A stretch of 64,000 nt of DNA, taken from the IMG/VR virus record IMGVR_UViG_3300042901_002340; one strand, 5' to 3'. The position numbers and the translations under genes are program-made. The notes beneath the pieces are model-generated. The model worked only from the letters and a program-made list of their open reading frames with translations, had not been told where the DNA came from and did not search any database. The DNA comes from a virus (lineage: Duplodnaviria; Heunggongvirae; Uroviricota; Caudoviricetes). How positions within the stretch are numbered: position 1 is the first letter of the stretch; every line of letters starts with the position of its first letter. This document shows, in pieces, positions 1 through 64,000 of this stretch.

Positions 1-364
1 TAATTTTTCTGCTAAGTACTCAGAGTAAGCTATACCTTTATCTAAGTTTTCACCAAGATACTCAGAATAAGAAATACCTTTATCTAAGTTTTCCGCTAAA
101 TACTCAGAGTATTGAATATTCTGATCCAATTTCTCAGCAAGATATTTAGTATACTCTATACCTTTATCTGTTGATTCAGCAACATACTCAGTATAAGAGA
201 TCGATTTATCAACATTTTCAGCTAAATATTTAGAGTAAGAAATATTCTTATCTAAGTTTTCAGCAAGATATTTACTATAGCTTATACTTTCATCTAAGTT
301 TTCAGCAAGATATTCACCATATTTAATAGCGTTATCCAAATTCTCAGCTAAATACTCAGAATAT
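1..364 (-). repeat. About 9 tandem 42-bp / 14-aa repeats, consensus YSEYLAENLDKxIS
   Basis: YSEYLAENLDNAIK, YGEYLAENLDESIS, YSKYLAENLDKNIS, YSKYLAENVDKSIS, YTEYVAESTDKGIE, YTKYLAEKLDQNIQ, YSEYLAENLDKGIS, YSEYLGENLDKGIA, YSEYLAEKL (truncated by the edge). Confidence 0.95.
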
Positions 365-1254
365 TTTTCTAACTTAGCAACTCTTTCTTCAAGGTTTGAA
401 TTTTTATCTTCAAAGCTAGATTCTGTTAATACTTGCTTTTGTTCTTTAATTTCTGCAATTTTAGAATTCATTGCTTCCATTTCTTTTTTCAAGAAAACAG
501 AATATTGGTTTAATTCTTCTGCAGTCACAAATTCATTATTCTCCATGAGGATCGTCTTATTTTTATCTGATTTTGATACGAGATTATTAAATTCTTCGTT
601 ATTTTCAACTTTATATATCTTCACACCTGAATCATTTTTTAGACCTAATGATTCATTTACACAAAGAAGATCGTTAGTAACACTTTTATTTCTCATTTCG
701 AAGAAATCACTAAAATGATAACCAGCGCTTTCGTAAACTCTTTCTAGTTGTGCATCCTGAAATCCAGGATCAGCAACTAGATCATATGTGAATATTTTTT
801 TAATTTGAACTTTCTTATCGTTACCAACGGAACCAGCTGCTCTGGAAGAAATAGATAAGGGTACTCCAGCATCAACAAGATTCTTAGCTATCTGTCCCAT
901 AGGTGTATCTAAGAGTCTAACCTTAATTTTAATTTCTCTCCCTCCCTTATCATAATCGAGTTTCTCAATTATGTGTGAAATGTTCTTAAGAGAGACATCA
1001 AATTTTTCAGGGTGATCCAATTCACCAACTAATCTTCTTTGAGCTATTTTCTCATTAAGGTAGTTCAAGTGGGGAAGATATTCAGCTTCTTCGTAGATTC
1101 TATTGTTGTTGTTTTCCTTTCCGAAAACAGCAGCAGTACCTTCTAGTACATAATCATCGTTGTCTGTCCTTGAAGATTCGAGAACGGATGATTGTCTCTC
1201 CAGAATGAAAACCAATTCTTCGTTTAAATTTTTAGTTGTTGGCATTTTATACAT
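1..1254 (-). CDS. T4 gp21-type prohead protease fused to C-terminal scaffold-like repeat region (runs off window edge; alternative start 1245)
   Basis: Not in ORF track; hand-translated open frame MYKMPTTKNLNEELVFILERQ...NNNNRIYEE...LVGELDHPE...LLDTPMGQIA...ISSRAAGSV...TYDLVADPGF. These are the gp21 signature motifs, followed by coiled-coil and 14-aa repeats. Confidence 0.9.
   Translation of the reverse strand, partial: MYKMPTTKNLNEELVFILERQSSVLESSRTDNDDYVLEGTAAVFGKENNNNRIYEEAEYLPHLNYLNEKIAQRRLVGELDHPEKFDVSLKNISHIIEKLDYDKGGREIKIKVRLLDTPMGQIAKNLVDAGVPLSISSRAAGSVGNDKKVQIKKIFTYDLVADPGFQDAQLERVYESAGYHFSDFFEMRNKSVTNDLLCVNESLGLKNDSGVKIYKVENNEEFNNLVSKSDKNKTILMENNEFVTAEELNQYSVFLKKEMEAMNSKIAEIKEQKQVLTESSFEDKNSNLEERVAKLEKYSEYLAENLDNAIKYGEYLAENLDESISYSKYLAENLDKNISYSKYLAENVDKSISYTEYVAESTDKGIEYTKYLAEKLDQNIQYSEYLAENLDKGISYSEYLGENLDKGIAYSEYLAEKL
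612..619 (-). promoter_or_regulatory. Putative late promoter GATATATA inside protease gene, 66 nt upstream of in-frame ATG at 546
   Basis: Exact match to the octamer found upstream of structural genes. Confidence 0.55.
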
Positions 1255-1268
1255 ATTTTTATGTTACT

Positions 1269-1276
1269 TATATATC
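1269..1276 (-). promoter_or_regulatory. Putative late promoter GATATATA (prohead protease)
   Basis: Recurrent octamer upstream of virion genes. Confidence 0.75.
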
Positions 1277-1313
1277 AACGGATATATCAGTATTTTTTCG
1301 ATTTTTTATCGAA

Positions 1314-4073
1314 TTATTGAAATTTTATTCTATCCTCCACTTCTTTAGCGAATTTTTTAGCAATTTGGAATGCTTCTCCGTCCTGAACTTCGTAGGTTTT
1401 TACTGTATTAAACATCGGAGCATACCTATTTTTAAGCTTAACCTTTATCACTTCACCCTGTCCATTCATAAAAGTTTTAGCTAAAGTTACTGCTTTCCAA
1501 GTAGGTATTCCGAGTACCTCTTTCTCTTTATCTGTAAGGAACTCATCAACAATATTTATACCACCCTTAAAGTTTTTATCTCTTATGACGGTAGCATTCT
1601 TTCTGTTTTTAATACTGATATCATCAGGATCAGCGGTAATGAAATAATCATCCTTATTTGGTGTATTCTCATCGTTACCAGTATCTACATCTTCGTCATC
1701 CTTTTTATCCAGTTCTGGATTTACCTCAGGTTCAGTTTTTACTTTCTCCTCCTCCTTCTCTTTCTCCTTGTATTCATAAACTCCTCTTCTAGGATCTATT
1801 AGAGTTTCGACTGTACTTACCCCAACTTCTATACTTGATCCCTCCTTAGCATCAAAATCATCCGGACCTATGATAAAATACTTATATCCAGTATCTGATG
1901 CTGCATATTTTCTATCCGCTGGATTTGCATATTCCATATCAGTTATGACATAAACAGCAACCTTAGCCGGTCCTGATGCTTCCTCAGGTGTCAGTATTAA
2001 TGTGTCCTCACCTTCCTTCTCGTTCAATTGGGAATATTCTGGTAATTTTCCGGTAGAATTTACATATTCAAGAACATCCTCAAATTCAGCGAATTTTCTT
2101 ATAACTAATCCTTTCTTATTTGTTTCATTAACCATGGGGGTTAACCAAAGATCTCTATTGTTTTCAGAGTCATTAACATTGGAAGATCCGGTTGCACCTT
2201 TTTTCTCTTTGAATTTATCGAGATCTTTTATGTCTTCCTTCTTATTTTTCTCCTCCTTCTTAGGCTTTGTATTGTTCACCTTTTTATTGCCACTAGCAAA
2301 CATTTCTTGTATATCTTCACTACTTTTAGATCCAAGTTGTTCATCAGTAAGCAATTTACCAGCAGCATTAACGTAATCATTCTGGGTTGTTTGGTAATAG
2401 TATTCATAGGTCTCTGGAGCATCACCATCGGAAACTATATACTGGTCTGATGCATTATCATAATACTCCATAAGTGTAGTCCAGTCACATATTCCCATAA
2501 AATTAAAACTTGATGCTATCTTTTCAGGTTCGTCCATATAAGCTACCTCTACGTCCATATCTTCGTTATCGAAAGCTCTTGTTATCGTATTAAGAACACC
2601 TTCCTGCGCATTTATAGGGCCATTCTTAATTGATACCAGAACTGCAGCATGATTTGATAAGGCTTTCTGATATTCTTTAGAGTTAATTGCTGTTAATATA
2701 AATATGGAGGAGGATCCATCGTTAGATTTTCCAATCTTAAATAACTGAGCAGTTGTTCTTGTATCATTATTATAAAGGAAGCTGGTAGCTATACCAAGAC
2801 CTGTTCCTGCTGGTTGTCTCCAACATATGGTAATTTCTGTACCATCAGCAATTTTTCCAGGATCAAATTCTTTGTTGCCTTTACCAGGTGCAATTGTGTC
2901 CTCTATTTCTGTCCATTTTGGGGCTTGGTTGTCACTAAACCAGTTAAATGTTGATCCAATCGCATCAATCGCAAGTAGAACCTCGCCAACAAATGGTATC
3001 CATCTAGCAGCTCCTTTAGCACCACCAACAGCAGCAATTTTTGTCGCTCCTCTACTAAATCCTCTCGCTATAACCTTAGAGGCTGGACTCTTTATTGCAT
3101 ATACTCCAGCTTTTCCAGTTATTGCTGCCTTAGTTCCAAGGTAGGCACCTTTAGCTGCATTTCTTATATTTTTAAATTTAGCAAGATCAACCAATCCACT
3201 TCCTAAAACTTTGATTCTACTTATTCCACCAGCTCCTACTTTCTTAAGAAAAGATCCGGCCTTTCCTAAAGCTCCACCAGTTCTTGCAACCTGAGCTCCC
3301 CCAGCTGCTGGGGCAAGATCAGATATTTTCTTTAAAGCATATGCTCCAGCCAGCGAATAACCAGCTCTTCTCAATATAGCCCAGGTTACACCTACACCTG
3401 CACCTATAGCTGCATACTCTCCAGCTGTTTTTAGCATGTCTGCAATTAATTGTTGCATGTTTGTATCAGGATCAACAGGACCACCAGGAAGAGATTCCTT
3501 AATGGAAACTATTTTTACCTTGGAATCTGCTGATCCAGGAAGACCTACCATTTTAAAAGCTTTTAATGTCTCGTCTATGCTCGTCTTTGTTTCTGGATCG
3601 TCCATACTAACAAAAACAGCTTTTTCTATTCCGTTTGGAAGATCAGAATCAACTGATGTGATATCATTTAATTTTCCATCGGCTTTTAGTTTATTATATG
3701 CATAATGAAATTTTATACCAATTTTAGCTTCGTCAGATATTGCAGGGTCAGCATACTCGTTAATTGCATCGTACTCATTGAATGATAGAACATCAGACTC
3801 GTTAGTATCGCTACCAAAATTATAATAACCACTATTTTCCTTTATAAGATCGGTTAACGTGCTCCCGTATTTGGTCATTTCCTCAGAATCAGCTACCCAT
3901 GATCTCTTATTTTTATCTAGCCATTTTTTAAACTCGCTAGACTCTGCCCACCACTGGAAATCGTCAAATGTCTTTTTTTCCGGATTAAGCTCGGAAAGAT
4001 CCGTAGGTATGCTTATCATTGGAAATTCATCACCGATTTTATATTTTCCCGATTTAGGTAAAATTATATTCAT
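1314..4073 (-). CDS. 919-aa hypothetical virion protein with Gly/Ala/Lys-rich amphipathic and hydrophobic segment (possible ejection/membrane-channel protein)
   Basis: Long ORF; AAIGAGVGVTWAIL and ARWIPFVGEVLLAIDAIG segments; GATATATA at 4139-4146 upstream. Confidence 0.55.
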   Translation of the reverse strand: MNIILPKSGKYKIGDEFPMISIPTDLSELNPEKKTFDDFQWWAESSEFKKWLDKNKRSWVADSEEMTKYGSTLTDLIKENSGYYNFGSDTNESDVLSFNEYDAINEYADPAISDEAKIGIKFHYAYNKLKADGKLNDITSVDSDLPNGIEKAVFVSMDDPETKTSIDETLKAFKMVGLPGSADSKVKIVSIKESLPGGPVDPDTNMQQLIADMLKTAGEYAAIGAGVGVTWAILRRAGYSLAGAYALKKISDLAPAAGGAQVARTGGALGKAGSFLKKVGAGGISRIKVLGSGLVDLAKFKNIRNAAKGAYLGTKAAITGKAGVYAIKSPASKVIARGFSRGATKIAAVGGAKGAARWIPFVGEVLLAIDAIGSTFNWFSDNQAPKWTEIEDTIAPGKGNKEFDPGKIADGTEITICWRQPAGTGLGIATSFLYNNDTRTTAQLFKIGKSNDGSSSIFILTAINSKEYQKALSNHAAVLVSIKNGPINAQEGVLNTITRAFDNEDMDVEVAYMDEPEKIASSFNFMGICDWTTLMEYYDNASDQYIVSDGDAPETYEYYYQTTQNDYVNAAGKLLTDEQLGSKSSEDIQEMFASGNKKVNNTKPKKEEKNKKEDIKDLDKFKEKKGATGSSNVNDSENNRDLWLTPMVNETNKKGLVIRKFAEFEDVLEYVNSTGKLPEYSQLNEKEGEDTLILTPEEASGPAKVAVYVITDMEYANPADRKYAASDTGYKYFIIGPDDFDAKEGSSIEVGVSTVETLIDPRRGVYEYKEKEKEEEKVKTEPEVNPELDKKDDEDVDTGNDENTPNKDDYFITADPDDISIKNRKNATVIRDKNFKGGINIVDEFLTDKEKEVLGIPTWKAVTLAKTFMNGQGEVIKVKLKNRYAPMFNTVKTYEVQDGEAFQIAKKFAKEVEDRIKFQ

Positions 4074-4081
4074 AATTCAAA

Positions 4082-4897
4082 TTATTTTTCTGTGTAAATT
4101 TTATCGTATGATTTAGATATGGTATCTATCAATTTTTCTATATATCCCTCATTTCTTAGCTTTTTGAAGACTAAATTTCCTATAGACATCTCGCCATCTC
4201 TGGAAAGACTTTCTTTCCTCATTTTTTGGATCTTATCCTTAAGTTTAAGACATCTTTTATATAATGACTTGGCATTACTTGGTAGATCCGAAAGATCCCT
4301 TAATTTTGTTTGTAATTTGTCTATTTCGGAAGAAATTGAATCATATTTTTTATCAACATCCATCTCATCTATAACGGGGGGATTAAAAATGGGAGTTTTT
4401 ATCCATTCATTATTAAGTAATGAAAATAAACCACTGGAATCATGAGGTTCGTCCTCGCTCTGTAGATATAGCTCGGTGTCATAGCCTCTAATAGATATGT
4501 TATGTCTAAGATTCCATATAAATCTTATACCATCTATAGCAGCTTTAAGTATCTTAGGATTCTCGTCATCTATACCTTCCAGATTTACAAGAACATGTAC
4601 ATCAAGATCCGAGAAGTTTGTGTAATTATAGTTAGATAGAGATCCGGTTAATTGGATATCCTTTATAACTCTCCCCTTAAGTAGTTCGGGAAATTTTTCG
4701 TAGAAGTCTTTAGCTATTCTTAGAAGCTTCCTTCTAACTCTTTGGTCAAATACCCATTCGATACGACCTTCCTTATCCCTTTTCTTTTTCCAAAAAATAG
4801 GGTTTAGTTCATCGTGGTAAAAAGCACCAACCTCCTTCTCGAAGATCTCTTTACCATCATTTTCTATAAATAAATTAAAATTGTATATTTTGTCCAC
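4082..4897 (-). CDS. Pol-beta superfamily nucleotidyltransferase
   Basis: LTGSLSNYNYTNFSDLDVHV = hG[S]x9-13DhD motif; third acidic residue in DTELY; GTG start. Confidence 0.8.
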   Translation of the reverse strand: MDKIYNFNLFIENDGKEIFEKEVGAFYHDELNPIFWKKKRDKEGRIEWVFDQRVRRKLLRIAKDFYEKFPELLKGRVIKDIQLTGSLSNYNYTNFSDLDVHVLVNLEGIDDENPKILKAAIDGIRFIWNLRHNISIRGYDTELYLQSEDEPHDSSGLFSLLNNEWIKTPIFNPPVIDEMDVDKKYDSISSEIDKLQTKLRDLSDLPSNAKSLYKRCLKLKDKIQKMRKESLSRDGEMSIGNLVFKKLRNEGYIEKLIDTISKSYDKIYTEK

Positions 4898-4934
4898 AAA
4901 AAAAGCTTTCCTTTATATATCCAAGGAAAGCTTT
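4898..4934 (-). terminator. Intrinsic terminator whose loop holds the late promoter octamer
   Basis: Perfect 12-bp stem aaagctttcctt (4902-4913) / aaggaaagcttt (4923-4934), loop tatatatcc, U-tract on - strand. Confidence 0.75.
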
Positions 4935-4951
4935 AATGTATTTGATTATTT

Positions 4952-5650
4952 TTAGAAGCAGACTTTCTGAAGAACATCCATCACTGTTCTGACGTCAATC
5001 TCACAATAATCCTTTATTTCTTCATATGCTTGATTGTTCCAAAAGTATTCATTAACTTTCGACCCGTCCATATTTTCTTTAGGAGATTTAACACCAAGAG
5101 AACACGAGAGAAGATCAAGACTTAGATATTTTTGTTGCGTCCAACTACCGAATGCAAAAACATCGGATGTATCAATGTATGGAATTTCCCAAGGTTTTTT
5201 ATCCCAGACTTGTAGATTCATCGATGGGTTTATTCCATTATAAACCATTCTCTTACCAAGGCAAGGAACATCGAAACCTTTTATATTATGTCCGCATAAT
5301 TTGAAATTTTTTGCCATCGCATTATTGAACACCTTATTACTTTTTTCAAGTATATCGATCTCGTCGACACCATAAAAAGATTTAAAAACTTTCTCACCGT
5401 TACTAAAAGAACCAAAAGAAACACAAACAATTCTGGAGAATTCGGGTTCAAGTGATGCTTTAGCTAAATAAACATCATCATCACTCCAATGGGATATCTC
5501 AGGATTAGCTCCTCTGTAATAAGTAGCTCTTTTTTTCCAAAGCTCAGCAAGTCTTGGATTTTTTTTCTGTAGTGTAACAAGATTCTTCTCAGAGCAAACA
5601 GTTTCTACATCAAAGTAGAGGTAATTCTCTATTGTTTCTAATTTAAACAT
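4952..5650 (-). CDS. Stand-alone DEDDy 3'-5' exonuclease (PolB-exonuclease-like)
   Basis: ExoI FDVETV, ExoII GHNIKGFDVP, ExoIII YCEIDV. Confidence 0.85.
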   Translation of the reverse strand: MFKLETIENYLYFDVETVCSEKNLVTLQKKNPRLAELWKKRATYYRGANPEISHWSDDDVYLAKASLEPEFSRIVCVSFGSFSNGEKVFKSFYGVDEIDILEKSNKVFNNAMAKNFKLCGHNIKGFDVPCLGKRMVYNGINPSMNLQVWDKKPWEIPYIDTSDVFAFGSWTQQKYLSLDLLSCSLGVKSPKENMDGSKVNEYFWNNQAYEEIKDYCEIDVRTVMDVLQKVCF

Positions 5651-5665
5651 AATTATATTTTTCTA

Positions 5666-5697
5666 CAAATATAATTAATTATCACGAAAATAAAAAA
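5666..5697 (-). promoter_or_regulatory. Putative early promoter: T-tract...CG-N11-TATATTTG (Bacteroidota -7 element)
   Basis: TAnnTTTG at 5673-5666; CG exactly 11 nt upstream; same layout at 3 other sites. Confidence 0.75.
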
Positions 5698-6603
5698 TTA
5701 TTTCTTTGAAATTTTATTGATAACAGTTGGTGGAAGTCCTCTATGGGATTTTAAATACCCCAGATAACACAACTCTCTATTTGGTGAATCTATTATAACA
5801 TCCAGATCTAATCCAAAAGTAGGTATCCTCATTGTTAATGATTCGGAACAATCTGGAGATAAAGCCTTTCCGTTATCATCAACATCAGATGCTTCGGAAT
5901 GGAAAAAGAATGGCTTCGTATTAACCTTCCATGTAGAAGCAGCAAGAAACATGGCCTCCCTTATCGATAATCCTCCATCATTAAACTGATGTGGTAATAT
6001 TCTAAAACATAGAGGTATCCCAGTTTCGTAATAAACACCGGATAATAAATCTGTTATAGAGAAAAGACTTGGCTTTTCGTCATTCATAACAGTTAATCTT
6101 TTTATCGTTGATTGGTTCAACCTATTAACAACGGTGCAGAATTCTTTCATCGTTTTCTTTCTATTCCCATATGCTGATCCTATCCTTATAACTATGGAAG
6201 GACCATTCATACCAATAACTTCCATTACTTCCGATAACTTATTTAAAAGTTTAATTGTTTTTTCTCTAACCTCATTCAATTGGCTTCCAAGAAAGTAATC
6301 CTTACCTATAAAAAATATAACCCTCATGGAGCTTTTATTTATTATTGAATTTATCTCGTTGATTTTTTCGGATATTATTGGATCTTCCTCCTCTATAAAA
6401 TTGCTATTTATAAATTCGGTTGTCATCTCCAATTCACCAAGATTTAAGCAAACAATTCTGGAGGATATTTTAGAATTGATTATGCACAGTGCTAGAATAA
6501 GATCGAGGATATCCTCATATGAGTATATCCTCTTATCTGTTGTTATTGATTTCTTGGGAATACCAAGATACGATATATTTGCTTGATTGTGTCCGAATAT
6601 CAT
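5698..6603 (-). CDS. UV-damage endonuclease (UvsE/UVDE) homolog, catalytic residues degenerate
   Basis: RIGSAYGNRKKTMKEFC, RLTVMNDEK, GIPLCF, LAASTW and HSE follow the UvsE layout. Confidence 0.75.
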   Translation of the reverse strand: MIFGHNQANISYLGIPKKSITTDKRIYSYEDILDLILALCIINSKISSRIVCLNLGELEMTTEFINSNFIEEEDPIISEKINEINSIINKSSMRVIFFIGKDYFLGSQLNEVREKTIKLLNKLSEVMEVIGMNGPSIVIRIGSAYGNRKKTMKEFCTVVNRLNQSTIKRLTVMNDEKPSLFSITDLLSGVYYETGIPLCFRILPHQFNDGGLSIREAMFLAASTWKVNTKPFFFHSEASDVDDNGKALSPDCSESLTMRIPTFGLDLDVIIDSPNRELCYLGYLKSHRGLPPTVINKISKK

Positions 6604-6619
6604 CTATAGGGTTTCTTAT

Positions 6620-6647
6620 TTGTACTATAAATGATTGGATTGGTTTC
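6620..6647 (-). promoter_or_regulatory. Putative middle (ECF-type) promoter GAAAC-N17-GTACAA
   Basis: Shared bipartite motif with fixed spacing at 9 intergenic sites. Confidence 0.65.
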
Positions 6648-6649
6648 TT

Positions 6650-7129
6650 CTAAACGTTGTTTTCTTGTCCTAATTCACTAGAACCATATACACTTTTAGA
6701 ATTATAAACAGATCCTGGTAATTCACTAGCCTTAGATTTAGATATGGTTTCCATGTTACCATGATCTCCACCGTCTACAAATTTTATGCAGTCAGATTTT
6801 ATTTCTATGACTTTTTTGCTTTTTTTACCCTTTAGTTGCGCTTGGATAAAATATCTGTATTGCTGATTGTCCGGGTTTCTAAAACATCTAACAATAACAC
6901 CAATAACCTTTTTCTTTGAATCAATCGGTTGTGATTCAACTACATCACCAAGTTGAAACTCTGAGCCTTTTACTGTTCTATCAACGTTTGGATCCGGACC
7001 AACAGAAACCGATAAATCGCTATAAGGTTTATAACTAACCTTCATAACTCCATTTCCACTTCCTAATCCATAGGTGTCACCAAATACTCCCCCGTCAAGG
7101 TATTCATATATGCTCTTAATGTGTTTCAT
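6650..7129 (-). CDS. Hypothetical protein with SH3/KOW-like domain and capsid-targeting-like N-terminus
   Basis: MKHIKSIYE N-terminus; FQLGDVVE...VIGVIV. Confidence 0.5.
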   Translation of the reverse strand: MKHIKSIYEYLDGGVFGDTYGLGSGNGVMKVSYKPYSDLSVSVGPDPNVDRTVKGSEFQLGDVVESQPIDSKKKVIGVIVRCFRNPDNQQYRYFIQAQLKGKKSKKVIEIKSDCIKFVDGGDHGNMETISKSKASELPGSVYNSKSVYGSSELGQENNV

Positions 7130-7142
7130 TTGTAGTTTTATT

Positions 7143-7679
7143 TTAATTCTGATCTTTCTGTAGGTTGATCACATCTCTTATTTTAGCTGCAAGCTCAAAT
7201 TTCTCATCACCCAAAGCTTTATTTAACATTTTATCTAAAGTATCAGAATCGGTAATTTCTGCATCCTGCTTATTTTTCAGATTATTAGCTATAATATACA
7301 TTCTCTGTGGTGAATATATAACCTCGAGAGTTGGATCTAAAACAAGATCACTGATCAAATCTTCTCCCTCCTCCTCCATTTCTTCCTTTATCTCGTTTAG
7401 GTATTCCTCGGTCCATACTGGATTATTCCAAAAGATCATCCAATATCCATATATAAGTTCTGGTATATTGTTATCTATGACATATTTAAGAAGACTTTTC
7501 AGTTCATTTTTTAGATCATTCTTAGTTATACCGTCAGCAAATGCTTTTCTTTTAACCCCAGGAATAACTGATACTCCGTCGCCAACTCCATGTTTAAAAC
7601 ATTTGTTAACCTCAAATATGACATCCCAATCCATCCCAGAAAGGATCTTGTCGATTATTTTATCAGTTTCCTTTTTCAT
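7143..7679 (-). CDS. Hypothetical protein with C-terminal UVR (UvrB/UvrC) coiled-coil motif
   Basis: LDKMLNKALGDEKFELAAKIRDVI; GATATATA at 7684-7691 directly upstream. Confidence 0.7.
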   Translation of the reverse strand: MKKETDKIIDKILSGMDWDVIFEVNKCFKHGVGDGVSVIPGVKRKAFADGITKNDLKNELKSLLKYVIDNNIPELIYGYWMIFWNNPVWTEEYLNEIKEEMEEEGEDLISDLVLDPTLEVIYSPQRMYIIANNLKNKQDAEITDSDTLDKMLNKALGDEKFELAAKIRDVINLQKDQN

Positions 7680-7690
7680 CCTCTATATAT

Positions 7691-8113
7691 CTATTTTTTT
7701 AAACCTATCTGATCAGAAACATCTATCATCCAAGCGTTATATTTATCCGGATAGAATTCTTTTAATTGGGAAAGATCCCTTCTGGATATCCTATATCTAT
7801 CACAGATAAAAATTTCAACCTCACTATAATCAGAGGTTTTAGTTTTTTTCCCCACACTTTCCTTCTTTATTGTTTTAGTGTATATCCAGGATGGGGGTTT
7901 GGAAAATCTATTTGATAATGTATTCCTCCACCAATCGACCACAAAATGAGGGGTTACTCTCATTTTGTTAAATTGGTTTGCCTGTACTGGAAACTGTATA
8001 GACATGATTCTATTTATCATGAAGAAGTTTCGTGTCTTATCGTTCTTGCCGACTGAATCCCAGGTTCTTTGATTTTTTGAGAATATATTTTTTACTATAT
8101 CAAAAAGCTCCAT
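7691..8113 (-). CDS. Probable clamp-loader small subunit (gp62-like)
   Basis: FMINRIMS...ANQFN...SWI...K pattern resembles gp62; same operon as the gp44 homolog. Confidence 0.5.
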   Translation of the reverse strand: MELFDIVKNIFSKNQRTWDSVGKNDKTRNFFMINRIMSIQFPVQANQFNKMRVTPHFVVDWWRNTLSNRFSKPPSWIYTKTIKKESVGKKTKTSDYSEVEIFICDRYRISRRDLSQLKEFYPDKYNAWMIDVSDQIGLKK

Positions 8114-9270
8114 TATTGTAAGTATGAAAAAGGATCAAATCCTTTAGGTTGATATCCAGTTGTTACCCATTCACTTCCCTCTAATATCTTTATTCTGTCG
8201 AGTGTAACATTTTTCTTTTGCATTTCCATTCCTCTAGATATTTCTTGCGATGCACCCTTTATAACAAATGGTGGTATAACTTTATGATTTAACCACATAA
8301 GTATCAGATTTCTTTCAAAATTAAGAGCAACTTTTTTTCTATTTTCTGTTTTATCAACATCCTTTGTTGTTCTTAATATCAATCCGCCAATCCAATTAAG
8401 AAACTCTTCATTTTTAATAAGTGCATCAAAAGGTATATTTACCCATTCAGTTTCAAGAAAAGCAGAATAAACCTTCTTGGCCTTACTATCAGTGAATCTA
8501 ACAACCTTATCCTCACCATCCTTGTTTTTAACCACATATTCCCAAACACTGGGAACCGAGTCTCCATCATCGCCGATTAATATCTTATGAAATATGAATG
8601 CATAGCTATCAATCTCCTCTATATTTACCTTCTTTAAGAATTCCTTAAATTTATCCTTCTCCGGTGAAATAGCGGATGACATATTAAATATACTCATACC
8701 AACAGATTCGTTTTTATTAAGCCATTCGTTCTCCCATCCGGTATGGACAGAAATCATATTTTTCTTGGAATTTGTATTCCAGACAGCGGTCCAAGCTTTA
8801 TCATTCATTTTTGCCAACTGGTGCATATCATGATCTCCACTTATAATAAGACAATTTTCACCGTTTAAATTAAAATAATCAGACCAGAACATTAAAAGAT
8901 CATCACCCTCGGCTCCTTCAGATCTCGAGAATATAAACCCCATTTTTTCTAGCTGCTCTCCAAAAGCTGACATAAGTTCAAAAAATATTGTCCAATCAAC
9001 AGTTTCGTCTTTTACCCTTCCGGACTTATATCCACCATCCTCTATCTCGACATCTTTTCTCCAGCTTCTACTATCTGCTGTAAATACCATTCTTCCCCCT
9101 TGTGGAAGCATCTTAAGTGAAGCACATAAATCAGTAGCAACTTTTCTTATAAAAGCTGCTTGTTCAGATTTTTCTTTCAGTACCTTACCTGGATCCATGT
9201 TACCATAACCAGCAAATACACCAAATGTCTTATGGAAATGATGATTACCGTCTATACATATGTTTATCAT
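8113..9270 (-). CDS. rnh: 5'-3' exonuclease / T4 RNase H (FEN family)
   Basis: IDGN, DSRSWRK, YKSGR, EGDD, SGDHD, GDDGDSVP. Confidence 0.88.
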   Translation of the reverse strand: MINICIDGNHHFHKTFGVFAGYGNMDPGKVLKEKSEQAAFIRKVATDLCASLKMLPQGGRMVFTADSRSWRKDVEIEDGGYKSGRVKDETVDWTIFFELMSAFGEQLEKMGFIFSRSEGAEGDDLLMFWSDYFNLNGENCLIISGDHDMHQLAKMNDKAWTAVWNTNSKKNMISVHTGWENEWLNKNESVGMSIFNMSSAISPEKDKFKEFLKKVNIEEIDSYAFIFHKILIGDDGDSVPSVWEYVVKNKDGEDKVVRFTDSKAKKVYSAFLETEWVNIPFDALIKNEEFLNWIGGLILRTTKDVDKTENRKKVALNFERNLILMWLNHKVIPPFVIKGASQEISRGMEMQKKNVTLDRIKILEGSEWVTTGYQPKGFDPFSYLQ

Positions 9271-9272
9271 TA

Positions 9273-9806
9273 TTAATTTTTTAATTGTTTATCTAGATTG
9301 ATCCGTACAAATTCACTATCTATGACGAAATTGGGATCATTTATTCTATAATCAAAATCAGTAAAGTTTTCAAAATCTCTCTCATCAGCAGCTAACCTTC
9401 TATCCACATTATCAGCATCGTTGCGTTTAAGAAGTCTCTCTCTTCTGATATTTTCCAAAATGTCGATATAAACTATAAATGATTCCTTCCTATCGTCAGG
9501 TTTTAATTTATTTATTCCGCCGGGAGTCATTATGAACAAATTAGATTTTTCAAATTCATCCAGTGAAGTACCATATATCCATCCATTAAACTCGACATAT
9601 TCATAGAAAAGATTCTTTGCCACATAATGATGTATGGCAGAATCCAAACTTATGAAATAGTAATCAACACCATCGAGTTCATCTTTTCTTGGAGGTCTGG
9701 TTGTGTGAGATACACAGTATCTATATCCAAAATTTTCAAATTGTTGTCTAGCGTAATCTTTTCCTGATGCAGCTTTTCCAACAAGTATTAGTCTTCTATT
9801 GTCCAT
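9273..9806 (-). CDS. gmk: Guanylate kinase-like
   Basis: GKAASGKD P-loop; SHTTRPPRKDELDGVDYYF; YGTS. Confidence 0.85.
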   Translation of the reverse strand: MDNRRLILVGKAASGKDYARQQFENFGYRYCVSHTTRPPRKDELDGVDYYFISLDSAIHHYVAKNLFYEYVEFNGWIYGTSLDEFEKSNLFIMTPGGINKLKPDDRKESFIVYIDILENIRRERLLKRNDADNVDRRLAADERDFENFTDFDYRINDPNFVIDSEFVRINLDKQLKN

Positions 9807-10750
9807 TATTCCATAAGTTTTTGGATCTGAAAAAATAAGGATAACAGAGAAACCATCGGATCTATCACTTGTGTTCTCTGTGCCTGATGATCCGCAACAA
9901 GAACTATAACTGCAGGTATAATCTTGGATAATTCTGGTTTATTGTTTATAATCCAGTTTATAAATTCCTCACCAAGAGCAGACATAACATCATCAGTTTT
10001 TCCCTGATATTCACCAACAATCATCTGGTAATTTTTAACAGGATCTTTGGATGTAACTAAAAGATTATATAGGTGCTCATAAGACCACCCAAACTCTTTA
10101 ACCCTGGCTGAGTCTATATTATTGACACCCTCGATCATCCATGCTTGAATCTTATTTAGTGCTGCTCTGAAATCCGGATAGTAGCTTTTCTGAAATTCAG
10201 AAAGTGCTTCATCCTCTATAGTAACATTAATCTTACCAAGTATAAATTTTACTCTAGTTGACCACTCGTTCTTAAGATCCTCGTCTTCCGATGTACTTAT
10301 TGGATTGAAATCTATAACTTCAAATCTACTCTGTATGGCATCTGGAACCTTATTTATATAGTTACATGTTGCTATGAATCTTGTATTTGATGCATATTTC
10401 TCAACAGTTCCTCTTAATGCTTTATAAAACTGATCCGATGCACCATCAAACTCATCAAGTACCACAACCTTTTTAGAAGATTTCCCATCCATAACAGATA
10501 TAGTCGAACAGAAATCAGTTATCTTGGTTCTAATAGTTTCAACAGAGCTTTCATCGGAAACATTTATAAATAAATGTGGAAATGGAGCTGCTAATATTTT
10601 TGCTAGGGTTGTTTTACCACATCCAGGGGATCCGCTAAGTAGAACATTCTGGCCTAATCCATTCTCAAAAACCTTAGATATCCTAGATGGTAATATCATA
10701 TGCTCCAGTTTCTTTGGTCTGAGCTTTTCTGTTAATAATTCTTGTATCAT
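9806..10750 (-). CDS. Sliding-clamp loader AAA+ subunit (gp44/RFC-like)
   Basis: EKLRP, GSPGCGKTT, LDEFD, TCNY, IQSRF, PDFR. Confidence 0.92.
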   Translation of the reverse strand: MIQELLTEKLRPKKLEHMILPSRISKVFENGLGQNVLLSGSPGCGKTTLAKILAAPFPHLFINVSDESSVETIRTKITDFCSTISVMDGKSSKKVVVLDEFDGASDQFYKALRGTVEKYASNTRFIATCNYINKVPDAIQSRFEVIDFNPISTSEDEDLKNEWSTRVKFILGKINVTIEDEALSEFQKSYYPDFRAALNKIQAWMIEGVNNIDSARVKEFGWSYEHLYNLLVTSKDPVKNYQMIVGEYQGKTDDVMSALGEEFINWIINNKPELSKIIPAVIVLVADHQAQRTQVIDPMVSLLSLFFQIQKLME

Positions 10751-10757
10751 GTATTAA

Positions 10758-12095
10758 TTAAAATTTATTACTTAAATCGTCAGCAGTATCTTTATCATTT
10801 CTTATTTCTATAAATCTGGGTAAAAATAATGATCGGTTACCATGTTTATCCTCTATGGTAACATTATATTGGACTGCTATTATTTTACCAATATGTTCAT
10901 CCGGGGTTTCACTTAAAGTTTTAAGATCATTGTCAGTAAACCCAGATCCCACTTTAACGTTCAGAGTACCAGAAGCATCGGTACAAATAAATCCACCAAT
11001 ATATCCCTCTCTTTTTCCCTCCCCTGGATACCATCCACTAACAACAAGATCACAATCATTAACTTCCTTAAGTTTTATCCAGGTTTTGGATCTTTTACAT
11101 TCATAAACAGAATTACTTTTACATATAACACCCTCCCCACCATCAGCAACTATTTTTTTATAAATTTCAGTAACATCAGCAGAATTATCAAGTTCCCACA
11201 TTTTTGCAAGAACAACCGGACTATTTTCTGGTAGAAATGATATTACTTTTTCTAAGGTTGCTCTTCTTGTAAGATAATCAAGAATACCAAAACCGTGTGT
11301 TAATGTTGCAACCTCTTCAAAATCAAATACATTAAACAACATACTGTCATCTATGTTCTTTGGTGCGGTACCTTTTAATATCTGAGTTACTTTACCACTC
11401 ACTGATTTTCTATTTAGATCTGTTAATTCACCATCAAAGAACCAATCACCAAGTATTCCCTGTCCACTGTTTATCATTGCAGTTTTTAGAGAAAAAGTTA
11501 TTCGAGAAAGACATGTTGGATCCAATTCATTAAAAGCCCTAGTAAAGTAGGATATCTCTCCACCTTTACATATTGCGATAACTCTTACGCCATCATATTT
11601 CTCTTCACAATATATTTTTTTCCAGCTTTCTATAGTTTCCTGATCGTCAGTAGCAAGCATAACCGAAGGATCAGGTATAAGTTCATACGATAGAGCTTTG
11701 TTTATAAGTTTAGCCCCAATACCTATATTCATTCTTTTAGTTATGATTTTCATAAGTACAGATCTTAATTCAAAGTCCTCATTTGAATCCTCACTGAGTC
11801 TATATGAAATTAAATCACAAGCCCTACCTCTTAGAATATCATTTGCTGCTGGCGCGGTTTTAAGCTCCTCTAGTAGTGATTTAAAGTCTTCCCATAGATT
11901 ATGATTGCTTTCGGATAAAGTATCGTTAAAATTAATCTTATGGAGTTTTGTTGTTATGAATGGGTTGAAGCAAATATCCAATATGTACTTCAGTTCATCA
12001 TCAATGTTGGATTTTATCAGATCCTGTTTGGATTTCTGTGATCCATTTCCCGTTAGGGATTCAAGTTGTTTAAATAGTCTTAATTTCTCTATCAT
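10758..12095 (-). CDS. ATP-dependent DNA ligase (start revised to ATG 12095)
   Basis: EEKYDGVR, FDGEL, EGVICK, WIKLK, VGSGF, LFLPRF; the longer 12158 start would overlap the promoter and terminator. Confidence 0.93.
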   Translation of the reverse strand: MIEKLRLFKQLESLTGNGSQKSKQDLIKSNIDDELKYILDICFNPFITTKLHKINFNDTLSESNHNLWEDFKSLLEELKTAPAANDILRGRACDLISYRLSEDSNEDFELRSVLMKIITKRMNIGIGAKLINKALSYELIPDPSVMLATDDQETIESWKKIYCEEKYDGVRVIAICKGGEISYFTRAFNELDPTCLSRITFSLKTAMINSGQGILGDWFFDGELTDLNRKSVSGKVTQILKGTAPKNIDDSMLFNVFDFEEVATLTHGFGILDYLTRRATLEKVISFLPENSPVVLAKMWELDNSADVTEIYKKIVADGGEGVICKSNSVYECKRSKTWIKLKEVNDCDLVVSGWYPGEGKREGYIGGFICTDASGTLNVKVGSGFTDNDLKTLSETPDEHIGKIIAVQYNVTIEDKHGNRSLFLPRFIEIRNDKDTADDLSNKF

Positions 12096-12116
12096 GTTCA
12101 ATATTTTTAATTTGTA

Positions 12117-12148
12117 CAAAAGTAATAAAATTATACGGTTTAAAAAAA
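12117..12148 (-). promoter_or_regulatory. Putative early promoter CG-N11-TACTTTTG
   Basis: TAnnTTTG at 12124-12117, CG at 12136-12137. Confidence 0.7.
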
Positions 12149-12156
12149 TAAAACAC

Positions 12157-12188
12157 AAAAAAAAGGAATATTTTCATATTCCTTTTTT
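12157..12188 (-). terminator. Intrinsic terminator after the portal genes
   Basis: aaaaaaggaatat-tttc-atattcctttttt hairpin with U-tract. Confidence 0.8.
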
Positions 12189-12191
12189 ATT

Positions 12192-13841
12192 CTATAGAGT
12201 TACTTGTGGGGGTTTTTCTTCGCCCTCTCCCGCGGGCGGTGTTTCCTCAGTGGCTCCTGGTGCAGGCTGTTCACCTCCTCCTTCAGCCGGAGCTGGAGCA
12301 GCCGCTGCTTTCTCCTCATTCTTCTTATATTCGTCATTCAATTTAAGTTGGTCTGGTGACATACCTAAAAATCTCTGTATAAGGAAATCATTATCGAAAT
12401 ATGGTACATCCTCCTCACCAGATTTCACTTTAAGATCCGCAAGACCCACTATAAATTCACCTTTCTTTTTAAGATTTGTCATTTCAACCTGATCCTCGAA
12501 TTCAAGATCTCTATTAAAATCTAAACCGATATTGGATTTAAAATTTCTATCTTTGGCTAATTCAGGATAATCGAGACACATTTGTATATAAAGGGGTTTT
12601 ACTAATATTTCCTGAAAAATCGATCTAAGTCTTCTTAAGAATTTCTCAAATCTTATCTCATCTCTCTCCAATTGATCTATGGCTATCTGATAGTTAGCCG
12701 GGGTTCCGTTTTTTGCTGCAAATCTTGCATAAGGAATTTTAGAATCCATCTTTAACTTATTAAAGAAATAAAGAACATTGTCCATCACATTAAAATCTGG
12801 TCCAGCAGGATTAAGAGAAGATATTTCAGGAGAAACTCCATTCTGTTCAGGAAATAAATAATTCTTATAGAATTGTACCTTAGGTCTACCATTAACTGTT
12901 AATTCCCCCGATGAGTCATTTATACTAATTTCCTCCTTATAATTGGACATAAGTTGTCCAAGGGTCTGCATAGCCTTTTGTGGTGATTGTGTACCGATCG
13001 GTATAATGAATTTCATTCGGTAACTAGCATTCATAACATTCCAAATAACCCTGGAATTTTCCATTATTCTTAGAATATTATAAGATCTAACAAGTCTTTC
13101 AACGTAACTAGTTCTTGATATGGTATTACCCTTAGCATATGAGATGTATATTATTTGTTCATTAGTAAGCTTTCTATACATCTGTGGATTACCCGGATAT
13201 TGAATCCAGAATTGTTTATATTCACTCTCTCCAACTCTTTCAACCACAGGTTCAAGCGAAGCTGCATCCAATTCCTTGAATCCTATTATTTCCTTGCCCT
13301 TACTATCATAAATAATCTCAAATGCTAGAAACCCATCTATGATAAACTGTCTAAAATATTGCCAACCTAAAACTGTATTTTGAAACTGAAATATATTATA
13401 GATTCTATTAAAATGAGACATTACTTTTTCTTTCACCTTATCTTTCAGATCCAGATTTGAAAATGAAGGTTGTGCAAAATAATTTCTGTCATCATAAACT
13501 ATAGCCTCGTCAGTTATTATATCAAGTATAAATTCAATCTCTCCATTTATTGAGAATTTTCTAAGGTAGTTTCTTTTTTCGATATATGACTTATCGAAAT
13601 ATGCTATATACTTTCTTACCTTTGTGTCATGGTAGGAAGCGGTCCATTGAAATGCACTATCCTTTGTATATCCTGTTCCCTCCTGATTAAAAAAAGCTCC
13701 CTCGGTCCTACCTATAGCCTGCGAGTTCCTAACAATCATATCATCATATTGCATACCAAACTTGGAAATATTACCAAGATTTTTCAATATGTTACCTAAT
13801 GCTGCTTGATTTGGTTTTAAATAGTCTAAAAATCCTGCCAT
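12192..13841 (-). CDS. Portal protein (gp20-like), paralog B
   Basis: EIEFILDIITDEAIV, YFRQFIIDG, LRIMENSRVIW, RDEIRFEKFLRRLRSIFQ. Confidence 0.9.
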   Translation of the reverse strand: MAGFLDYLKPNQAALGNILKNLGNISKFGMQYDDMIVRNSQAIGRTEGAFFNQEGTGYTKDSAFQWTASYHDTKVRKYIAYFDKSYIEKRNYLRKFSINGEIEFILDIITDEAIVYDDRNYFAQPSFSNLDLKDKVKEKVMSHFNRIYNIFQFQNTVLGWQYFRQFIIDGFLAFEIIYDSKGKEIIGFKELDAASLEPVVERVGESEYKQFWIQYPGNPQMYRKLTNEQIIYISYAKGNTISRTSYVERLVRSYNILRIMENSRVIWNVMNASYRMKFIIPIGTQSPQKAMQTLGQLMSNYKEEISINDSSGELTVNGRPKVQFYKNYLFPEQNGVSPEISSLNPAGPDFNVMDNVLYFFNKLKMDSKIPYARFAAKNGTPANYQIAIDQLERDEIRFEKFLRRLRSIFQEILVKPLYIQMCLDYPELAKDRNFKSNIGLDFNRDLEFEDQVEMTNLKKKGEFIVGLADLKVKSGEEDVPYFDNDFLIQRFLGMSPDQLKLNDEYKKNEEKAAAAPAPAEGGGEQPAPGATEETPPAGEGEEKPPQVTL

Positions 13842-13845
13842 CTTA

Positions 13846-15462
13846 TTATAATGTTACTTGAGGTGGTTTTTCTTCTCCTCCTTCTTTTTTGCCTTCCTCG
13901 CCTTCTTTAGGTTTCTCTGCCTTTGCTTTTTCTTTCGCTTTTCTTTCTTTGGCTTCCTTATTTGCTGTTATATCTTGCTTCGACATCCCTAGATATTCCT
14001 CAATAAGGAAAGCATTAGAGAAGAAAGGTTTTCCTTCGTCATTTAGAAGTCCTCCAAGACCAGTTATGGTCTCTTTCCTTTGTGCCATCTTTGCTATTTC
14101 CTGATTCTCTTTAAATGGATTATCCGACCAATAGCTAAGACCCAATTGACTTTTAAAAAGGAAATCTTTCTCCAGTTGCGGATACTTATTAACCATCTGT
14201 ATCCACATAGGCTTAACTAATATTTCCTGGAAAACAGATCTAAGTCTAGAAATAAATTTATAAAATCTTATCTCTTCTTTATCTAGACCTTCCGCACCAT
14301 TCGAATATGGAGATGTACTACCACCATCAGGATTGTGAAATCTCGAAGGAGGAACTTTAGACTCAAGTATAAACTTATCAAAGAAATATGTCAATGGAGC
14401 AGGATCATTAAGATTAGGACCCTCCGTATTAATAGGCTCTATAGTTGGTGTACCATTAACTCCAGAAGGCATAAGGTAGTTTTTATAGAATTGTATTTTA
14501 GGTCTACCATCAACTGTAAGTTCACCACTCTCATCATTAAGTTGTATATCTTCTTTATAAACACTCATAAGTTCACCCAATGTTTGCATACCTTTTTGTT
14601 GAGATTTAGTCCCGATTGGAACAGTCATCTTCAATTTAAAGGAAGCATTCATAACAGACCATATGACTCTCGTATATTCTATTATTCTCAATATATTATA
14701 GGGTCTTATTAATCTCTCGATGTAACTAACCCTAGATATAGAGTTTCCTTTAGCATATGAGATATAGATTATCTGAGGATCATAAAGGGTTCTTTTCTTC
14801 TTGGGATCCTGTGGATATTGTGTCCATGTGCTAACAAAACTACCATCCAGTTGTTTTTCAACACTTGGTATTAAAGTTACAGGATCAAGTTCCTTGAAAC
14901 CAACTATTTTTTTACCGGTATCGTCATAAACGATCTCAAACGAAAGAAATCCGTCTATAATGAATTGTCTAAAGTATTGCCATGCAGTTATATCATCAGA
15001 GAATCCCCATATATCATACAGATTTTTATAAACATCATAGAGTTCATCCTTGACTTTCTCGTTTACGTCAGTCAAATCTATAAAATCTGGATATGCAAAA
15101 AAGTTTGCTGGATCATAAGTTATAGCTTCATCACAGATTGTATCAAGAACCCATTCAACCTCCGGATTAAGAGAAAACATTCTTAAAAAGTCCCTCTTTC
15201 CCTTATAATCTTTATCAAAATAACCTATAAATTGTCTGGTGGTAACATCCTGCTTTGCAAGAGCCCATAACATACTCTCGTCCTCGACATTTGACTTATT
15301 TTTATTAAGAAATGCTGCTTCAGTTACACCGACAGCTTGCGAATTTCTTATTACCATATCATCATACTTCATACCAAAGGTACTCAGTTTTTTAACTGAT
15401 TCCCTTATTCTCTGTACAACCGGTGATTCCGATGGCTTATTATTATCTACAAAACCTGCCAT
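13846..15462 (-). CDS. Portal protein (gp20-like), paralog A
   Basis: PEVEWVLDTICDEAI, YFRQFIIDG, SKVPPSRF, KEEIRFYKFISRLRSVFQ. Confidence 0.9.
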   Translation of the reverse strand: MAGFVDNNKPSESPVVQRIRESVKKLSTFGMKYDDMVIRNSQAVGVTEAAFLNKNKSNVEDESMLWALAKQDVTTRQFIGYFDKDYKGKRDFLRMFSLNPEVEWVLDTICDEAITYDPANFFAYPDFIDLTDVNEKVKDELYDVYKNLYDIWGFSDDITAWQYFRQFIIDGFLSFEIVYDDTGKKIVGFKELDPVTLIPSVEKQLDGSFVSTWTQYPQDPKKKRTLYDPQIIYISYAKGNSISRVSYIERLIRPYNILRIIEYTRVIWSVMNASFKLKMTVPIGTKSQQKGMQTLGELMSVYKEDIQLNDESGELTVDGRPKIQFYKNYLMPSGVNGTPTIEPINTEGPNLNDPAPLTYFFDKFILESKVPPSRFHNPDGGSTSPYSNGAEGLDKEEIRFYKFISRLRSVFQEILVKPMWIQMVNKYPQLEKDFLFKSQLGLSYWSDNPFKENQEIAKMAQRKETITGLGGLLNDEGKPFFSNAFLIEEYLGMSKQDITANKEAKERKAKEKAKAEKPKEGEEGKKEGGEEKPPQVTL

Positions 15463-15482
15463 TTATTTTATTTTTTGATATT

Positions 15483-15490
15483 TATATATC
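15483..15490 (-). promoter_or_regulatory. Putative late promoter GATATATA (portal operon)
   Basis: Octamer 21 nt upstream of ATG. Confidence 0.75.
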
Positions 15491-15499
15491 GAGATTCCA

Positions 15500-15985
15500 C
15501 TATCTACTCTTAAATAAAAAATTCTCGTCTATAACCCCGAATCTGTAGCCCCTCTTATCAGCCCATTCTTTAGCTGCCTTAAATTTGGCCTGGTTTGTTA
15601 TCCAAATTTGCATATTTCTATTATAGGATTTCAACTTAGCCATTGTTACTACACCTTCCATTATGGGTTTAATGGTTTGCTTTTCTGGTTTTATTTCTAT
15701 TATCCATTCCTGTTCATTGGTATCCTCCTTTAAGACTTTAATGTAAAAATCAACATTGTAATTATGATCCTTCTTATCAAGAGGATTGTAATAAGGTATA
15801 ACAACAGGTTCGGAACTCCACTTTAGTATTGCTTCGTTGGTGTCACAATACGTACAAAATCTATATTCCCATGATGATCTATAAATGATATTATGGATAT
15901 CACCTATGTACTTATCGGGATTTTTCGGGTCGTATTTTCCCGATTTATATTCACCGTTAGGTTTTATCTTCTTAATATCTGGCAT
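15500..15985 (-). CDS. Head completion nuclease (gp4 / TnsA-like)
   Basis: GKYDPKNPDKYIGD, IIYRSSWE, WSSE, IPY, DFYI, IEIKP, NQAK. Confidence 0.9.
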   Translation of the reverse strand: MPDIKKIKPNGEYKSGKYDPKNPDKYIGDIHNIIYRSSWEYRFCTYCDTNEAILKWSSEPVVIPYYNPLDKKDHNYNVDFYIKVLKEDTNEQEWIIEIKPEKQTIKPIMEGVVTMAKLKSYNRNMQIWITNQAKFKAAKEWADKRGYRFGVIDENFLFKSR

Positions 15986-15988
15986 AAA

Positions 15989-16348
15989 CTAAATATTATA
16001 TGAGTTATCATCACCCGTTATATAACTAAATGGTATAGTAACTGGATTTTTTGGTGGATGTAATTTTTTCCAACCTTTCGCGAATCCATGCTTTGCTATT
16101 TGAGTAAAATAAGCAAATGGATTATTAGATTTCTCAGGATTAAATCTATTCCAGTATTTGCAAAGATCCTCCATGGCAAAGGCCATACAGTCCTCCTTAT
16201 CCTCCGGATCCTTATATGACATTTTTTTAGATATGCCCTCAATCATAAGATTGAACATTTCTATTGTCGCTGGTGTTAATTTCCCGGCATTTTTTGATTC
16301 TATAACTGCTGCCATTAGCTCGCTGTTCTTTACATAAACTTTCGCCAT
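15989..16348 (-). CDS. Late-transcription sigma factor (gp55-like, minimal 119 aa)
   Basis: YVKNSEL N-terminus and RFNPEKSNNPFAYFTQIA, the conserved gp55 region-2 signature. Confidence 0.85.
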   Translation of the reverse strand: MAKVYVKNSELMAAVIESKNAGKLTPATIEMFNLMIEGISKKMSYKDPEDKEDCMAFAMEDLCKYWNRFNPEKSNNPFAYFTQIAKHGFAKGWKKLHPPKNPVTIPFSYITGDDNSYNI

Positions 16349-16378
16349 TAATTGTTGATTATATTTGGATATTTAGTA

Positions 16379-16406
16379 TTTTAGTTAGTTAATACTAAAA
16401 GATTTC
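16379..16406 (-). promoter_or_regulatory. Putative middle promoter GAAAT-N17-CTAAAA upstream of gp55-like gene
   Basis: Same spacing as other class-2 sites; lies right after a terminator. Confidence 0.55.
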
Positions 16407-16412
16407 ATTCAC

Positions 16413-16447
16413 AAAAAAAGAATGTAGTAAAAAATACTACATTCTTC
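16413..16447 (-). terminator. Intrinsic terminator
   Basis: aagaatgtagta-aaaaa-tactacattctt hairpin plus U-tract. Confidence 0.85.
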
Positions 16448-16453
16448 TTTTAA

Positions 16454-16612
16454 TTATTGTTTCTTTTCACCAGAATCGTCGTTATCGTCCTCAATTTCTT
16501 CAGTTTTACCTGTTGGTGCTTTAGCAAATTTTCCTTTCATCGATTGTACAAAAGGCTTACCTGGTTTATTTTGATCTTCACCCTTTGGAGCGAAATAGAA
16601 GTTGCGGCTTAG
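16454..16612 (-). CDS. 52-aa -1-frame extension of the 856-aa protein
   Basis: LSRNFYFAPKGEDQNKPGKPFVQSMKGKFAKAPTGKTEEIEDDNDDSGEKKQ*; repeats the xxAP motif of the upstream protein; stop abuts the terminator. Confidence 0.7.
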   Translation of the reverse strand, partial: LSRNFYFAPKGEDQNKPGKPFVQSMKGKFAKAPTGKTEEIEDDNDDSGEKKQ

Positions 16613-19179
16613 TTTTTTTTTACTTCCTCGGATTCTTTAATATTATATCCACCACCATAAACTTCACGATCCTTTATATCAGAAGCTTCAAACCTAAAAT
16701 CACCATTCTTGTCATCAGGTGCTGATCTAAGATTATCCTTGCCTAATTCTTTACCATTTACTTTATTATGATTTCCAGGAGCAGCAGCTAAATTCTTTTT
16801 AGCGTTTGCGTTTTTACCTTTACCCATTGCATCATCACCAGGAGCATCGGAAAAATTAGGATCAGTTGTACCTTTAGTTAACTTGGATTTACCCTTTTTA
16901 TCAGGAGCATTAACTAGAGTTTTATTTTTAATAGCTGAAGCAGGAGCTTTTTTGTCATTTCCAGGGGCTTTAGAATAATTAGTTTTAGGTGTTCCGTTTT
17001 TAAGATCAGCCTTAGCCTCATTCATTGTTCTGTTATATCCATGTAATGAATCACCATCCATATCTATCTTTTCGTTGTCCGAAACAGGTGCTTTAGAGAA
17101 TCCGTGCATACCAGCAAGTTTCTTTAACATTTTCTTTTGTTCGCTTTCAGGAAGATCTGATTTATTAAGATTGTTTGATTCTTTAACCTCACCATTCTCA
17201 TCATTATTATCCTGAGAATCCGCAGACTCTTCATTGTTATCAGCAGCTTTATTTAAAGCTTCGTCCAAATCAGCAAGTTCATTTATCTGATGGTCAGCAG
17301 TTTTACCGCTATCCAAAAGAACTGTATATCTTCCGGATGAACCATCAATAGATATAACTTTACCTGTTTCCCCAGATTCCTTAACTTTTACAAAAGAACC
17401 AATATTGAATTTCTGATCCTCAAATAAATCTGGATTTGGTTGTAATTCTATATCCTCATCAATTTTTTGAATCTCTATATTTATTTGGTTCCATTTGGTT
17501 TTGAGTGACTGTAATTCTTTCTCCAACATCAAATGAGCAGCCTGTATTTCCTTCGAATTTTTATAAAGAGGATTAGATTCCATAAGCGTTTCAACTTTGG
17601 TAATTTCACCTTCTATTTTAGAAATATTCTCAAGTACTTTGTTTCTATCGTTAACCATAACAGATTTAACCTTAGATTCTCCATCAAGAAATTCCGTTAA
17701 TCCCTCAGATATATCATATCTCATAAAGTTTTTAACAAGTGCAACTGCCTGAGATCCATTAACCTCATAAAGGGAGTTTTCCCTCATAGCCTCATTTATT
17801 TTCTGAAGATAAATCTGGCCGTTCCATTTAAAAAGATTTATAGAAAGACCTTCATAAACATTTGATGTTATAGATTTAGCAAAATCCAATTCTACTATAT
17901 CGGAATAGTTTGTATAAAGAGTCATTATATCTCCAACAACTTCAGATTCATTAACACCAAAATATGAAGAGGATTCAAGACCTATTATTTTAGCAAGTCC
18001 TACTGAATCGCCAAATCTAAGTTTATCCTTCCCAAGATAAACAGCTACGTTATTATTTTCCTCCACCATGGTAACTATTTTTTTACCAAGCTTAACTGAG
18101 ATACCCGATTCGTTTATTCTAACGTGGGGTTTCATTGTGGTTAAGGAAAGTCTTAAATAATTTTCAGAAAGAGATGAATATTCATTTTTAGATAACTTTC
18201 TTAGTGAATTAGACGTAGCCTCAAAGATACATCCACCAATGAAGAAGAATGTTCTACCGTTTTCGAAAAGAACCGGAGAATAAACTTTAGAAACGCTTGA
18301 CTCTCCCTGGATGTTAACAGGTACTTCTAATTTTCTACCATCTGAGCTTTCATGTATGTTTAGAAAGTTTATAAGATTTTTAATAACAGGATTGAAACTA
18401 AATTTAGAAATATTTCTTACTAGCAATCCGTTTGATTTATTTTCAGAAACCAACCACTCATTAAGTGTTTCTGACAATTCAGAATAAAATGATGAGCTAC
18501 CGCTATTTTTAATAGATTCAAGAACTTTAGCAACCTCTATTTCTCTGGAGAATGATTTTGCTTTCTCTTTTAGTTCCTCAGCAATAGGTGCTATAGAAGA
18601 ATCCCAAGAAAAAGATGCAAGTTCATTAACAAAATTATTTATAAGTGAAAATTCAGGAATATTTTTATTATCCAAAAGATATTGATATTGTTCGCAAACC
18701 ATTTTTGCCTTAGGGTATGTATAGATTGAAGATTCTTTTATCTTCTCTATAGCACTTCTAATACCAAGATTCTTTATCCCTTGTGTTTCCACAAAAGATT
18801 TTGCAGCAAGATCAGAAGTTCCTAAATTGCTAATGCTCTCATATAAGGAATTTTCAGCATCCTTATTTTCTTTTGGTTTGTCTGAATAAGATCCACTATT
18901 ATTACCGGAGGTAGATTTTCCTAGACCTCCCCATGATTCCATTAGTGAAGCAGCAGCTTTTTTAGAGATCTCTGACTCCTCTTTTTTTATTAAATCCATA
19001 TGATTTTGTATGTTATTTCCGGTATTATCCAAATCCATAGACGTGTTATGTTCGTTAATCAAAACTACCAATTTCTCCTTAGAAATAGAACCACCACTAA
19101 GGTAGCTTTCACATAAAGCTCTAACTTCAGGGGATTTTGTAATTTCTTTTACTTTCTTAACTTGATCTATAAAGTCCAT
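16609..19179 (-). CDS. 856-aa head core/internal structural protein (coiled coil, SH3-like domain, low-complexity AP-repeat tail)
   Basis: Late octamer at 19203-19210; many [LIVM]xE(S) sites; FNIGSFVKVKESGETGKVISID; SKAP/NAP/DAP/AAP/SAP repeats. Confidence 0.6.
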   Translation of the reverse strand: MDFIDQVKKVKEITKSPEVRALCESYLSGGSISKEKLVVLINEHNTSMDLDNTGNNIQNHMDLIKKEESEISKKAAASLMESWGGLGKSTSGNNSGSYSDKPKENKDAENSLYESISNLGTSDLAAKSFVETQGIKNLGIRSAIEKIKESSIYTYPKAKMVCEQYQYLLDNKNIPEFSLINNFVNELASFSWDSSIAPIAEELKEKAKSFSREIEVAKVLESIKNSGSSSFYSELSETLNEWLVSENKSNGLLVRNISKFSFNPVIKNLINFLNIHESSDGRKLEVPVNIQGESSVSKVYSPVLFENGRTFFFIGGCIFEATSNSLRKLSKNEYSSLSENYLRLSLTTMKPHVRINESGISVKLGKKIVTMVEENNNVAVYLGKDKLRFGDSVGLAKIIGLESSSYFGVNESEVVGDIMTLYTNYSDIVELDFAKSITSNVYEGLSINLFKWNGQIYLQKINEAMRENSLYEVNGSQAVALVKNFMRYDISEGLTEFLDGESKVKSVMVNDRNKVLENISKIEGEITKVETLMESNPLYKNSKEIQAAHLMLEKELQSLKTKWNQINIEIQKIDEDIELQPNPDLFEDQKFNIGSFVKVKESGETGKVISIDGSSGRYTVLLDSGKTADHQINELADLDEALNKAADNNEESADSQDNNDENGEVKESNNLNKSDLPESEQKKMLKKLAGMHGFSKAPVSDNEKIDMDGDSLHGYNRTMNEAKADLKNGTPKTNYSKAPGNDKKAPASAIKNKTLVNAPDKKGKSKLTKGTTDPNFSDAPGDDAMGKGKNANAKKNLAAAPGNHNKVNGKELGKDNLRSAPDDKNGDFRFEASDIKDREVYGGGYNIKESEEVKKN

Positions 19180-19262
19180 GGTTTACTTTTTTTTTTATTG
19201 ATTATATATCCATACAAGGACAAGAAACTTTTTACTATATATTTGATAAGAGAAATATTTTA

Positions 19263-19748
19263 TCACCTTCCTATTAATATCTCCAGTTTTATCTGAAAGT
19301 CATTATGCGGGTTGTTAAATATCATTCCTCCGTTATTTAAGTATTCATTAGGTTTTGCTAAATTCCAGCCCTCATAAGAAGAATCTGTAGTATATTGCTT
19401 ACTTCCAGAAAGTATCATCAATTCTCCCATATTCATAACTTGGCCATTATATGTCCAAGTTAGATATTTTTTAGATTCAACAACAGTAGTAGGAAATTTT
19501 GCTTTTATAGCAATGAAAGAAACATAACCCATTTCATCACCTATAGCTCCCTGACTTAATAGGAATGATTCCCCCGCATTAAGAGAAACCCGACTTTTAG
19601 AAAATGATTCAACACCTATAAAGAGATCCTTCATGGAAAGATATTTGGGTGGTGATGACTTTGTTCCGTCATCTAAAACTAAATTTTCTTTATAAAATCT
19701 AAATCCTTCCGGTGTTTGATAAGGACATTCTACTGGTCTTGTTGCCAT
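19263..19748 (-). CDS. Hypothetical beta-rich structural protein, paralog of the adjacent gene
   Basis: MGELMILSG...GW...GGMIFNNP...KLEILI. Confidence 0.55.
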   Translation of the reverse strand: MATRPVECPYQTPEGFRFYKENLVLDDGTKSSPPKYLSMKDLFIGVESFSKSRVSLNAGESFLLSQGAIGDEMGYVSFIAIKAKFPTTVVESKKYLTWTYNGQVMNMGELMILSGSKQYTTDSSYEGWNLAKPNEYLNNGGMIFNNPHNDFQIKLEILIGR

Positions 19749-19749
19749 A

Positions 19750-20439
19750 TTAATTTGCTGTTATTATTGTTAATTTCACAACTAATTCTGTTGGGTTAGT
19801 AAATATAAATCCACCATTAGCGCTATTGGGTAAATCGGAGTGATTATATGTGCTGAATGGATCTATATCCCATCCTTTCCAATTGACCCCCTCCTTTATT
19901 GCTCCGGTTAAAACCATAAAATCACCCATCAAATTTCTTTGTGATCCTAGATAATCCCAGAATAATACTCTATCATCATCCTTAGCTTCCGGTAAATATT
20001 CAGCTCTTGCAATTAGCATAGATATCTCCCCGTTTGTATCCATAAATGATCCTGGATCCAGATTGAAAGATGTTGTTGGATTTATTATTATTGTTTGTTT
20101 CTGGTAATTTGAAAAACTCTGAAGAGGATGGAAAAATTCAGCAACATCAATAAAATCCAAAACCTGTGATTGGTAAACAACGTCGAATGACTCCTTTATA
20201 AATTTAATACCAACAGGATCATTAAATCGCTGAAAAGTTGCTTCTATCTGTTTAAATTGACTTGTGTCTAATGCTATATTTCTATACTCCGTCTTAAAAG
20301 ATCCAGTAGCACCATTTGTTGGTTCCTGATTGGGGCTTATAGGGAAACCTGAACCACCTCCGGATATCTCATTACCGCCAGGAAATACAGATGATCCACC
20401 ATCGTAATTATTTATGCTAGGATTTTCTAAATTTTGCAC
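19750..20439 (-). CDS. Hypothetical beta-rich structural protein, paralog of the adjacent gene
   Basis: MGDFMVLTG...GW...GGFIFTNP...KLTIIT. Confidence 0.55.
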   Translation of the reverse strand: MQNLENPSINNYDGGSSVFPGGNEISGGGSGFPISPNQEPTNGATGSFKTEYRNIALDTSQFKQIEATFQRFNDPVGIKFIKESFDVVYQSQVLDFIDVAEFFHPLQSFSNYQKQTIIINPTTSFNLDPGSFMDTNGEISMLIARAEYLPEAKDDDRVLFWDYLGSQRNLMGDFMVLTGAIKEGVNWKGWDIDPFSTYNHSDLPNSANGGFIFTNPTELVVKLTIITAN

Positions 20440-20453
20440 AATCTTCTATTATT

Positions 20454-21080
20454 TTATTTTATTCTGGTAGGATCCTGATGAGGAGTCTCCCTGTAGACAA
20501 GGTCCCTTAAACTTACCTGCTGATGATCTTCCACCGGTTGAATTTCATTAGTAATATCAATATTTACTGGTTCTTCATTCAGTGCAGATGTATCTAAATT
20601 TTCAGAATCATCACCCTCTGGATTTTTGTTAGTCTCTTCTGCTTCCGGTCTTATGTAATCAACCAAAGACTTTATAAATCCTAGAGAAACAAGGGGTAAT
20701 ATAGCACCACTTATTATGGAAAGAATTCTTTTCTGATAAATTGGGTCCTCGTCAACCAGTCCAAATAATTCTATCCATCCAGCAAAATCATTCAGGTGTG
20801 AATATGCATAGTAAGTATTACCCATAGCTTGAACCAGTGTTAGAATTATAAATAAACTCCATACTACAAATTTATTCATCTTATCCAAAACAACCAATGA
20901 CGCAAGCGATGCCGCAGCTCCCACCTCGAAAGCTAATGCTAAAGATATAGCTAACCATTCAGGATTCGATAATCTGAAAAAATCTATAACGTGTATAGTT
21001 GATATAATAGAAACAATCAGATATAAAACAACAAAAGTTGTTATAACAAACCCGCTAACTAATTTGCTTTTATTCGTCAT
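20454..21080 (-). CDS. Four-helix membrane protein (holin/lysis candidate)
   Basis: Four hydrophobic segments and an acidic tail; late operon. Confidence 0.5.
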   Translation of the reverse strand: MTNKSKLVSGFVITTFVVLYLIVSIISTIHVIDFFRLSNPEWLAISLALAFEVGAAASLASLVVLDKMNKFVVWSLFIILTLVQAMGNTYYAYSHLNDFAGWIELFGLVDEDPIYQKRILSIISGAILPLVSLGFIKSLVDYIRPEAEETNKNPEGDDSENLDTSALNEEPVNIDITNEIQPVEDHQQVSLRDLVYRETPHQDPTRIK

Positions 21081-21087
21081 GTTATTT

Positions 21088-21360
21088 TTATTTTACTAAA
21101 CCTATTTCCTTATCTATTTCGCTTTGTCTATTAACATCGAGAATTTTTCTATCCGTTGATTGTATCATTCTTTTCTCAACTCTAAGACCCTCAATTCTAA
21201 TATCCCTATCGGTAGGTAAACTATCAACCTTCGCTTCAATCCTGGATTCTTGCTTTTTCAGTGCTTTTAGATCGGATCCATTTCCACAGGATTTAAAGTA
21301 TATCAGAACCAAAAGTCCAATAATTATTTTATTACCGTGTTCCTTAAAAAAGTTATTCAT
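21088..21360 (-). CDS. Small predicted lipoprotein / membrane-anchored coiled coil (spanin-like candidate)
   Basis: KIIIGLLVLIYFKSCG signal with Cys; coiled coil; GATATATA at 21387-21394. Confidence 0.45.
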   Translation of the reverse strand: MNNFFKEHGNKIIIGLLVLIYFKSCGNGSDLKALKKQESRIEAKVDSLPTDRDIRIEGLRVEKRMIQSTDRKILDVNRQSEIDKEIGLVK

Positions 21361-21408
21361 AATTATATGTTTAAAAATTTATCTACTATATATCTGAAAA
21401 AATAAACA

Positions 21409-21436
21409 CAAAAAAAGCCAGACTATGTCTGGCTTT
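21409..21436 (-). terminator. Intrinsic terminator
   Basis: aaagccagac-tat-gtctggcttt with U-tract. Confidence 0.8.
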
Positions 21437-21459
21437 AATTTTTCTATATAATCTGAATA

Positions 21460-21990
21460 TTACCCCAGAGTCATTCCTTGCATTGCTGCATTAAGTTGGG
21501 CCTCTATATCTTTAACATCAGATGCATCTTTTTTAGCATCAGATAAAGCCTGATCAAAAGCTTTATATAACGTGATGAATTCGTTTGCACTTTCAAGACC
21601 GGTACCTCTAGATTTTGATATAAAATAGTGGCTAGCCTCTAAGGGAAGAGCACCAAGATAAATGACATCATCTTTTATTCCGTCCTTCGCTATTTTTTGT
21701 ATCTCTTTATTGATTTGAATCACACCAAGAGCTTCAGTGGATGTCCATTCTGCTTTATTTACTACGAAATCTTTATACAATTCAAAAATTTCCTTGGTAC
21801 AAGAAACCGCATAAACTTTCGTTCTGATTTCGGTTTTCTTTTCCTCTAGTTTTTCCTTTAATTCTCCAATTAGAGCATCATCTAAATTACTGATGAAATC
21901 ATTTTCATTAAAATCAACAGTGGATGATGCATCAGGACCCATGCTTATTGTCTCGATTTTTTCTGCTTCTTTCTTATTGTTTTTTGACAT
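21460..21990 (-). CDS. Hypothetical helical protein (start revised to ATG 21990)
   Basis: The first 20 codons of the track ORF are low-complexity and contain a class-2 promoter (22011-22037). Confidence 0.6.
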   Translation of the reverse strand: MSKNNKKEAEKIETISMGPDASSTVDFNENDFISNLDDALIGELKEKLEEKKTEIRTKVYAVSCTKEIFELYKDFVVNKAEWTSTEALGVIQINKEIQKIAKDGIKDDVIYLGALPLEASHYFISKSRGTGLESANEFITLYKAFDQALSDAKKDASDVKDIEAQLNAAMQGMTLG

Positions 21991-22036
21991 AATATTTTTA
22001 TATTTTATATTTTTAGTATTTTTTTTGTTTTTGTTT

Positions 22037-22882
22037 CTATGATAAATCAAAAATATCTAGATTATTACATCTATTTTGATCCAAATATGCTCTTAAAGGT
22101 TCTCTTAGGTCTTTAGCAGGATATATCTTAGGTTCGCTTTCTGGTCCTATATGACACAAAAAACCACTTTCTGTCTCTATCCCAAGTTCATCTTCCAATA
22201 TGAGTCTATAAAGTGATATCTGTATAGAATATTCATTGTGGTGATTTTCATACAAAAAACTAAACGGTCTAAGTAGCTTTTTATATTTTCCTTTCGGGTG
22301 GTTATCATCCTTAAACTCACCATTTGTCTTCCAATCACCTAATATAAAAAGTACCTTATTTCTCTTAGAATCCCAGAATAAGAATGGCTGATCTATGGTA
22401 CCAGCTAATCTCCACTTTTTTGAAAATATCCTCAATTCAGATTTTAATGGGACTAGAGAATGAAATTTCCTATTGTATAGGTCCATAAATTTATCAACTC
22501 TGGATCTATATTCAGTATCAGCATCGGGTAATTGCGGATCTAATCCACTCCAGAAATCCTCTATAAACTTATGTACTTTAGTTCCAAGTTCATTAGCGAC
22601 GTCGCCTTTTTCTTTCCATTCGTTCAATATAACAGATTGCTCAACTCCACGCTCTCTAGCTTTTTTCTTGGACCAATATTCCTTATCAAATGGGGTTTTA
22701 AAAGTTTTAAGATACGTAGTAACAGAATCAAACTTTACACCATTGTATCTATAAACGTGGCTAGGTTCGTCAAAATCGAATCTATTGTCATTAAAGAATT
22801 TTAGTTTATCGTTTATCTCATTCTTCGCCTTCTCTATAGCTTCTACCATGGAAGATGTAATAGATTGGATACGTAATCCCAT
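22037..22882 (-). CDS. PD-(D/E)XK exonuclease (start may be 22849)
   Basis: SVTT, GTKVH, LAGTIDQ, GDWKTN, YSIQISLY. Confidence 0.85.
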   Translation of the reverse strand: MGLRIQSITSSMVEAIEKAKNEINDKLKFFNDNRFDFDEPSHVYRYNGVKFDSVTTYLKTFKTPFDKEYWSKKKARERGVEQSVILNEWKEKGDVANELGTKVHKFIEDFWSGLDPQLPDADTEYRSRVDKFMDLYNRKFHSLVPLKSELRIFSKKWRLAGTIDQPFLFWDSKRNKVLFILGDWKTNGEFKDDNHPKGKYKKLLRPFSFLYENHHNEYSIQISLYRLILEDELGIETESGFLCHIGPESEPKIYPAKDLREPLRAYLDQNRCNNLDIFDLS

Positions 22883-23289
22883 TTAATATAAATTAGTAAT
22901 ATTAAAGCAATTTCCGATATGAATCTAAATATCCAGATCCAGCTAATTTCTCTGAAAACGAATTGGTAAACAACAAGATATGACTCGTCATTTGTACCCT
23001 TTACAGGATCTATCCATAAAGTCAATATCTCCTCAAGGTTTAACGACTTCAGATAAGCATTTATTGGTTTTATTTCATTCAATACAAAGGAAGGTCTAGC
23101 TTCCTTGGGAAGATCATTAGACATCAATACCTCAGGTGGTAAATTAACAACTGTGTATATTCTATTAAGATAATCTCTCCTTAAATTCTTCCTACTCCAT
23201 AGAGGGGAGTTAAGTTCCTCCGATTTTATTTGTTTAACATATTCTCTATATAGAGATATCTCCTTTAGGACTCTGAGCAATCTAAACAT
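22843..23289 (-). CDS. Hypothetical protein with C-terminal transmembrane helix
   Basis: ORF; WIWIFRFISEIALILLIYI; class-2 promoter at 23305-23331. Confidence 0.6.
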   Translation of the reverse strand: MFRLLRVLKEISLYREYVKQIKSEELNSPLWSRKNLRRDYLNRIYTVVNLPPEVLMSNDLPKEARPSFVLNEIKPINAYLKSLNLEEILTLWIDPVKGTNDESYLVVYQFVFREISWIWIFRFISEIALILLIYIKWDYVSNLLHLPW

Positions 23290-23321
23290 AACATTTTTAT
23301 TATTTTATACTGGAAAACAAA

Positions 23322-24002
23322 TCAAAGTTTCTCAGATGGTAATTTTGATGGTGAATTATTTGTTTTGCATCTACTTTTCCCAGTAATAATTTCAACAGAT
23401 TCAGGACCAACATTTTTTGTTATCTTATTTCTCGCTCTTCTTATTCTGGTAGCTACCGATCTCTTCTTAAGATCATACTTTTCCGCTATATCCTTATATT
23501 TCATATTATTGATTTCCCTATCAATCATTATGTTTTTATAAAGGTCAGGAAGATTCTCTATTTCCTCTATAACAGATCCATATATCTCATCAAATTTGTT
23601 AGTTTCATTAAAAAATGAATTTGATTGATCCTCCTCCATATTATATGTTCCCCCAACATCACCAATTTCATTATTCGATGAAAAGAATTCCATTTCTAAA
23701 CTTGTTCTCGCGTTATATTTCTTCTCCTCCTTCATTAAAAGAAGAGTTTCGTTTCTTGCTATATTATAGCACCATGTTGAAAAATTACCTCTCTCGTCAT
23801 TATACTGATCTATTTTTTGCCATATCTTGGACATGGTGTTCAGGAAGGCATCCTCCGCTAGAGAAGGATCCTTCACTATTAAAAAACAGTGATTAAGTAT
23901 GCCAGGTTTTAATCTTTCAAAGAGATCTCTGAATGATTTATCAGATTTTTGTTTTATAAATTCTCCCGCTAATTTTTGTATATTTTTTTCCTTTCCTTGC
24001 AT
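23322..24002 (-). CDS. RNA polymerase sigma factor, sigma-70 ECF subfamily
   Basis: Region 2 LAEDAFLNTMSKIWQKIDQY...FSTWCYNIARN; region 4 IENLPDLYK...YKDIAEKYDL...VATRIRRAR. Confidence 0.9.
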   Translation of the reverse strand: MQGKEKNIQKLAGEFIKQKSDKSFRDLFERLKPGILNHCFLIVKDPSLAEDAFLNTMSKIWQKIDQYNDERGNFSTWCYNIARNETLLLMKEEKKYNARTSLEMEFFSSNNEIGDVGGTYNMEEDQSNSFFNETNKFDEIYGSVIEEIENLPDLYKNIMIDREINNMKYKDIAEKYDLKKRSVATRIRRARNKITKNVGPESVEIITGKSRCKTNNSPSKLPSEKL

Positions 24003-24003
24003 A

Positions 24004-24579
24004 TTATTGTTTTTTTCTTAAGATTTCTATTCCTGCTTCAGCAAGGAAAGCTATTGATTCTGGTTTTCTGTAAATTTCTGAAAATACCACTCTTCTAATA
24101 CCTGATTGTATTATTAGTTTAGAACATTCGTAACATGGGGATAGAGTTACATATAATGTTGACCCATCGGAGCTTTGTGTTCCTCTCGCTAATTTTGTTA
24201 TTGCATTAGCTTCAGCGTGTAGCACATACGGTAATGTAACATCATTAACCTCGCATATATTGGGAAACCCGCTAGGAGATCCATTGTATCCATCCGATAT
24301 TATTGACTTATCCTTGACTATAAGAGAACCAACCTGCATTCTTTTGCATTTAGAATTCTTCGACCAAACTTGAGCCATCTCCATGTATATCGAGTCTTTT
24401 TCATGTTGCTTTGGTTCAGTAAATTTTATATTTGGGTCATCCGAATAGAACACTTCATAACTGATGGTGGAATCATATCCAGACAAAGATTTAATTATTT
24501 TTCTTTCAATCTTCCAGGTGGGTTTTTTTAGAAAATCCTCTGTTATAAAAGAGGTATCTCCGTGGATTTCAAATTTCAT
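24004..24579 (-). CDS. dCMP deaminase
   Basis: GYNG, HAEANAI, TLSPCYECSKLIIQSGI. Confidence 0.92.
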   Translation of the reverse strand: MKFEIHGDTSFITEDFLKKPTWKIERKIIKSLSGYDSTISYEVFYSDDPNIKFTEPKQHEKDSIYMEMAQVWSKNSKCKRMQVGSLIVKDKSIISDGYNGSPSGFPNICEVNDVTLPYVLHAEANAITKLARGTQSSDGSTLYVTLSPCYECSKLIIQSGIRRVVFSEIYRKPESIAFLAEAGIEILRKKQ

Positions 24580-24602
24580 GGGGCAGATTTTTTAATATCT
24601 TA

Positions 24603-24634
24603 CAAATATAAATCAAAAATACGGGATAAAAAAA
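24603..24634 (-). promoter_or_regulatory. Putative early promoter CG-N11-TATATTTG driving dCMP deaminase and the ECF sigma
   Basis: TAnnTTTG at 24610-24603, CG at 24622-24623. Confidence 0.75.
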
Positions 24635-24652
24635 TAAATTTGGAATTATTTT

Positions 24653-26311
24653 CTAAATTCTTCTAGAATCAGGCCTCATTGGAGAATCAAGAGAAGTTAC
24701 ACTTAATGGACCTTCTAACAGAGACCCCATTCTACTGAGTGCAGCTATAATAGTATCAATATCCTTCCTTGTAATGGAACCTCCACTGGATGCATTATCT
24801 TCACTCTTTGGTGCACTACTACTATCTGTTGTTGATGCACCTTCGGTATTTGATTCAGTTGAATTACCGGAAGCTTCTTTTACTGGAGATGTCACAGGCT
24901 CAGGAACAGGGGCAGCTTTTTGTGCTGGTTCAGCTTTGGTCTTAGATAAAGATACATTCGACAAGGAGGGTAAGTTCTTTTTAATATCACCACCAGAAAT
25001 ACCAGGATTCTCAACGTTTTCCTTTGAACCTTTCTTAAGAAAAGAAAGACCAGGATTCTCAACGTTTTCATTTGAACCTTTCTTAAGAAAAGAAAGACCG
25101 GAGGTTAAAGAACTCTTAGCAATATCGGGTATATTGAGATCCGACTTATTTATTAGTGTATCTGCAGATCCCTTTAGAGTTCCAGTTAATTTATCCTTTA
25201 ATCCACCACCTAATAATCCAGAAGCCCCGGATTCTATTTTTCCAGCTACACCCTTAATATTATCTTTAGAGAATGTCTTAGAAAAAAGACCTGGTTTTTT
25301 CTCAACCATCTCCGGAGAATTCTTACTAGTCTCTAAATTGGAAGATTCGTCTTTTTTTGGTATTTCGGATTTACCAGAAACTATACTTTCGGGTTTAGTA
25401 ACAACCTTAGGTTCAACGGAAGATAAACTTTCAGATTTATTAGCTGGTTTACCTAGCTTTGCTATATCCTCCTTAGTAAAAGTTTTTTGTTCGCTCTTAA
25501 TCCTATAGTTTTCTATATAATACTCAAGTTCATCATTAAGTTCATCCGGATCCGAATAAAAAACGGGATCCTCACTTAAAAGTTGACTTCTCTTCTCATC
25601 AATCTCCTCCTTGGATGGATACTTGGTACCATTTTTTTTCTTAAGCTTGTCGTTGATCGATGAAGGCTTCTCTGATAATATTGCTTCAGTCTTATCATTA
25701 GGTATAACAGTAGTATCTTTAGGAAGTTTAGCAATTTCAGGACCTCCCTCGCCCACAAGATAAGCTCCAGGAATTTCAACCTTACCACCACTCTTAAATC
25801 CACCAAGTATACCCTTCCCTATGTTCCCAACAGACCCAGATATAAAATCCTTAACACCAGAGCCGGAGGTAAGGTTCTTAGCCATCCCGCCAAGATCCAT
25901 ATTTTTAAGATCGGAAACTCCCTTAAATGATTCAGTTATTCCCTTTACATCAAATCCTTTCAGACCCTCAGTTATACCTTTGAAATCAAGTCCCTTTAAT
26001 CCCTTTTCAAGTCCTTTGAAATCAAGGCTTTTAATGCCATTTTCAAGGCCTTTAAAGTCCAACTTATCTATACCCTTTAATCCATCTTTAAGTCCCTTAA
26101 ATTCATCCTTAAGTCCCTTAAAATCGAGGGATTTTAATCCCTCCGCTATCTTTGCTGCATCCTTTGATTCAGATGGAGCTTTACTTTCAACAGAATCAGC
26201 TTTTACTAGATCCTTATTAACGGTTGTATTCTTTTTTACCTCACCAGAAAGTTTATCTATGTTTCTGCTAAGATCTAGTAATTGAGAAATAAGTTTTGGG
26301 TCGGTAGCCAT
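24653..26311 (-). CDS. Tape-measure-like / baseplate hub protein
   Basis: Position after tubes and chaperone; ~12-aa LDFKGLxxGLKG amphipathic repeats; GGKV...YLVGEGGPE motif typical of tape measure proteins. Confidence 0.55.
   Translation of the reverse strand: MATDPKLISQLLDLSRNIDKLSGEVKKNTTVNKDLVKADSVESKAPSESKDAAKIAEGLKSLDFKGLKDEFKGLKDGLKGIDKLDFKGLENGIKSLDFKGLEKGLKGLDFKGITEGLKGFDVKGITESFKGVSDLKNMDLGGMAKNLTSGSGVKDFISGSVGNIGKGILGGFKSGGKVEIPGAYLVGEGGPEIAKLPKDTTVIPNDKTEAILSEKPSSINDKLKKKNGTKYPSKEEIDEKRSQLLSEDPVFYSDPDELNDELEYYIENYRIKSEQKTFTKEDIAKLGKPANKSESLSSVEPKVVTKPESIVSGKSEIPKKDESSNLETSKNSPEMVEKKPGLFSKTFSKDNIKGVAGKIESGASGLLGGGLKDKLTGTLKGSADTLINKSDLNIPDIAKSSLTSGLSFLKKGSNENVENPGLSFLKKGSKENVENPGISGGDIKKNLPSLSNVSLSKTKAEPAQKAAPVPEPVTSPVKEASGNSTESNTEGASTTDSSSAPKSEDNASSGGSITRKDIDTIIAALSRMGSLLEGPLSVTSLDSPMRPDSRRI
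25001..25096. repeat. 48-bp tandem duplication (1 mismatch), GLSFLKKGS(N/K)ENVENP x2
   Basis: accaggattctcaacgttttc(c/a)tttgaacctttcttaagaaaagaaag twice. Confidence 0.95.
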
Positions 26312-26339
26312 TTTATGTTTATTCTATATATTTTAAAAT

Positions 26340-26600
26340 TTACTTGGAAAAATTAAATAGTTGTTTAAGACCTTCACTTTCCTGATTCTCCAGATTTTCC
26401 GCTTCAATCTTTTTATTTAGATTAGCAAGAAATATTTGATACTCGTAATACGGAACATTCTCAACCCAATTCATATCCAAATCATGCTCGTAAAAAAGCC
26501 TAAATTTAATCTCCAAGTAATTCTCTAAAGATATCTGAAATAACGAAAAGAGATCTGAGCCCTGAGGGAAAGGCAATATCCGCAGTGACCTCCTTACCAC
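26340..26600 (-). CDS. Small baseplate/tail assembly chaperone module (gp51-like), probably entered by +1 frameshift
   Basis: SLENYLEIKFRLFYEH...VENVPYYEYQIFL resembles the small ORF following gp26 in T4-like phages; overlaps the upstream gene; annotated start is doubtful. Confidence 0.6.
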   Translation of the reverse strand: MVRRSLRILPFPQGSDLFSLFQISLENYLEIKFRLFYEHDLDMNWVENVPYYEYQIFLANLNKKIEAENLENQESEGLKQLFNFSK

Positions 26601-27702
26601 AAACCGGACAAACCTGTTTTACATCAATCTCGGTACCAATCTTTATCTTCTCAGAAAGACCAAAGTATAGGCTATATTCTTCCTTCGACCAATAATCAGA
26701 CTCTCTCATCCTCATAAGGATCTTTTCATTCGTTAATCCCCTCCATTCTTTTAGAATAAATGGAGCAATCTCTAAAAACCCTTCGTCTATATCTATATTT
26801 CTAGCAGAGCAATATACAACAAAGTCGCTTATTGCACTGTTTATACCTATAGTAGGAACAGTCATTTCTATACTTTTACCTATTTTCTTAACGTCAAATA
26901 CAAAACTTCTTGTTGTTGGATTATAGTATTTTACAATTCTATCCTCCAACTCATAGGATCTTAATCCTCCAGTCCTTAATTCTATACCATTAGAAAATGG
27001 ACACTCCGATTTGTTTTCACATTTTGTTTTAGGCATAAGAATTATCGAGTTTTCACCACTTATAAATGTTAAATCCCTTATCGCCATAATTGCAAAGAAT
27101 CTATCCTCCTGAATAAGATCCTTAAATGACACTACACCCTCCCCTGGGTAATCCATTCTTAGACATCTATCTATAACATATCCAAGTTTTTCCTCGATGT
27201 CCAATCTATCATCTTCATCGATTGCTGAAAAGTGTCTTATCTCCTTTACTTCAGCTGCTCTAATAGCTATTTTTGTTCCCTCTGGATAAAACATACCTTT
27301 CGATGGAAGCAATCCGACAGGTAGATTTTTCCATCCCAAATCGAATGATGGAGAATCAACGTATGATTGTGCTTTACCAAATGATGTTATTGGTTCTGGC
27401 TGGATTTTACCGTCATTTATATTTCCGAGATTTACAACAGGTTCAGGTTGTCTAAATATAGGTTGTTCCTGTTCCTTTATAGCAACAGATTCATGCTGTC
27501 TAAATATAGGTTGTTCTTGTTCCTTTATAGCAATAGGTTCAGGCTGTCTAAATATAGGTTGTTCTTGTTTCTCCATCGGAGCAGAAATTGTTTGTTCGGT
27601 TATATGAACTTGTTCATCCTCCATCGGATCATCATATACCATTCCACTTTGTTCCTCTCTCATTTTTAATATCTCTTCCGGTGATATATCTAAATTACTC
27701 AT
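26506..27702 (-). CDS. Baseplate hub / tail assembly chaperone (gp26-like)
   Basis: LPSKGMFYP, DLIQEDRFFAIMAIR, Cys pairs, C-terminal CPVCG; between tubes and tape-measure-like gene. Confidence 0.75.
   Translation of the reverse strand: MSNLDISPEEILKMREEQSGMVYDDPMEDEQVHITEQTISAPMEKQEQPIFRQPEPIAIKEQEQPIFRQHESVAIKEQEQPIFRQPEPVVNLGNINDGKIQPEPITSFGKAQSYVDSPSFDLGWKNLPVGLLPSKGMFYPEGTKIAIRAAEVKEIRHFSAIDEDDRLDIEEKLGYVIDRCLRMDYPGEGVVSFKDLIQEDRFFAIMAIRDLTFISGENSIILMPKTKCENKSECPFSNGIELRTGGLRSYELEDRIVKYYNPTTRSFVFDVKKIGKSIEMTVPTIGINSAISDFVVYCSARNIDIDEGFLEIAPFILKEWRGLTNEKILMRMRESDYWSKEEYSLYFGLSEKIKIGTEIDVKQVCPVCGKEVTADIAFPSGLRSLFVISDIFRELLGD
27441..27572. repeat. About 3 x 48-bp repeats encoding EQPIFRQ(P/H)ExxAIKEQ
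   Basis: tgtctaaatataggttgttc recurs at a 48-bp period. Confidence 0.9.
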
Positions 27703-27781
27703 AAAAAATTAATTTTATTCTATATAACACAACACAAAAAAAAAGGCCAAAATTTGACCTTAATTTTAGAATTATCTTTTA

Positions 27782-28357
27782 TTATAAAAATAGATCCTCC
27801 CAGTAATCACAAACCCATGATGTTCTTATGGTATAGATAGCAGGAGTTTCATAATCAAGATCCATTGCGTTTATAGGTTCACTTATGAAGCAAGAAGGAA
27901 TTCTTATTCTTCTAAAAACATCACCTTGTTTATTAAATATTGAAATTAGGATGGATCCAACATAGTCATTTTTAAGACCCATCGCTCCAGTTAGAGGATT
28001 ATAGATCAAATCAGACCATTGTCTAAGTATTTTGTAAAGCTCCATAGAATTGGAGTTATTAAGGTTGACCTCAAATTCCATGGAAAGATTCATATCACTA
28101 GTTTGAGGTTCACCTCCAGCATATCTTCTGGTAGCAAACTTATAGTTTTGATTTACCGTCTGTGCAGGAGCAATATCAACAGCTAATCCTGTTATAGATT
28201 TAACCTGCTGAGTCAATATGCTTTCACCATTAAAAGTTGTACTAGCCGAAACTATAGCAGCAGGTGGGCTTATCAGTACTTCAAACTGATTAAGAAATAC
28301 AGGCTCAAAATTATTTATACCTGCAAGTGAATTTGTAAAATGTGGTAATCCAGCCAT
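27782..28357 (-). CDS. Tail tube protein (gp19-like), paralog B
   Basis: Follows sheath; EPVFLNQFEV, RQWSDLIYNPLTG, CDYWED. Confidence 0.85.
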   Translation of the reverse strand: MAGLPHFTNSLAGINNFEPVFLNQFEVLISPPAAIVSASTTFNGESILTQQVKSITGLAVDIAPAQTVNQNYKFATRRYAGGEPQTSDMNLSMEFEVNLNNSNSMELYKILRQWSDLIYNPLTGAMGLKNDYVGSILISIFNKQGDVFRRIRIPSCFISEPINAMDLDYETPAIYTIRTSWVCDYWEDLFL

Positions 28358-28371
28358 TTATATTTTTTATT

Positions 28372-28926
28372 TTATAGGAATAGATCGTCCCAATAATCAA
28401 CGGCAAATACCATATCATCTATCTTATATAGATCAGTACTTGTGTAGTTTAGATTCATTGGTGAGATAGGTTTAGTCGGAAACGTATCCTTGCATGTTAT
28501 TCTCCTATAAACGTCACCAGCTTTATTGAAAACCGAAATAATTATAGTTCCAGTGTAGTCATTTTTAAGACCCATCGCTCCAGTTAGAGGATTATAGATC
28601 AAATCAGACCACTGTCTTAAAGTTTTAAAGACGTACATGGAATTTGCATCATTAAGGTTGACGCTGAACGTTATACTAAGATCCATAAAGGTATTCTCAG
28701 GTTTCGATCCCGCATAATTCCTTTTAGCAAATTTATATTTCTGTTGAACCGTTCCTGGATTTTTATCTAGAGAAAGTCCATTAACCTTGCTAACGTGTTG
28801 TAATAAAATGTTACCACCCGCTATAGCAGCCGGTGGTATTATTGTTACCTCGAATTGATTCAGATAAACAGGTTCATACTTGTTTATCGATGATAGTGAA
28901 TTTTGATAATGTGATAGTCCTGCCAT
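28372..28926 (-). CDS. Tail tube protein (gp19-like), paralog A
   Basis: EPVYLNQFEV, RQWSDLIYNPLTG, FPT, VDYWDD. Confidence 0.85.
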   Translation of the reverse strand: MAGLSHYQNSLSSINKYEPVYLNQFEVTIIPPAAIAGGNILLQHVSKVNGLSLDKNPGTVQQKYKFAKRNYAGSKPENTFMDLSITFSVNLNDANSMYVFKTLRQWSDLIYNPLTGAMGLKNDYTGTIIISVFNKAGDVYRRITCKDTFPTKPISPMNLNYTSTDLYKIDDMVFAVDYWDDLFL

Positions 28927-28966
28927 AATTACTTATATTTATCTTCGTTGTCCAAAAAGAATGAAA

Positions 28967-31900
28967 TTATACAAATTGTATAAATCCTCCAGCAGCTATT
29001 CCTCCTGTTCTAGTAACGGTAATTCTATTTATGAATTTATGTATACCCCTAGCAGGTTCGATTATAATATCGATTATACCCATATTCATATCTATAATAG
29101 CCGGTGTATTATTTGACGAGTCCATTATTGTCTGATAAGCGTAAATACCACCACCAGATCTAACACCATCAAGATAATTATCAACCAATGTTTTAATTTC
29201 CAATCTTATCGAATCCTCATTGAAGTCGAAAAGATAGTTTGAAAGTATTTCCTGAGCGTCGTTTTCTATACTAATTAAAAGGTCTCTAACATGAACTAAA
29301 TTAAATGCAGAGTTTACTTGCTGATATGCTGTTTGATTACCAAATATAACAACACCAATACCTCTTCTTTTTATTATAGGGTTGATACCAAATGTTTCAA
29401 GATTTCCTCTGTCCTCATCGGTAAAATCATACTCAGTACCAACTATGTTACCACCACTTATTATACCTCTTTTCTGTCCTGCTACAATAGCATAAGGTTC
29501 ACCGTTTGCAAATTTTCTAATAAAATTATTCGATACGTATGCTGCGGGCGGAACGTTGATGTTTTTATTTCCACTTCTTATAACTATATAAGGTGAGTAG
29601 AATGCACAGAATTTAGATCCCTCTTCCTCTTTGGGTAAACCAAAAGTGTAACTTGGATTAAGTGATAAATTACCACCCTCTACAATATATCCGGTATTCA
29701 AAGGTGGATACGGATTAACAGCAGTAGGAGCTTCAGTAAATAAAGGATCAGTACTAGCTCTAAATTGTGCCATCGAAGGGGCATTTATAATAGCTAACGC
29801 CTGTTGTCTCATTTTTGCAAGTCTACTGAATTGCCATTTGGATTCAGGACCAATTATACCGCTAAATGTATCAACGATATATCTGAATGATATAACATCC
29901 TTAGAAGCAAGGGTTTTAGCAATATTAGTATCATAAATAACAGCCAATATCTCCTCCAGTCTAGCATCAGTCCCATTTGGTCTGTGTCTTTCCTTCATAG
30001 TAAATCCTTTAAGGAATGTAAAATCGAAAGATGTTGTAAACTGAGGTATAGATTTGAATTTCTGTACCCTAAGAGCTTCACCACTAGCGGAATAATATAG
30101 AACTGGTCTTGCAGTTTCAACTCTTAGTAAACCAAATGTCGAAGTCTTTGAAACAGACGTAACTCTAGTAAGCCTGTTTTGTCTATTACCAGTTTCAGGT
30201 TCACATATATCAAGATCAGTAGAAACTACCCAATCACCCACAGCTAAAGGGGAAATCCCACTAACCATATTAACATTAAATTTAGTAACATCAACTCTAG
30301 TACAATCAATAAACTTGTTTATAGATCCTATTTGTGATATTATATCCAATTTCTGCGCACTTACAGGAAGACCTATATTATCCGAGGAGTAAGAAGTTCC
30401 AAATCCTGCAATATCCAATATGGTATTATTATCAAAAGTATCCTGTTGTGAATATGCTCTTGAATAGGTTAAACGGAATTGATCTTTATCAACGGTATTT
30501 TGGAATCCTATATATTGCCCAGAAGGAGTACCTGTCGGTGTGGTCCATATTGAATCCCCATCCTCAAGCTCGTTATATTTACGATTCTGATAGAATGTCG
30601 ATGCGTTATATGCAACAACAGAATTAGTATATCCAGTTGGAGCACCAGGTCCAGTAGCACCGTTAGGTGTTGCTAAACTGATTATATCAAAATAATCAGA
30701 ATTACCAAATTGATAGGAGCCATTATAGTAAGGTTTATTACTTCCAGATGCACCAGTATTATAAGTTGCTAGATCGAATGTAGGTTTAACTGTAACGCCC
30801 TGCGATCTATACTGAGCAGTATCCAGCGGATGTGTCCACCAGATAAGAAGTTGTCCGCTTACGTCTTTAGTACCAGTAACTTTAAGTTTAACTATATCTG
30901 CCTCATTAAATTGGCTTATTAAAGAACCTGTTAATCCAGCAACCCCACTAACAACACCCAATATAAATTTCTCGTCATCAGAAGAAGAAACATTAAGGAA
31001 AGATTTTAATTGGGCTCTTTGTGCAGCATTTACTAGATTTCCTGGTGTTCCTATACCGAAAGCACCACTTGTCGGGGTCTTTGTTTGAAGATAATGCATA
31101 CCTGTATCAAAAGCATTGGGATCATACGTAACAAAAGATCCCTGAGATACCCCTGCAGTTGCACCGGTTATAGTAAACAGTGTACCAACTTTAGTACCAG
31201 ACGTAAATCCAGTAATACCAGCGGGACTAACAAATCCGGTAGCACCAGTTATACCAACAACATTCTGAGTGTATAGATAATCTGCCTGTAATGCTTGATC
31301 ATAACTTAGGAAGTTTATTCTAGGATTAGGAAGATCTCTATTTCCACTAAGCTCATCGATTAGATGATTACCAATCAGATCAATTTTTGAAGAATTGTTA
31401 CAAATATCATCAAATGCTTGTTCATCTACAGCACAGAATAACCCCGTTGATGCAGTATTATTGTTTATTAAAGTTTGTATGTATCTATTGGTACCGTTAA
31501 GGTCTACGAAATCTGGTATAATACATCCAGTAACGGATGTAACTATAGAAACATTTGGATTTGCAAGAAATTGATCTATCTTGGATTTTACAAATCCGTT
31601 ATTTGTAAAGTAGGTAGCCCATAAAGGATCTTGATGAAGAGCTTCGTAGTTTGTCCAATCTCCATATACCGCGATAACATCAACAAAATAATCACTCATA
31701 TAATCATAAGGATGCATAAAGGATGGTACATTATTAGCACCATACCAATCAATCGCAAATATATTATATCCACTTAGAGGTGCTGTCGAATCGGTAGATT
31801 TTCTAACGATTACACTCATAGGGGATTTTCCAAGATTTGTTAGATTAAATAATTTTCCTTGATCCGATATACTTAGTGTGGCTAAGAAATAATTAGGATC

Positions 31901-32329
31901 AGCAAACCAAAATCTTTCCTTGTTATAGTAGGAAGAATATAGTTCGCTGGTAACAACACCATTGTATTCCTCAGTATCAACTGAGAATGATCTATACGTA
32001 ACCTCATCAGGATCAGATGATTCAACATTATCGTTCAATTTTAAAAGATTCAATGCAAAGACTGGTCCAGCATTCAAACAAGTTAATATTGATCTATGGA
32101 AGAAAGATCCCTTATTTTCAAGAGACGCGTCAATGTCACCAAAGATTGATATCATTGTTGTTACATCAGGAATATAAACAGGAGTATTAAAAGGTCCCTT
32201 ATTAGAGAAACCTATAACAAGCCTAATTGTTTGTGATGTAAGTATGACGTTTTGTGATGCGTCAAATTCAAGCGTATAGACACCAGATGCTCTAAATTGA
32301 GAATAGTCTATTTTTACCTTATTTGCCAT
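28967..32329 (-). CDS. Tail sheath protein (gp18-like) with a large insertion
   Basis: GVYTLEFD, GFSNKGPFNTPV, AGQKRG, GINPI, FGNQT, VHVRDLL, FDFNE, IEPAR. Confidence 0.92.
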   Translation of the reverse strand: MANKVKIDYSQFRASGVYTLEFDASQNVILTSQTIRLVIGFSNKGPFNTPVYIPDVTTMISIFGDIDASLENKGSFFHRSILTCLNAGPVFALNLLKLNDNVESSDPDEVTYRSFSVDTEEYNGVVTSELYSSYYNKERFWFADPNYFLATLSISDQGKLFNLTNLGKSPMSVIVRKSTDSTAPLSGYNIFAIDWYGANNVPSFMHPYDYMSDYFVDVIAVYGDWTNYEALHQDPLWATYFTNNGFVKSKIDQFLANPNVSIVTSVTGCIIPDFVDLNGTNRYIQTLINNNTASTGLFCAVDEQAFDDICNNSSKIDLIGNHLIDELSGNRDLPNPRINFLSYDQALQADYLYTQNVVGITGATGFVSPAGITGFTSGTKVGTLFTITGATAGVSQGSFVTYDPNAFDTGMHYLQTKTPTSGAFGIGTPGNLVNAAQRAQLKSFLNVSSSDDEKFILGVVSGVAGLTGSLISQFNEADIVKLKVTGTKDVSGQLLIWWTHPLDTAQYRSQGVTVKPTFDLATYNTGASGSNKPYYNGSYQFGNSDYFDIISLATPNGATGPGAPTGYTNSVVAYNASTFYQNRKYNELEDGDSIWTTPTGTPSGQYIGFQNTVDKDQFRLTYSRAYSQQDTFDNNTILDIAGFGTSYSSDNIGLPVSAQKLDIISQIGSINKFIDCTRVDVTKFNVNMVSGISPLAVGDWVVSTDLDICEPETGNRQNRLTRVTSVSKTSTFGLLRVETARPVLYYSASGEALRVQKFKSIPQFTTSFDFTFLKGFTMKERHRPNGTDARLEEILAVIYDTNIAKTLASKDVISFRYIVDTFSGIIGPESKWQFSRLAKMRQQALAIINAPSMAQFRASTDPLFTEAPTAVNPYPPLNTGYIVEGGNLSLNPSYTFGLPKEEEGSKFCAFYSPYIVIRSGNKNINVPPAAYVSNNFIRKFANGEPYAIVAGQKRGIISGGNIVGTEYDFTDEDRGNLETFGINPIIKRRGIGVVIFGNQTAYQQVNSAFNLVHVRDLLISIENDAQEILSNYLFDFNEDSIRLEIKTLVDNYLDGVRSGGGIYAYQTIMDSSNNTPAIIDMNMGIIDIIIEPARGIHKFINRITVTRTGGIAAGGFIQFV

Positions 32330-32358
32330 TATTTTTCAATATATTTTTACTTCTGTAC

Positions 32359-32366
32359 TATATATC
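32359..32366 (-). promoter_or_regulatory. Putative late promoter GATATATA (sheath)
   Basis: Octamer 30 nt upstream of ATG. Confidence 0.75.
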
Positions 32367-32391
32367 AAAAAAGAAATGAGAATTATTGATG

Positions 32392-34218
32392 CTACATTAA
32401 GTTATTGAAGTCGCTATAAGATTTACCTTCCTTAGTGGATGGTCCCTTCCTATCGTCATCCATAATTTGATCTCCCTCAAGTTTTCTTATTATGATATCC
32501 TTATATTCACTTTCCTCCATCTCGTCAAAAACTTCACCAACTAAATGGTTGAAGTCATATCCATCCATTAACCCAGGAAGATTTACCAAAGTCATTGCTA
32601 CGTCGTCATGCCCACTCTGGCTAGAGTAAGTACCTCTATTATTAAGACCAAAAGTGAACAATTCAGGTATGGTCCATTTTTTTTCATTTACCAATATCCG
32701 ATTTTCTCTTATAAGGCTTCTTAATAATTCGCAATATTTCATTTTATTCTTCTCGTTGTACTTTATTCCGGGTTTTAGACTTCTAGCACTCTCCGAATGT
32801 TTAGTGAAAAGAAACATTTCATCGAAAAAATTATCTCTGGATATCAACTTATCGTATAATAATTCACCCTTGAAATTCATCTCCAATGCTATTTTTACCC
32901 TGTCAACAGTAAAAACATTCTCGCACAATACTTGCAGAAGCTTAACCACGTCCTCTAGTTTTATCTCATTATCCCTAAATACCCCAATTTGAATGAGTCC
33001 AAAAAAATCAGATTCATCCTCAAATTCTTCCTTACTATTTATAATAGCCTTAGGTAATGGTGTAACTTTAAAAATATTAATAACAGTAAAATCACCCTTA
33101 CCTCCACCACTGAGATCTATGGAAAGTACAAATTTCTTTCCTGGTTCATTACATCGATCAATATCAAATTTAGGATGCCATCTGAAATTCTCATAATTTA
33201 TATTATTATTATGAAGCTCACTTATCTCTTTCCATTCATACTCAGTCTCGTTTTTCTTGATTCTCTTTAATTCATCAGATCCTAGTAACAAACTCGAGGA
33301 ACTTAAAAATTGATTACCATACTCCTGATTAAAAAGCTCCTCACTTCCAAGGTTACCTATCTCCCTCTGCTTCCATGCTTCATCTCTTCCAGGTACTTGC
33401 CACCAATCTACCCTTATTGGATTGAAGCTATTATCTCCATCAAGAGCTCCCTGATATAACTCATAGAACTTATTCATCCCGTTTGGTGTCGATGTTATTA
33501 TAATTCTAGAAACCTTGGAAGATGATACTGTAGGATAAGTTGATCTAAAGAAAGCCTCCATAAAGTTTTCGTTAATATGAGCAAACTCGTCCATGTATAG
33601 AAAATGAATAGTAAATCCAATACCAGATGTCTTTGTTGTTGTTTTAGCCAAGACCCTACATCCATTATCAAAACGCATCGACATCACATTATTTATGAGC
33701 ATCCCAGGTTTAAGAAAGAACGGAAGCCCTTTTATAATTGACTTTATTTTATCCATCAATTCCTCCGCAGTATCACCAACGTTGGCAAGTATCATGGCAT
33801 TTTTATCGTGATTGAAAAGTAGATACCAAACTAAAATTATGGAGGATGTTATAGATTTACCAACCTGTCTGGGAGCTAGAAATATATTGAATCTATTCGA
33901 TTGATATTCTCTAAGCACGGATTCCTGGTAATCCCTAAGGTTTATGTACTCCAGACCAATATCAGTCATTACCTTACAATATTTTGCAAAATAAGAAACG
34001 TCCTCAGCACACTTCTTCATTTCGAAAATTTCATCCCTAGTATATTCCCATTGAAGATTTGGCTTCTTTAATTCTGGGTCCTGCTCATAAAAGGGGTTAT
34101 CGACATCCTTATAATCCAATCCCTCCTCATCTATTCTTCTCAGAAGTTCATTTACTCTCTCAGTGTTCCATAAGGAGGTTTCTATTTGTTCCTGCTTCTT
34201 TTGTACTAATTCTCCCAT
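32392..34218 (-). CDS. terL: Terminase large subunit (gp17-like)
   Basis: LRDYQ, APRQVGKS, YMDEFAH, ITSTPNG, SIDLSGG, HDDVAM. Confidence 0.95.
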   Translation of the reverse strand: MGELVQKKQEQIETSLWNTERVNELLRRIDEEGLDYKDVDNPFYEQDPELKKPNLQWEYTRDEIFEMKKCAEDVSYFAKYCKVMTDIGLEYINLRDYQESVLREYQSNRFNIFLAPRQVGKSITSSIILVWYLLFNHDKNAMILANVGDTAEELMDKIKSIIKGLPFFLKPGMLINNVMSMRFDNGCRVLAKTTTKTSGIGFTIHFLYMDEFAHINENFMEAFFRSTYPTVSSSKVSRIIITSTPNGMNKFYELYQGALDGDNSFNPIRVDWWQVPGRDEAWKQREIGNLGSEELFNQEYGNQFLSSSSLLLGSDELKRIKKNETEYEWKEISELHNNNINYENFRWHPKFDIDRCNEPGKKFVLSIDLSGGGKGDFTVINIFKVTPLPKAIINSKEEFEDESDFFGLIQIGVFRDNEIKLEDVVKLLQVLCENVFTVDRVKIALEMNFKGELLYDKLISRDNFFDEMFLFTKHSESARSLKPGIKYNEKNKMKYCELLRSLIRENRILVNEKKWTIPELFTFGLNNRGTYSSQSGHDDVAMTLVNLPGLMDGYDFNHLVGEVFDEMEESEYKDIIIRKLEGDQIMDDDRKGPSTKEGKSYSDFNNLM

Positions 34219-34220
34219 TT

Positions 34221-35015
34221 TTAATATAGTTCATCCTCAATAACAAAAGCATCGGAAGCATCGGAATCATTATCTATTCTTGAAACATTTGGATTATCAA
34301 GATCCATTATTTTTTTATGCTTAGCATTTACTACAGCATTAGGTTCAACAACTTCAGGAGTTATATCGACAACTTCCGATCCTATTAGATCCCTAAGTCC
34401 CTCCATTATTCCTCTGGTACCTCTGGATTTAATTCCACCATTTTCAGTAATTGTTGAGGGGGTGCTATACGAATCACTGTTTATATCCTGATTCATAACA
34501 ACCCTATTGTTTTGTTTTTTCTCATCTATTTCTATTCTAGACTTCTTGTAATTTTGCTCCATTTTCTCCAGATAGGCCTGATAATCTTTAGGCATCTGCA
34601 TAATCTGGGATTGCATTTGTGCTAAAACCTCAAAAAGTCTAGGATTTGTATTACCCAAATCTATTTCCTCAAGTATTTTAGTTATGGTATGCTGAGCGGT
34701 TTTAAGTTGAAACATCATGGCGGAAACGTTCATTGTATCCATCTTCTTCTTATGTTCAACGTGATATGCTGATTGATTTTCAGTAGTTAGATCCACATAG
34801 AATTCAGCTAATGAATCCATAAGAACTTTAGCATCCGCTGCTGCTGAGGATTGCGCTCCTGCGAAATCCATTAAATCCGTGGTTTTTATTCTAGGGAGAT
34901 CAATAGAATCAGCAGAAAAAGAAACATTGAATCCCTCGTCCATTAATATGGAATCTAAATTTTCTTTTATTCTTTCCTCTATTACCTTCTCTGGTTTTGG
35001 TTTTCTTCTTGGCAT
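34221..35015 (-). CDS. Probable terminase small subunit
   Basis: Directly upstream of terL; helical core with PRLFEVLAQM, like gp16 PRxxEV. Confidence 0.5.
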   Translation of the reverse strand: MPRRKPKPEKVIEERIKENLDSILMDEGFNVSFSADSIDLPRIKTTDLMDFAGAQSSAAADAKVLMDSLAEFYVDLTTENQSAYHVEHKKKMDTMNVSAMMFQLKTAQHTITKILEEIDLGNTNPRLFEVLAQMQSQIMQMPKDYQAYLEKMEQNYKKSRIEIDEKKQNNRVVMNQDINSDSYSTPSTITENGGIKSRGTRGIMEGLRDLIGSEVVDITPEVVEPNAVVNAKHKKIMDLDNPNVSRIDNDSDASDAFVIEDELY

Positions 35016-35018
35016 AAT

Positions 35019-37511
35019 TTATTTATTTCTTGCAAATTTTGGGATATTTAGCAAAGGTTTAGCATTATCTATTATATGTGCTAGTTGAGAATCTCTAACA
35101 ATATTCTGATTAAGCACTGTTGATTGGTTATCTATATCTATCATATTCTTAAATAGTCTTACATTACTAATGTATATTGGACCGGTGTATATCTTGTAAG
35201 AGTTATTATCGGTACCGTAATATGGACTAAACTTATTGGTAACTATATTTGAAGGAGCGCTGAAAACTATATGATCAGTAAACATTCTAGAATCCTCTTG
35301 TAATTTCTCAAGCTTACTAGATTGATCGGGCGAACTGTTTGTTGGATCGTAAGTAATTCCCCATATTATTGACGATATTTGTTTATAAACATTCGAGAAG
35401 TTTATAACTATACCATACCATTCGTCTATGACTGGTACAAATTGTAGAGTTGAATTTATTGTAAGATCATTGAATCTAACAACAAGACTTCCGGTTTCTA
35501 AAAACCTATTAGTTAAATCATCGGTAATACCTGAATGTATAATATCTGCTCTAAATCCTTTAATGTCCCCATTTTGATCCTCATAAAGTCCACTTATTAA
35601 ATTTCTAGATTGTGCTTTTTGCATTATCCATGTTGTTGGCTGGAGAGAAAAATTTTGGGATTTATTTATAACAGTAAATCTATATTCATCTATCACAGAC
35701 TCAACCTTATATCCGCCACTATGTGTAAAATCACCTTTTATCGCTACATACCCCTCAGGATTACTGTCATATGATTCCCATCTTTGGAGATTATGCTTTC
35801 TTGGGTACGAATTAAAGACAAGGAGATCATCATCATATGATTCCAAAGTGATATTTACAACAGGATATGGTCTTTTGGACAATTGCTGATTATTATAAAG
35901 ATTTCTAATACTGAACCATGATGTGAATGCTAATTCTTCACCTATACTAATTTTTGGTAGCATCTTGTATCTTATTGCCTGTCTATATTGCTTGGTTGCA
36001 TAGGTAAAATCTGAATCATCAGCAAAAGCTGAATAAAGATCATAATAATCGTTAAATACTATTGTCCAGTTATTATTGAGATCATACCCAATTATTTCTA
36101 GATCCTTATAAACATAGGATCTTATAGGATCCTGCGACATTTGTGTTATCGTCGTTGCATACTGTTGGGGATTTGTTATTTTAAGTTCCTCGTTCTCAAC
36201 CTCGGTTCCAAATAAATCACTAGTAGTAAGACTTATACCATCAAGTTCCTCTTTGTATGCAGGATCTCTAAAATATGTGTTACTTTTAGGGTTATATTTC
36301 TTAAGCTCCATTTTAAAATAAACAGGAGCATTCATAAAGTCTCTAAATAAATAGGTCGAATTTATTTCATATATTCTATTTGTTATTGGAAAATATATAA
36401 TGTCCCTCTTTCTTGGCTGTGATCCTCTACCAAATATTGACTCAAAATATCTTTTATCCATCTGAACCTCAAATGGATCTTCATAATTTAATCCAAAAGG
36501 ATCAAAATTTATTTTATTGTCAGGAAATTGATTCTGATTAACCATTAATTTAACACATTTCTCGGAGACAACATTAAATATTGTGTATTCTCTAAGAACA
36601 ACGTCCCTACCCCTAGCCTGTGGCTGAACAGAATAATAATTTGCATCAAGTCCAAACATCTTATTGACCATAAGACTTAAATCCTGGTATATGTTTAGTG
36701 CTTTATTGACAGCATAAGGTTTAAATGTAAACCCACAATCGGAAAATACCACAGGTCTATTCGAACTCTCAGGAGAACAAACTGGTGCGGGTCTTATCTG
36801 AACCTTCTCCGGTCCTACCACGAAATCAAGATCAAGATCGAAGCTAACAATAACCACCGATGGATCTATAGGTTCATTAGAATTATAAATTATACCACCA
36901 TCCGAGCCTATTAAAACAGAGGTAAATCTAAACTCCGGATAAAATTTATTGGCAGGATCCAGATTTATAGGAAAAACATCAGAAAAATTATTTGTTAACC
37001 CATTAAGAGCTGTTCCAACATTAGTCCATAACGACCATGTTTTTCCATCTATGCTGTACCTAAAATCTATTACTATATCATCGGAATTAAGTATTGGCCC
37101 ATTATTATTCGAATAGAAAGTATCTATTATCCATCCGTTAAATTTTGTTACATTCTCGAAAGGTTTATCCCAAGATAATACCCTATAACTACCTATATAC
37201 GTGAAGTTTAAGGCACTTTCGAGTTGTTCCATTCTTAAACCATAGTATTCAGGAGTTTCGCACGGCATATACATTGTATTACCGTTTACCACAATTTCAT
37301 GGAACCCACCACAACCTATCTGTTTAGCTCTAGCCATTGCGGCTCCCTCGGTACTAAATATATTATCAACGGAGGATTCCAGAACCTTCTCCGTATTTTC
37401 TAGTCCATCGTGATATGAATATCTAGGATCAGAAATACTATATTGCTCGCCCTCGGTATTATACACAGGCGTACCTTTTTTTGGAAATCTATTCTCTGGG
37501 TAAAAGCTCAT
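35019..37511 (-). CDS. Neck/head-closure (gp14-like) protein with added beta-sandwich domains
   Basis: DPFGL...FE...PRKRDIIYFPITNRIYEI; LamG-like C-terminus (WYGIVIN, ISNVRLF); GATATATA at 37531-37538. Confidence 0.6.
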   Translation of the reverse strand: MSFYPENRFPKKGTPVYNTEGEQYSISDPRYSYHDGLENTEKVLESSVDNIFSTEGAAMARAKQIGCGGFHEIVVNGNTMYMPCETPEYYGLRMEQLESALNFTYIGSYRVLSWDKPFENVTKFNGWIIDTFYSNNNGPILNSDDIVIDFRYSIDGKTWSLWTNVGTALNGLTNNFSDVFPINLDPANKFYPEFRFTSVLIGSDGGIIYNSNEPIDPSVVIVSFDLDLDFVVGPEKVQIRPAPVCSPESSNRPVVFSDCGFTFKPYAVNKALNIYQDLSLMVNKMFGLDANYYSVQPQARGRDVVLREYTIFNVVSEKCVKLMVNQNQFPDNKINFDPFGLNYEDPFEVQMDKRYFESIFGRGSQPRKRDIIYFPITNRIYEINSTYLFRDFMNAPVYFKMELKKYNPKSNTYFRDPAYKEELDGISLTTSDLFGTEVENEELKITNPQQYATTITQMSQDPIRSYVYKDLEIIGYDLNNNWTIVFNDYYDLYSAFADDSDFTYATKQYRQAIRYKMLPKISIGEELAFTSWFSIRNLYNNQQLSKRPYPVVNITLESYDDDLLVFNSYPRKHNLQRWESYDSNPEGYVAIKGDFTHSGGYKVESVIDEYRFTVINKSQNFSLQPTTWIMQKAQSRNLISGLYEDQNGDIKGFRADIIHSGITDDLTNRFLETGSLVVRFNDLTINSTLQFVPVIDEWYGIVINFSNVYKQISSIIWGITYDPTNSSPDQSSKLEKLQEDSRMFTDHIVFSAPSNIVTNKFSPYYGTDNNSYKIYTGPIYISNVRLFKNMIDIDNQSTVLNQNIVRDSQLAHIIDNAKPLLNIPKFARNK

Positions 37512-37558
37512 TCTTATTTGTACTTTTTCTTATATATCAAAAATTCCTAGACTACAAA

Positions 37559-37588
37559 CAAAAAAAGAGGATCTTACGATCCTCTTTA
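37559..37588 (-). terminator. Intrinsic terminator
   Basis: aaagaggatc-ttac-gatcctcttt with U-tract. Confidence 0.85.
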
Positions 37589-37611
37589 TAATTCTATAAG
37601 TTACTTTTAGA

Positions 37612-37884
37612 TTACGATTTCTTATAAATACCACTAACAAGGTCAAGTTTACCTTCACCATGCTCAGCAACAACTTTAGCTTGTAGTTCCTCTTCTCTGA
37701 TATTTATTTTAGCTGCCTCTTCATAAAGGTATTCAAGTTCCTGATTCATCATTTCCAGATCTCTTTTATAAAAAGAAACTTGGACATTCAATCTACCTAT
37801 CTTTACCACGTTTTCGGTAAGCTCATCCTTTAGAGTTTGAACCTCTAATAGTAACTCATCATTTAGTTTAATTTCCTGACTCAT
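37612..37884 (-). CDS. Small coiled-coil hypothetical protein
   Basis: Heptad pattern, HGEGKLDLVSG end; GAAAC-N17-GTATAA at 37926-37899. Confidence 0.7.
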   Translation of the reverse strand: MSQEIKLNDELLLEVQTLKDELTENVVKIGRLNVQVSFYKRDLEMMNQELEYLYEEAAKINIREEELQAKVVAEHGEGKLDLVSGIYKKS

Positions 37885-37928
37885 TTTAATTTTTTAATTT
37901 ATACTAATTTTATTAGATATTGTTTCGA

Positions 37929-38219
37929 TTATATTCCACTTCTTCTAGTAGGAAAAACCCCACCTATTATAGGTGCAATGAATTGTGAAACACCCTTCCT
38001 TGAATCTCCACCGTCCAGGATGTCACTAAAGTCCTTACCCACGGGATTGGGATTCGAATAGAAATTACCAGAAGCCTTAACTTCCATTATCTCCTCGCTG
38101 TCATTTTTTCTAACATAATTGTTTCCTGTACCTACAAAATATAACTGATCTCTCGTTTCACTGTCACTTCCATCAATTATCATATTTTCAATTGATAATA
38201 TTCTATCGTCTATTGCCAT
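37929..38219 (-). CDS. Hypothetical protein
   Basis: ORF tightly packed in operon. Confidence 0.55.
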   Translation of the reverse strand: MAIDDRILSIENMIIDGSDSETRDQLYFVGTGNNYVRKNDSEEIMEVKASGNFYSNPNPVGKDFSDILDGGDSRKGVSQFIAPIIGGVFPTRRSGI

Positions 38220-38233
38220 GTCTATTAGTTTTT

Positions 38234-38980
38234 TTATAATATCTCTCTGTTTCGAGGAGGATTTGTATTTTTTGATATAATCTGTTTAGCTTTAAGTCCA
38301 GCTTGCATAAGGTTACCTCTAAATCTCTCGGTCGAAAGGTCCTTATCAGGGAAATATGTTTCAAGAGCTATTGAAAAATTGAATGTTATATATTCCTGAT
38401 TTCCGTATGTGAATTCATATTGCTTTGTAGACTCATAATCCTCAGGAAACCCCACGGTTGCAGGAATTCTTATTCCTTCGTATTCAAAACTATAACTATA
38501 AGTTTTATAGAATGTTCTGATAACACTTTGATACATCTTGAAAGAATCAAGAAGTGTATCTATTTTCATAGCTATGTTAAAAGTAATATTAAGGGGTATG
38601 GATGTAGTGTGTGAGGAAAGGGTTTTCATTTCACCCTTTACGTCTTCAACCGCATAGGACATTCTAACATATTTATTAGTTAATGCTTGAGTATCAATCA
38701 TACTCGATTGATAAGAAACTACACCTCTCGGCAGAATATCGTAATTACCCTCAGCATGTGGTTTATCAGTAACACAATCCTGATACTCTATAAAGGAGTC
38801 CTGAAGGAAAGCTTCATCCCCTGTAAGGGAAAAAAAGAATGGAACATACACCTCTATTTTTTCCTGCTGATCATTCACTTGAAAGTATGTTACTTTCTCA
38901 TTTAACGATCTAAGCAAACCTATTATTAGATTTCTTAGATATACGTCATCCATATTAAACTTCTCCAAAAATCCGGACAT
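38234..38980 (-). CDS. Tail terminator / sheath stabilizer (gp15-like)
   Basis: YLRNLIIGL, VPFFFS, LPRGV, IPLNITF, FSIALETYFP. Confidence 0.7.
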   Translation of the reverse strand: MSGFLEKFNMDDVYLRNLIIGLLRSLNEKVTYFQVNDQQEKIEVYVPFFFSLTGDEAFLQDSFIEYQDCVTDKPHAEGNYDILPRGVVSYQSSMIDTQALTNKYVRMSYAVEDVKGEMKTLSSHTTSIPLNITFNIAMKIDTLLDSFKMYQSVIRTFYKTYSYSFEYEGIRIPATVGFPEDYESTKQYEFTYGNQEYITFNFSIALETYFPDKDLSTERFRGNLMQAGLKAKQIISKNTNPPRNREIL

Positions 38981-38992
38981 ATAATTCTATTT

Positions 38993-40219
38993 TTATGTTA
39001 CTATTACAAAATTTGTTTTACTTTTTACTGAAGATCCCGCTGCATTGGATGCAGTCATTGTTACAGTATAAATACCAGGGTTATTATATATAACGGTTGG
39101 ATTTCTACCAGTACTTCCTGTTGGAGATGCTGAAGGTCCAAATACCCAATTCCACCCGGTCGGTGCAAATTGCCAAGGATTACTAACACTCGAATCTATA
39201 AATTTTACGCTACCACCAGTAGCTACTCCAGCGGGTAGATATCCAGTAATTACATTTTTTGTTCCACTTAACGCAACAATAGGTGAAGGCGAAACCGTAA
39301 ATTGCCTATTATTAATTACAATTATAACCTTAGCATTTGGAGATAATTCACCAATATCCGTGGTTTTGAGAGAAATATACATACCAGCGGTTAATCCAAC
39401 AGTACTTGTAACATTTATAATAGAAGCAGAGCTTGTCGCTCCTGCTGCTGAAGTGTATATTGGGGGTTGACCTTCCCATATAAAATCAGGATATGGTGGG
39501 GTTGGCACAGGTCCTTGTCTCGTAATAACCCCATCAGGCGTACTGTCAAAATCAGGGTATCCTAAAGGTATATTATCAAGTCTTCCTGGTGTTTTTTGTT
39601 TTATGATAGGAATCTCAGCATATCTTATTTGTAAGGGAAACCCTGAATCATCACAATATTTAGGATGTTCAAAAAATCCGGTTAGATAATCAGATTCAGA
39701 TATTGCTGTAATATTGGTATAATTTAATCTAAGCATCTCCGAACAATCCCTAACTGTACACTGGCTCAATGTCTTAATAACTGCAAATGACTTAACCGTA
39801 CTTTCTATAGTAATTCTTGCTATATTTGGGTTGTCATAAATTATAAAGAAATAATTACTAGTTGTAATTTTTGAGATTATTGGTATATTTCTAGGGGAAA
39901 CTACATTTGTTAAATACTCATTAGGAATATTTGTTCTAGGAGCAAGCAAACCAACACCAAATATACCCATTTGTTTGGCTGACGAAGGAAGGACTTCCAT
40001 ATCCTCTATAGAAGAAAACCTTAAACCATCCACCTTATTCTTCGTGCTCTTTATAAGCATATTTTTTTGAGCCTCTGATGGTGGAATTTCGAAGCTAGTA
40101 ACAGGAATACCTCTCAATTCAGGAATTTTATCCTTGTTGTTCTTTATTAAAGCATTTTCCTGCTTTGGACTTAATTCCTTTGGTTCCTGATTTACCCTTA
40201 TGGATTGTCTAGATCTCAA
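38993..40219 (-). CDS. Virion protein with C-terminal PKD domain
   Basis: VKFIDSS...WNWVFG...NPTVIYNNPGIYTVTMTASNAAG. Confidence 0.7.
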   Translation of the reverse strand: MRSRQSIRVNQEPKELSPKQENALIKNNKDKIPELRGIPVTSFEIPPSEAQKNMLIKSTKNKVDGLRFSSIEDMEVLPSSAKQMGIFGVGLLAPRTNIPNEYLTNVVSPRNIPIISKITTSNYFFIIYDNPNIARITIESTVKSFAVIKTLSQCTVRDCSEMLRLNYTNITAISESDYLTGFFEHPKYCDDSGFPLQIRYAEIPIIKQKTPGRLDNIPLGYPDFDSTPDGVITRQGPVPTPPYPDFIWEGQPPIYTSAAGATSSASIINVTSTVGLTAGMYISLKTTDIGELSPNAKVIIVINNRQFTVSPSPIVALSGTKNVITGYLPAGVATGGSVKFIDSSVSNPWQFAPTGWNWVFGPSASPTGSTGRNPTVIYNNPGIYTVTMTASNAAGSSVKSKTNFVIVT

Positions 40220-40258
40220 TTTAGTTTTTTTATTCTATATATTCGAAAGATCAACTTA

Positions 40259-41923
40259 TTAAAATTGATCAATCGTCATAGAAGAAAAACTATTTGTCTT
40301 TTTTATGTCTATTTTCCAATCAAATATCTCATGTGGCATAGGAGCATGATTTATAACAAATATATTAAGTCCCATCTCTCTAGAATTTTTTTGTAAAACT
40401 CTAAGTATAGATGTCACACCGTCAGGATCCACAGAACTGAATAATTCATCCAGAAATAAAAGATTAATCGTACTAAATTTTAATTTCATCAGTTTCATTA
40501 TAGCGATGAGAACAACAAAATCAACTTTTTTCATCTCGCCAGTACTTAAAGTTTGAACTGGTATTTCTATACCCATCTGGTATATAGAAGCTTTAAATTC
40601 ATCATCGAAAACAACCTGATAATCCAAATGTAATGCTTCTAATAAATCCATTATCTCTGAATTTAATGATGGTAATATAGTTTTTATTGCCATCTGTTTA
40701 ACCCCCTTCTCGCTTAGAATATCGTCCAGTGTCTTAACCCAAGCATTCTTTTCTGCTGATTTAAAAACATCACCCTTTATTTTGTCTCTCTCGGTTTCAA
40801 GATTTTTGATAATTTTTTCGAGAGATCTAACCTGAGCGTCATTTTTCTTATCATCAAGCAATTCAATATCTCTAAGAATATCCCTTATTCTTTGGGATAT
40901 TTTATTGTTCTTATCCTGAAGATCAATCTTAGTTTTTTTCATCTCAGATTCTTTCTCGCGTAATTTAATGATTACCAATTCTGCTTCATCAAGTTTATCT
41001 TTAGACGAATCAAGATCAGTTTCCATTATTGATTTTTTATGCTCGTGGAATTCTCCCGTGAGCGGGCTCTCGCACGTGGGACACATGTCTGACTCGTATA
41101 ATTTTAGACCCTTTCCCAATGATTCAACCTTACCCTTTATTTCAAGAAGTTCCTTGGTTGATGTGTATATAAGATCGGCTAATTTTGTTTCCTCCTCTTT
41201 AAAAGCATCAATTTTTCCAGAATGAAGCACTTGCAATTTTTGGAAAGATTCCAGGGATTTGTTAAGTTCAGATGTTTGGTTTTTAATATCTTCATCCATC
41301 TGACCCAGAAGATTCTCCATTTCCTCCGTTGATTTATTAATGGTTGATTCAGTTGCAGATAGACTTCCGGAGAGAGTATCAAGAGATTCCTTTATTTTTC
41401 TAATCTCACCCTTTAATAATTCTCTCATCTGGTTCAGTATATTAAATCCGAAGATCTTATCTATGATTGCTCTCTTGTCCTGAGGTGACATTTTTATAAA
41501 TGATTTAAAGTCATTTATGGAAAGGGATATCGTATTATTAAACACATAATACGGTATTCCTATCAAATCATCGGCAAGATATGTCTGGACATTTACATTC
41601 CCTGCTTGATCGTAGGGTATACCGTTTATAGACAATGTAAAAACAGAGGGCTCAAGTCCTCTCTCCACAGTTATTATTTTACCATTATTCTCAAATTCAA
41701 TTCTAACCCAAGCATGTCCATTTATTCTATTTGGTATATCACCTAGTTTTTTACCCTCAACCTTTCCATAAAGTGCAAATGCTATTACCTGAGATATTGT
41801 GGTTTTACCCGCACCGTTTTCACCAACAATCTGAAAAAGACAAGCTTCATTCGGAAATTCTAAAGTCTGTAACCTATTACCATACGAGGAGAAATTTCTC
41901 CATTCAATTTTTAATATCTTCAT
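40259..41923 (-). CDS. Recombination ATPase gp46 / SbcC-Rad50
   Basis: NFSSYGN, GENGAGKTT, CPTC hook, LSTGE, LFLDE, INH. Confidence 0.95.
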   Translation of the reverse strand: MKILKIEWRNFSSYGNRLQTLEFPNEACLFQIVGENGAGKTTISQVIAFALYGKVEGKKLGDIPNRINGHAWVRIEFENNGKIITVERGLEPSVFTLSINGIPYDQAGNVNVQTYLADDLIGIPYYVFNNTISLSINDFKSFIKMSPQDKRAIIDKIFGFNILNQMRELLKGEIRKIKESLDTLSGSLSATESTINKSTEEMENLLGQMDEDIKNQTSELNKSLESFQKLQVLHSGKIDAFKEEETKLADLIYTSTKELLEIKGKVESLGKGLKLYESDMCPTCESPLTGEFHEHKKSIMETDLDSSKDKLDEAELVIIKLREKESEMKKTKIDLQDKNNKISQRIRDILRDIELLDDKKNDAQVRSLEKIIKNLETERDKIKGDVFKSAEKNAWVKTLDDILSEKGVKQMAIKTILPSLNSEIMDLLEALHLDYQVVFDDEFKASIYQMGIEIPVQTLSTGEMKKVDFVVLIAIMKLMKLKFSTINLLFLDELFSSVDPDGVTSILRVLQKNSREMGLNIFVINHAPMPHEIFDWKIDIKKTNSFSSMTIDQF

Positions 41924-43044
41924 TATAATTTCTTCTCCTGCTCCTGATTTACCACCATAGTATGGAGTTTAAATAAACTTGTAATTATTTTTTTCTTAAC
42001 GTCATCATCAGAGTCCATGGAATCAACATAAGCTTTTATGAAATCAAGAACATTAAACTGTGTATCACTATCTGAATCAACCATCTGATCAGTTAAGGTT
42101 GTTGACTTATCCGGATCGTATGGGTGAAATTTAAGGAATCTTTGTGTGGTTATCATATCGGTAAGCATACTCAGAGGTGCCTTAAGAGCCATAACCGGAT
42201 CTATCATAATATCAACAAAATTATTTCTGAATTTAGGCTCAAGCTCATCCGGGGTAGATTCCAAGATATCACCAAAATAGAACTTTTTAAATCTAGGAGA
42301 AAAAGTATTTATGTGAACCATTTCAATCATATCCTCTAGATTTAATACAGTAATAGATTTTGGATTGTCCATATCAGATCTAGTTAGTTCATAGGGAGAT
42401 CCAAGCATGGTTATATTTTCATACTTTTGAGAATAATGAATATGACCGGAATAAACCTTGGTAAATTTTTTAAATTTGGTTACATCCGCACCAGATTCAA
42501 CATTAACATATTTGTTAAATTTTAATCCTCTAATATCAGCATGACAGCAAAGAACATCATGCGGTTCCACATATTCTAAAGTTTCAGTTTCTGCGTTATG
42601 GTCCTTCCTCCATGGCATAAGGAAGAAATTCTTATCCATCAGCTTTAGCGTAACTGGATCCTCAAATATGTTTATACCCGGGACCCATTTTATGGATTTG
42701 AGCGAATTTACCTCGTTTGTATTTTTTCCAAATATATCATGATTACCAACAATAACATAAACACCATCAGTAAATATGGAAGATAATTCCTCGGCAATGG
42801 ATATACCTAGATTAAGTACCTTAAGATTTATACTCTGTCTGGAATCAAAAAAATCGCCGAGATGAATAAGCACATCACCCGGCTGATAATTTTTTCTTAC
42901 TAGAGGGAAAAACCAATCAAAGAAATATTCCCTTGTTTGGTCTATCCATTCATTCGAATTGTTTCTTACCCCTAAATGAGTATCCGTTATAAACCAAACT
43001 CTTCTTGCTTTATCGTTTACCAATTTTATAGGTCCTTCATTCAT
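41923..43044 (-). CDS. Recombination nuclease gp47 / SbcD-Mre11
   Basis: DTHLG, GDFFD, GNHD, SGHIH, GSPY. Confidence 0.93.
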   Translation of the reverse strand: MNEGPIKLVNDKARRVWFITDTHLGVRNNSNEWIDQTREYFFDWFFPLVRKNYQPGDVLIHLGDFFDSRQSINLKVLNLGISIAEELSSIFTDGVYVIVGNHDIFGKNTNEVNSLKSIKWVPGINIFEDPVTLKLMDKNFFLMPWRKDHNAETETLEYVEPHDVLCCHADIRGLKFNKYVNVESGADVTKFKKFTKVYSGHIHYSQKYENITMLGSPYELTRSDMDNPKSITVLNLEDMIEMVHINTFSPRFKKFYFGDILESTPDELEPKFRNNFVDIMIDPVMALKAPLSMLTDMITTQRFLKFHPYDPDKSTTLTDQMVDSDSDTQFNVLDFIKAYVDSMDSDDDVKKKIITSLFKLHTMVVNQEQEKKL

Positions 43045-43045
43045 G

Positions 43046-43534
43046 CTAAAACAATTTTCTAATTTTTCTTTTTGATAAAATGCTGTATTTTACTTCCAGC
43101 TCATTTATGATAATCTCCTTATATTTTATGGGAGTTATTTCATAAGCTTTAGCGTATGGTATTTGAACATAATCACAGATCGAGACAAATTTTTCAGAAA
43201 ATGAATATTCGGTATCCTCTAATTTTTCAAGTATTTCCTGAAATAGGTGCGGAACCAGATCTTTCGGTATCTTTTTTTTGTAGCTTAATGGAAACCATCT
43301 AGAAGTTTGAAATGCTTCATAAACTAATTCCTCTAATCTTTTTTTATGTAGGTAATCCTCCTCATCGTAGGATTCACTTAATATGTTATGGCTTTGATCT
43401 ATATCAAAGCTATCATTATAATCGTTATCCTTTGTGGGATTATTATGAGCTCCAAATATCTTATCACCAAGCTGTTTTTTTGCAACATCAGGGGTTTCGT
43501 TTCCGTTCCCTTCTGTCTCTTGGATTTCTTCCAT
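43046..43534 (-). CDS. Hypothetical; C-terminus resembles gp33 late co-activator
   Basis: YSFSEKFVSICDYVQI...KYKEIIINEL...IL..RKLF pattern; weak similarity. Confidence 0.35.
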   Translation of the reverse strand: MEEIQETEGNGNETPDVAKKQLGDKIFGAHNNPTKDNDYNDSFDIDQSHNILSESYDEEDYLHKKRLEELVYEAFQTSRWFPLSYKKKIPKDLVPHLFQEILEKLEDTEYSFSEKFVSICDYVQIPYAKAYEITPIKYKEIIINELEVKYSILSKRKIRKLF

Positions 43535-43550
43535 TTTTTAATGGTTATTT

Positions 43551-44849
43551 TTACTCTACGTGCATAGGTACATTAACGTCTTCAGTAATTCTCATATACT
43601 TATAATCAACGCTAAATACCTTGTAGGCATTTTTATAGCCATCATCTCTATTTGCTAGAATTTTCAATTTATATTCCTTATTAGCATACATAATTGGATC
43701 TTGTATGATACCAAACATTCCGTCAACAGTAGCAACAAGACCTGATGATTCGGCTGCGGAGTTAATACTTAAATCAGAAGCATCAAAATCACCTTGCTTT
43801 GTTTGAGTAGCTGTAATAATTGACCAATTGTTTTGCATGGCCATACCCCTTAAATCCTCAGCAATTTGTTTAATCTTCATATAAGTATTCTCCGAATTTG
43901 CATTCCTCCAGTTCTTCATAATATTAATATAATCCACCACAATCACCTTAAATTTAATTCCCTTAATTTCCTCCATCTTCTTCAAATACCTTTCGATGTC
44001 ATTAACGGATGCTTGAGAAGTTGGAAACTCCTTTATCGTTAAATGACCAGGAACCTTCAGATTGTCGTACATCATCGATCCCAATTTTTTCTTCATTGCT
44101 TGTTCATCGTCAGCAATTTTATTATATTCAGATACAGGAACACCGAGTATATTTGCTCCCATTCTCTTAACATATTTACGATCACTCATCTCCAGAGATA
44201 ATACTGCAACATTATGGCCAGTTTTAACTGCCTGTGCTGCTATATTACCAAGCCATAATGATTTACCAACTTTAGGCATACCCATGAACACATAAAGTGC
44301 TTTAGCAGAAAATCCCCCACCAAGAACAGTATCTATAAATGGGAATCCGCTCGAGAATGTGTTTTGAGTTAGCTGCTTGTGATTCTCAGGATTGAAGAAA
44401 TCCAGACCCTCATCAAAGCTAAAGTTTATACTATTTCTTTCAACTATTATATTCTTGAAAGTATCAATAACAGTTTTTATATTCTCCGAAGAAACAGGAG
44501 TTGATTGGATATACTTTAATCCATCAACAGCAGATTTTGTTAGATTTTTATATTCAACAAAAAATTCAGTTGTCTCCTTTAACCAAACATCCTCATATTT
44601 GGAGAGATCTATGGAATATATCGATCTTATTTCCGAGTGATCAACCATATTACCACCCTTCATTTTGAAAGCTTCAACCATCTGTTCAGCCGAAGGCATT
44701 TCGTGATACTTATCCCAAAATTCCTTAACCCCAGTAAAAATGATACCTAATGATTCATTCTTAAAGAAATCGGGTTTACATGTATCTAGATATGGTGAAT
44801 TTTGAAGTATATACCTAAGTATTACGTTTTCAGAGTGTGTTAAATCCAT
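43551..44849 (-). CDS. Replicative DnaB-like helicase (gp41)
   Basis: GMPKVGKS, SLEM, IKEFPT, VDYINI, IAEDLRG, TATQ, AESSG. Confidence 0.93.
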   Translation of the reverse strand: MDLTHSENVILRYILQNSPYLDTCKPDFFKNESLGIIFTGVKEFWDKYHEMPSAEQMVEAFKMKGGNMVDHSEIRSIYSIDLSKYEDVWLKETTEFFVEYKNLTKSAVDGLKYIQSTPVSSENIKTVIDTFKNIIVERNSINFSFDEGLDFFNPENHKQLTQNTFSSGFPFIDTVLGGGFSAKALYVFMGMPKVGKSLWLGNIAAQAVKTGHNVAVLSLEMSDRKYVKRMGANILGVPVSEYNKIADDEQAMKKKLGSMMYDNLKVPGHLTIKEFPTSQASVNDIERYLKKMEEIKGIKFKVIVVDYINIMKNWRNANSENTYMKIKQIAEDLRGMAMQNNWSIITATQTKQGDFDASDLSINSAAESSGLVATVDGMFGIIQDPIMYANKEYKLKILANRDDGYKNAYKVFSVDYKYMRITEDVNVPMHVE

Positions 44850-44852
44850 TTT

Positions 44853-45152
44853 TTAATTTTTATAATATGGGTTATTGTTTATCTTATACCATATCTTACT
44901 TGCAGTGCTTTTTTTTGTTTCTATAAAATCCCCATCTTCAATCATTTTTTTGATTATCTGGCCGTGGGAATCGCTTTCCCATCTGGAACCAAATATTGAA
45001 TTAAATGTTTGCGGTGAGAATTCCCCATTGGGTCTCTTATCTTTAAGAAGATATAGACTAATCTCGTAGACTATATCTTCCTTAGTTGGATAATTGGGTA
45101 GGGTCTTCCAAACACCCATAAGATATTTGAATTTTATATTATTCTTCTCCAT
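44853..45152 (-). CDS. Hypothetical small protein (possible winged helix)
   Basis: ORF coupled between uvsX and the helicase. Confidence 0.6.
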   Translation of the reverse strand: MEKNNIKFKYLMGVWKTLPNYPTKEDIVYEISLYLLKDKRPNGEFSPQTFNSIFGSRWESDSHGQIIKKMIEDGDFIETKKSTASKIWYKINNNPYYKN

Positions 45153-46338
45153 CAGAATCTAAATCTTCATCATCAAGATCATCTCCCAATGTACCGAGTA
45201 ATTCAGAATGGTCTGCAAGATCGGGAAATTTGAATTTATCCTGTATAACTTTATTATCGAGCATCTCTAAAACCTCCTGCGTAAATACTTTCTCGGTAAA
45301 TAGTTCAGTAGAAGCAACGGTTTTACCCAGATGTCTAACCCCCCATCTTGTTGAGGATGCGCTTGGTTTAAATACCATCTCTTTTTTACCCTCTAGATTC
45401 TTAACTTCCTCGAATTTACCTCTTTCTATACCACAAACTTCCCAAGAAACATAATCTTGTAAACCAACATACGGATTCATACCATTGGAAAATGAAATAT
45501 GAAATTTTATAGGTTCGGGTATAGTAAATCTACTTTTCTTAAGTGTTGAAGTACAAACAATACCTGTTTTTGTACCAGCTCCGTCTTTCAATTGCGCTTT
45601 CGATAAAAATGCAACAACAGACATAGCGAAGATAGGTCCATCGCCACCAGAACTTTCCTTAGTCGGTATATAAGCACCGCCACCTGCATAAACGTGATTC
45701 GTACAGATAAGTGGGACTTTAGCAGCAGTAAGATCAAGAGTGATCACACGGAATAACTTTCTAAGCTCCTTAGCTTTAGCACCCATATCGGATGCATTAT
45801 GTCCTTTCATAGCATCAGCAAGTTCTTTGTCTGTGCTTAACATCCCAAGTGAATCCAAAACAATAAGAATTTTTGGACTTTCACCATTAGCTTTGGACTT
45901 CTTAACCATGTCAAGAACGTTTGAAACAAACGTTTGAAACTGAGACACAGTCTGTATTGGTTGATAACGGATCTTATTCATATCGATACCAAATTTAACA
46001 GCTCCTGATTTATCAATAGCTCCTTCAGTATCACAATAGATAACATCATATCCGATCTTTTGTGCTTCTCTAACCACATTTAGACAGAAGAATGATTTGC
46101 CTGTACCGGGATCACCCATTACTCCGAAAGATCTTGAATTAGGAACTCCTCCAAATAAGGATCCAGAAATTTGTGCATTCAATAAATAATTACCGGTGGG
46201 TATCCATTCATCGACTTCACTAAAAGTATTGGTTGCTAGTATCGATCCAGTTTCGAATCCTGAGATTTTAGATAATGCTTTGTCCATGTTCATAAAGGAG
46301 AAACCAGACGATGATTTTGTTGTTGTAGCTTTAGCCAT
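45139..46338 (-). CDS. uvsX: RecA-like recombinase UvsX
   Basis: GDPGTGKS, DTEGA, LDSLG, TNHVY, SGG, KSRF. Confidence 0.93.
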   Translation of the reverse strand: MAKATTTKSSSGFSFMNMDKALSKISGFETGSILATNTFSEVDEWIPTGNYLLNAQISGSLFGGVPNSRSFGVMGDPGTGKSFFCLNVVREAQKIGYDVIYCDTEGAIDKSGAVKFGIDMNKIRYQPIQTVSQFQTFVSNVLDMVKKSKANGESPKILIVLDSLGMLSTDKELADAMKGHNASDMGAKAKELRKLFRVITLDLTAAKVPLICTNHVYAGGGAYIPTKESSGGDGPIFAMSVVAFLSKAQLKDGAGTKTGIVCTSTLKKSRFTIPEPIKFHISFSNGMNPYVGLQDYVSWEVCGIERGKFEEVKNLEGKKEMVFKPSASSTRWGVRHLGKTVASTELFTEKVFTQEVLEMLDNKVIQDKFKFPDLADHSELLGTLGDDLDDEDLDSDGEE

Positions 46339-46547
46339 ATTACATTAATATTTTTATCTATTATAATATGGAAAATCTTATCTTTTGTTTCTTTTTTAAA
46401 TGAATTATTAAGATTAGGGTTCTTATTCTATTTAAAAATTGGGACCTATGATTAGGGGTTTGTAGATATAATAAAATTAAAGTTTGGGCTCTAAGATGTA
46501 TTAGATAAGTAATAGATTCTTCACCAGGGGGAAAATTAAGATAATTA

Positions 46548-46575
46548 TCTTACGGGGTATTTTCTTTTTTGTTTC
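46548..46575 (-). promoter_or_regulatory. Putative middle promoter GAAAC-N17-GTAAGA
   Basis: Class-2 spacing; about 210 nt upstream of uvsX. Confidence 0.6.
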
Positions 46576-46611
46576 TTTTTTTTAACTCTTTAACAAAACT
46601 TTAACGTTTAC

Positions 46612-47625
46612 CTAAATCTTTAGAGGTTTTACTGGTAATAATAATTCTTTTATCTTTTTTTGGTTTTTTACCATTCTATCAGTATCCCTTTGTAATTCTT
46701 TAAATCCCTCCTTTGTTTTTACCTGGTATTTCTTTTTTGTTACTGCTCTAACGACCTCTGCAGCTTCCTCTGCACACGGATCATCCTTTTCGGACCAAAT
46801 ATCCTCCGTTGACGTTTCAATCTGTAATTTTCTTAGATCTTTCCTGAATTTCTGAACTACTGCGGGTAAGTTTTTTTCTGCCTCTCTATCTATTAGTTGT
46901 TCTTGCTCACCTCCTGGTTTGGGTAATCTGATCTCTTCTGTGTCTGCTTCTCCATTAACATATTTTCCAAGTTGTTTTAAACCTCTTCTGAGAACCTTAT
47001 CTACATCCTTTTCAGCTATTTTTCTATCCATTTCATCGGCTTTTGAAATTTCACTTAATATTGCTGTTGCTTTGATTACTAACTGATTACCAGTTGAAAG
47101 ATATTCATTTGATTCGAATCCTTCGTTATGTTTTCCTAAAAACTCCCTGCACCATTTATCAAGAACACCCCCACCTCCTACTGGTATTATCTGCTTCAAC
47201 TTTTCTGATATCTCGTCTAGTTGTTTCTTTCTTCCTGCTGACAATCCGCCATCTTTTTCATAGTTCGACTTATTTGTCATATCTCCACCTCCAGCTTCAC
47301 TAATTATCGACTGTACAGTTTTTATCGACTGTTGTAGGAATGATATCATATCGCTACCTGATTCTAAAGCCCTTTTACGTAAATCTGTTCCTTCGAGACT
47401 TCTAAGAACACTGTCTATCGTATTTGCTGCATCAAAAATCATGCTTTGTAATATTTCAGCTCTATATAATTGATCCTGAACCTGTGTATTATATGCTGGA
47501 TCTTCTTTCTTGCCTAGTACTGTTCCGCTAAGAGCACCTTTACCAACACCACCTGTCCATTGTCTTGCTCTATTTAACCAAGATCCGAAGCTTTCGTTTA
47601 TTATATTTTCTCTATTATTAGACAT
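46612..47625 (-). CDS. Hypothetical helical (internal head) protein
   Basis: IINES N-terminal motif; late operon. Confidence 0.6.
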   Translation of the reverse strand: MSNNRENIINESFGSWLNRARQWTGGVGKGALSGTVLGKKEDPAYNTQVQDQLYRAEILQSMIFDAANTIDSVLRSLEGTDLRKRALESGSDMISFLQQSIKTVQSIISEAGGGDMTNKSNYEKDGGLSAGRKKQLDEISEKLKQIIPVGGGGVLDKWCREFLGKHNEGFESNEYLSTGNQLVIKATAILSEISKADEMDRKIAEKDVDKVLRRGLKQLGKYVNGEADTEEIRLPKPGGEQEQLIDREAEKNLPAVVQKFRKDLRKLQIETSTEDIWSEKDDPCAEEAAEVVRAVTKKKYQVKTKEGFKELQRDTDRMVKNQKKIKELLLPVKPLKI

Positions 47626-48348
47626 TTACTTTTTACCTAGTATGTTTTTAGCGCTATCTGTTATAATGTCCAGATATTTTTTAGCTGTTGTTTTATTTTC
47701 GTCAGATTCTGATTCCATGTTTTGTAAGCATAATAATGCTCCCTGCTTATAAACTTTTATCGCCTGCATATAATAATCAAGAACTTGACCAATCTTCATG
47801 TAATATAAACCCCTGGATTTGTCTAGCTGTGAATTTACTTCCATTCTCAACTGTTTAGCCTCCTCCTCATATTGGGAATCTGTTATCTTTTTGGTGTCTT
47901 GTTTTGATTTTAATTCCTGCATATTTTTTTTAAATGCATCAAGTACCACGCCTTCGGGATCAAATGCATTCAATGATGATAGTTGGCCCTTGGATGAATT
48001 TTTCCAATCCCCACCAACGTAGTCACTTATCTTTTCAATCTCGTTCCACAATTTCTTATGTGATTCGTATGTTGGTTTTATATTTCCAATTAGAGCAACT
48101 ATTCTATTTGCTGCAGTACTTCCTTTATCTGGATTTATAGGAGCTACATTGGTAGACATACTATTTAGTACCGTTGATGCCTGTGTTAAAAATATGGTAT
48201 ACAATCCAGCTGAGTCGTCACCTGTATCTTGTTTAGGTATATCCATATTATCCCTATAAGGATCTCCTGTTTTTGACGGGGTGTTCTGTTCTACTGGATC
48301 TCCTTTTTTCTCATAGATTCTAAAATCGTGAAAGCTTTTTATTTTCAT
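47626..48348 (-). CDS. Hypothetical helical (internal head) protein
   Basis: [14 protein letters not shown]-terminus. Confidence 0.6.
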   Translation of the reverse strand: MKIKSFHDFRIYEKKGDPVEQNTPSKTGDPYRDNMDIPKQDTGDDSAGLYTIFLTQASTVLNSMSTNVAPINPDKGSTAANRIVALIGNIKPTYESHKKLWNEIEKISDYVGGDWKNSSKGQLSSLNAFDPEGVVLDAFKKNMQELKSKQDTKKITDSQYEEEAKQLRMEVNSQLDKSRGLYYMKIGQVLDYYMQAIKVYKQGALLCLQNMESESDENKTTAKKYLDIITDSAKNILGKK

Positions 48349-49772
48349 TATTTTACCTTTCCGCTAACTATATCTTGTATTTTAGCTTGTATTTTTGGGT
48401 CTGTCCAGTTTTTTACCATTGTTTGAAATTCAGAAGTTAGTTTTTTACCATCTTCCGTTGATTTAATAAGATCATCGCCAGTGCTTCCACCGATTATTTT
48501 TGCAGTTCTTCTTATTGCCTCTTCTGTATTCTTACCATATCCTCCATCAGCTTTTATTTTCTGACCCTCCGGAAGTATTTTATTTAATTCGTTTTGAAAA
48601 TCCTTAATTGTCTGATAATTAGGTCCGCTTTTTTTAAGATTTTCCTTCTCAACATTACCAGATTTTATTTCTTTAGGACCTTCTCCCTCTTTTTCTTCTG
48701 GTTTTTTCTCTTCCTCTTTCTTCTTAGCTTCGTCCTCTTTCTTCTTAGCTTCAGCAGCAGCTTGTTTATTAACAAGTTCCATTGCTTTTGTTTTAATCTC
48801 TTTAGCCTTACCTTCGACAGAAGTAAGACTATCTGTTACTTCCTTATCGATTTTAAGCTGGGCTGTAAATTTACCAGTTGCATCATTCATTGCTACTTGG
48901 ATCTTGTCAACTTCTCCGGGAATAGCTTCTAATCTATCCTTTCTTTCTCTCCTCTTCATTTTATCCCATGTATCATCTTTAGATAACTCATCGGCTAATT
49001 TATTCATTGAAGCATAAGCTGTTTGAGCTGCTTGCTTATAACTGCTATCCATTGTTGTGTCTGCAATTGTTTTAAATTGTGACATTTTTGGGGTTATAAT
49101 TGTGCTAAGTAACTCAGCTCTTCTTTCTGGGAATAGATTCTTGTCAAATAATCCTTCGTTTATTCTCTTATTTGAATTTACCCAATCTTGAAAAGATTCT
49201 CTAACAGGGGCTTTTGCTTTTTTAAGTTCAGCAGCAAGCTCAGTTACATATTTATTAATAGAAGCATCTATTCTTTTATTGATTCCATCTAATGATTTTT
49301 TACCCTCCTCTGATGTCACCAATGTGGTGTAAGCTTTCTTTAGATCGTCGCTAAATCCTTTAACATCACCTCCTATTTGTCCTTTATAGTCACCATTAAG
49401 TTTTTGTGATACTTTATTAAGAACCTCGGCCATAGTGTCGCCTTTTTTAGTTGCATCAGTTTGTTGTGATACACTTTGAAGATCTGCAACTACATCGGAA
49501 TAACCACCATCTATACCAGAAACTAATATAAAGTAGATATCAACAAAAGCATTATATAATTGGTCAGCTACAGAAGTTGCAGCTGTTGGTTTCGTTGAAT
49601 CCTCTTTCTTTTCCGCTGGTGCAGGTGTAGTTGGAGCTGGTGTGCTTCCCGCAGCTGGTGCAGGTGTAGTTGGAGCTGGTGTGCTTCCCGCAGCTGGTGC
49701 AGGTGTAGTTGGAGCTGGTGGATCTGCTTCGAATATTTTACTATATCCACTAAAATCTAATACTCTTTTCAT
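48348..49772 (-). CDS. Hypothetical internal head protein with PAPT repeats and C-terminal peptidoglycan-binding-like domain
   Basis: [15 protein letters not shown]; IKDFQNELN...[14 protein letters not shown] (DGxxGxxT); GATATATA at 49797-49804. Confidence 0.6.
49615..49720. repeat. About 2.7 perfect 39-bp tandem repeats ([13 protein letters not shown])
   Basis: gctggtgcaggtgtagttggagctggtgtgcttcccgca repeated. Confidence 0.95.
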
Positions 49773-49859
49773 ATTGTTTTGATATAAATTTTATTGTATA
49801 TATCAAACAAAAAAACCATAACTAGAAGCTATGGTAATAATTGGAATATTATGCTGATT

Positions 49860-50843
49860 TTATTTGGAATAGTGGGATATCCAATGATCTATCATCTCAT
49901 CCAGCATGGATTCAAAAGTGTATTTAGGTTGCCATCCGGTTTCTTTTCTAAGCTTTGTTGAGTCTCCTTTTAGATCCTCCAGTTCTTCAGGTCTTAGAAA
50001 TTTAGGATCCGTTTCTATAAACTCATTCCAATCAAGATTGAGTTTTCTGAATACGTACTCCACAAGATCTTGAACTGAATGGGATACACCGGTTGAACAA
50101 ACATAATCTCCGGATTTCCCCTGTTGTAACATAATCCACATTGCTTCAACATAATCCTTTGCATGTCCCCAATCTCTAGTCGCATTTAGATTGCCTAAAA
50201 CGAGCTTTTTTTCCAAACCCATATAAATCCTTACCGCGGTCTTGACAACCTTGTTTGTGACAAAATTCGTGCCTCTACGGGGTGATTCGTGATTGAATAG
50301 AATACCATTGCTTATGAACATTCCGTATGAATTTCTATAATTCCTGCATATGTTGTAGGAGAAAACTTTCGCGCACCCGTAAGGAGAAACTGGATTCATT
50401 GGGGTTGTCTCCCTTTGGTATCCATCTTCGTCTATAGAATTACCAAACATCTCCGATGAGGAAGCTTGATATATTTTTATTTTTGAATTGTGTAGCCTTA
50501 TGGCTTCTAATAGATTTAATGTGCCTATACCTGTTGCCTGTGCAGTATAAACTGGTTGATCGAATGATATTCTAACATGAGATTGTGCAGCTAAATTATA
50601 AACCTCCGAGGGATCGGATATTTTTAATGCATGTAACAAGGACGGCACATCCAAAAGATCTGCATATATCAGATTATCTTTTATCTTATTGTATATCGAA
50701 TCAAGTCTTGCTGTTTGGTTTTCTGATACTGAGTTTCTTTTGATAGTTCCAAATACCTCGTAACCTTTTTCTATTAGAAATTCCGCAAGATAACTACCAT
50801 CCTGGCCATTAATTCCCGTTATTAGTGCTCTTCTTTTTTCCAT
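49860..50843 (-). CDS. gmd: GDP-mannose 4,6-dehydratase
   Basis: ALITGINGQDGSYLAE, NLAAQSHV, YQASSSE, SPYGCAK, LFNHESPRRG, RDWGHAKDYV. Confidence 0.97.
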   Translation of the reverse strand: MEKRRALITGINGQDGSYLAEFLIEKGYEVFGTIKRNSVSENQTARLDSIYNKIKDNLIYADLLDVPSLLHALKISDPSEVYNLAAQSHVRISFDQPVYTAQATGIGTLNLLEAIRLHNSKIKIYQASSSEMFGNSIDEDGYQRETTPMNPVSPYGCAKVFSYNICRNYRNSYGMFISNGILFNHESPRRGTNFVTNKVVKTAVRIYMGLEKKLVLGNLNATRDWGHAKDYVEAMWIMLQQGKSGDYVCSTGVSHSVQDLVEYVFRKLNLDWNEFIETDPKFLRPEELEDLKGDSTKLRKETGWQPKYTFESMLDEMIDHWISHYSK

Positions 50844-50848
50844 GTATA

Positions 50849-51775
50849 TTATAGTCTAACTTTTGGATAGTTTTCATTAAACCAAGAGATTGATTTTTTA
50901 AGTCCATCCCTTATTGGTGTGAATTCAAAATCAGGAAACATTTCTCTAATTACTGAATTGTCGCTTGGTTTTCTATACTGACCATCTGGTTTGGTTTTAT
51001 CAAATATAATATTCCCATCATATTCCATTAAATCAGCAATGATTTCAACTACTGCACCTATTGATATTTCTTCAGATGTAGATAAAATTACTGGATCGGA
51101 TCCATCATAATTATCATATAAGAGCCTTGTTAATTTTGCAACATCTTCAGAAAATATAAATTCCCTTAGTGGTGTACCTGATCCCCATACTTTAAATTCT
51201 GTATTATTCTTTTTAGCTAGATACATTTTATGTATTAGCATAGGTATAACGTGTCCGGATTCTAAGTTATAATTATCCGCTGGTCCATATATGTTGCACG
51301 GTATTACACTAAAGTAATTTACTCCGTATTGCTCCTTATATGCTCTTATTTGAACTTCTGCCATTCTTTTCGCGTATGCGTATGCGTAATTAGATGGATG
51401 TGGTGGACCAAGATGTATTTTATCCGGTGTTAATGGGTATTCCACATTGTCTGGAAAAACACAGGTTGAAAGGAATGCAACAAATTTGTTTATTCCGAAT
51501 TTTCTTGCTGATTCTATTATTGCGGTATTCATGGATATATTTTCATAGAAGAATTTACCCTGTCCGTTCATATTACCCTGTATTCCACCAACCCTTGCTG
51601 CACAATGTATAATACCATCTGATAATTCTCCATTTTTCTCCGACCATTTAAAATGATCATCTATGTATTTTTGATTGATAAGATTTAGATCTGCTGATCC
51701 TAGTCTCTCGTATTCCTCCCCCTTAAATTGAGAACCAACCAGACCATAAGCACCTGTTACTAATATCTTTTTCAT
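50849..51775 (-). CDS. fcl: GDP-L-fucose synthase
   Basis: GLVGS, AARVGGI, LSTCVFP, YAYAKR, PCNIYGP, HVIP, WGSGTPLREF, KPDG. Confidence 0.95.
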   Translation of the reverse strand: MKKILVTGAYGLVGSQFKGEEYERLGSADLNLINQKYIDDHFKWSEKNGELSDGIIHCAARVGGIQGNMNGQGKFFYENISMNTAIIESARKFGINKFVAFLSTCVFPDNVEYPLTPDKIHLGPPHPSNYAYAYAKRMAEVQIRAYKEQYGVNYFSVIPCNIYGPADNYNLESGHVIPMLIHKMYLAKKNNTEFKVWGSGTPLREFIFSEDVAKLTRLLYDNYDGSDPVILSTSEEISIGAVVEIIADLMEYDGNIIFDKTKPDGQYRKPSDNSVIREMFPDFEFTPIRDGLKKSISWFNENYPKVRL

Positions 51776-52590
51776 TATATCATGTTTTTATATTTTTTTA
51801 CATATTCCTGGTTATTATAATATTCCAAGGTTTCATGTGTACTCAATGTCTCTAGATGGTTATAAATGTCCCAATTTTCTCTGAAAAAATTATTAGCAGG
51901 ACTGCTGTCATCCCCTCTATGATGTTCCAAATGGTAAACCATAAAACTATCAATCCATCTAACATTCAGCCCAAGTTTAACAAATCTCTTTCCTCTTTCT
52001 TTATCTTCAGGACCATAAGATACAAAATTCTCATTTTCCCCTCCGTATGCTCTATATGATTTTGTGTTAAAGAATATACAATGCCCATATTCTGTGTAAT
52101 AATCAGAAAACAGTGAAGGGTCCGAATCTATATAATTAAGATCCAAATTATTATCGAATAGATTGGAATGTATATTTGATGTCTGTAAAACCGTTCTCTG
52201 AGTCATTCCACCAAAAGAATATGGATATAAAACATCAACCCCCTCATCTAATATCATTCTTACAGATTCTGTATAAACATCGGGCTTCATTATAACATCT
52301 ACATCGTAATTAGCAACGACTGGAGTTTTAACTTCATCCAACATTATGTTTAGATACTTTGTCCTATGAAATGCTTCTTCAGGTTTTTCTACCCAATGCT
52401 TTATTTCTATATTTTTTAGATCATCCAGAAAATCTAGTTTAGATTCACCCTCGGATATTTCATATATAAAAACATTTGTTGCGAAATTTTTATTTATGTA
52501 ACTCAATACTGTTTTTGCGTTATTATACCTGTCCGGATGTTCTACTAAAACAGGTATAATGATTGTGCAATTTTTTAAATCTCTAACCAT
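51775..52590 (-). CDS. GT-A glycosyltransferase (GT2/GT7 C-terminal type)
   Basis: TIIIPV, YDVDV, GGENENFVSYGPEDKER, YHLEH. Confidence 0.8.
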   Translation of the reverse strand: MVRDLKNCTIIIPVLVEHPDRYNNAKTVLSYINKNFATNVFIYEISEGESKLDFLDDLKNIEIKHWVEKPEEAFHRTKYLNIMLDEVKTPVVANYDVDVIMKPDVYTESVRMILDEGVDVLYPYSFGGMTQRTVLQTSNIHSNLFDNNLDLNYIDSDPSLFSDYYTEYGHCIFFNTKSYRAYGGENENFVSYGPEDKERGKRFVKLGLNVRWIDSFMVYHLEHHRGDDSSPANNFFRENWDIYNHLETLSTHETLEYYNNQEYVKKYKNMI

Positions 52591-53302
52591 TTCTTAATTC
52601 TCTTTTTTTATCCTCCCCGCCTTTATCTAGAAAAACTATCGTTGGACTAGCTATGTCTTCATATTCGCTGGGGCAAGAAAACCCAACACCTAATATCGAG
52701 TCTGGCGGGTTGTCCATGAAATATCTATTTATGTGTGATTCGTCATGCCAGATTGCTATTATCCCGTCATTAAGATCCAGATCTATGTTTTCTTTAATTT
52801 TTTCTGACATTGTTATAAATGAATTGGAGTCAGCTCCAAAAAATCCTCCGCAAAAATAATGTTTATTTTTTCCCCTTTCTATAAATGCTCTTGATCTTGG
52901 ATTTAATTCTGGTGTTCCTAGTGGATTCCATTTTTCTATAAGTACAAATCCTGGATGTAATGTTCCTATTAATCCAAAATCTCTTTTTATTATATTTGAT
53001 AAGGGAAGTGGTTTTCTAAATATGCTATCGACATCTATATAGAATGAAAAATCAGATTCCAATATTTCTTTTTTTGCGGATAGGAAATAATGGAATCTTT
53101 TAAGTGTTGGCATAGGCCATGGTTCATTATCTATATGTACTTTTTTAATATCCGATGAATCAAAATCCTGGTCTGAATTGGTATACACTATAAAGATTAA
53201 TTCACAGTCATTAACAAACATATTTCTTGCTGATTCTATTATATCATCCAGAAATACTGTGTAATTATTAGTTGCTATGAGGTTTAATGTAACTTTTTTC
53301 AT
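52583..53302 (-). CDS. GT6 alpha-1,3-Gal/GalNAc transferase (ABO-like)
   Basis: IATNNY, WPMPTLKRF, IDVD, HPG, YFCGGFFG, AIWHDESHINRYF. Confidence 0.9.
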   Translation of the reverse strand: MKKVTLNLIATNNYTVFLDDIIESARNMFVNDCELIFIVYTNSDQDFDSSDIKKVHIDNEPWPMPTLKRFHYFLSAKKEILESDFSFYIDVDSIFRKPLPLSNIIKRDFGLIGTLHPGFVLIEKWNPLGTPELNPRSRAFIERGKNKHYFCGGFFGADSNSFITMSEKIKENIDLDLNDGIIAIWHDESHINRYFMDNPPDSILGVGFSCPSEYEDIASPTIVFLDKGGEDKKRELRNG

Positions 53303-53350
53303 TCACTTTTTAATTTTATAGTAAGAAACACTTTAATTATTTCCCGACCG

Positions 53351-53785
53351 TTAATATTTAGCTATAAAATCACTACATATACCAATACATAGATTTAATT
53401 GGTCGTCGTTTATTTCCGGCATAACTGCAATACTTTTATCTATTGGTTGCTTTCCTGGATATGCCCATATATAATTTGTCGAAGTTAGAGTGATTGTATC
53501 TGTTTCGTGCCAAAAATAATTAAAATCATATTGTGTGATTTTAAAAAAAATAACAGCATCCATATTTTTACAATGTATCCATAATTTGGTCAATCTGTCT
53601 CTAAACCATCTAAAATCTACACCATATTGAGGTTTATCGTGACCTAGATATAAAACACCGTCAACATACCACACATCAACTTCAACATCAAAACCTTTAT
53701 TTATTGCTAAATCAATATATGTTGGTTCATTTTCCCATGATTCCATTGGACCATTCGTGTTTCCTCTGTGTGCAATCAGTATCAT
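53351..53785 (-). CDS. Short glycerophosphodiester phosphodiesterase-like protein
   Basis: IAHRGN, EN, DVEVDV, LGHD, WIHCKN, GICSD. Confidence 0.75.
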   Translation of the reverse strand: MILIAHRGNTNGPMESWENEPTYIDLAINKGFDVEVDVWYVDGVLYLGHDKPQYGVDFRWFRDRLTKLWIHCKNMDAVIFFKITQYDFNYFWHETDTITLTSTNYIWAYPGKQPIDKSIAVMPEINDDQLNLCIGICSDFIAKY

Positions 53786-54753
53786 ATCTTGTCGATTAAA
53801 TTTATTTTATAGTAACTCTCTACCTCCTTTTGGTGTGTTCTATCTGGCGTGTTTATTGTGTTGTATGCCATATGTAAACAAAATCCATTCCTTATAAAAA
53901 CCATATGAAGATCGTTTTTTTCCATGTATAAATTGAGTGGAACCTCGTCATAAGAATCCCTAAATAAGCTGGAATCCTCTATTATTTTTTTCCACGTTTC
54001 TGTTTTTATGAAATAGAAGCTATTACAGAAGTATGGAAATTTTAAAATCTCCATTCTGTATTCATTTTTTTCAAGTAATCTTTTTGGGTTTTTACAGATA
54101 TATTCTGCTAATTTATTATGAGCATCTATAGAAACTCTAACTGGATGTATCCCTTTGTAATGATGATTTATTTTTTTAACATCATTATAGAAATCTATTC
54201 CCCAAGTTTTTCTTTCTTTGTTCAGTACCTCATAATTTGCACCCCATAAATTCTCTATTCTAGTATCAATAAAAGTGGAATGTAGAGATTCTTTTTCATC
54301 CGTTGTACAAAAGTCTTCTATGAAAAGATCCACCGAAGGTATACCATTAGAAATAAGTGGTGCTATAAATAAATTTTTTTCGTTATTTAATATTTCTAAA
54401 TTATCTATTACATAATCCCACAAATATGAGGATATTAATATATCATCATCCATTGAGCATGAATATCTATATTCAGAATTTATTAGATATTTTATTTTAT
54501 TCAGATAATTTGTTCCGGTCTCGTCATTTTTATCCAAACATACATCTATTGAGGATAAACCGGAACTGATAAGTTCGGATGATTTTTCCTTCCATATTGA
54601 TGCTTCGTGATTATTAGAAAAACAAATAACTATAATAACTCCTGTCTTATTTTTTATTTTTTTTATTTCGTCTATTGCTCTAGTAGTGAAATCGAGACGA
54701 TCAGTATTATGTACTAGAATGTTTACTTGTAGAATTTTTTCTTCGTTAACCAT
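53782..54753 (-). CDS. Uncharacterised GT-A-fold glycosyltransferase, paralog 1
   Basis: SMDDDI DxD-type motif; GIPSV, YKGIHPVR, DEVPLN. Confidence 0.6.
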   Translation of the reverse strand: MVNEEKILQVNILVHNTDRLDFTTRAIDEIKKIKNKTGVIIVICFSNNHEASIWKEKSSELISSGLSSIDVCLDKNDETGTNYLNKIKYLINSEYRYSCSMDDDILISSYLWDYVIDNLEILNNEKNLFIAPLISNGIPSVDLFIEDFCTTDEKESLHSTFIDTRIENLWGANYEVLNKERKTWGIDFYNDVKKINHHYKGIHPVRVSIDAHNKLAEYICKNPKRLLEKNEYRMEILKFPYFCNSFYFIKTETWKKIIEDSSLFRDSYDEVPLNLYMEKNDLHMVFIRNGFCLHMAYNTINTPDRTHQKEVESYYKINLIDKI

Positions 54754-55786
54754 AAAGTGAATTTATAAAATTTAACTCATATTCAGCAAGAGTTAAATCA
54801 GGCTTATCTATGTTACTCCCACCATTTATATTGTTTAGACACCATCTCCAATTATATGTTATATGTATTGCATAACCACCCATTATCACTAAGTGCGGAA
54901 GATTATTATCCCATGAATATCTATTAATTGGTACCTCGTCACATCCATCTATGATAAGATTTTCTACGTTTATTATTCTATCATAATTATCAGTTTTTAT
55001 AACAAAACACATATCGCAGAGATATGTCGAGGGATCCAATTTACTAATACTGCATTCTTTCTCTTCGAAGAATTTTTCCCTGTTATTTATTATGCCTTCA
55101 TTTATTAGAGAATTACCGAATCCATGTCTTATCGGATGGATTCCTTTATAGAACTTACAGTAATTATTCCCCGTTCTACCATTTCCCATATCTGGGAGTC
55201 CATCTGCATAAGAGTTTAGGTACGTGTAATAATTTTTATAATCCCAATCATTTTCATTATTAACAGATTGACAATTTAATGGTGTGTAATCCATTACGCC
55301 CTCTTGTATATGAAATAGACATTTTTTAAATTCTGATCTTATACGTGTTGCATCATCCTCGTTGAAGAAATCATCTATGAAATATTCTACCGATGGTATA
55401 CCTGTTGATATAGTTGGGGATAAAGTTAAAACAGAATCGTCATCAAGAACATTAAGATTAGATATAATATGATTTATTGTATATGCAGGGATAAGTACAT
55501 CATTATCCAATTTCAATATGTATTTATATCCATTGGTTTTTGAATATTCTATAGCATATCTGACTTTTGGTAGATAATTGCTCTGCGGACAATCGACGTA
55601 TGCGCACTCGAAGTCTATTCCGGAATCGGTGAGATTTTCTGTGTAGTAAGAAGAATCGGGATCAGAATTTACTATCAGTAACTTGATCTCTTTTATTTGC
55701 CCACATTTTTCTATTTCTTTTTTAATTTTATCAAAAACAAAATATCTATCGTTGCTCGTTAGATAAAATATTAATAGTTTATTCAT
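54746..55786 (-). CDS. Uncharacterised GT-A-fold glycosyltransferase, paralog 2
   Basis: KLDNDV; GIPSV, YKGIHPIR, DEVPIN. Confidence 0.6.
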   Translation of the reverse strand: MNKLLIFYLTSNDRYFVFDKIKKEIEKCGQIKEIKLLIVNSDPDSSYYTENLTDSGIDFECAYVDCPQSNYLPKVRYAIEYSKTNGYKYILKLDNDVLIPAYTINHIISNLNVLDDDSVLTLSPTISTGIPSVEYFIDDFFNEDDATRIRSEFKKCLFHIQEGVMDYTPLNCQSVNNENDWDYKNYYTYLNSYADGLPDMGNGRTGNNYCKFYKGIHPIRHGFGNSLINEGIINNREKFFEEKECSISKLDPSTYLCDMCFVIKTDNYDRIINVENLIIDGCDEVPINRYSWDNNLPHLVIMGGYAIHITYNWRWCLNNINGGSNIDKPDLTLAEYELNFINSLYG

Positions 55787-55848
55787 TTTTATTTTTTATA
55801 TTGTTGTATATTTCAGTCTTTTAAATGATATGCTGGTAAAATGTGATT

Positions 55849-57204
55849 TCATTCCTTATGATTTTCTAGATAGTGTCCTAAATCTTCAGGAGTTCCCAAC
55901 CCCCACATTCCTGTTGAATTGAATGTCCTTATTTTTAATCCTCTTTTTATAGCTTGATTAAATACAGGGCAAACATAGAATTCATTATTATTTCTTATAT
56001 TTAGATCTATCATTTCTTCTGCACATTCTACAAAATCTGATCCTCTTTTCCAGTAATAATATCCAACAGTTGCAATATCAGAGATTGGATTTTTCTCTGC
56101 AACTTCGGTCACCAATCCCATATCGTCAACTTTTGCAAATGACCATTTTGGGTGAGTTGCAGTAAAAGTTACTATTCCTCCATCCGCATTTGTCTCATTC
56201 ATTTTATACATAAACTCGTTGGAATCCCATTCTACAAACTGATCGGAGTTTGCAAAAAATAAAGGTGAATTATTATTTATATGTTCTTTTGCTAGCAAAC
56301 TGGTACAAGCTGCTCCCTCTGTTATACCATCTGTCTCGACTATTTTACATCCTGGTGTTATTAAGTTTAGGAGTGTATCCAAATTATATTTTTCCCTGTG
56401 TGATTTTTGTACTATATAGATATAGTTTGCATCGATGTTTAAATTTTCTACCACCAATTGGATCATTGGTTTTTTGTTAACCTCTATTAAAGGTTTAGGG
56501 AAAGTATAACCTGCTTTTTCGAATCTACTCCCCGCTCCCGCCATGGGAATTAATATATTTAGCTTTTCGTCTTTCCATTTAGGTATTAAATTCATAATTT
56601 TTTTGTTTATTTTATTTTTTATATTTATATAGGTTACATCTGCTGGCGAATCTACTCTTAATATATCGGCTCTACTCCTTGAAGCTGCCAGAAGCCCGTA
56701 GGGCGAATCCTCTATTATTAATGTTTCCTCTGGGATAAATCCTAATCTAGACATTGCTTTCCAATATATTTCAGGGTGTGGCTTGCTATTGATTACATCT
56801 TCATTAGATAATATAAGATCAAAATTTTGGATTATTCCCAATTTGGATAGAACTATTAATACTGTTTTTTTGATGCTATTTGAACAAACTGCAAGTTTGT
56901 AACCTTCGTCGGAAAGTCTTTGCATGCATATTTTTAGATTCTCTGATTCAACTATATTTAATAGTTCAGCTGATGTATATTTTTGTTTATCCTCCCATAT
57001 TTTTTTGTATGATTCCTTTGGTAATCCTTTTCTTTCTGTTAGAATCTCAAGTTTTTGGTTTGTTTTCAATCCATCATATATGGATAAATGTTCATCCCAA
57101 TTTATTGTATATTCTTCACCTAAAGCCCTATTTAGTGCATCATAGTGTATATTTTTAGCTTCTACTAGAACACCATCTAAATCAAATATTATCAATTTTT
57201 TCAT
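55849..57204 (-). CDS. HAD phosphatase - sugar-phosphate nucleotidyltransferase fusion
   Basis: FDLDGVL, KPHP, IEDS; then IPMAGAGSRF..GY..PKPLI, NSDQ, VAEK, LGTPEDL. Confidence 0.88.
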   Translation of the reverse strand: MKKLIIFDLDGVLVEAKNIHYDALNRALGEEYTINWDEHLSIYDGLKTNQKLEILTERKGLPKESYKKIWEDKQKYTSAELLNIVESENLKICMQRLSDEGYKLAVCSNSIKKTVLIVLSKLGIIQNFDLILSNEDVINSKPHPEIYWKAMSRLGFIPEETLIIEDSPYGLLAASRSRADILRVDSPADVTYINIKNKINKKIMNLIPKWKDEKLNILIPMAGAGSRFEKAGYTFPKPLIEVNKKPMIQLVVENLNIDANYIYIVQKSHREKYNLDTLLNLITPGCKIVETDGITEGAACTSLLAKEHINNNSPLFFANSDQFVEWDSNEFMYKMNETNADGGIVTFTATHPKWSFAKVDDMGLVTEVAEKNPISDIATVGYYYWKRGSDFVECAEEMIDLNIRNNNEFYVCPVFNQAIKRGLKIRTFNSTGMWGLGTPEDLGHYLENHKE

Positions 57205-57983
57205 TATCTATATCCTAAATATTTATAATTTTCTGGAGTTGACGATAAAGGTCTTGCTTCATTTCCGCTATGTGAATCATATTCTCTAAAAAAATCGGAG
57301 GAAAATTGTTTATCTTTTAATGATTTAACTATTGAAAACTCATTCATTACATATTTATGTTTTTTTACTAATGCCCTTCCTTCCCTAAAATCATTTATAT
57401 TCTTCAACCATACCGGAGGAAATCCTCCTAAGACTCTTTTACTCCATTCTATATCTTCTCCTTCACCCCACACGAAATTCTCATCCAATGGAAATTCATC
57501 CATTACCTTTTTCTTACCTATCCAAAAATTTCCTGGAATGTACATTCCTTCGGATCCTATGTAATCATACGGTAATATCACGTTTCCATATATCCTATCA
57601 TCTGGTAGTCCTATCCAATCTATTGATCTTTTCCCATCCGAGTTTAATATTCTATTCATACATAAATCCCAATCATCGCCGAATTTCAGAAAATTAAGAT
57701 ACCAATTTTCATCTAAAATAAGATAATCGTGCATATAAACTATGATATCGAATTTAGATTCCTTTGTTATTAAATTCTTTTTTTTCGTTATCCATAAATT
57801 TCTTATGGTCTCATCAAATGGTATGACTCTTATTTGCTCAGATTCTTCTAATGAACAATTACCTATTATCAATATCTCGTATAAATTTTTATCAATATTT
57901 TGGCCTTCTATGCTTAATATGACTGAATCTATATAACTGTTGGTGTTTTCGGAAGTTATTATACCGAATGTTATTCCTTTCAT
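57204..57983 (-). CDS. GT2-like glycosyltransferase
   Basis: ITFGIIT, KKN, YMHDY, LDE..WGEGEDIEWSKR. Confidence 0.75.
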   Translation of the reverse strand: MKGITFGIITSENTNSYIDSVILSIEGQNIDKNLYEILIIGNCSLEESEQIRVIPFDETIRNLWITKKKNLITKESKFDIIVYMHDYLILDENWYLNFLKFGDDWDLCMNRILNSDGKRSIDWIGLPDDRIYGNVILPYDYIGSEGMYIPGNFWIGKKKVMDEFPLDENFVWGEGEDIEWSKRVLGGFPPVWLKNINDFREGRALVKKHKYVMNEFSIVKSLKDKQFSSDFFREYDSHSGNEARPLSSTPENYKYLGYR

Positions 57984-57988
57984 ATTTT

Positions 57989-58669
57989 TTATCTTGTTAA
58001 TTTTACAAGTGTATGTGGGAGATTTTTATTTTTATACATCGATAATTTTTCTAAATAATTGGAATATTCGATTTCATTATTTTCTAATATTGCTTTTTTC
58101 TCTACCCCAAATCCAGTGAGGGATTTGCACTTTACGTTATACATTTTTTTATACGAAAATCCAAATTCTTTAGCTCTAAAACTTAAATCACCGTCGCAAT
58201 AATAGTATTTATATGACGTATCATACATTCCTATTTCTCTAAATATTTTTTTATTATAGATACCATAATTTAGAACCAATTCTTTTTCGTCATCATAAAT
58301 CACATATTCTTTATCATTTTTTCCCCTCCATGAGAAAATATAAAAATCTTCATTTGCTTCTTTTGATATCTCCTGAATTACTAGATCCCAATGGGTTTCC
58401 ATTATAACATCATCGTTCCATTGGCATACCCATTCATGAGAGGAATTTTCTATCCCCAGATTCATATAATGCCAATAATAGCTTCTTTTTCCACATTCTA
58501 TAAATTTAATTCTATCGTGATTTAAACTTTTTATGTATTCTATGGTACCATCGGTAGACCCACCATCAACTAAAACTAATTCTAAATATTTGTTAGAATT
58601 TACTGTGTTGTCGATTACCATTTTTAAATAATCTAATCTATCTAAAGTCCCAGTTACTATACTTATCAT
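57989..58669 (-). CDS. GT2 glycosyltransferase (start revised to 58669)
   Basis: ISIV, VDGGSTDGT, WNDD, GMYD, DGDLSFR. Confidence 0.85.
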   Translation of the reverse strand: MISIVTGTLDRLDYLKMVIDNTVNSNKYLELVLVDGGSTDGTIEYIKSLNHDRIKFIECGKRSYYWHYMNLGIENSSHEWVCQWNDDVIMETHWDLVIQEISKEANEDFYIFSWRGKNDKEYVIYDDEKELVLNYGIYNKKIFREIGMYDTSYKYYYCDGDLSFRAKEFGFSYKKMYNVKCKSLTGFGVEKKAILENNEIEYSNYLEKLSMYKNKNLPHTLVKLTR

Positions 58670-58671
58670 TT

Positions 58672-59295
58672 CTATTTTCTTATATAAAATGCATCTCCCC
58701 ATTCGAAAGGAGTAATTTCTGTTTCTACCCTTTCAAACCCATGCGAATTTAGAAAATCGTCCATTTCTTTTAATGTGTTATTTTCCTTATAAACTTCTCC
58801 TGTGTTTATTTCGGTGTATATGTATTTAATATTTTTAATATAATCACCAAGTCCCTTCAATGCTTTTAATTCCACCCCTTGTATGTCAAGATTTATAAAA
58901 TTGAATTCCTCCGGTGATATATTCTCTCTATCCATAAGACTTCTGATGGTTGATGTTTTCATTTTAATTTTATGTGTAAACTCAACATGTGGGTGGTATT
59001 CCAGATGTTTACCAAATTCTAATATTGATGACGATTGAAGATTATTTGTTATATTAAAATCCAATTCAATTCCATCCTCATCGTAAATTAGAGCATTAAA
59101 AAGTTTTTGATTTGAATCTTTTATTTTTTTACATCCATCCTCTATTAAAGAGGGATTTCCCTCTATCCATATTATATTATTTACCCCCATTCCCATGTAA
59201 TCGCTAATTTCTTCGAGCTCATGAGCCCCTACATGAATAATACCTGATGGTATAAATTGATATTTTTCACAGATATCTTTAAATTTTATTAGCAT
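58672..59295 (-). CDS. FkbM-family methyltransferase
   Basis: IIHVGAH, SSSILE, LDIQGVELKALKG, YIYTE, WGDAFY. Confidence 0.88.
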   Translation of the reverse strand: MLIKFKDICEKYQFIPSGIIHVGAHELEEISDYMGMGVNNIIWIEGNPSLIEDGCKKIKDSNQKLFNALIYDEDGIELDFNITNNLQSSSILEFGKHLEYHPHVEFTHKIKMKTSTIRSLMDRENISPEEFNFINLDIQGVELKALKGLGDYIKNIKYIYTEINTGEVYKENNTLKEMDDFLNSHGFERVETEITPFEWGDAFYIRK

Positions 59296-59302
59296 AGCTT
59301 AT

Positions 59303-60004
59303 TTATTTTATATTATTTTTAGTTAATATATCATGTACAGTAAATGGTAGTTTCTTTGCATTAAAATTACTTCCTGTATGAATTCTATGAGAAACTAGAA
59401 TTTTTTGTATATTATGGAATGTTTTGTTTTGTTTGTATAATCTTATCCAAAAGTCAAAATCTTCCATTCCCTCTACATCCTCGTCCCATCCCCCTATTTC
59501 TATTGCATCGGAGGTTCTAAATAAAGATGATGAATTTACTATCTGATTATGGCCAGCGAGAAATCCACTCTTTATGTCAATATCATTTTGATCTAAATTT
59601 AGAATGTTTGTTTTATTGTTATTTTTATCTATATAATATGCTAGTGTACCAATTACATCAAAATTTTTACAAATAGCTACCTGTTCAGATAATTTATTTA
59701 TTTCCCATATATCATCTCCGTCTATCAGTGAGATATATTCGGTATCTATTATTTTTAGTAGCTTATTAAGAGTTTTTGCCTTACCTTTATCATCACCATA
59801 GTCAACTATCGTGAATCTCTGATCTGTCTCTATTAGTGATTTTGCTATTTCTTTGCTAGAATCCACCGTCCCGTTGAATGCTATTATACATTTGAAGTCT
59901 TTGAATTTCTGAGCTAGTATACTTTCTATTGTGTATCCAAGGTATGCCTCATCATTATATACGGGCAGAAGTATTGTTACGCTATCCATCATATAATAAT
60001 CCAA
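59303..60004 (-). CDS. GT2 glycosyltransferase
   Basis: LLPVYN, IESILAQ, IDGDD, KLSEQ, EDFDFWIR. Confidence 0.88.
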   Translation of the reverse strand: MDYYMMDSVTILLPVYNDEAYLGYTIESILAQKFKDFKCIIAFNGTVDSSKEIAKSLIETDQRFTIVDYGDDKGKAKTLNKLLKIIDTEYISLIDGDDIWEINKLSEQVAICKNFDVIGTLAYYIDKNNNKTNILNLDQNDIDIKSGFLAGHNQIVNSSSLFRTSDAIEIGGWDEDVEGMEDFDFWIRLYKQNKTFHNIQKILVSHRIHTGSNFNAKKLPFTVHDILTKNNIK

Positions 60005-60783
60005 TTTTCACAATATACATCACTTGGATTCTTTTGCATATAAGGTCCAAACCAATTTGAAGGTGCTATCGTTTTTTTACTGTTAGCTAACCAAGAACCC
60101 CACCAACTGAATGAACTATTTGCTATTATATGACCATGGCATAATGACATTAAATACATATCAATATAGGGGCTTCCTGATTCAACTATTGTTGAATTAT
60201 TGATGTGTAGGTTCTGTCTGCACCATTCTGGATCATCGGAAAATATATAAAAATTTGAATTTGTATCGAAGTGTCCTGCTGCCTTCATATAATATTCTAC
60301 GCTCTGAGTTGGATGATGTCCAGGTGAAGTTAGGTAATCTCCTCTTCTAACATGAACAGAAACACCGTTTTCTATATCTATATGACTCTTTGAATCATCT
60401 ATAATATCATCTCTGAATGTGAATATTTCTCTTATTTCTGAATCTATGAACTTGAAGTACTTTTCGGTTTGAAAGTATCCCGATAATGAAGTCGAATCTG
60501 GTAGTGTTCCCGTTTGTGTATTAAATCCGAAATCTGTTTCGTAATATATGTGATTTATCGGTATTTCACCGCTTGTCTTTATTAGATTTTTTGGTATATT
60601 AAAACATTCCAATAATTTGCATCCATCATATGAATTCGGATCTGAACCCTGCTGAAATCTTTCAGCGGGAAAAACTGGATCAAATCCAAGTTTTCTAGCT
60701 ATTCCTATGGTTGAAGCAAATTGAAACATTTGATTACCAAATCTTCCCATGTGTCCAATATTATTAAAAGTTATCATAATCAA
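59989..60783 (-). CDS. GT11 alpha-1,2-fucosyltransferase
   Basis: GRFGNQMFQ, GYFQTEKYF, HVRRGDY, FSDDPEW, NSSFSWWG. Confidence 0.93.
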   Translation of the reverse strand: MIMITFNNIGHMGRFGNQMFQFASTIGIARKLGFDPVFPAERFQQGSDPNSYDGCKLLECFNIPKNLIKTSGEIPINHIYYETDFGFNTQTGTLPDSTSLSGYFQTEKYFKFIDSEIREIFTFRDDIIDDSKSHIDIENGVSVHVRRGDYLTSPGHHPTQSVEYYMKAAGHFDTNSNFYIFSDDPEWCRQNLHINNSTIVESGSPYIDMYLMSLCHGHIIANSSFSWWGSWLANSKKTIAPSNWFGPYMQKNPSDVYCENWIII

Positions 60784-60793
60784 TTATTTATAA

Positions 60794-60857
60794 TTTTACT
60801 GCTTTTTTACATTTTAGTTCCGTTTCATAGGAACAAAAAGTAACAAATAATCTAAAA
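60794..60857. promoter_or_regulatory. Back-to-back class-2 promoters: GGAAC-N17-GTAAAA (-) and GGAAC-N17-CTAAAA (+)
   Basis: - strand 60821-60794; + strand 60830-60857. Confidence 0.65.
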
Positions 60858-60873
60858 ATATAAAAGTGAACTT

Positions 60874-61530
60874 ATGAAAAAATTATCGGTTGTTGTGCCA
60901 TATAGAGATAGGGAGGAACACCTTAAGCAATTTGTGCCATATATGGAGAAATGGTTAAAGGATGAAGAAATACCATTTGAGATAATAATAGTAAACCAGA
61001 CGGAAGGAAAGGGATTCAATAGAGCAAAGCTTTTAAATATAGGATTCAAGGAAACTGAAAATTGCGATTATCACGTTTTTCATGATGTTGATATGTTACC
61101 TACTGATTCGGATTATGATTATACTAAAGGTCCAACACATCTTGCCTCGCAAGCTGAACAGTTTGGATATAAACTTCCCTATGATGGGTACTTTGGTGGT
61201 GTTACCATCTTTGATAAACCTAGCTTTCTTAAGATAAATGGCTATTCTAATGATTATTGGGGATGGGGTGCGGAAGATGATGACGTTCTATATAGATGCT
61301 CGATAATGGAAATACCTATATATAGAAAACAGTGCAGATATAAATCATTGGATCACGAAAGAAACATAGAAAGAGAACCGTATATAAAAAACATACACAG
61401 ACTCAATAAATTTATAACTAACGCTTCGGAGAATTCCGTAATGGGGGACGGTTTATCTAATTTAGAATACACAAAAATCGAGGATAAGATGCTAACAGAG
61501 CATACAAGATTTATAACTGTTGAGATTTAA
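60874..61530 (+). CDS. GT7 beta-1,4-galactosyltransferase-like
   Basis: VVVPYRDREEHL, FNRAKLLNIG, FHDVD, YFGGV, INGYSNDYWGWGAEDDD. Confidence 0.92.
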   Translation: MKKLSVVVPYRDREEHLKQFVPYMEKWLKDEEIPFEIIIVNQTEGKGFNRAKLLNIGFKETENCDYHVFHDVDMLPTDSDYDYTKGPTHLASQAEQFGYKLPYDGYFGGVTIFDKPSFLKINGYSNDYWGWGAEDDDVLYRCSIMEIPIYRKQCRYKSLDHERNIEREPYIKNIHRLNKFITNASENSVMGDGLSNLEYTKIEDKMLTEHTRFITVEI

Positions 61531-61739
61531 GATTCTCTTTTAAGATCACAGAGTACCCTATCGACAGTATTTATTAGATGTTCCATATTTTTACTTAGAG
61601 TATCAGGATCATCATTTTTTAGAAGATAGCTTATGGTCTCTAAAGATCCTAATGAATATGCTATTTTATTTTTAAGTATATAGTTCTCCCTTAGAAGATT
61701 GTTTGGTTCTGCTGAATTGTCGTCTGGTAAAATTCCCAT
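61527..61739 (-). CDS. Small hypothetical protein
   Basis: ATG start, helical, converges on GT7. Confidence 0.5.
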   Translation of the reverse strand: MGILPDDNSAEPNNLLRENYILKNKIAYSLGSLETISYLLKNDDPDTLSKNMEHLINTVDRVLCDLKRES

Positions 61740-61788
61740 TTCTTTTCTTTTTATAATATATAACTAAAACAAAAAAAAAGTACAAAAC

Positions 61789-61828
61789 AAAAAAAAAGCC
61801 TAGATTTTTTGGAATCTAGGCTTTTTTT
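61789..61828. terminator. Intrinsic (bidirectional-type) terminator
   Basis: aaaaaaagcctagatt-ttttgg-aatctaggcttttttt. Confidence 0.85.
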
Positions 61829-61829
61829 A

Positions 61830-63923
61830 TTATTTTTTTGGTTTAGTTATCTTGACCTTTATTGGTGGCTGAATTCCTCCATCCTTTGTTTTATCGAATG
61901 CTAATGTTATTGTATCTCCCTCTGATACTTTAGTCTGTACCATCAAATCAGCTAAGGTGTCCTCAATATATTTTTGTATGATTCTTTTTAATGGTCTTGC
62001 TCCAAATTTTGGATTGAATCCTTCCTCGCATATCTTTTCCTTAAGGTCAGATGAAATTTTTATTTTGTAACCCAATGACTCTATTCTAGGTAAAGTTTTA
62101 TTTAATTCGACTTCAAGAATATCCAACATGTTTTCTTTACCTAATTCTTTAAAGTAAACGATGTCGTCCAATCTATTAATAAACTCGGGCGAGAATTTTT
62201 TTTCTAATTCTTTCTTTAGTAAAGCTTCGTTCTCAAATTCTTTATTATTTGATTTGGTTGATGTTACAAATCCGCTGCTTGTCCCAAATTCCGATAGTTT
62301 TCTTTGACCAACATTAGAGGTTAGTATAATCAAGGTGTTTTTGAAATTTATCTTTCTACCCTGTCCGTCTGTTAAATGACCTTCGTCAAGAATCTGTAGA
62401 AGTGTATTAAAGATTTCTGGATGTGCTTTTTCAATCTCATCAAAAAGAACTATTGAGTATGGCTTTCTTCTAACTTTTTCTGTTAGCTGTCCGCCATCTT
62501 CGTGACCAACGTATCCTGGAGGTGCTCCGAACATTTTAGTAGCATCAAACTTTTCACCATATTCACTCATGTCGATTCTTATTAGTGAATCACTTTCACC
62601 AAACATATACTTAGCAAGTTCTTTAGCTAATTGAGTTTTACCAACTCCTGTTGGACCAAGAAATAGAAATGTACCGATGGGTTTGTTTGGATCTTTTATT
62701 CCCATCCGATTTCTTAGAACTGCTCTGGATACTTTTTCTATGACATGATCCTGACCGATAACCTTACCTTTAAGCTCTGTGCTCATGTTAGCTAGCTTGA
62801 AGTTTTCGTCTTGATTTACTTTCTTAAGCGGAACCCCTGACATCATAGCTACAACCTCTGCAACCTTCTCTCCGTCTACTGTTTTCTTTTTTCCTTTTAA
62901 CCTTGTCTCCCAAAGTTTTATTTCCGATTCCAGCGACACCTCAGTGTGTCTTTGTAGATCTCTAAATTTTGCTGCACCTTCATAATCCTGTCTTTTTACA
63001 GCGAGTTGTTTGTCAATTGCTATTTGAGCTAAATTCTTTTCCAGCTTGGTTATGGTATCCGGTACTTTAACGTCGCTTAGCTGTGTTCTACTGCCCGCTT
63101 CGTCTAAAGCATCTAAAGCCTTGTCCGGAAAGTTTCGGTCCGTTATATAGCGTTCTGTGAGCTTTACGCAGTTGATTATGGCATCGTCTGTATACTTTAC
63201 GTTGTGATGATCCTCATATTTGGATTTTACACTGTTTAGTATATCTATTGTGGTTTCCATATCGGGTGGATTCACAAGTACCTTCTGGAATCTTCTTTCT
63301 AGAGCTCCGTCTTTTTCTATATGCTGACGGTATTCATTTAGTGTTGTTGCACCAATACATTGGATTTCACCTCTAGCTAAAGCAGGCTTGAACATATTTG
63401 AAGCATCTAAAGATCCCGAAGATCCTCCAGCCCCGATTATGGTGTGTAGCTCATCGATAAAAATTATGATGTCTCTATTCTTCTTAAGTTCGTCTATGAT
63501 TGATTTAATTCTTTCCTCGAATTGTCCTCTGTATTTTGTTCCAGCCACAAGAGAACCCATATCCAGAGTTAGAATTCTTTTGTTTAGTAGGGTCTGTGAA
63601 ACTTTTCTTTGTACTATCTTTAGCGCTAATCCCTCAGCTATTGCAGATTTACCAACTCCTGGTTCACCGATAAGAACCGGATTATTCTTCTTTCTCCTGG
63701 AGAGAATCTGGGAGATTCTCTCTATCTCAGGATCTCTGCCTATAATAGGATCGAGTTCACCTCTTGATGCGAGATCAGTTAAATCCGTTGAATGGGAATC
63801 AAGCACTGGGGTTTTACCTGTTCCTTTTTTGGACTTATACTCGCTTTGGTGGTCGTCCTCGTTCCCATCCGTGTATTGATCCATGGATGGTGAAATTTTC
63901 TTTTTGTAGTCTCCTCTTTTCAT
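61830..63923 (-). CDS. clpC: ClpC-like Hsp100 ATPase lacking the N-terminal Clp domain
   Basis: LDPIIGR, GEPGVGKS, FIDELH, DGALERRF, UVR M-domain QDYEGAAKFRD, GPTGVGKT, RIDMSEY, GAPPGYVG, GARPLKR. Confidence 0.9.
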   Translation of the reverse strand: MKRGDYKKKISPSMDQYTDGNEDDHQSEYKSKKGTGKTPVLDSHSTDLTDLASRGELDPIIGRDPEIERISQILSRRKKNNPVLIGEPGVGKSAIAEGLALKIVQRKVSQTLLNKRILTLDMGSLVAGTKYRGQFEERIKSIIDELKKNRDIIIFIDELHTIIGAGGSSGSLDASNMFKPALARGEIQCIGATTLNEYRQHIEKDGALERRFQKVLVNPPDMETTIDILNSVKSKYEDHHNVKYTDDAIINCVKLTERYITDRNFPDKALDALDEAGSRTQLSDVKVPDTITKLEKNLAQIAIDKQLAVKRQDYEGAAKFRDLQRHTEVSLESEIKLWETRLKGKKKTVDGEKVAEVVAMMSGVPLKKVNQDENFKLANMSTELKGKVIGQDHVIEKVSRAVLRNRMGIKDPNKPIGTFLFLGPTGVGKTQLAKELAKYMFGESDSLIRIDMSEYGEKFDATKMFGAPPGYVGHEDGGQLTEKVRRKPYSIVLFDEIEKAHPEIFNTLLQILDEGHLTDGQGRKINFKNTLIILTSNVGQRKLSEFGTSSGFVTSTKSNNKEFENEALLKKELEKKFSPEFINRLDDIVYFKELGKENMLDILEVELNKTLPRIESLGYKIKISSDLKEKICEEGFNPKFGARPLKRIIQKYIEDTLADLMVQTKVSEGDTITLAFDKTKDGGIQPPIKVKITKPKK

Positions 63924-63948
63924 AAAAAATTTTATCCTTTATTTTATG

Positions 63949-63981
63949 CAAATATAGGATAAAATTTCGAAATATAAAAAA
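63949..63981 (-). promoter_or_regulatory. Putative early promoter CG-N11-TATATTTG (clpC)
   Basis: TAnnTTTG at 63956-63949, CG at 63968-63969. Confidence 0.75.
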
Positions 63982-64000
63982 TAAATCATGATTATTTTTT

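Follow-up and report, generated by a model that had tools for sequence, protein, structure and literature searches.

How a T4-related phage might pass from early to middle and late transcription without the T4 regulators of middle genes is the question raised by a 64,000-nucleotide stretch of DNA (the window), which comes from a phage genome of 430,120 bp that has terminal repeats. The phage is uncultured, its hosts are Bacteroidota-type bacteria, and its T4-type core genes comprise homologues of gp20, gp17, gp18, gp32, gp43, gp44, gp46/47 and UvsX. T4 itself relies on sigma-70 for early genes, on MotA/AsiA for middle genes, and on gp55-gp33-gp45 for late genes at TATAAATA. In agreement with the preliminary description of this DNA, MotA and AsiA homologues were not found, PF09114 and PF09010 remaining without a match at E values up to 10. 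Searches of the 430-kb genome with phrog_254, T4 gp33, PF02916 and T4 gp45 likewise gave no match, which leaves room for fast-evolving gp33 or gp45 homologues to have been missed.

The window encodes two sigma factors (Table 1), whose genes lie, like the dCMP deaminase gene, on the minus strand. The one encoded next to the deaminase scored 62.8 bits against TIGR02937 (cut-off, 42.9), with TIGR02985 and SigW as best subfamily matches, and shows the hallmarks of ECF (group 4) factors, namely, regions 2 and 4 only and a size of about 200 aa. Its homologues occur in more than 500 metagenomic clusters, on contigs of up to 386 kb, and across the clade its gene keeps a syntenic position about 7 kb away from gp55. 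We considered the 148-aa membrane protein encoded next to it as a candidate anti-sigma factor; no anti-sigma family matched, and because its AF2 model (pLDDT 77) had no fold match in the PDB either, this role is unsupported.

The second factor belongs, judging from profile and sequence matches, to the T4 gp55 family. Its family profile matched T4 gp55 (7d7c_F) in the PDB with an E value of 5.8e-23, the next-best sigma factor reaching 0.007; the single sequence had 7d7c_F as its sole PDB match (E = 5e-4), and phrog_234 was matched at 3e-15. Members of the 119-aa subfamily stop about 60 residues short of the GLEKF-type tail found in homologues of 160 to 199 aa, keep only a conserved YN[IVF] at the C terminus, and lack the gp45-clamp-binding tail of the gp55 family. 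Since this tail is missing and gp33 and gp45 were not found, a T4-style late mechanism cannot be assumed. The intrinsic terminator upstream of the gene, whose stem is maintained by compensatory changes in relatives, is predicted to shield it from the upstream late operon.

Table 1. Sigma factor genes, neighboring features and predicted promoters in the window
Feature	Position	Strand	Remarks
Predicted class-3 promoter, head maturation protease	1269..1276	-	
Predicted class-3 promoter, 271-aa gene	4914..4921	-	
Class-1 -7 box, upstream of 3'-5' exonuclease gene	5665..5673	-	
Predicted class-2 promoter, UvsE-like endonuclease gene	6621..6647	-	
Class-1 -7 box TACTTTTGT, upstream of ligase/clamp loader/guanylate kinase/RNase H operon	12116..12124	-	
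Predicted class-3 promoter GATATATA, two portal genes	15483..15490	-	portal, phrog_213; kept in closest relatives
Short gp55-family late sigma, 119 aa	15989..16348	-	region 2 only
Predicted class-2 promoter, gp55-like gene	16379..16406	-	GAAAT-N17-CTAAAAT
Intrinsic terminator upstream of gp55-like gene	16413..16444	-	-19.8 kcal/mol, z -8.9
Predicted class-3 promoter, 856-aa gene	19203..19210	-	
Predicted class-3 promoter, 90-aa gene and following genes	21387..21394	-	
Conserved 148-aa protein, C-terminal membrane helix	22843..23289	-	always next gene after ECF sigma
Class-2-like predicted promoter GAAAC-N16-GTATAAA	23304..23331	-	at 3' end of ECF sigma gene, overlaps stop codon
Phage ECF-type sigma, 226 aa	23322..24002	-	PF04542 and PF08281; regions 2 and 4_2 only
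dCMP deaminase, first gene of operon	24004..24579	-	PF00383, E 7e-26
Predicted class-1 promoter, dCMP deaminase-ECF sigma operon	24602..24640	-	T-tract, CCCG, -7 box; fits 65-site consensus
Predicted class-3 promoter, tail sheath gene	32359..32366	-	sheath, phrog_34521, E 1e-119
Predicted class-3 promoter, neck (head closure) gene and large terminase	37531..37538	-	
Predicted class-2 promoter, 90-aa gene	37900..37926	-	G002 orthologue likewise class 2
Class-2 site GAAAC-N17-GTA	46551..46575	-	237 nt upstream of UvsX-helicase-SbcCD operon
Predicted class-3 promoter, 474-aa gene	49797..49804	-	
Predicted class-2 promoter, glycosyltransferase gene	53317..53343	-	
Class-1 -7 box, upstream of AAA+ protease gene	63948..63956	-	

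Class 1, of which about 65 intergenic sites exist genome-wide, combines a T-tract with TAnnTTTG, the flavobacterial sigma-A -7 box (PMC9723704); its genome-wide consensus was derived from 65 sites. The pattern TATATTTG is found 93 times on the coding strand and 42 times on the other, with 54 intergenic sites in the genome where 7.0 were expected. Ahead of the deaminase-ECF operon, the -7 box TATATTTGT occupies 24602-24610 and is preceded by a T-tract, and this site is retained in about 21 of 26 distinct relatives. The promoter of the ECF sigma gene is thus of class 1 and not of class 2, so that autoregulation is not indicated.

Class 2 consists of two boxes, tGAAAY-N16/17-sTAnAA, and comprises about 15 sites of specific spacing. 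Across the whole genome, GAAAY-N17-STAnA occurs 32 times on the coding strand and 13 times on the other, and 12 intergenic sites compare with 2.4 expected (P = 2e-6), while control spacings of N14-16 and N18-20 gave just 0 to 3 intergenic sites. Ahead of the gp55-like gene, the first box reads GAAAT rather than GAAAC, as quoted earlier; GAAAY-N17-STA precedes gp55 in 37 of 45 distinct relatives (other spacings, 0 to 6), where the spacer sequence varies and its length is fixed. The motif was not seen ahead of gp55 in the more distant LR756500 and Lak phages, in which ECF homologues are present. The site that overlaps the stop codon of the ECF sigma gene points toward the genes for an exonuclease and the 148-aa membrane protein; the 9 closest relatives share it, as does the G002 orthologue. 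Closer to UvsX than the site listed in Table 1 lies a variant, GAAAC-N17-ATA, which starts 53 nt before the ATG (GAAAC at about 46392).

Class 3 is an 8-bp box, GATATATA, that stands alone: it has no -35 element or other conserved box upstream, and it is typically placed some 27 to 30 nt ahead of the start codon of virion genes. Its raw count in the AT-rich window was near chance (11 versus 9.1 expected), but all 11 copies lie on the coding strand, and 8 of them lie 22 to 37 nt before a start codon. Raw motif counts are therefore uninformative, the signal residing in strand and position. Genome-wide, the coding strand carries 70 copies and the other strand 23; 46 are intergenic (5.3 expected), and 37 lie 20 to 40 nt before a start codon (1.9 expected). 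For classes 1 and 3, the enrichments in strand, intergenic location and distance to start had P values of 1e-28 to 1e-39.

The three distinct motif classes described earlier are thus supported by strand, intergenic location and distance to start, and they recur in a second genome (G002), where class 2 counts 19 intergenic sites with N16/17 and 0 or 1 with other spacings. Among 179 orthologue pairs compared between G000 and G002, the class was the same for 17 of 24 class-3 genes (1 different), 6 of 9 class-2 genes and 6 of 13 class-1 genes (none different in either), the leftover pairs having no scored motif in G002. The placement of the ECF operon behind the host-type class and of the gp55-like gene behind class 2 also stood, being conserved in dozens of related contigs. 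The idea that the classes sort genes by function fared unevenly: it holds clearly for class 3, found ahead of protease, portal, sheath, neck/terminase and tail fiber genes, fairly well for class 1, and loosely for class 2, which precedes the gp55-like, gp32 and UvsE-like nuclease genes and the exonuclease and UvsX operons but also a glycosyltransferase gene and genes without known function.

Could these motifs be something other than promoters, for instance signals for RNA processing or translation, or the mere composition of AT-rich intergenic DNA? That composition, the near-chance counts in the window, and unsupervised EM motif discovery, which recovered only generic AT-rich patterns, would fit such a reading. 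We nevertheless regard it as very improbable, given that class 2 has two boxes at a fixed spacing around a freely varying spacer, that class 1 agrees with the known sigma-A -7 box, and that the sites show strand bias, a fixed distance to the start codon, positions just after terminators and the same class on orthologues.

We then considered which factor reads class 2. In B. subtilis, the spacing of the sigma-W promoter is TGAAAC-N16-CGTA. ECF promoters have AAC at -35, and the sigma-W motif pairs TGAAAC with CGTA (PMC5758882). Class 2 matches this ECF geometry, with GAAAC at -35 and sTA 17 nt further on, and resembles the sigma-W motif; its -10 box, sTAnAAt, is devoid of the CGT common to many ECF promoters. 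The same sites can also be read as TTGAAA-N19-TAnAAT. The earlier three-tier scheme did not hold as such: elsewhere in the genome, beyond the window, a class-1-type promoter precedes the gene for a further phage sigma of 300 aa, which is RpoD/RpoS-like.

This RpoD-like factor is a possible reader of class 2 or of class 1. If it read class 2 as spaced hexamers, the ECF sigma would serve a narrower or different gene set, for example, only the genes immediately 3' of its own. The class-1-type promoter implies that the RpoD-like sigma is also made early, it is found in all complete relatives, the class-2 boxes look like classical -35/-10 hexamers, and group-2 jumbo phages pair a minimal with an RpoD-like sigma (PMC7824862). 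A 19-nt gap between hexamers is poor, however, as sigma-70-type factors prefer 17 (PMC5758882), and GAAAC, the downstream T-tract and the class-2 spacing are typical of ECF promoters. In every complete relative checked, the RpoD-like sigma accompanies the ECF sigma, and co-occurrence therefore cannot assign the reader of class 2. Chryseobacterium phage MA9V-2, a single and very distant genome, encodes a short gp55 and an RpoD-like sigma but no ECF sigma and shows no class-2 motif ahead of gp55, which speaks against the RpoD-like factor as the reader. On balance, we consider that assignment unlikely.

A host factor might read class 2 instead, be it an ECF sigma of the host or sigma-A aided by an unrecognized MotA-like phage activator, and the phage ECF sigma would then be auxiliary. 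Bacteroidota encode many ECF sigmas that recognize AAC and CGT-type promoters (PMC9723704), and many early phage genes have no known function. The clade-wide synteny of the phage ECF sigma and gp55 genes, the class-2 promoter right at the 3' end of the ECF sigma gene and the failure to find MotA/AsiA homologues all weigh against this possibility, to which we give little credence.

We thus lean, with slightly more than even confidence, toward a relay on the host RNA polymerase from host sigma to phage ECF sigma to gp55-like sigma. From the genes and the positions and conservation of the three motif classes, we infer promoter function, the assignment of sigmas to classes and the temporal order. 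Early in infection, the host primary sigma would read the roughly 65 class-1 promoters and drive early genes, including the deaminase-ECF operon and the gene for the 300-aa RpoD-like sigma. The ECF sigma would then read the small class-2 set, driving DNA-metabolism genes and the terminator-shielded gp55-family gene, and the gp55-like sigma would finally read the GATATATA boxes ahead of virion genes. That the ECF sigma replaces MotA/AsiA is an analogy. A more elaborate reading, which we hold only tentatively and as a whole find somewhat doubtful, is that a huge Bacteroidota phage clade with hundreds of metagenomic relatives uses a purely sigma-based relay of four sigmas. Host sigma-A would turn on the ECF sigma, which would fill the MotA/AsiA role and turn on a minimal, clamp-independent gp55 needing neither gp33 nor gp45, and the RpoD-like sigma would substitute for the host primary sigma at unusually extended class-1 promoters.

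Phage sigma relays are textbook material, known from SPO1, phiEco32 and T4 gp55, and in SPO1 the cascade runs from host sigma-A to gp28 and then to gp33/gp34. As in that Bacillus phage, phage sigmas would here succeed one another on the host core polymerase at early, middle and late promoter classes, with each regulator gene behind the promoter type of the preceding stage (ECF sigma behind class 1, gp55 behind class 2). Unlike SPO1, the present phage belongs to an unrelated lineage infecting another host phylum, and it has, as predicted from sequence, an ECF-type middle sigma, a region-2-only gp55-family late sigma and an additional RpoD-like sigma. With T4 it shares core genes, a gp55 homologue and, as predicted from the motifs, a late promoter made of a single AT-rich 8-bp box near the gene without a -35 element; it differs in that MotA, AsiA, gp33 and gp45 are undetected, gp55 has 119 instead of 185 aa, its C-terminal part missing, the predicted late box is GATATATA and not TATAAATA, and the presumed middle genes lie behind a putative two-box ECF-like promoter rather than a MotA box.

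In phiEco32 and phage 7-11, the sigma factor gp36 directs middle and late transcription. As proposed here, a small phage-encoded factor of the sigma-70 family redirects the polymerase of the host to two-box promoters specific to the phage (PMC8948821, PMC12276001). Unlike the phage studied here, they are enterobacterial podoviruses with one phage sigma and no gp55 stage, and for their helper protein gp79 we found no counterpart in this phage. The group-2 (T4-like) jumbo phages of Iyer et al. (2021) carry a minimal and a fuller RpoD-like sigma and, like this phage, no phage RNA polymerase (PMC7824862). That survey reports a gp33 orthologue, not found here, and makes no mention of an ECF-type third sigma or of promoter wiring (PMC7824862).

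If the proposed relay is correct, it would provide a concrete transcription program for the abundant, uncultured Bacteroidota phages of 270 to 430 kb, and the promoter consensus could serve to annotate early, middle and late genes across hundreds of metagenomic genomes. The small sigmas, together with the three types of short promoter, may also be useful as orthogonal expression parts for Bacteroidota. The relay would further establish that the T4 mode of late control can work in tandem with an ECF sigma rather than MotA/AsiA, and that it can perhaps do without the sliding clamp.

Judging by family searches and a phmmer comparison against T4 proteins, the phage carries a distant T4-type core. 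Its structural part comprises two portal genes, the large terminase, tail sheath, tube paralogues, a neck protein and the head protease, and its replication and recombination part comprises UvsX, a DnaB-like helicase, SbcCD (gp46/47), the gp44 clamp loader, RNase H and ligase; gp32 and the gp43 polymerase, the latter in two pieces, are encoded elsewhere in the genome. The window corresponds to positions 223,430-287,429, read on the reverse strand, of one virus record of 430,120 bp that carries direct terminal repeats; the window has a G+C content of about 33%, carries almost every gene on its minus strand and contains no tRNA genes. Megablast against known phages gave zero matches. Protein identity is 30-50% to the nearest deposited phages, which are the uncultured huge phages LR756500-04, the Prevotella Lak megaphages, Tenacibaculum PTm1/PTm5, Sphingomonas PAU and Chryseobacterium MA9V.

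Intergenic k-mer enrichment over the whole genome, performed with no prior guess, returned two strong signals, TATATTTGC and GATATATA. The first belongs to class 1, the host sigma-A type promoter, for which 65 intergenic sites gave the consensus aATTTTTTTATtyCGAAA, about 9 nt, TATATTTGC; most of these sites stand 25-33 nt upstream of a start codon, and they cluster in the first 207 kb of the genome. TAnnTTTG is the -7 element of the flavobacterial primary sigma (PMC9723704). The second signal is the putative late box of class 3, with 70 copies on the coding strand versus 23 on the other strand across the genome, 46 intergenic copies versus 5.3 expected, and 37 copies 20-40 nt before a start codon versus 1.9 expected; no conserved upstream box was found for this class. 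Class 2, the two-box motif, is small: GAAAY-N17-STAnA occurs at 12 intergenic sites versus 2.4 expected (P 2e-6), control spacings of 14-16 and 18-20 gave 0-3 intergenic sites, and the distance from class-2 sites to the start codons that follow is about 41-58 nt. GAAA-N19-TATA and AAAC-N18-TATA were present in a dyad enumeration, although not among the top dyads, and unsupervised EM motif discovery on upstream regions minus classes 1 and 3 revealed no fourth class, its output being generic AT-rich patterns only. Raw motif counts in the window alone are near chance and not above it, and the evidence for the motifs is carried only by strand and position.

Two groups of class-1 promoters depart from the consensus. 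Eight promoters at 158.7-168.4 kb of the phage genome (G000:C1) have TTTAACGTTTnATATCGTT, an AACG-N8-CGTT inverted repeat, in place of the upstream T-tract, and those in a block at 108-147 kb carry a GGATTTCA variant. A regulator may act at these sites, or the variants may define early-promoter sub-classes.

The preliminary description, made from the DNA alone, had placed class 1 before the dCMP deaminase-ECF operon and class 2 before the gp55-like gene, and both placements were confirmed, the class-2 site lying directly after a strong terminator. It had also held that the three classes sort genes by function, which, given the genes that each class precedes, is clear for class 3 and reasonable for class 1, while class 2 sorts only loosely. 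Within the window, class 1 precedes an AAA+ protease, the ligase/clamp-loader/RNase H operon and a 3'-5' exonuclease, and class 3 precedes the protease, portals, sheath, neck/terminase and several function-unassigned genes. Class 2 is found before a UvsE-like nuclease, a 90-aa gene, a glycosyltransferase, and a 148-aa gene plus exonuclease right after the ECF sigma, with one distal site and one variant before the UvsX-helicase-SbcCD operon. Outside the window, gp32 lies behind class 2, and class 3 also precedes tail fibres and homing endonucleases. At G000:C1 203.6-206.9 kb, genes for homing endonucleases, HNH and others, stand behind GATATATA sites, beside tRNA genes; class 3 therefore extends beyond virion genes.

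Positions of the regulators, their promoters and selected other genes (G000:C1, coordinates of the 430,120-bp phage genome)
Feature	Coordinates	Strand	Remarks
Tandem full-length portal genes	window 12192-15462	-	549 and 538 aa, both phrog_213; one late promoter
TnsA-like endonuclease gene (PF08722)	window 15500-15985	-	between gp55-like gene and portals
gp55-like sigma	window 15989-16348	-	119 aa; region 2 only
Class-2 site before gp55-like gene	window 16379-16406		GAAAT-N17-CTAAAAT
148-aa protein	window 22843-23289	-	C-terminal membrane helix; own class-2-like promoter
ECF sigma	window 23322-24002	-	226 aa; regions 2 and 4_2 only
dCMP deaminase	window 24004-24579	-	first gene of ECF operon
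Class-1 site before deaminase-ECF operon	window 24602-24610		-7 box, behind a T-tract
Adjoining tail-tube paralogues	window 27782-28926	-	191 and 184 aa, both phrog_32623
Third phage sigma (RpoD-like)	G000:C1 ~180958-181860		300 aa; outside window; L001:973-1875, minus strand
T4 gp43-like DNA polymerase	G000:C1 370973-372379 and 386707-387852		two separate genes, ~14 kb apart

The score of the ECF sigma with the ECF superfamily model exceeds that model's cut-off, and the sigma's top subfamily matches are a Bacteroidota ECF group and SigW. For the gp55-like sigma, the sole solved relative is T4 gp55, which a family profile of 36 homologues matched with an E value of 5.8e-23, versus 0.007 or worse for other sigmas. 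Compared with gp55 homologues of 160-199 aa, this short subfamily ends about 60 residues ahead of their tail, and its C terminus carries a conserved YN[IVF] motif that might be a reduced partner-binding tail. The third sigma aligned end to end with RpoS/RpoD models; its gene lies about 82 kb away, oriented against the majority of genes, and is preceded by a class-1-type promoter, TATCTTTGC. Searches for homologues of gp33, gp45, MotA and AsiA found none. The 148-aa membrane protein is always encoded next after the ECF sigma, even where the sigma of relatives is only 33% identical; it was considered as an anti-sigma and rejected, as it had zero family matches and zero PDB fold matches.

Established precedents are the phage sigma relay of SPO1, the small phage sigma that serves middle and late genes in phiEco32 and 7-11, and late control by gp55 in T4. 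We found no paper in which an ECF sigma feeds a gp55 gene, nor one on these promoter classes; T4-like jumbo phages with minimal and RpoD-like sigmas are already known (PMC7824862, PMC13282480).

The matching of sigmas to promoter classes is an inference, and there is evidence both for and against a firm assignment of class 2 to the ECF sigma. Class 2 fits ECF promoters in its GAAAC -35 box, after which a T-tract often comes, and in the distance from this box to sTA, the boxes resembling in particular the TGAAAC/CGTA of sigma-W (PMC5758882). Alternatively, the RpoD-like sigma may read class 2, or may take over class-1 promoters. It was kept in every complete relative checked, always accompanying the ECF sigma. 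All three sigmas were in fact present in every complete relative surveyed, and co-occurrence therefore cannot discriminate among them. In the cultured Chryseobacterium phage MA9V-2, an RpoD-like sigma and a short gp55 are encoded but an ECF sigma is not, and the class-2 motif is absent before its gp55. This contrast, the ECF-type boxes and spacing, and a class-2 site at the ECF gene's 3' end speak for the ECF sigma as the probable reader of class 2. The related genome G002 (IMGVR_UViG_3300017917_003822; 270,629 bp), which has no RpoD-like sigma and is 99% complete according to CheckV, had seemed a natural test in favor of the ECF sigma; it was rejected because synteny identified it as a fragment missing about 160 kb (the equivalent of 90-249 kb of the present genome, G000), including UvsX, the helicase and SbcCD. 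Estimates of completeness should not be relied upon in this clade.

Conservation was assessed on IMG/VR loci carrying a gp55-like gene (80 loci, 80-98% protein identity), 45 of them with distinct upstream DNA. GAAAY-N17-STA was present within 110 nt of the gp55 start codon in 37 of these 45, any other spacing in 0-6, while the 17-nt spacer itself and the leader vary freely; the upstream terminator stem shows compensatory changes. A gene of TnsA-like size lies between gp55 and the portal in the closest relatives only, as judged from the gp55-portal spacing, and other relatives have, further downstream, a different gene that encodes about 455 aa and has a class-2 promoter. In the distant phages LR756500 and Lak-B5 a search before gp55 did not find the motif, which weighs against a firm assignment of class 2 to the ECF sigma. 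Among 26 distinct loci that carry the ECF sigma, about 21 have the class-1 promoter before the deaminase, and the class-2 site at the ECF sigma stop codon was kept in the nine closest relatives. All three classes occur in G002 with similar statistics, and among 179 orthologue pairs between G000 and G002 the promoter class was kept in 29 and switched in one only. This conservation in relatives, the recurrence in G002 and the retention of class on orthologues provide good evidence that the three motifs are functional and distinct.

Follow-up and report, generated by a model that had tools for sequence, protein, structure and literature searches.

Introduction

Among the machines of tailed phages and herpesviruses the portal is the most conserved, and thinking about its symmetry mismatch with capsid, motor and tail starts from a ring that consists of twelve copies of a single protein. 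To our knowledge, every solved portal is indeed such a ring, and besides T4 every other characterised tailed phage known to us also encodes one portal gene with a homododecameric product. The T4 dodecamer is held together by an inter-subunit beta-sheet of the clip and by contacts from tunnel loop to tunnel loop (PMC4493910). The T4 portal also nucleates head assembly, and therefore one ring per head is expected (PMC4493910, PMC12929587).

The window discussed here, which is the whole analysed stretch of 64,000 nucleotides, belongs to the complete genome (430,120 bp, 430 kb) of an uncultured giant phage. It encodes two portal proteins of the T4 gp20 type side by side. No description of a tandem portal pair of this kind was found in the literature searched, and none of the 2224 GenBank phage records with a PF07230-type portal contains two full portal copies. 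The pair suggests, short of proof, a DNA-entry ring of two subunit kinds.

A tandem pair of portal genes

The locus comprises the following features.

12157..12188, minus strand: intrinsic-terminator-like hairpin GGAATAT-GAAA-ATATTCC followed by T8, 4 nt past the stop codon of A
12192..13841, minus strand: portal paralog A, downstream gene, 549 aa, T4 gp20 type
13842..13845, minus strand: spacer TAAG, 4 nt, from the stop of B to the start of A
13846..15462, minus strand: portal paralog B, upstream gene, 538 aa, T4 gp20 type
15482..15490, minus strand: GATATATAA, putative late-promoter-like motif, 20 nt upstream of the start codon of B

The preliminary description of this DNA had reported two intact, adjacent and clearly diverged portal paralogs which share the start MAGF. 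Both reading frames were confirmed on the minus strand, 4 nt apart, and so was the common start. The divergence is borne out by an identity of 50% over 505 aa. Synonymous sites (dS) between A and B are saturated, and neither copy is the product of a recent duplication. A and B form the strongest paralog pair anywhere in the 430,120-bp genome, in which a third portal gene was not found.

Both proteins match the Pfam family Portal_T4 (PF07230, curated cut-off 22.9 bits) nearly end to end, A with an E-value of 3e-68 and 230.8 bits (profile positions 4-432 of 433) and B with 2e-56 and 192 bits (positions 9-430 of 433). The portal family phrog_213 is matched as well (A 2e-68, B 2e-54), and phmmer aligned A to PDB 3JA7/6UZC with an E-value of 2e-21. 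Confidence in the AF2 monomer models is only moderate (pLDDT 62 for A and 61 for B). Their top PDB match is T4 gp20 in both cases (E 3e-19 for A, 6e-15 for B), with alignments of about 450-527 columns to the gp20 chains, and all others among the matches listed are portal or portal-neck (connector) structures. The TM-scores are modest (0.36-0.47) because the domain orientations of the monomers are uncertain. In both models the elements follow each other as wing, stem alpha5, clip, stem alpha7, tunnel loop, long bent helix and crown. Checked by profile and by model, neither copy lacks any conserved portal element, in agreement with the earlier view of two full-length portals.

The spacer amounts to a tight coupling of both genes; across 79 A/B pairs it ranges from -1 to 23 nt. 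Co-transcription of B and A is plausible, in which case promoter-like site, B, spacer, A and hairpin would make up a single small late operon. A terminator scan revealed no convincing minus-strand terminator between the two genes, and the hairpin downstream of A has an MFE of -14.7 kcal/mol (z = -4.4). A consensus terminator scan did not list this hairpin because its stem contains only 2 G-C pairs. The window holds 6 copies of GATATATAA, all on the coding strand, a number that is not above chance, since it is also attained in 7 of 100 shuffles. Directly upstream of the portal pair are the genes for a gp55-like late sigma factor and for a gp4-like head-closure protein. TerL, sheath, tube and neck protein are found within 25 kb, and the late module (neck, TerL, sheath, tube, portal) is ordered as in T4.

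The gene of the tail tube is also doubled in this lineage (the tube pair occupies 27782-28926 of the window), whereas the 482 kb genome of a single-portal relative and LR756500, the two that were checked, have a single one. A general duplication of structural genes was considered and rejected, the other strong paralog families of the genome being homing endonucleases and tail fibres. Apart from these, duplication stands out for tube and portal only.

Retention, phylogeny and selection

The pair is common to every sampled member of the clade. All 78 related IMG/VR contigs which have room for both genes, and are thereby informative at the locus, carry B followed by A, intact and in the same order. 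The contigs originate from many samples, and no losses or pseudogenes of A or B were detected among them. Two further complete genomes of the clade, of 434 kb and 348 kb, contain exactly two portals each, and no domain was lost or gained in A or B across 58 genomes. A second portal suspected in the 735 kb phage LR756501 turned out to be merely a 60-aa fragment within a 101-aa reading frame.

The A clade and the B clade are each monophyletic (support 100/100) and their topologies mirror each other. The nearest single-portal phages, including a complete genome of 482 kb, fall outside A+B, which is supported with 92/79. In AU tests the placement of the single-portal sister with A (p = 0.08) or with B (p = 0.20) was not rejected in either case. 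A duplication after the split from the single-portal sister lineage is nevertheless favoured, because of the support for A+B and because the copy number of the tube gene agrees with it. An ancestral portal gene of the T4 type underwent tandem duplication, in this view at the base of the giant-phage clade.

Both copies have since remained full-length portal proteins, and purifying selection on them is strong. The dN/dS values lie between 0.012 and 0.035 for A and between 0.008 and 0.032 for B, and domain by domain A and B have equal fractions of conserved columns. The question whether the pair is retained clade-wide, raised in the preliminary description, can thus be answered positively, given 78 of 78 loci and this selection.

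Differences between the two portal proteins

At 32 sites A and B are fixed for different residues. Of these sites 22 are located in stem, clip and tunnel loop and 10 elsewhere, compared with 63 and 99 for the sites that are conserved in common (odds ratio 3.5, p = 0.003); the domains were assigned by aligning the proteins with a T4-like portal that is about 25% identical. The interfaces were mapped at domain level. Many of the fixed differences are conservative (I/V, D/E, F/M). The tunnel loop has its own conserved version in each copy. The capsid-binding wing has few fixed differences, the clip helix alpha6 is mostly common to A and B, and M1, G3 and F4 do not vary in any of the 68 sequences (A, B and outgroup) that were aligned. 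An enrichment in the core of the ring fits a mixed ring and does not require one.

With respect to its history the divergence is symmetric. The stems that follow the duplication are of equal length (0.36 versus 0.37); the ancestral state was kept by A at 10 sites, by B at 8 and by neither at 3.

The C-terminal tails

Both proteins end in the same peptide.

12195..12224, minus strand: C-terminal peptide GEEKPPQVTL of A, end of a Pro/Ala/Glu-rich disordered linker (pLDDT <50 from residue 515)
13849..13878, minus strand: C-terminal peptide GEEKPPQVTL of B, end of a Lys/Glu-rich disordered linker (pLDDT <50 from residue 517)

An identical tail of nine residues, EEKPPQVTL, encoded with different codons, had been noted in the pair. 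The shared end is real, although the identical stretch extends over ten residues. Of the 9 codons of EEKPPQVTL, 4 differ synonymously. For the ten residues 25 of 30 nt are identical in the window and 5 of 10 codons differ; the stop codons differ as well (TAG versus TAA). As a defining feature of the pair the tail fails, since a hydrophobic end is found in A in all 58 genomes but in B in only 37 of them. The remaining B proteins finish with ...PPQE, ...PPAT or ...KEDK. In the deep branches A ends with x-F-T-L and B with ...PPQE or ...KEDK.

Within genomes the two tails co-vary (QVTL, EVTL, AVTL, AVTI, TATL), and at positions -8 to -4 A and B share on average 3.38 of 5 residues in the same genome versus 2.10 between genomes. 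Elsewhere the DNA of the two tails is even closer, with 29 of 30 nt (L050) and 28 of 30 nt (L016) identical. In the window, the identical tail cannot be put down to recent gene conversion alone, given the 5 differing codons of 10 and the saturated synonymous sites. The match, where present, is the product of episodic gene conversion at the 3' end together with selection on the peptide.

Neither the start nor the tail marks the paralogs as such. Single-portal relatives also carry MAGF as well as an acidic tail with a hydrophobic end, so that both features are ancestral rather than signatures of paralogy. Among the 879 reading frames of the genome only the two portals combine a low-complexity linker with an x-T-L end, and the idea that the x-T-L end serves generally as a targeting signal was therefore discarded. 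For the portal tail a docking role, as proposed in the preliminary description, is plausible because the T4 crown is suspected to contact the scaffold (PMC7136217).

A proposed portal ring of two subunits and its alternatives

We regard it as the leading, though unproven, hypothesis that A and B build one hetero-oligomeric portal ring, and we give it a probability of roughly one half. It leads because both copies are full-length, anciently duplicated and kept clade-wide under purifying selection. More tentatively, the ring might be an obligate heterododecamer, most simply an alternating A6B6.

In such a ring A and B would co-assemble at a single portal vertex. Both subunits retain the N-terminal whisker (MAGF) and the wing, which would anchor the ring in the capsid, and the clip helix alpha6, which would bind terminase and neck. 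Reciprocal divergence in clip beta-strands, stem-helix ends, channel loop and tunnel loop would concern the packing of the subunits and the lining of the channel; once it had occurred, neither copy could be lost any more. The flexible acidic tail with its hydrophobic end would project from the crown to the capsid interior, where its probable role is to tether a partner from core or scaffold; A always has this tail, B has the same end in part of the clade. This asymmetry of the tails, with B often without the hydrophobic end, means that the subunits are not interchangeable; it could fit separate roles equally well. No fused A-B portal was present among the searched proteins of 962-2745 aa, which is weak evidence.

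Separate roles are the substance of an alternative that we consider unlikely but worth keeping in mind, namely that A and B form separate homododecamers with different essential jobs, for instance in two kinds of particles, at two vertices of one capsid, or as a head-initiation ring and a ring for packaging and tail attachment. Every portal element is present in both copies, so each could form a ring; each has its own conserved tunnel loop, and in the deep branches A and B have systematically different tails. One ring per head, as follows from head nucleation by the portal in T4, argues against such a division. Moreover, separate roles usually lead to asymmetric divergence, whereas stems, constraint and derived changes are symmetric here. 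Wing, N-whisker and helix alpha6 are the least differentiated parts, and different external partners are therefore not indicated.

Still less probable is that one copy is the portal of the virion and the other a derived helper outside of it, such as a chaperone or initiator, a plug or a stacked second ring. Structural paralogs of phages are often co-opted, as T4 gp24 from gp23 and the tube-like baseplate proteins exemplify, and such a role would agree with the strong constraint on both copies. A helper, however, would not need N-terminal anchor, wing, clip helix alpha6 and crown all together, neither copy lost or gained a domain in the 58 genomes, and neither behaves as the slow "original".

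That the second gene is a redundant duplicate, due to dosage or chance, or an assembly artefact is very improbable: tandem duplicates do arise through unequal recombination and conversion at the 3' end implies that the copies still interact at the DNA level, but a redundant copy would have decayed, and this reading is already contradicted by the retention, phylogeny and selection data (presence in 78 independent contigs that come from many samples, no loss and no pseudogene, 50% identity with saturated dS, 32 sites fixed differently, dN/dS of about 0.02 in both).

If the heterododecamer is true, it would be the first portal of a tailed virus made from two gene products, and the portal itself would drop from 12-fold to 6-fold symmetry. 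With the tube gene also doubled, the DNA conduit may be rebuilt from subunit pairs along its whole length, from capsid to baseplate, and the co-occurring duplication hints that these giant phages have remodelled their DNA channel more broadly. A clade with two long-kept portal subunits is a natural test case for the role of ring symmetry in head initiation, packaging and gating, and for the way in which a homomeric machine gets locked into a heteromeric one. T4 gp20 forms rings upon expression in E. coli, and the question of A and B is therefore approachable without culturing the phage.

Comparison with known systems

The nearest single-portal giant phages are IMG/VR 3300028558_000016 (482 kb, complete), LR756500.1 (462 kb), LR756504/LR745206/LR756501 (635-735 kb) and the Lak megaphages. 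Their portals belong to the same subfamily (33-51% identity), start with MAGF or MASY and have an acidic or Gly-rich tail with a hydrophobic or aromatic end. Each of these phages has one full portal gene, which branches outside A+B.

Rings built from paralogs after duplication of a homo-oligomer are well known from the V-ATPase c-ring (Vma3/Vma11/Vma16), CCT and the thermosome, and the proteasome. The likeness to the portal pair lies in the ancient duplication, the obligatory retention of all copies and the symmetric, reciprocal divergence, which in the portal pair may likewise be concentrated at packing surfaces. None of them is a viral portal, and for them co-assembly is demonstrated whereas for A and B it is deduced from the genes. 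In the T4 lineage gp23/gp24, the major capsid protein and its vertex paralog, provide a precedent for a duplicated structural gene whose product took up another, essential place in the same shell. There, gp24 sits at positions of its own, the pentameric vertices, and diverged asymmetrically, an asymmetry the portal pair does not have.

The closest described protein is T4 gp20 (PF07230; PDB 3JA7, 6UZC, 9MKB, 9LU6/9LU7), which is the best match in sequence and fold, is covered by the same profile from end to end and shows the same order of secondary structures as A and B. The identity to A and B is merely about 21-25%, and A and B differ from it by a conserved extra N-terminal block (FGM.YDDM..RNSQA.G) and by the long low-complexity C-terminal linker. 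While T4 forms its homododecamer from one portal gene, the phages of this clade throughout encode two, which are 50% identical.

Two portal genes in tandem

Two neighbouring portal genes of the T4 gp20 type are found in the window:

13846-15462, minus strand: portal paralog B, the upstream gene, intact ORF of 538 aa
12192-13841, minus strand: portal paralog A, the downstream gene, intact ORF of 549 aa

The gap between them is 4 nt. Both proteins are covered nearly over the whole model by Pfam Portal_T4 (PF07230; E 3e-68 for A and 2e-56 for B) and also match PHROG 213 ("portal protein"), which agrees with the two full-length tandem paralogs proposed in the preliminary description. As was also stated there, they are clearly diverged (50% identity over 505 residues) and yet both start with MAGF. 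Both end with GEEKPPQVTL; four of the nine codons for EEKPPQVTL are synonymously different, and the stop codons are also unlike. The record containing the window is complete (430,120 bp, direct terminal repeats). This genome encodes exactly two portals, A and B, which are its top-ranking paralog pair.

Spread and age of the pair

A scan of IMG/VR with A as query gave 80 loci of 65-93% identity. Of these, 78 have room upstream, and in each of them an intact B-type gene is followed by an intact A-type gene; the other two begin at a contig edge. In 79 of 79 pairs the spacer measures -1 to 23 nt. Two more complete genomes, of 434 kb and of 348 kb, likewise encode exactly two portals each.

In the portal trees, built from 57 distinct genomes plus outgroups, A and B each form a clade (100/100 for both); the two clades are sisters, and their internal topologies mirror each other. 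Outside A+B fall the single-portal phages LR756500 (462 kb), the LR7565xx phages of 635-735 kb, PTm1, PAU and a T4-like phage. When the deepest clade member served as query, a nearer single-portal lineage came up, among whose members is a 482 kb genome, complete and with a single full portal. This lineage shares about 50% identity with A as well as with B and is sister to A+B (support 92/79). In AU tests neither a grouping with A (p = 0.08) nor one with B (p = 0.20) was rejected, and therefore an earlier duplication followed by a loss is a possible alternative history. The Lak megaphage loci L096 and L097 were left out of the trees because their portal, read under table 11, breaks into pieces of about 180 aa and about 70 aa; Lak phages are reported to recode a stop codon, which would account for this.

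No second full portal was found among 2224 GenBank phage records matching this portal. The sole record with a second match, a 735 kb phage deposited twice, contains a 60-aa fragment.

The clade-wide retention of the pair, for which a phylogeny had been suggested as a check, is borne out by the 78 informative loci and the two monophyletic groups. Judged from gene content and trees, the clade shows one ancient tandem duplication with obligatory retention of A and B.

Constraint and symmetry of divergence

For twelve ortholog pairs dN/dS is 0.01-0.035 for A as well as for B, values which are rough as dS is saturated. The post-duplication stems are equal in length (0.36 and 0.37 substitutions per site), and domain by domain A and B have equal shares of columns that reach 90% conservation. 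The lack of conserved portal elements in one copy was looked for and not found, since AF2 monomer models of moderate confidence (pLDDT 62 for A and 61 for B) keep the complete portal element order. T4 gp20 chains are their top PDB matches, and every further match listed is the structure of a portal or a portal-neck (connector). When the fixed A/B differences were polarised by single-portal outgroups, A was ancestral at 10, B at 8 and neither at 3 sites, with 10 ambiguous; therefore neither paralog is the unchanged original. These estimates show strong and equal constraint on both proteins, and at the level of sequence both copies are functional and symmetrically diverged.

The T4 gp20 domain boundaries (PMC4493910) were carried over via alignment to a T4-like portal, and the mapping is approximate. 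Columns conserved within A and within B, yet different between them, make up 21% in the stem, 15% in the tunnel loop and 12% in the clip, and 3% in the wing, 2% in the crown and 1% in the N-terminal region. Set against sites conserved in both, these differences are significantly enriched in stem, clip and tunnel loop (odds ratio 3.5, p = 0.003). They form dense groups at A349-361, in the channel loop and the start of alpha7, and at A388-394, where the tunnel loop ends. Of the structured parts, the tunnel loop shows the lowest A/B similarity (30% identity), yet it is conserved inside each paralog. In T4 the clip beta-sheet is built with strands from neighbouring subunits, and the tunnel loops touch one another around the ring and affect subunit number (PMC4493910). 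Largely common to A and B is the clip helix alpha6, which in T4 binds terminase and the gp13 arms (PMC4493910; PMC12929587), and none of the 68 aligned A, B and outgroup sequences departs from M1, G3 and F4. So mapped, the comparison shows reciprocal divergence centred on the predicted ring core, with the capsid-facing and partner-facing elements shared.

C-terminal tails and linkers

The identical tail of A and B noted in the preliminary description is true of the window's genome but not general. The A tail is hydrophobic-ended in 58 of 58 distinct genomes (53 with [VIFLA]-T-[LIF]). The B tail carries this motif in 36 and another hydrophobic end residue in one; in the other 21, all deep branches included, it reads ...PPQE, ...PPAT, ...PAEA or ...KEDK. 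Motif-bearing A and B tails co-vary genome by genome (QVTL, EVTL, AVTL, AVTI, TATL), and identity at positions -8 to -4 is 3.38/5 within versus 2.10/5 between genomes. In some genomes the tail DNA of both genes is near-identical (29/30 and 28/30 nt), which points to recent conversion there. In the window 25/30 nt are identical with half of the codons different, which indicates an older exchange followed by selection on the peptide.

Starts (MAGF or MASY) and tails of the single-portal relatives resemble those of A and B, the tails being acidic/Gly-rich and closing on a hydrophobic or aromatic residue (...AFKL, ...DLGL, ...NFDF, ...EFEF, ...PEEF), so both termini are ancestral. Within the 430,120-bp genome the two portals are the only proteins in which a low-complexity linker leads to an x-T-L end. 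As the tail follows the crown, which in T4 faces the capsid interior and is a suspected scaffold contact (PMC7136217), it may plausibly act as a tethered docking element.

The linkers before the tails are of two types, Lys/Glu-rich and Pro/Thr/Ala/Glu-rich (window 12195-12320 and 13849-13960, minus strand; portal loci L008-L087), which trade places between A and B across subclades. The window tail EEKPPQ+VTL resembles a composite of a deep-branch B end (EE.PPQE) and a deep-branch A end (.FTL).

Transcription unit and other paralogs

The pair is flanked by two putative signals:

15482-15490, minus strand: late-promoter-like site GATATATAA (motif match), 20 nt ahead of B
12157-12188: hairpin with U-run, 3' of A (z = -4.4)

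All six copies of GATATATAA in the window precede genes and lie on the minus, here coding, strand (611, 1268, 4913, 15482, 19202, 37530). This strand bias is complete; by itself the number of copies does not exceed chance, as it is attained in 7 of 100 shuffles. No convincing terminator was found between B and A. Genes for a gp55-like late sigma factor and a gp4-like head-closure protein adjoin the pair upstream; farther upstream two tube genes, sheath, TerL and a neck protein are encoded on the same strand in T4 gene order. Promoter-like site, lack of a convincing terminator in the gap, hairpin and neighbouring genes together make it likely that B and A share one transcript. A Shine-Dalgarno sequence is absent ahead of both genes, which with the relatedness to Bacteroidota phages hints at a Bacteroidota host.

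The two tube genes are tandem paralogs as well (27782-28357 and 28372-28926, minus strand; 191 and 184 aa, 56% identical). Tube copy number tracks the portal duplication: two tubes each occur in the window's genome and in those of 434 kb and 348 kb, the three with two portals that were compared, and one tube each in LR756500 and the 482 kb genome, which have one portal. Another tandem pair at 53782-54753 and 54746-55786 (minus strand; 323 and 346 aa, 29% identical, 8-nt overlap) has no PHROG match. That is also true for the runner-up paralog pair in the full genome (G000:C1:176464-177951 and 222028-223359; 495 and 443 aa, 54% identical), the second gene of which ends 71 nt from the window edge. 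Three homing-endonuclease paralogs of this genome, 50-61% identical, lie outside the window (G000:C1:194092-194751, 205299-205985 and 206277-206939).

Readings of the pair

We favour, with a probability of about one half, that A and B co-assemble in one heteromeric portal ring, because the other readings each fit less well. Separate homododecamers of A and of B with distinct roles are rather doubtful: a division of labour between two rings should lead to asymmetric divergence and to differences at capsid or partner contacts, but A and B show neither. That one copy is a non-virion or stacked derivative is improbable, as every portal element is retained and a helper protein would not need all of them. 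Redundancy or an artefact is hardly credible, since joint survival of redundant rings over so long a time is not expected.

T4 passes from 12-fold to 6-fold symmetry where gp13, present in 12 copies, gives way to gp14 with 6 copies (PMC12929587). If a heteromeric ring alternated A and B, this transition would, speculatively, shift into the portal.

A full-text literature search brought up no description of a tailed phage whose portal is duplicated or hetero-oligomeric, and phage G, the sole cultivated megaphage, has one lambda-like portal. A and B themselves are ordinary members of a known portal family; it is their conserved two-gene arrangement that is new.

Follow-up and report, generated by a model that had tools for sequence, protein, structure and literature searches.

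A phage operon for glycan assembly with candidate enzymes for a blood-group-like fucosylated cap

Gene content and boundaries of the island

Within the 430,120-bp genome of an uncultured tailed phage, positions 49860-61530 (~12 kb) of the 64,000-nucleotide stretch analysed here (the window) very probably form a genuine, discrete, phage-encoded operon for the cytoplasmic assembly of a glycan with a fucosylated product. Using ORF calls and Pfam, we identified gmd, fcl, GT6, GT11, GT7 and six further GT-A-type transferases, together with an FkbM methyltransferase, a HAD-nucleotidyltransferase fusion and a weakly assigned GDPD-like protein. Three of the nine transferases belong to families that build the human ABO/H blood-group sugars. 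All genes named in the first-pass annotation were recovered at their coordinates; of its six further GT-like genes, two exceed the Pfam GT2 cut-off and four are recognized by motif, fold, paralogy or structural likeness. The nine predicted soluble GT-A/GT-B-type transferases, the FkbM protein and the HAD-nucleotidyltransferase fusion are placed by their sequence features in one co-transcribed block between two terminators:

49815..49835 (-): intrinsic terminator at the gmd end of the island
49860..50843 (-): gmd, GDP-mannose 4,6-dehydratase, 327 aa; PF16363, 396 bits
50849..51775 (-): fcl/GMER, GDP-L-fucose synthase, 308 aa; PDB 4e5y, 8e-79
51775..52590 (-): GT-A-type glycosyltransferase, 271 aa; weak PF02709 (6.5e-5) and PF10111 (GT7C/GT2)
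52583..53302 (-): GT6 retaining alpha1,3-glycosyltransferase, 239 aa; PF03414, 82 bits (cut-off 25)
53351..53785 (-): GDPD-like protein (weak assignment), 144 aa; N-terminal motifs HRG, ExD, HD
53782..54753 (-): divergent GT-A, 323 aa, DDD motif; 29% identical to the 346-aa protein
54746..55786 (-): divergent GT-A glycosyltransferase, 346 aa; AF2 pLDDT 94.8, invariant DxD
55849..57204 (-): HAD and NTP_transferase fusion, 451 aa; Pfam HAD_2 107 bits, NTP_transferase 41.6 bits
57204..57983 (-): GT-A/GT2-like protein, 259 aa; Pfam GT2 at E 0.23 only
57989..58702 (-): GT2 glycosyltransferase, 237 aa; PF00535, 51.6 bits
58672..59295 (-): FkbM-family methyltransferase, 207 aa; PF05050 49.5 bits, TIGR01444 48.5 bits
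59303..60004 (-): GT2 glycosyltransferase, 233 aa; PF00535, 78 bits
59989..60783 (-): GT11 alpha1,2-fucosyltransferase-like protein, 264 aa; PF01531, 101 bits
60784..60873 (no strand): divergent GT11/GT7 control region; GTTCC-N8-GGAAC palindrome
60874..61530 (+): GT7 beta1,4-galactosyltransferase-like protein, 218 aa; PF13733 75.7 bits, PF02709 78.9 bits
61527..61739 (-): conserved 70-aa protein at the ClpB end; 70-73% identical in close relatives, 47% in L006
61791..61828 (no strand): bidirectional intrinsic terminator dividing ClpB from the island; 16-17 bp stem

Beyond the terminator at the gmd end, a separate GATATATA motif (49797-49804) belongs to the next gene, u474. The arms of the palindrome supply one GGAAC element per strand and are kept in L003, L004 and L005, and the putative late-promoter motif is absent within the island. 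Both observations fit non-late expression, such as the middle expression proposed earlier, although they do not prove it. The neighbours of the island are ClpB and UvsX-, DnaB- and SbcC-like genes of replication and recombination, not structural genes. The flanking promoter motif is TAnnTTTG and Shine-Dalgarno sequences are absent, which suggests, as a new assignment, that the host is Bacteroidota-like and not a cyanobacterium.

Hydrophobic segments resembling membrane helices were found in none of the island proteins, and no ORF across the 430 kb has at least five, so that a flippase-sized membrane protein is absent genome-wide. An initiating phosphoglycosyl transferase, flippase, polymerase or ligase was likewise not found by family searches of the genome, which are insensitive. 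The earlier description of soluble enzymes without flippase or polymerase is thereby borne out. That of a self-contained pathway is not, because no initiating enzyme was identified and GDP-mannose and UDP-sugars must be supplied by the host.

Enzymes of fucose synthesis and candidates for the terminal linkages

Comparison of gmd with TIGR01472 gives 394.5 bits, slightly below the cut-off of 415, and gmd is 92% identical in the relative G001. The top PDB match of fcl is the human GDP-L-fucose synthase; the catalytic motifs S-x-C, YxxxK and GHV(I/L)P, with the catalytic His, are intact, and fcl matches NF047922 at 1.3e-61, under the equivalog cut-off. Judged from these features, the two enzymes are able to make GDP-L-fucose from host GDP-mannose. 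GT11 carries the full set of three alpha1,2-FucT motifs (HVRRGDY, SDDPEW and NSSFSWWG) and is 40-45% identical to cyanophage GT11s. GT7 is a bare catalytic domain that aligns over residues 3-216 with bovine beta4GalT1 (1tvy, 7e-43) and retains DVD, the equivalents of Y286/Y289 and His347, WGWGAEDDD and Arg359; the metal, donor and acceptor residues of beta4GalT1 are thus preserved, including the Arg of the GlcNAc pocket. No match to GT7 was found among 50,697 deposited phage genomes and five among 185,579 species genomes, all five on short MAG contigs; metagenomes hold more than 1000 clusters of the short form. This GT7 belongs to a short GT7 lineage, new here, that comes to date almost solely from viral or short MAG contigs.

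GT6 is of the minimal, metal-dependent DXD phage type (motif DVD) and matches Bacteroides ovatus BoGT6a (4ayj) at 2e-35 and human GTA/GTB at 1.5e-17. It retains BoGT6a His122, Thr134, Tyr153, Trp189 and Glu192 as well as the A1 His and A2 Gly, which hold 2'-fucosyl acceptors (PMC3516806); its binding residues for Fuc-alpha1,2-Gal are intact by sequence. Position A7 is Phe, whereas H-acceptor enzymes have Ala/Ile and alpha3GalT has Trp; the donor loop, CGGF, differs from both LGGF (A) and MGAF (B). The nearest NCBIfam model is named glucosyltransferase (173 bits, below the cut-off of 250), and the candidate donors are GalNAc, Gal and Glc. Most bacterial GT6 enzymes are of the metal-independent NXN type with a membrane-binding tail, and the DXD-type enzyme of Parachlamydia (PaGT6) transfers GalNAc onto the H antigen but shows no activity towards LacNAc (PMC3516806); the phage GT6 has no C-terminal membrane-binding domain. 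The 271-aa GT-A protein (motifs DVD and GPEDxE) overlaps GT6 by 8 nt, and its gene adjoins GT6 in every GT6-bearing relative examined (L004, L005 and L025). The genome also holds another, divergent type of GT6.

The enzyme set had been called formally sufficient for ABO(H)-type antigens. Each terminal linkage does have a candidate with intact catalytic residues, and acceptor-binding residues are kept in GT6 and GT7 as well, but exact specificity is not fixed.

Other island genes

The 346-aa protein belongs to a family known solely from viruses and has its best Foldseek matches exclusively among GT-A enzymes (COLGALT1, K4CP, ppGalNAcT, TarP and GnT-I), and its D94/D96 are invariant; the 323-aa protein is its paralogue and falls within the A3 alignment. 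The Atlas clusters nearest the 346-aa transferase are 98-100% viral, from Uroviricota and Nucleocytoviricota (giant eukaryotic viruses). Capsid glycosylation has been reported for giant eukaryotic viruses; we know of no report of DNA glycosylation in them, a contrast in favour of the virion acceptor discussed below. The HAD domain is of the beta-phosphoglucomutase or sugar-phosphatase type and its partner is a sugar-1-phosphate nucleotidyltransferase; the fusion matches 4evw at 2e-20, with weak matches to HddC and ManC, and in L009 its halves are encoded by separate genes. The 259-aa protein resembles GT2 models and clusters of the ESM Atlas (TM 0.64-0.70), an internal Met may be the true start of the 237-aa GT2, and the 233-aa GT2 is 78-79% kept in L004 and L005. 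The ORF previously annotated as a phosphodiesterase (144 aa) is present, but that assignment is weak, with no Pfam or NCBIfam match and a profile match to the GDPD 7e0v (E 0.011) over ~50 residues.

Conservation and variation among relatives

For all island genes common to a relative, dN/dS was 0.02-0.18; the shared genes are under purifying selection. GT11 and divergent GT7 adjoin in all six relatives that retain the ClpB end (L003-L008; ClpB 68-96% identical). The locus, as newly seen here, is cassette-variable, with GT7 and GT11 fixed beside ClpB: its fixed ends are ClpB-GT7-GT11 and fcl-gmd. The closest complete relative has GT10 and GT25 in place of GT6, and the A/B-type cap is therefore an optional cassette. 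Another relative, a 151-kb fragment, has GT6 and gmd and, within those 151 kb, no fcl, GT11 or GT7.

Proposed glycan and its acceptor

The explanation that we prefer is tentative as a whole, plausible though short of probable. After gmd and fcl have made GDP-L-fucose from host GDP-mannose, the fixed GT7-GT11 pair would build a Fuc-alpha1,2-Gal-beta1,4-(GlcNAc-like) H-type cap, to which the DXD-type GT6 and its coupled 271-aa partner would add an alpha1,3-linked HexNAc or hexose, as residues and synteny suggest for both steps. The outcome would be an A/B-like, partly methylated terminal structure, and the genes between the fixed ends would be a swappable cassette that sets the remainder of the glycan. 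Fuc-alpha1,2-Gal is probably present in the product; that the product is the exact A/B type-2 determinant is unlikely.

The acceptor, the least certain step, might be phage virion protein, to which we give somewhat less than an even chance; chloroviruses and some mycobacteriophages, which glycosylate their own particles, would be the models. The likeliest candidates would be the poly-threonine tracts of tail/baseplate-region proteins elsewhere in the genome. There, a 1590-aa protein with a ~60-aa Thr-rich tract adjoins a baseplate wedge gene; after it come a T9-bearing protein and then a retaining GT-A (pLDDT 95.9) that matches WbbM, UGGT, XXYLT1 and glycogenin. Against a link, these genes lie outside the window, ~35 kb beyond its start and ~90 kb from the island, and that GT-A belongs to a family fused elsewhere to the other GT6 type of the genome, not to that of the island. 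The missing late motif and the non-structural neighbours also count against a virion acceptor. The genome-wide lack of multi-segment membrane ORFs and the tailless GT6 argue for an acceptor outside the membrane. Solubility, earlier taken to favour the virion, does not reveal the acceptor, because soluble or peripheral bacterial O-antigen transferases of the same families act on lipid-linked acceptors.

That last point also bears on the strongest rival, in which the transferases modify undecaprenyl-linked or lipid A-core intermediates at the cytoplasmic face and host flippases and ligases export the fucosylated glycan; the surface of the infected cell would then be altered, e.g., to block superinfection or avoid grazers. 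We consider such remodelling of the host envelope rather unlikely. Bacterial homologues of gmd, fcl, GT11, GT6 and GT2 serve O-antigen, capsule or LOS synthesis (E. coli O86 is an O-antigen example; PMC3516806), the island varies by cassettes as O-antigen loci do and stands, without a late motif, beside early/middle-type genes, and envelope modification is the usual published reading of the cluster of cyanophage P-SSM2 and its relatives, the cyanophage 'LPS' clusters (PMC7824862; PMC9602691; PMC12801897). However, the published accounts of such clusters consulted here give no experiment that demonstrates their role, the insensitive searches found no phage enzyme for initiation, flipping, polymerization or ligation, the phage GT6 is without the domain by which its bacterial counterparts bind membranes, and a lytically infected, non-growing cell would renew little surface glycan.

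Enzymes of the right families might instead make an unrelated non-ABH fucosylated or deoxyhexose glycan, a soluble oligosaccharide or a small-molecule glycoside, which we regard as decidedly unlikely. Specificity does not follow from CAZy family, GT7 having both xylose- and GalNAc-directed members, and for GT2, GT7, GT11 and GT6 it is unpredictable from family alone; moreover, no single NDP-sugar is assigned to the HAD-nucleotidyltransferase fusion, and the 151-kb fragment pairs GT6 with gmd in the absence of fcl or GT11. The retained Fuc-alpha1,2-Gal residues of GT6 and GlcNAc-pocket Arg of GT7, and the tight and persistent GT11-GT7 adjacency, speak against it. To our knowledge, fucose on DNA has not been reported. 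A short glycan built by some or all of the transferases on a hydroxymethylated phage base, blocking host nucleases, is very unlikely: phages do have GT-A and GT-B enzymes, akin to LPS and teichoic-acid transferases, that attach mono-, di- and trisaccharides to 5hmC (bioRxiv 10.1101/2023.12.21.572611), a second thymidylate-synthase-fold ORF, with an RSCDY motif, is present in the genome, and UvsX-, DnaB- and SbcC-like genes adjoin the island, but nine transferases far exceed the trisaccharides of that report, which does not mention fucose ('fucos', 0 occurrences) and places such pathways usually within ~10 kb, whereas the TS-fold gene lies >100 kb away, and GT6, GT11 and GT7 retain sugar-acceptor rather than base-acceptor residues.

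Comparison with known systems

The human ABO(H) pathway uses the same three CAZy families, in B4GALT1 (GT7), FUT1/FUT2 (GT11) and the ABO transferases (GT6), and its catalytic and key substrate-binding residues are shared by the island enzymes, which are bare soluble catalytic domains, whereas the human Golgi enzymes have a membrane anchor and stem. Bacterial comparators for A/B mimicry are BoGT6a, PaGT6, of the same minimal DXD type as the island GT6, and the E. coli O86 O-antigen cluster, which like the island combines gmd, fcl, GT11 and GT6 in one blood-group-determinant locus. Bacterial blood-group loci carry wzx, wzy and an initiating transferase; the island has none of these, nor an NXN-type GT6 or membrane-binding tail. 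Chlorovirus PBCV-1 and other giant viruses make fucosylated, methylated virion glycans with gmd, GDP-fucose synthase, soluble cytoplasmic GTs and sugar methylation. The island resembles them in gmd, GDP-fucose synthase, several soluble GTs and methylation; they differ in their eukaryotic hosts, other GT families and N-linked glycans on a defined capsid protein, whereas the enzyme activities, glycan and glycoprotein proposed here are predicted from the genes. The 5hmC sugar-hypermodification clusters (Pyle et al., bioRxiv 10.1101/2023.12.21.572611) resemble the island in their LPS/teichoic-acid-related GT-As, sometimes with epimerases, and short glycans, but lie beside a methyltransferase/dioxygenase or TS-type gene and have one to three transferases and no fucose pathway.

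The closest likeness is to the 'LPS biosynthesis' cluster of the cultured cyanophage P-SSM2 (PSSM2_257-271, AY939844.2), with relatives in P-SSM5, S-SCSM1 and S-SM2. GT6 and GT11 had been described as known individually from large phages, but this published 15-gene cluster holds both, with gmd, fcl-like, FkbM-like and GT25 genes; as it has been known since 2005, the type of cluster found here is not new. Each cluster spans ~12 kb of a jumbo myovirus genome and combines gmd and fcl-like epimerases with GT2s, GT11, a DXD-type GT6 and an FkbM-like gene, at identities of 49% for gmd, 32% for fcl, 40% for GT11, 40% for FkbM (PSSM2_267) and 38% for GT6. The P-SSM2-type cluster is reported to be polymorphic among related phages (PMC7824862). 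In P-SSM2, GT25, a candidate beta1,4-galactosyltransferase, takes the place of the island's GT7, a GT1 and a dioxygenase are present in addition, and the middle module of the island (the GDPD-like protein, the 323/346-aa pair, the HAD-nucleotidyltransferase and the 259-aa GT) is missing; P-SSM2 infects a cyanobacterium, whereas the phage described here may have a Bacteroidota-like host.

Gene content of the glycan island

In a 430,120-bp IMG/VR virus record that has direct terminal repeats, the window is positions 223430-287429 read on the reverse strand. Its genes for a tail sheath, a large terminase, a DnaB-like helicase, an SbcC-like protein and a UvsX-like recombinase identify the source as a huge tailed phage. 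Using ORFs and Pfam matches, we found every gene named by the first-pass annotation at its assigned position; the 144-aa gene that had been called a phosphodiesterase is likewise present, but its assignment is weak (E = 0.011 to GDPD across ~50 residues). Four more island proteins (271, 346, 323 and 259 aa) are GT-like, though without significant Pfam matches, and no island protein contains a membrane-helix-like segment. The island forms a transcription unit of its own, because strong terminators lie on both sides of it:

48348-49772, u474, a 474-aa gene product without family match: three copies of a 12-residue repeat, then a Lys/Glu-rich helical region; GATATATA precedes the gene
49815-49835, strong terminator
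49860-61530, glycan island, with a core of gmd, fcl (50849-51775), GT6, GT11, GT7 (60874-61530, the sole + strand gene), an FkbM methyltransferase, two GT2 and a HAD + nucleotidyltransferase fusion
in the island, 271-aa protein: weak GT7C/GT2 matches and a DVD motif
in the island, 346-aa protein: structure model from 39 homologues (pLDDT 94.8), PDB matches all GT-A, invariant DxD
in the island, 323-aa protein: paralogue of its 346-aa neighbour (29% identity)
in the island, 259-aa protein: likeness to GT2 models in the ESM Atlas
61791-61828, strong terminator
61830-63923, ClpB/Hsp104-like double AAA+ ATPase, 697 aa: conserved next to the glycan locus in L003-L008, the six relatives in which this end is retained

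In pairwise comparison with one relative, dN/dS was 0.02-0.18 for every shared gene. Most of the window has a G+C content of 33-35%, which falls to 29-31% at 52-60 kb, the variable cassette; set against flanks of 34-37%, the stretch 52000-60000 resembles horizontally exchanged O-antigen loci.

Residue-level predictions for the sugar enzymes

GT7 scored 75.7 bits against PF13733 (vs. 27) and 78.9 bits against PF02709 (vs. 23), which places it in CAZy family GT7, the beta4GalT family, and the whole protein aligned to bovine beta4GalT1 (7e-43). It retains the DVD metal site, WGWGAEDDD, the second metal-binding His (His347 equivalent) and both Tyr of the LPYxxYFGG donor region, including the Tyr289 equivalent; in the vertebrate enzyme, the second of these Tyr gives the preference for Gal rather than GalNAc. 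In the GlcNAc pocket (bovine R359, F360 and I363), Arg is kept, Phe is replaced by Leu and Ile by Phe, so the hydrophobic character is probably retained. A search of 50,697 deposited phage genomes, with a threshold as loose as E = 0.01, gave no GT7 match. Homologues of 218-221 aa occur in >1000 metagenomic clusters, with some metagenomic homologues on contigs of 260-345 kb, GT7 was found on 20 viral contigs, and the 185,579 species genomes yielded five copies, every one on short MAG contigs. Judged by these homologues, the island GT7 is part of a short viral lineage with almost no members in cellular genomes.

The 4,6-dehydratase Gmd and the epimerase/reductase Fcl, the latter with a Ser-Tyr-Lys triad and a Cys/His pair, make up the de novo GDP-L-fucose pathway. 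Gmd matched PF16363 with 396 bits and scored 394.5 in NCBIfam, below the equivalog cut-off of 415. Fcl also remained below its NCBIfam equivalog cut-off (208.7 vs. 500); it keeps the catalytic Ser/Cys (LSTC), Tyr/Lys (YAYAKRM) and His (GHVIP), and matches human GDP-L-fucose synthase (8e-79) more closely than its E. coli counterpart (1.6e-43). The best solved-structure relatives of both Fcl and GT7 are vertebrate, not bacterial (human GDP-L-fucose synthase and bovine/human beta4GalT1, respectively). GT11 reached 101 bits against PF01531 (vs. 23.9) and has all three motifs of alpha1,2-fucosyltransferases (HVRRGDY, SDDPEW and NSSFSWWG), as expected of CAZy family GT11; its acceptor residues cannot be read, because a sequence search returned no related solved structure. 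The best match of the HAD-nucleotidyltransferase fusion is an uncharacterised pyrophosphorylase, and its HddC and ManC matches are weak.

GT6 scored 82.4 bits against PF03414 (cut-off 25), which assigns it to CAZy family GT6, the ABO/alpha3GalT family. Its closest relative is Bacteroides BoGT6a (2e-35), and its IWHDESH contains the catalytic Glu of the WHDES motif (human E303, BoGT6a E192). A metal-binding DVD stands in place of the NAN of BoGT6a and thus puts the island enzyme in the minimal, metal-dependent DXD clade, which includes the P-SSM2 and Parachlamydia enzymes (PMC3516806). All five conserved acceptor-contact residues are kept, including T134, Y153 and W189. His at position A1 together with small residues at A2 and A7 marks GT6 enzymes that use fucosylated acceptors (PMC3516806); of these Fuc-alpha1,2-Gal selectors, the A1 His and an A2 Gly are present, and the A7 Phe, between Ala/Ile and Trp, is ambiguous. 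The donor loop CGGF shares its Gly with GalNAc-using enzymes; the nearest NCBIfam model, under whose cut-off GT6 scores, is named glucosyltransferase. Bacterial GT6 enzymes have a membrane-binding domain at the C-terminus, which the phage protein lacks. When we checked whether GT6 always accompanies GT11 and fcl, we found it without either in the 151-kb fragment G006, a contig that is 52% complete and begins inside the locus.

The genome also has a second GT6-like gene, which is divergent and remote from the island (L002:1423-2271, record about 3.8-4.4 kb). It is 24% identical to the island GT6, has DADT, an altered WHDES (NDES) and a different donor loop, and resembles the GT6 domain that is fused to a phrog_4417-type transferase in protein P0223. 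A Rosetta-stone link through P0223 between the tail-region GT-A protein P0142 and the island was considered and set aside as weak, since the fused GT6 matches this second gene and not the island GT6.

The first-pass annotation had described the enzyme set as formally sufficient for ABO(H)-type antigen synthesis. Given the residues found in GT7, GT11, Fcl and GT6, this is fair for the three terminal linkages, but does not extend to the first sugar, the GT6 donor or the supply of GDP-mannose and UDP-sugars. Three small soluble enzymes are predicted to act in consecutive steps, namely Gal-beta1,4, then Fuc-alpha1,2, then an alpha1,3 cap. The first-pass interpretation is partly supported. Conserved residues and gene order are best explained by an H-type cap to which this particular phage adds an A/B-like extension.

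Cassette variability of the locus

One end of the locus is invariant across relatives that share 68-96% ClpB identity: ClpB, the 70-aa gene, GT7 and GT11 follow one another there in that order. Among the closer relatives the opposite end is constant too, with fcl and gmd, and the genes in between vary. One relative has only GT6, the 271-aa partner, two FkbM-like genes and a GT2 between the fixed ends; another has the full island content with FkbM and one GT2 missing. The closest complete relative (434.5 kb; IMGVR_UViG_3300032236_001850), with a gmd that is 92% identical and a GT11 that is just 59% identical, lacks GT6 and has in its position two GT2, a GT10, a GT25, a nucleotidyltransferase fusion and a methyltransferase. 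A more distant relative encodes an aminotransferase, an acetyltransferase-like protein, a 2OG oxygenase, a GT31-type galactosyltransferase and several GT2. The middle module (the GDPD-like gene, the 323/346-aa pair, the HAD-nucleotidyltransferase and the 259-aa GT) moves as a unit into the unrelated contigs L019 and L025.

Control region and timing

The region between GT11 and GT7 (60784-60873) contains a GTTCC-N8-GGAAC palindrome that is conserved in four genomes (including L003-L005), with one arm providing a GGAAC element to each of these divergent genes. The palindrome may serve both genes as an operator or may consist of two ECF-type -35 elements placed back to back. The 8-mer GATATATA is no commoner in the window than chance, with 11 copies (612 to 49797); all are on the coding strand and, by ORF coordinates, mostly within about 35 nt upstream of start codons, and this strand bias and position fit a late-promoter role. 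One copy lies just past the island terminator, ahead of u474, and none lies inside the island. The Bacteroidota-type element TAnnTTTG occurs 33 nt upstream of ClpB and of no other gene here, and a scan for sigma-70-type promoters returned sites no commoner than chance. Since the island has no GATATATA and TAnnTTTG precedes ClpB only, the island is probably not late; the middle expression that had been proposed for it is plausible but unproven.

Candidate acceptors

Virion proteins are our leading, if tentative, choice of acceptor, followed by the host envelope and then DNA, with other acceptors taking the remainder. For a protein acceptor speak the GT6 without a membrane-binding tail, the Atlas clusters nearest to the 346-aa GT, 98-100% viral with giant eukaryotic viruses among their members, and a general similarity to chlorovirus particle glycosylation. 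Beside a baseplate-wedge gene, we identified a 1590-aa protein (L026:2812-7584, record 318811-323583) with a ~60-residue Thr-rich (poly-Thr/Ser) tract near its C-terminus. Next come a 308-aa protein that bears a T9 tract (L026:7598-8524) and a 321-aa protein of family phrog_4417 (L026:8566-9531). The last is predicted to fold as a retaining GT-A (GT8/GT24-like; pLDDT 95.9) similar to WbbM, the UGGT catalytic domain, XXYLT1, LgtC and glycogenin, and its family, with 840 representatives, is elsewhere fused to GT6, GT7C-like and methyltransferase domains. The poly-Thr tail-region proteins and the adjoining retaining GT-A are candidates for virion glycosylation acceptor and transferase. Against a protein acceptor, the poly-Thr genes are about 35 kb beyond the window start and roughly 90 kb from the island, which, going by its promoter elements, is probably not co-expressed with late genes. 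We also considered u474 as an acceptor and rejected it: its N-terminal repeat is degenerate in L004, where it loses Thr, and absent in L025.

Transfer to the host envelope is possible but doubtful. A hydrophobicity scan of all ORFs in the 430-kb genome found none with five or more hydrophobic segments, and the phage is accordingly taken to be without a flippase, polymerase, WecA-type initiator or oligosaccharyltransferase; the initiating phosphoglycosyl transferase, flippase and polymerase of a Wzx/Wzy-dependent O-antigen or capsule locus were not found. Genome searches for Bac_transf and Polysacc_synt were also negative, but they carry little weight because the Pfam search was insensitive enough to miss the island's own NTP_transferase. 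The earlier argument that soluble enzymes favour a virion acceptor fails on this point: bacterial O-unit transferases are equally soluble, and the phage enzymes could pass their products to host machinery.

DNA is a real rival, albeit quite improbable. Phage GT-A/GT-B enzymes have already been shown to glycosylate 5hmC, placing up to trisaccharides on it, but the same study mentions no fucose on DNA (0 occurrences of 'fucos'; bioRxiv 10.1101/2023.12.21.572611). A second thymidylate-synthase-fold gene in the genome speaks for modified DNA, whereas the nine transferases of the island far exceed the number in 5hmC clusters and its key enzymes retain residues for sugar acceptors. A 637-aa thymidylate-synthase-fold ORF (G000, record 396502-398415) has an RSCDY motif and an apparent intein-like insert (Cys ... 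HNC boundaries).

Returning to virion proteins, a wider picture can be drawn, which we consider unlikely. A clade of ~430-kb phages would carry a polymorphic 'blood-group-like' locus, in which the fixed GT7 and GT11 build an H-type cap and swappable cassettes (GT6; GT10 + GT25; GT31 + an amino-sugar pathway) add A/B-like, Lewis-like or other determinants on mucin-like poly-Thr tracts of virion tail proteins. This would amount to a phage serotype system made from eukaryote-type GT families, several of which have seldom or never been described from cultured phages.

Relation to known systems

For two decades it has been clear that phages can carry glycan clusters containing gmd, GT11 and GT6, and the interest of the island, which we rate as moderate, lies mainly in making an old question testable, in the GT6/GT10/GT31 polymorphism and in the viral GT7 lineage. 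The residue-level predictions and the candidate poly-Thr acceptor sharpen that question into simple enzyme and co-expression experiments, and the natural 'allelic' cassettes, GT6 vs. GT10 vs. GT31, predict different antigens. Virus-encoded particle glycosylation has so far been described for giant eukaryotic viruses and a few mycobacteriophages; if the glycans are on virions, it would extend to huge environmental phages, and compact enzymes for the bacterial expression of H, A/B or Lewis-type structures would be at hand. The short viral GT7 lineage bears on the spread of eukaryote-type GT families, for which a comparable argument has already been made with GT6.

Megablast of the island against deposited phages gave no match. 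At the family level, GT6 occurs in 72 and GT11 in 103 records of deposited phage genomes, mostly cyanophages. The first-pass annotation lists GT6 and GT11 as known individually from large phages; cyanophage P-SSM2 has both in one cluster, 1.5 kb apart. That cluster also holds a GDP-mannose dehydratase, two epimerases, two GT2, a GT1, an FkbM-like gene and a GT25. It contains homologues of five island proteins, and the island belongs with the 'LPS/cell-wall modification' clusters of jumbo cyanophages. Iyer and colleagues described the P-SSM2 genes as a 15-gene 'LPS biosynthesis' cluster, polymorphic among related cyanophages, and proposed host-surface modification (PMC7824862); similar statements have been made for the clusters of S-SCSM1 and S-SCSM2R (PMC12801897, PMC9602691). 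No product or acceptor is reported in this cited literature on phage gmd/GT11/GT6 clusters. The kind of system is already known, and P-SSM2 narrows what can be called new; the island differs in its conserved GT11-GT7 control region, the viral GT7 lineage and the polymorphism of the GT6, GT10 and GT31 cassettes.
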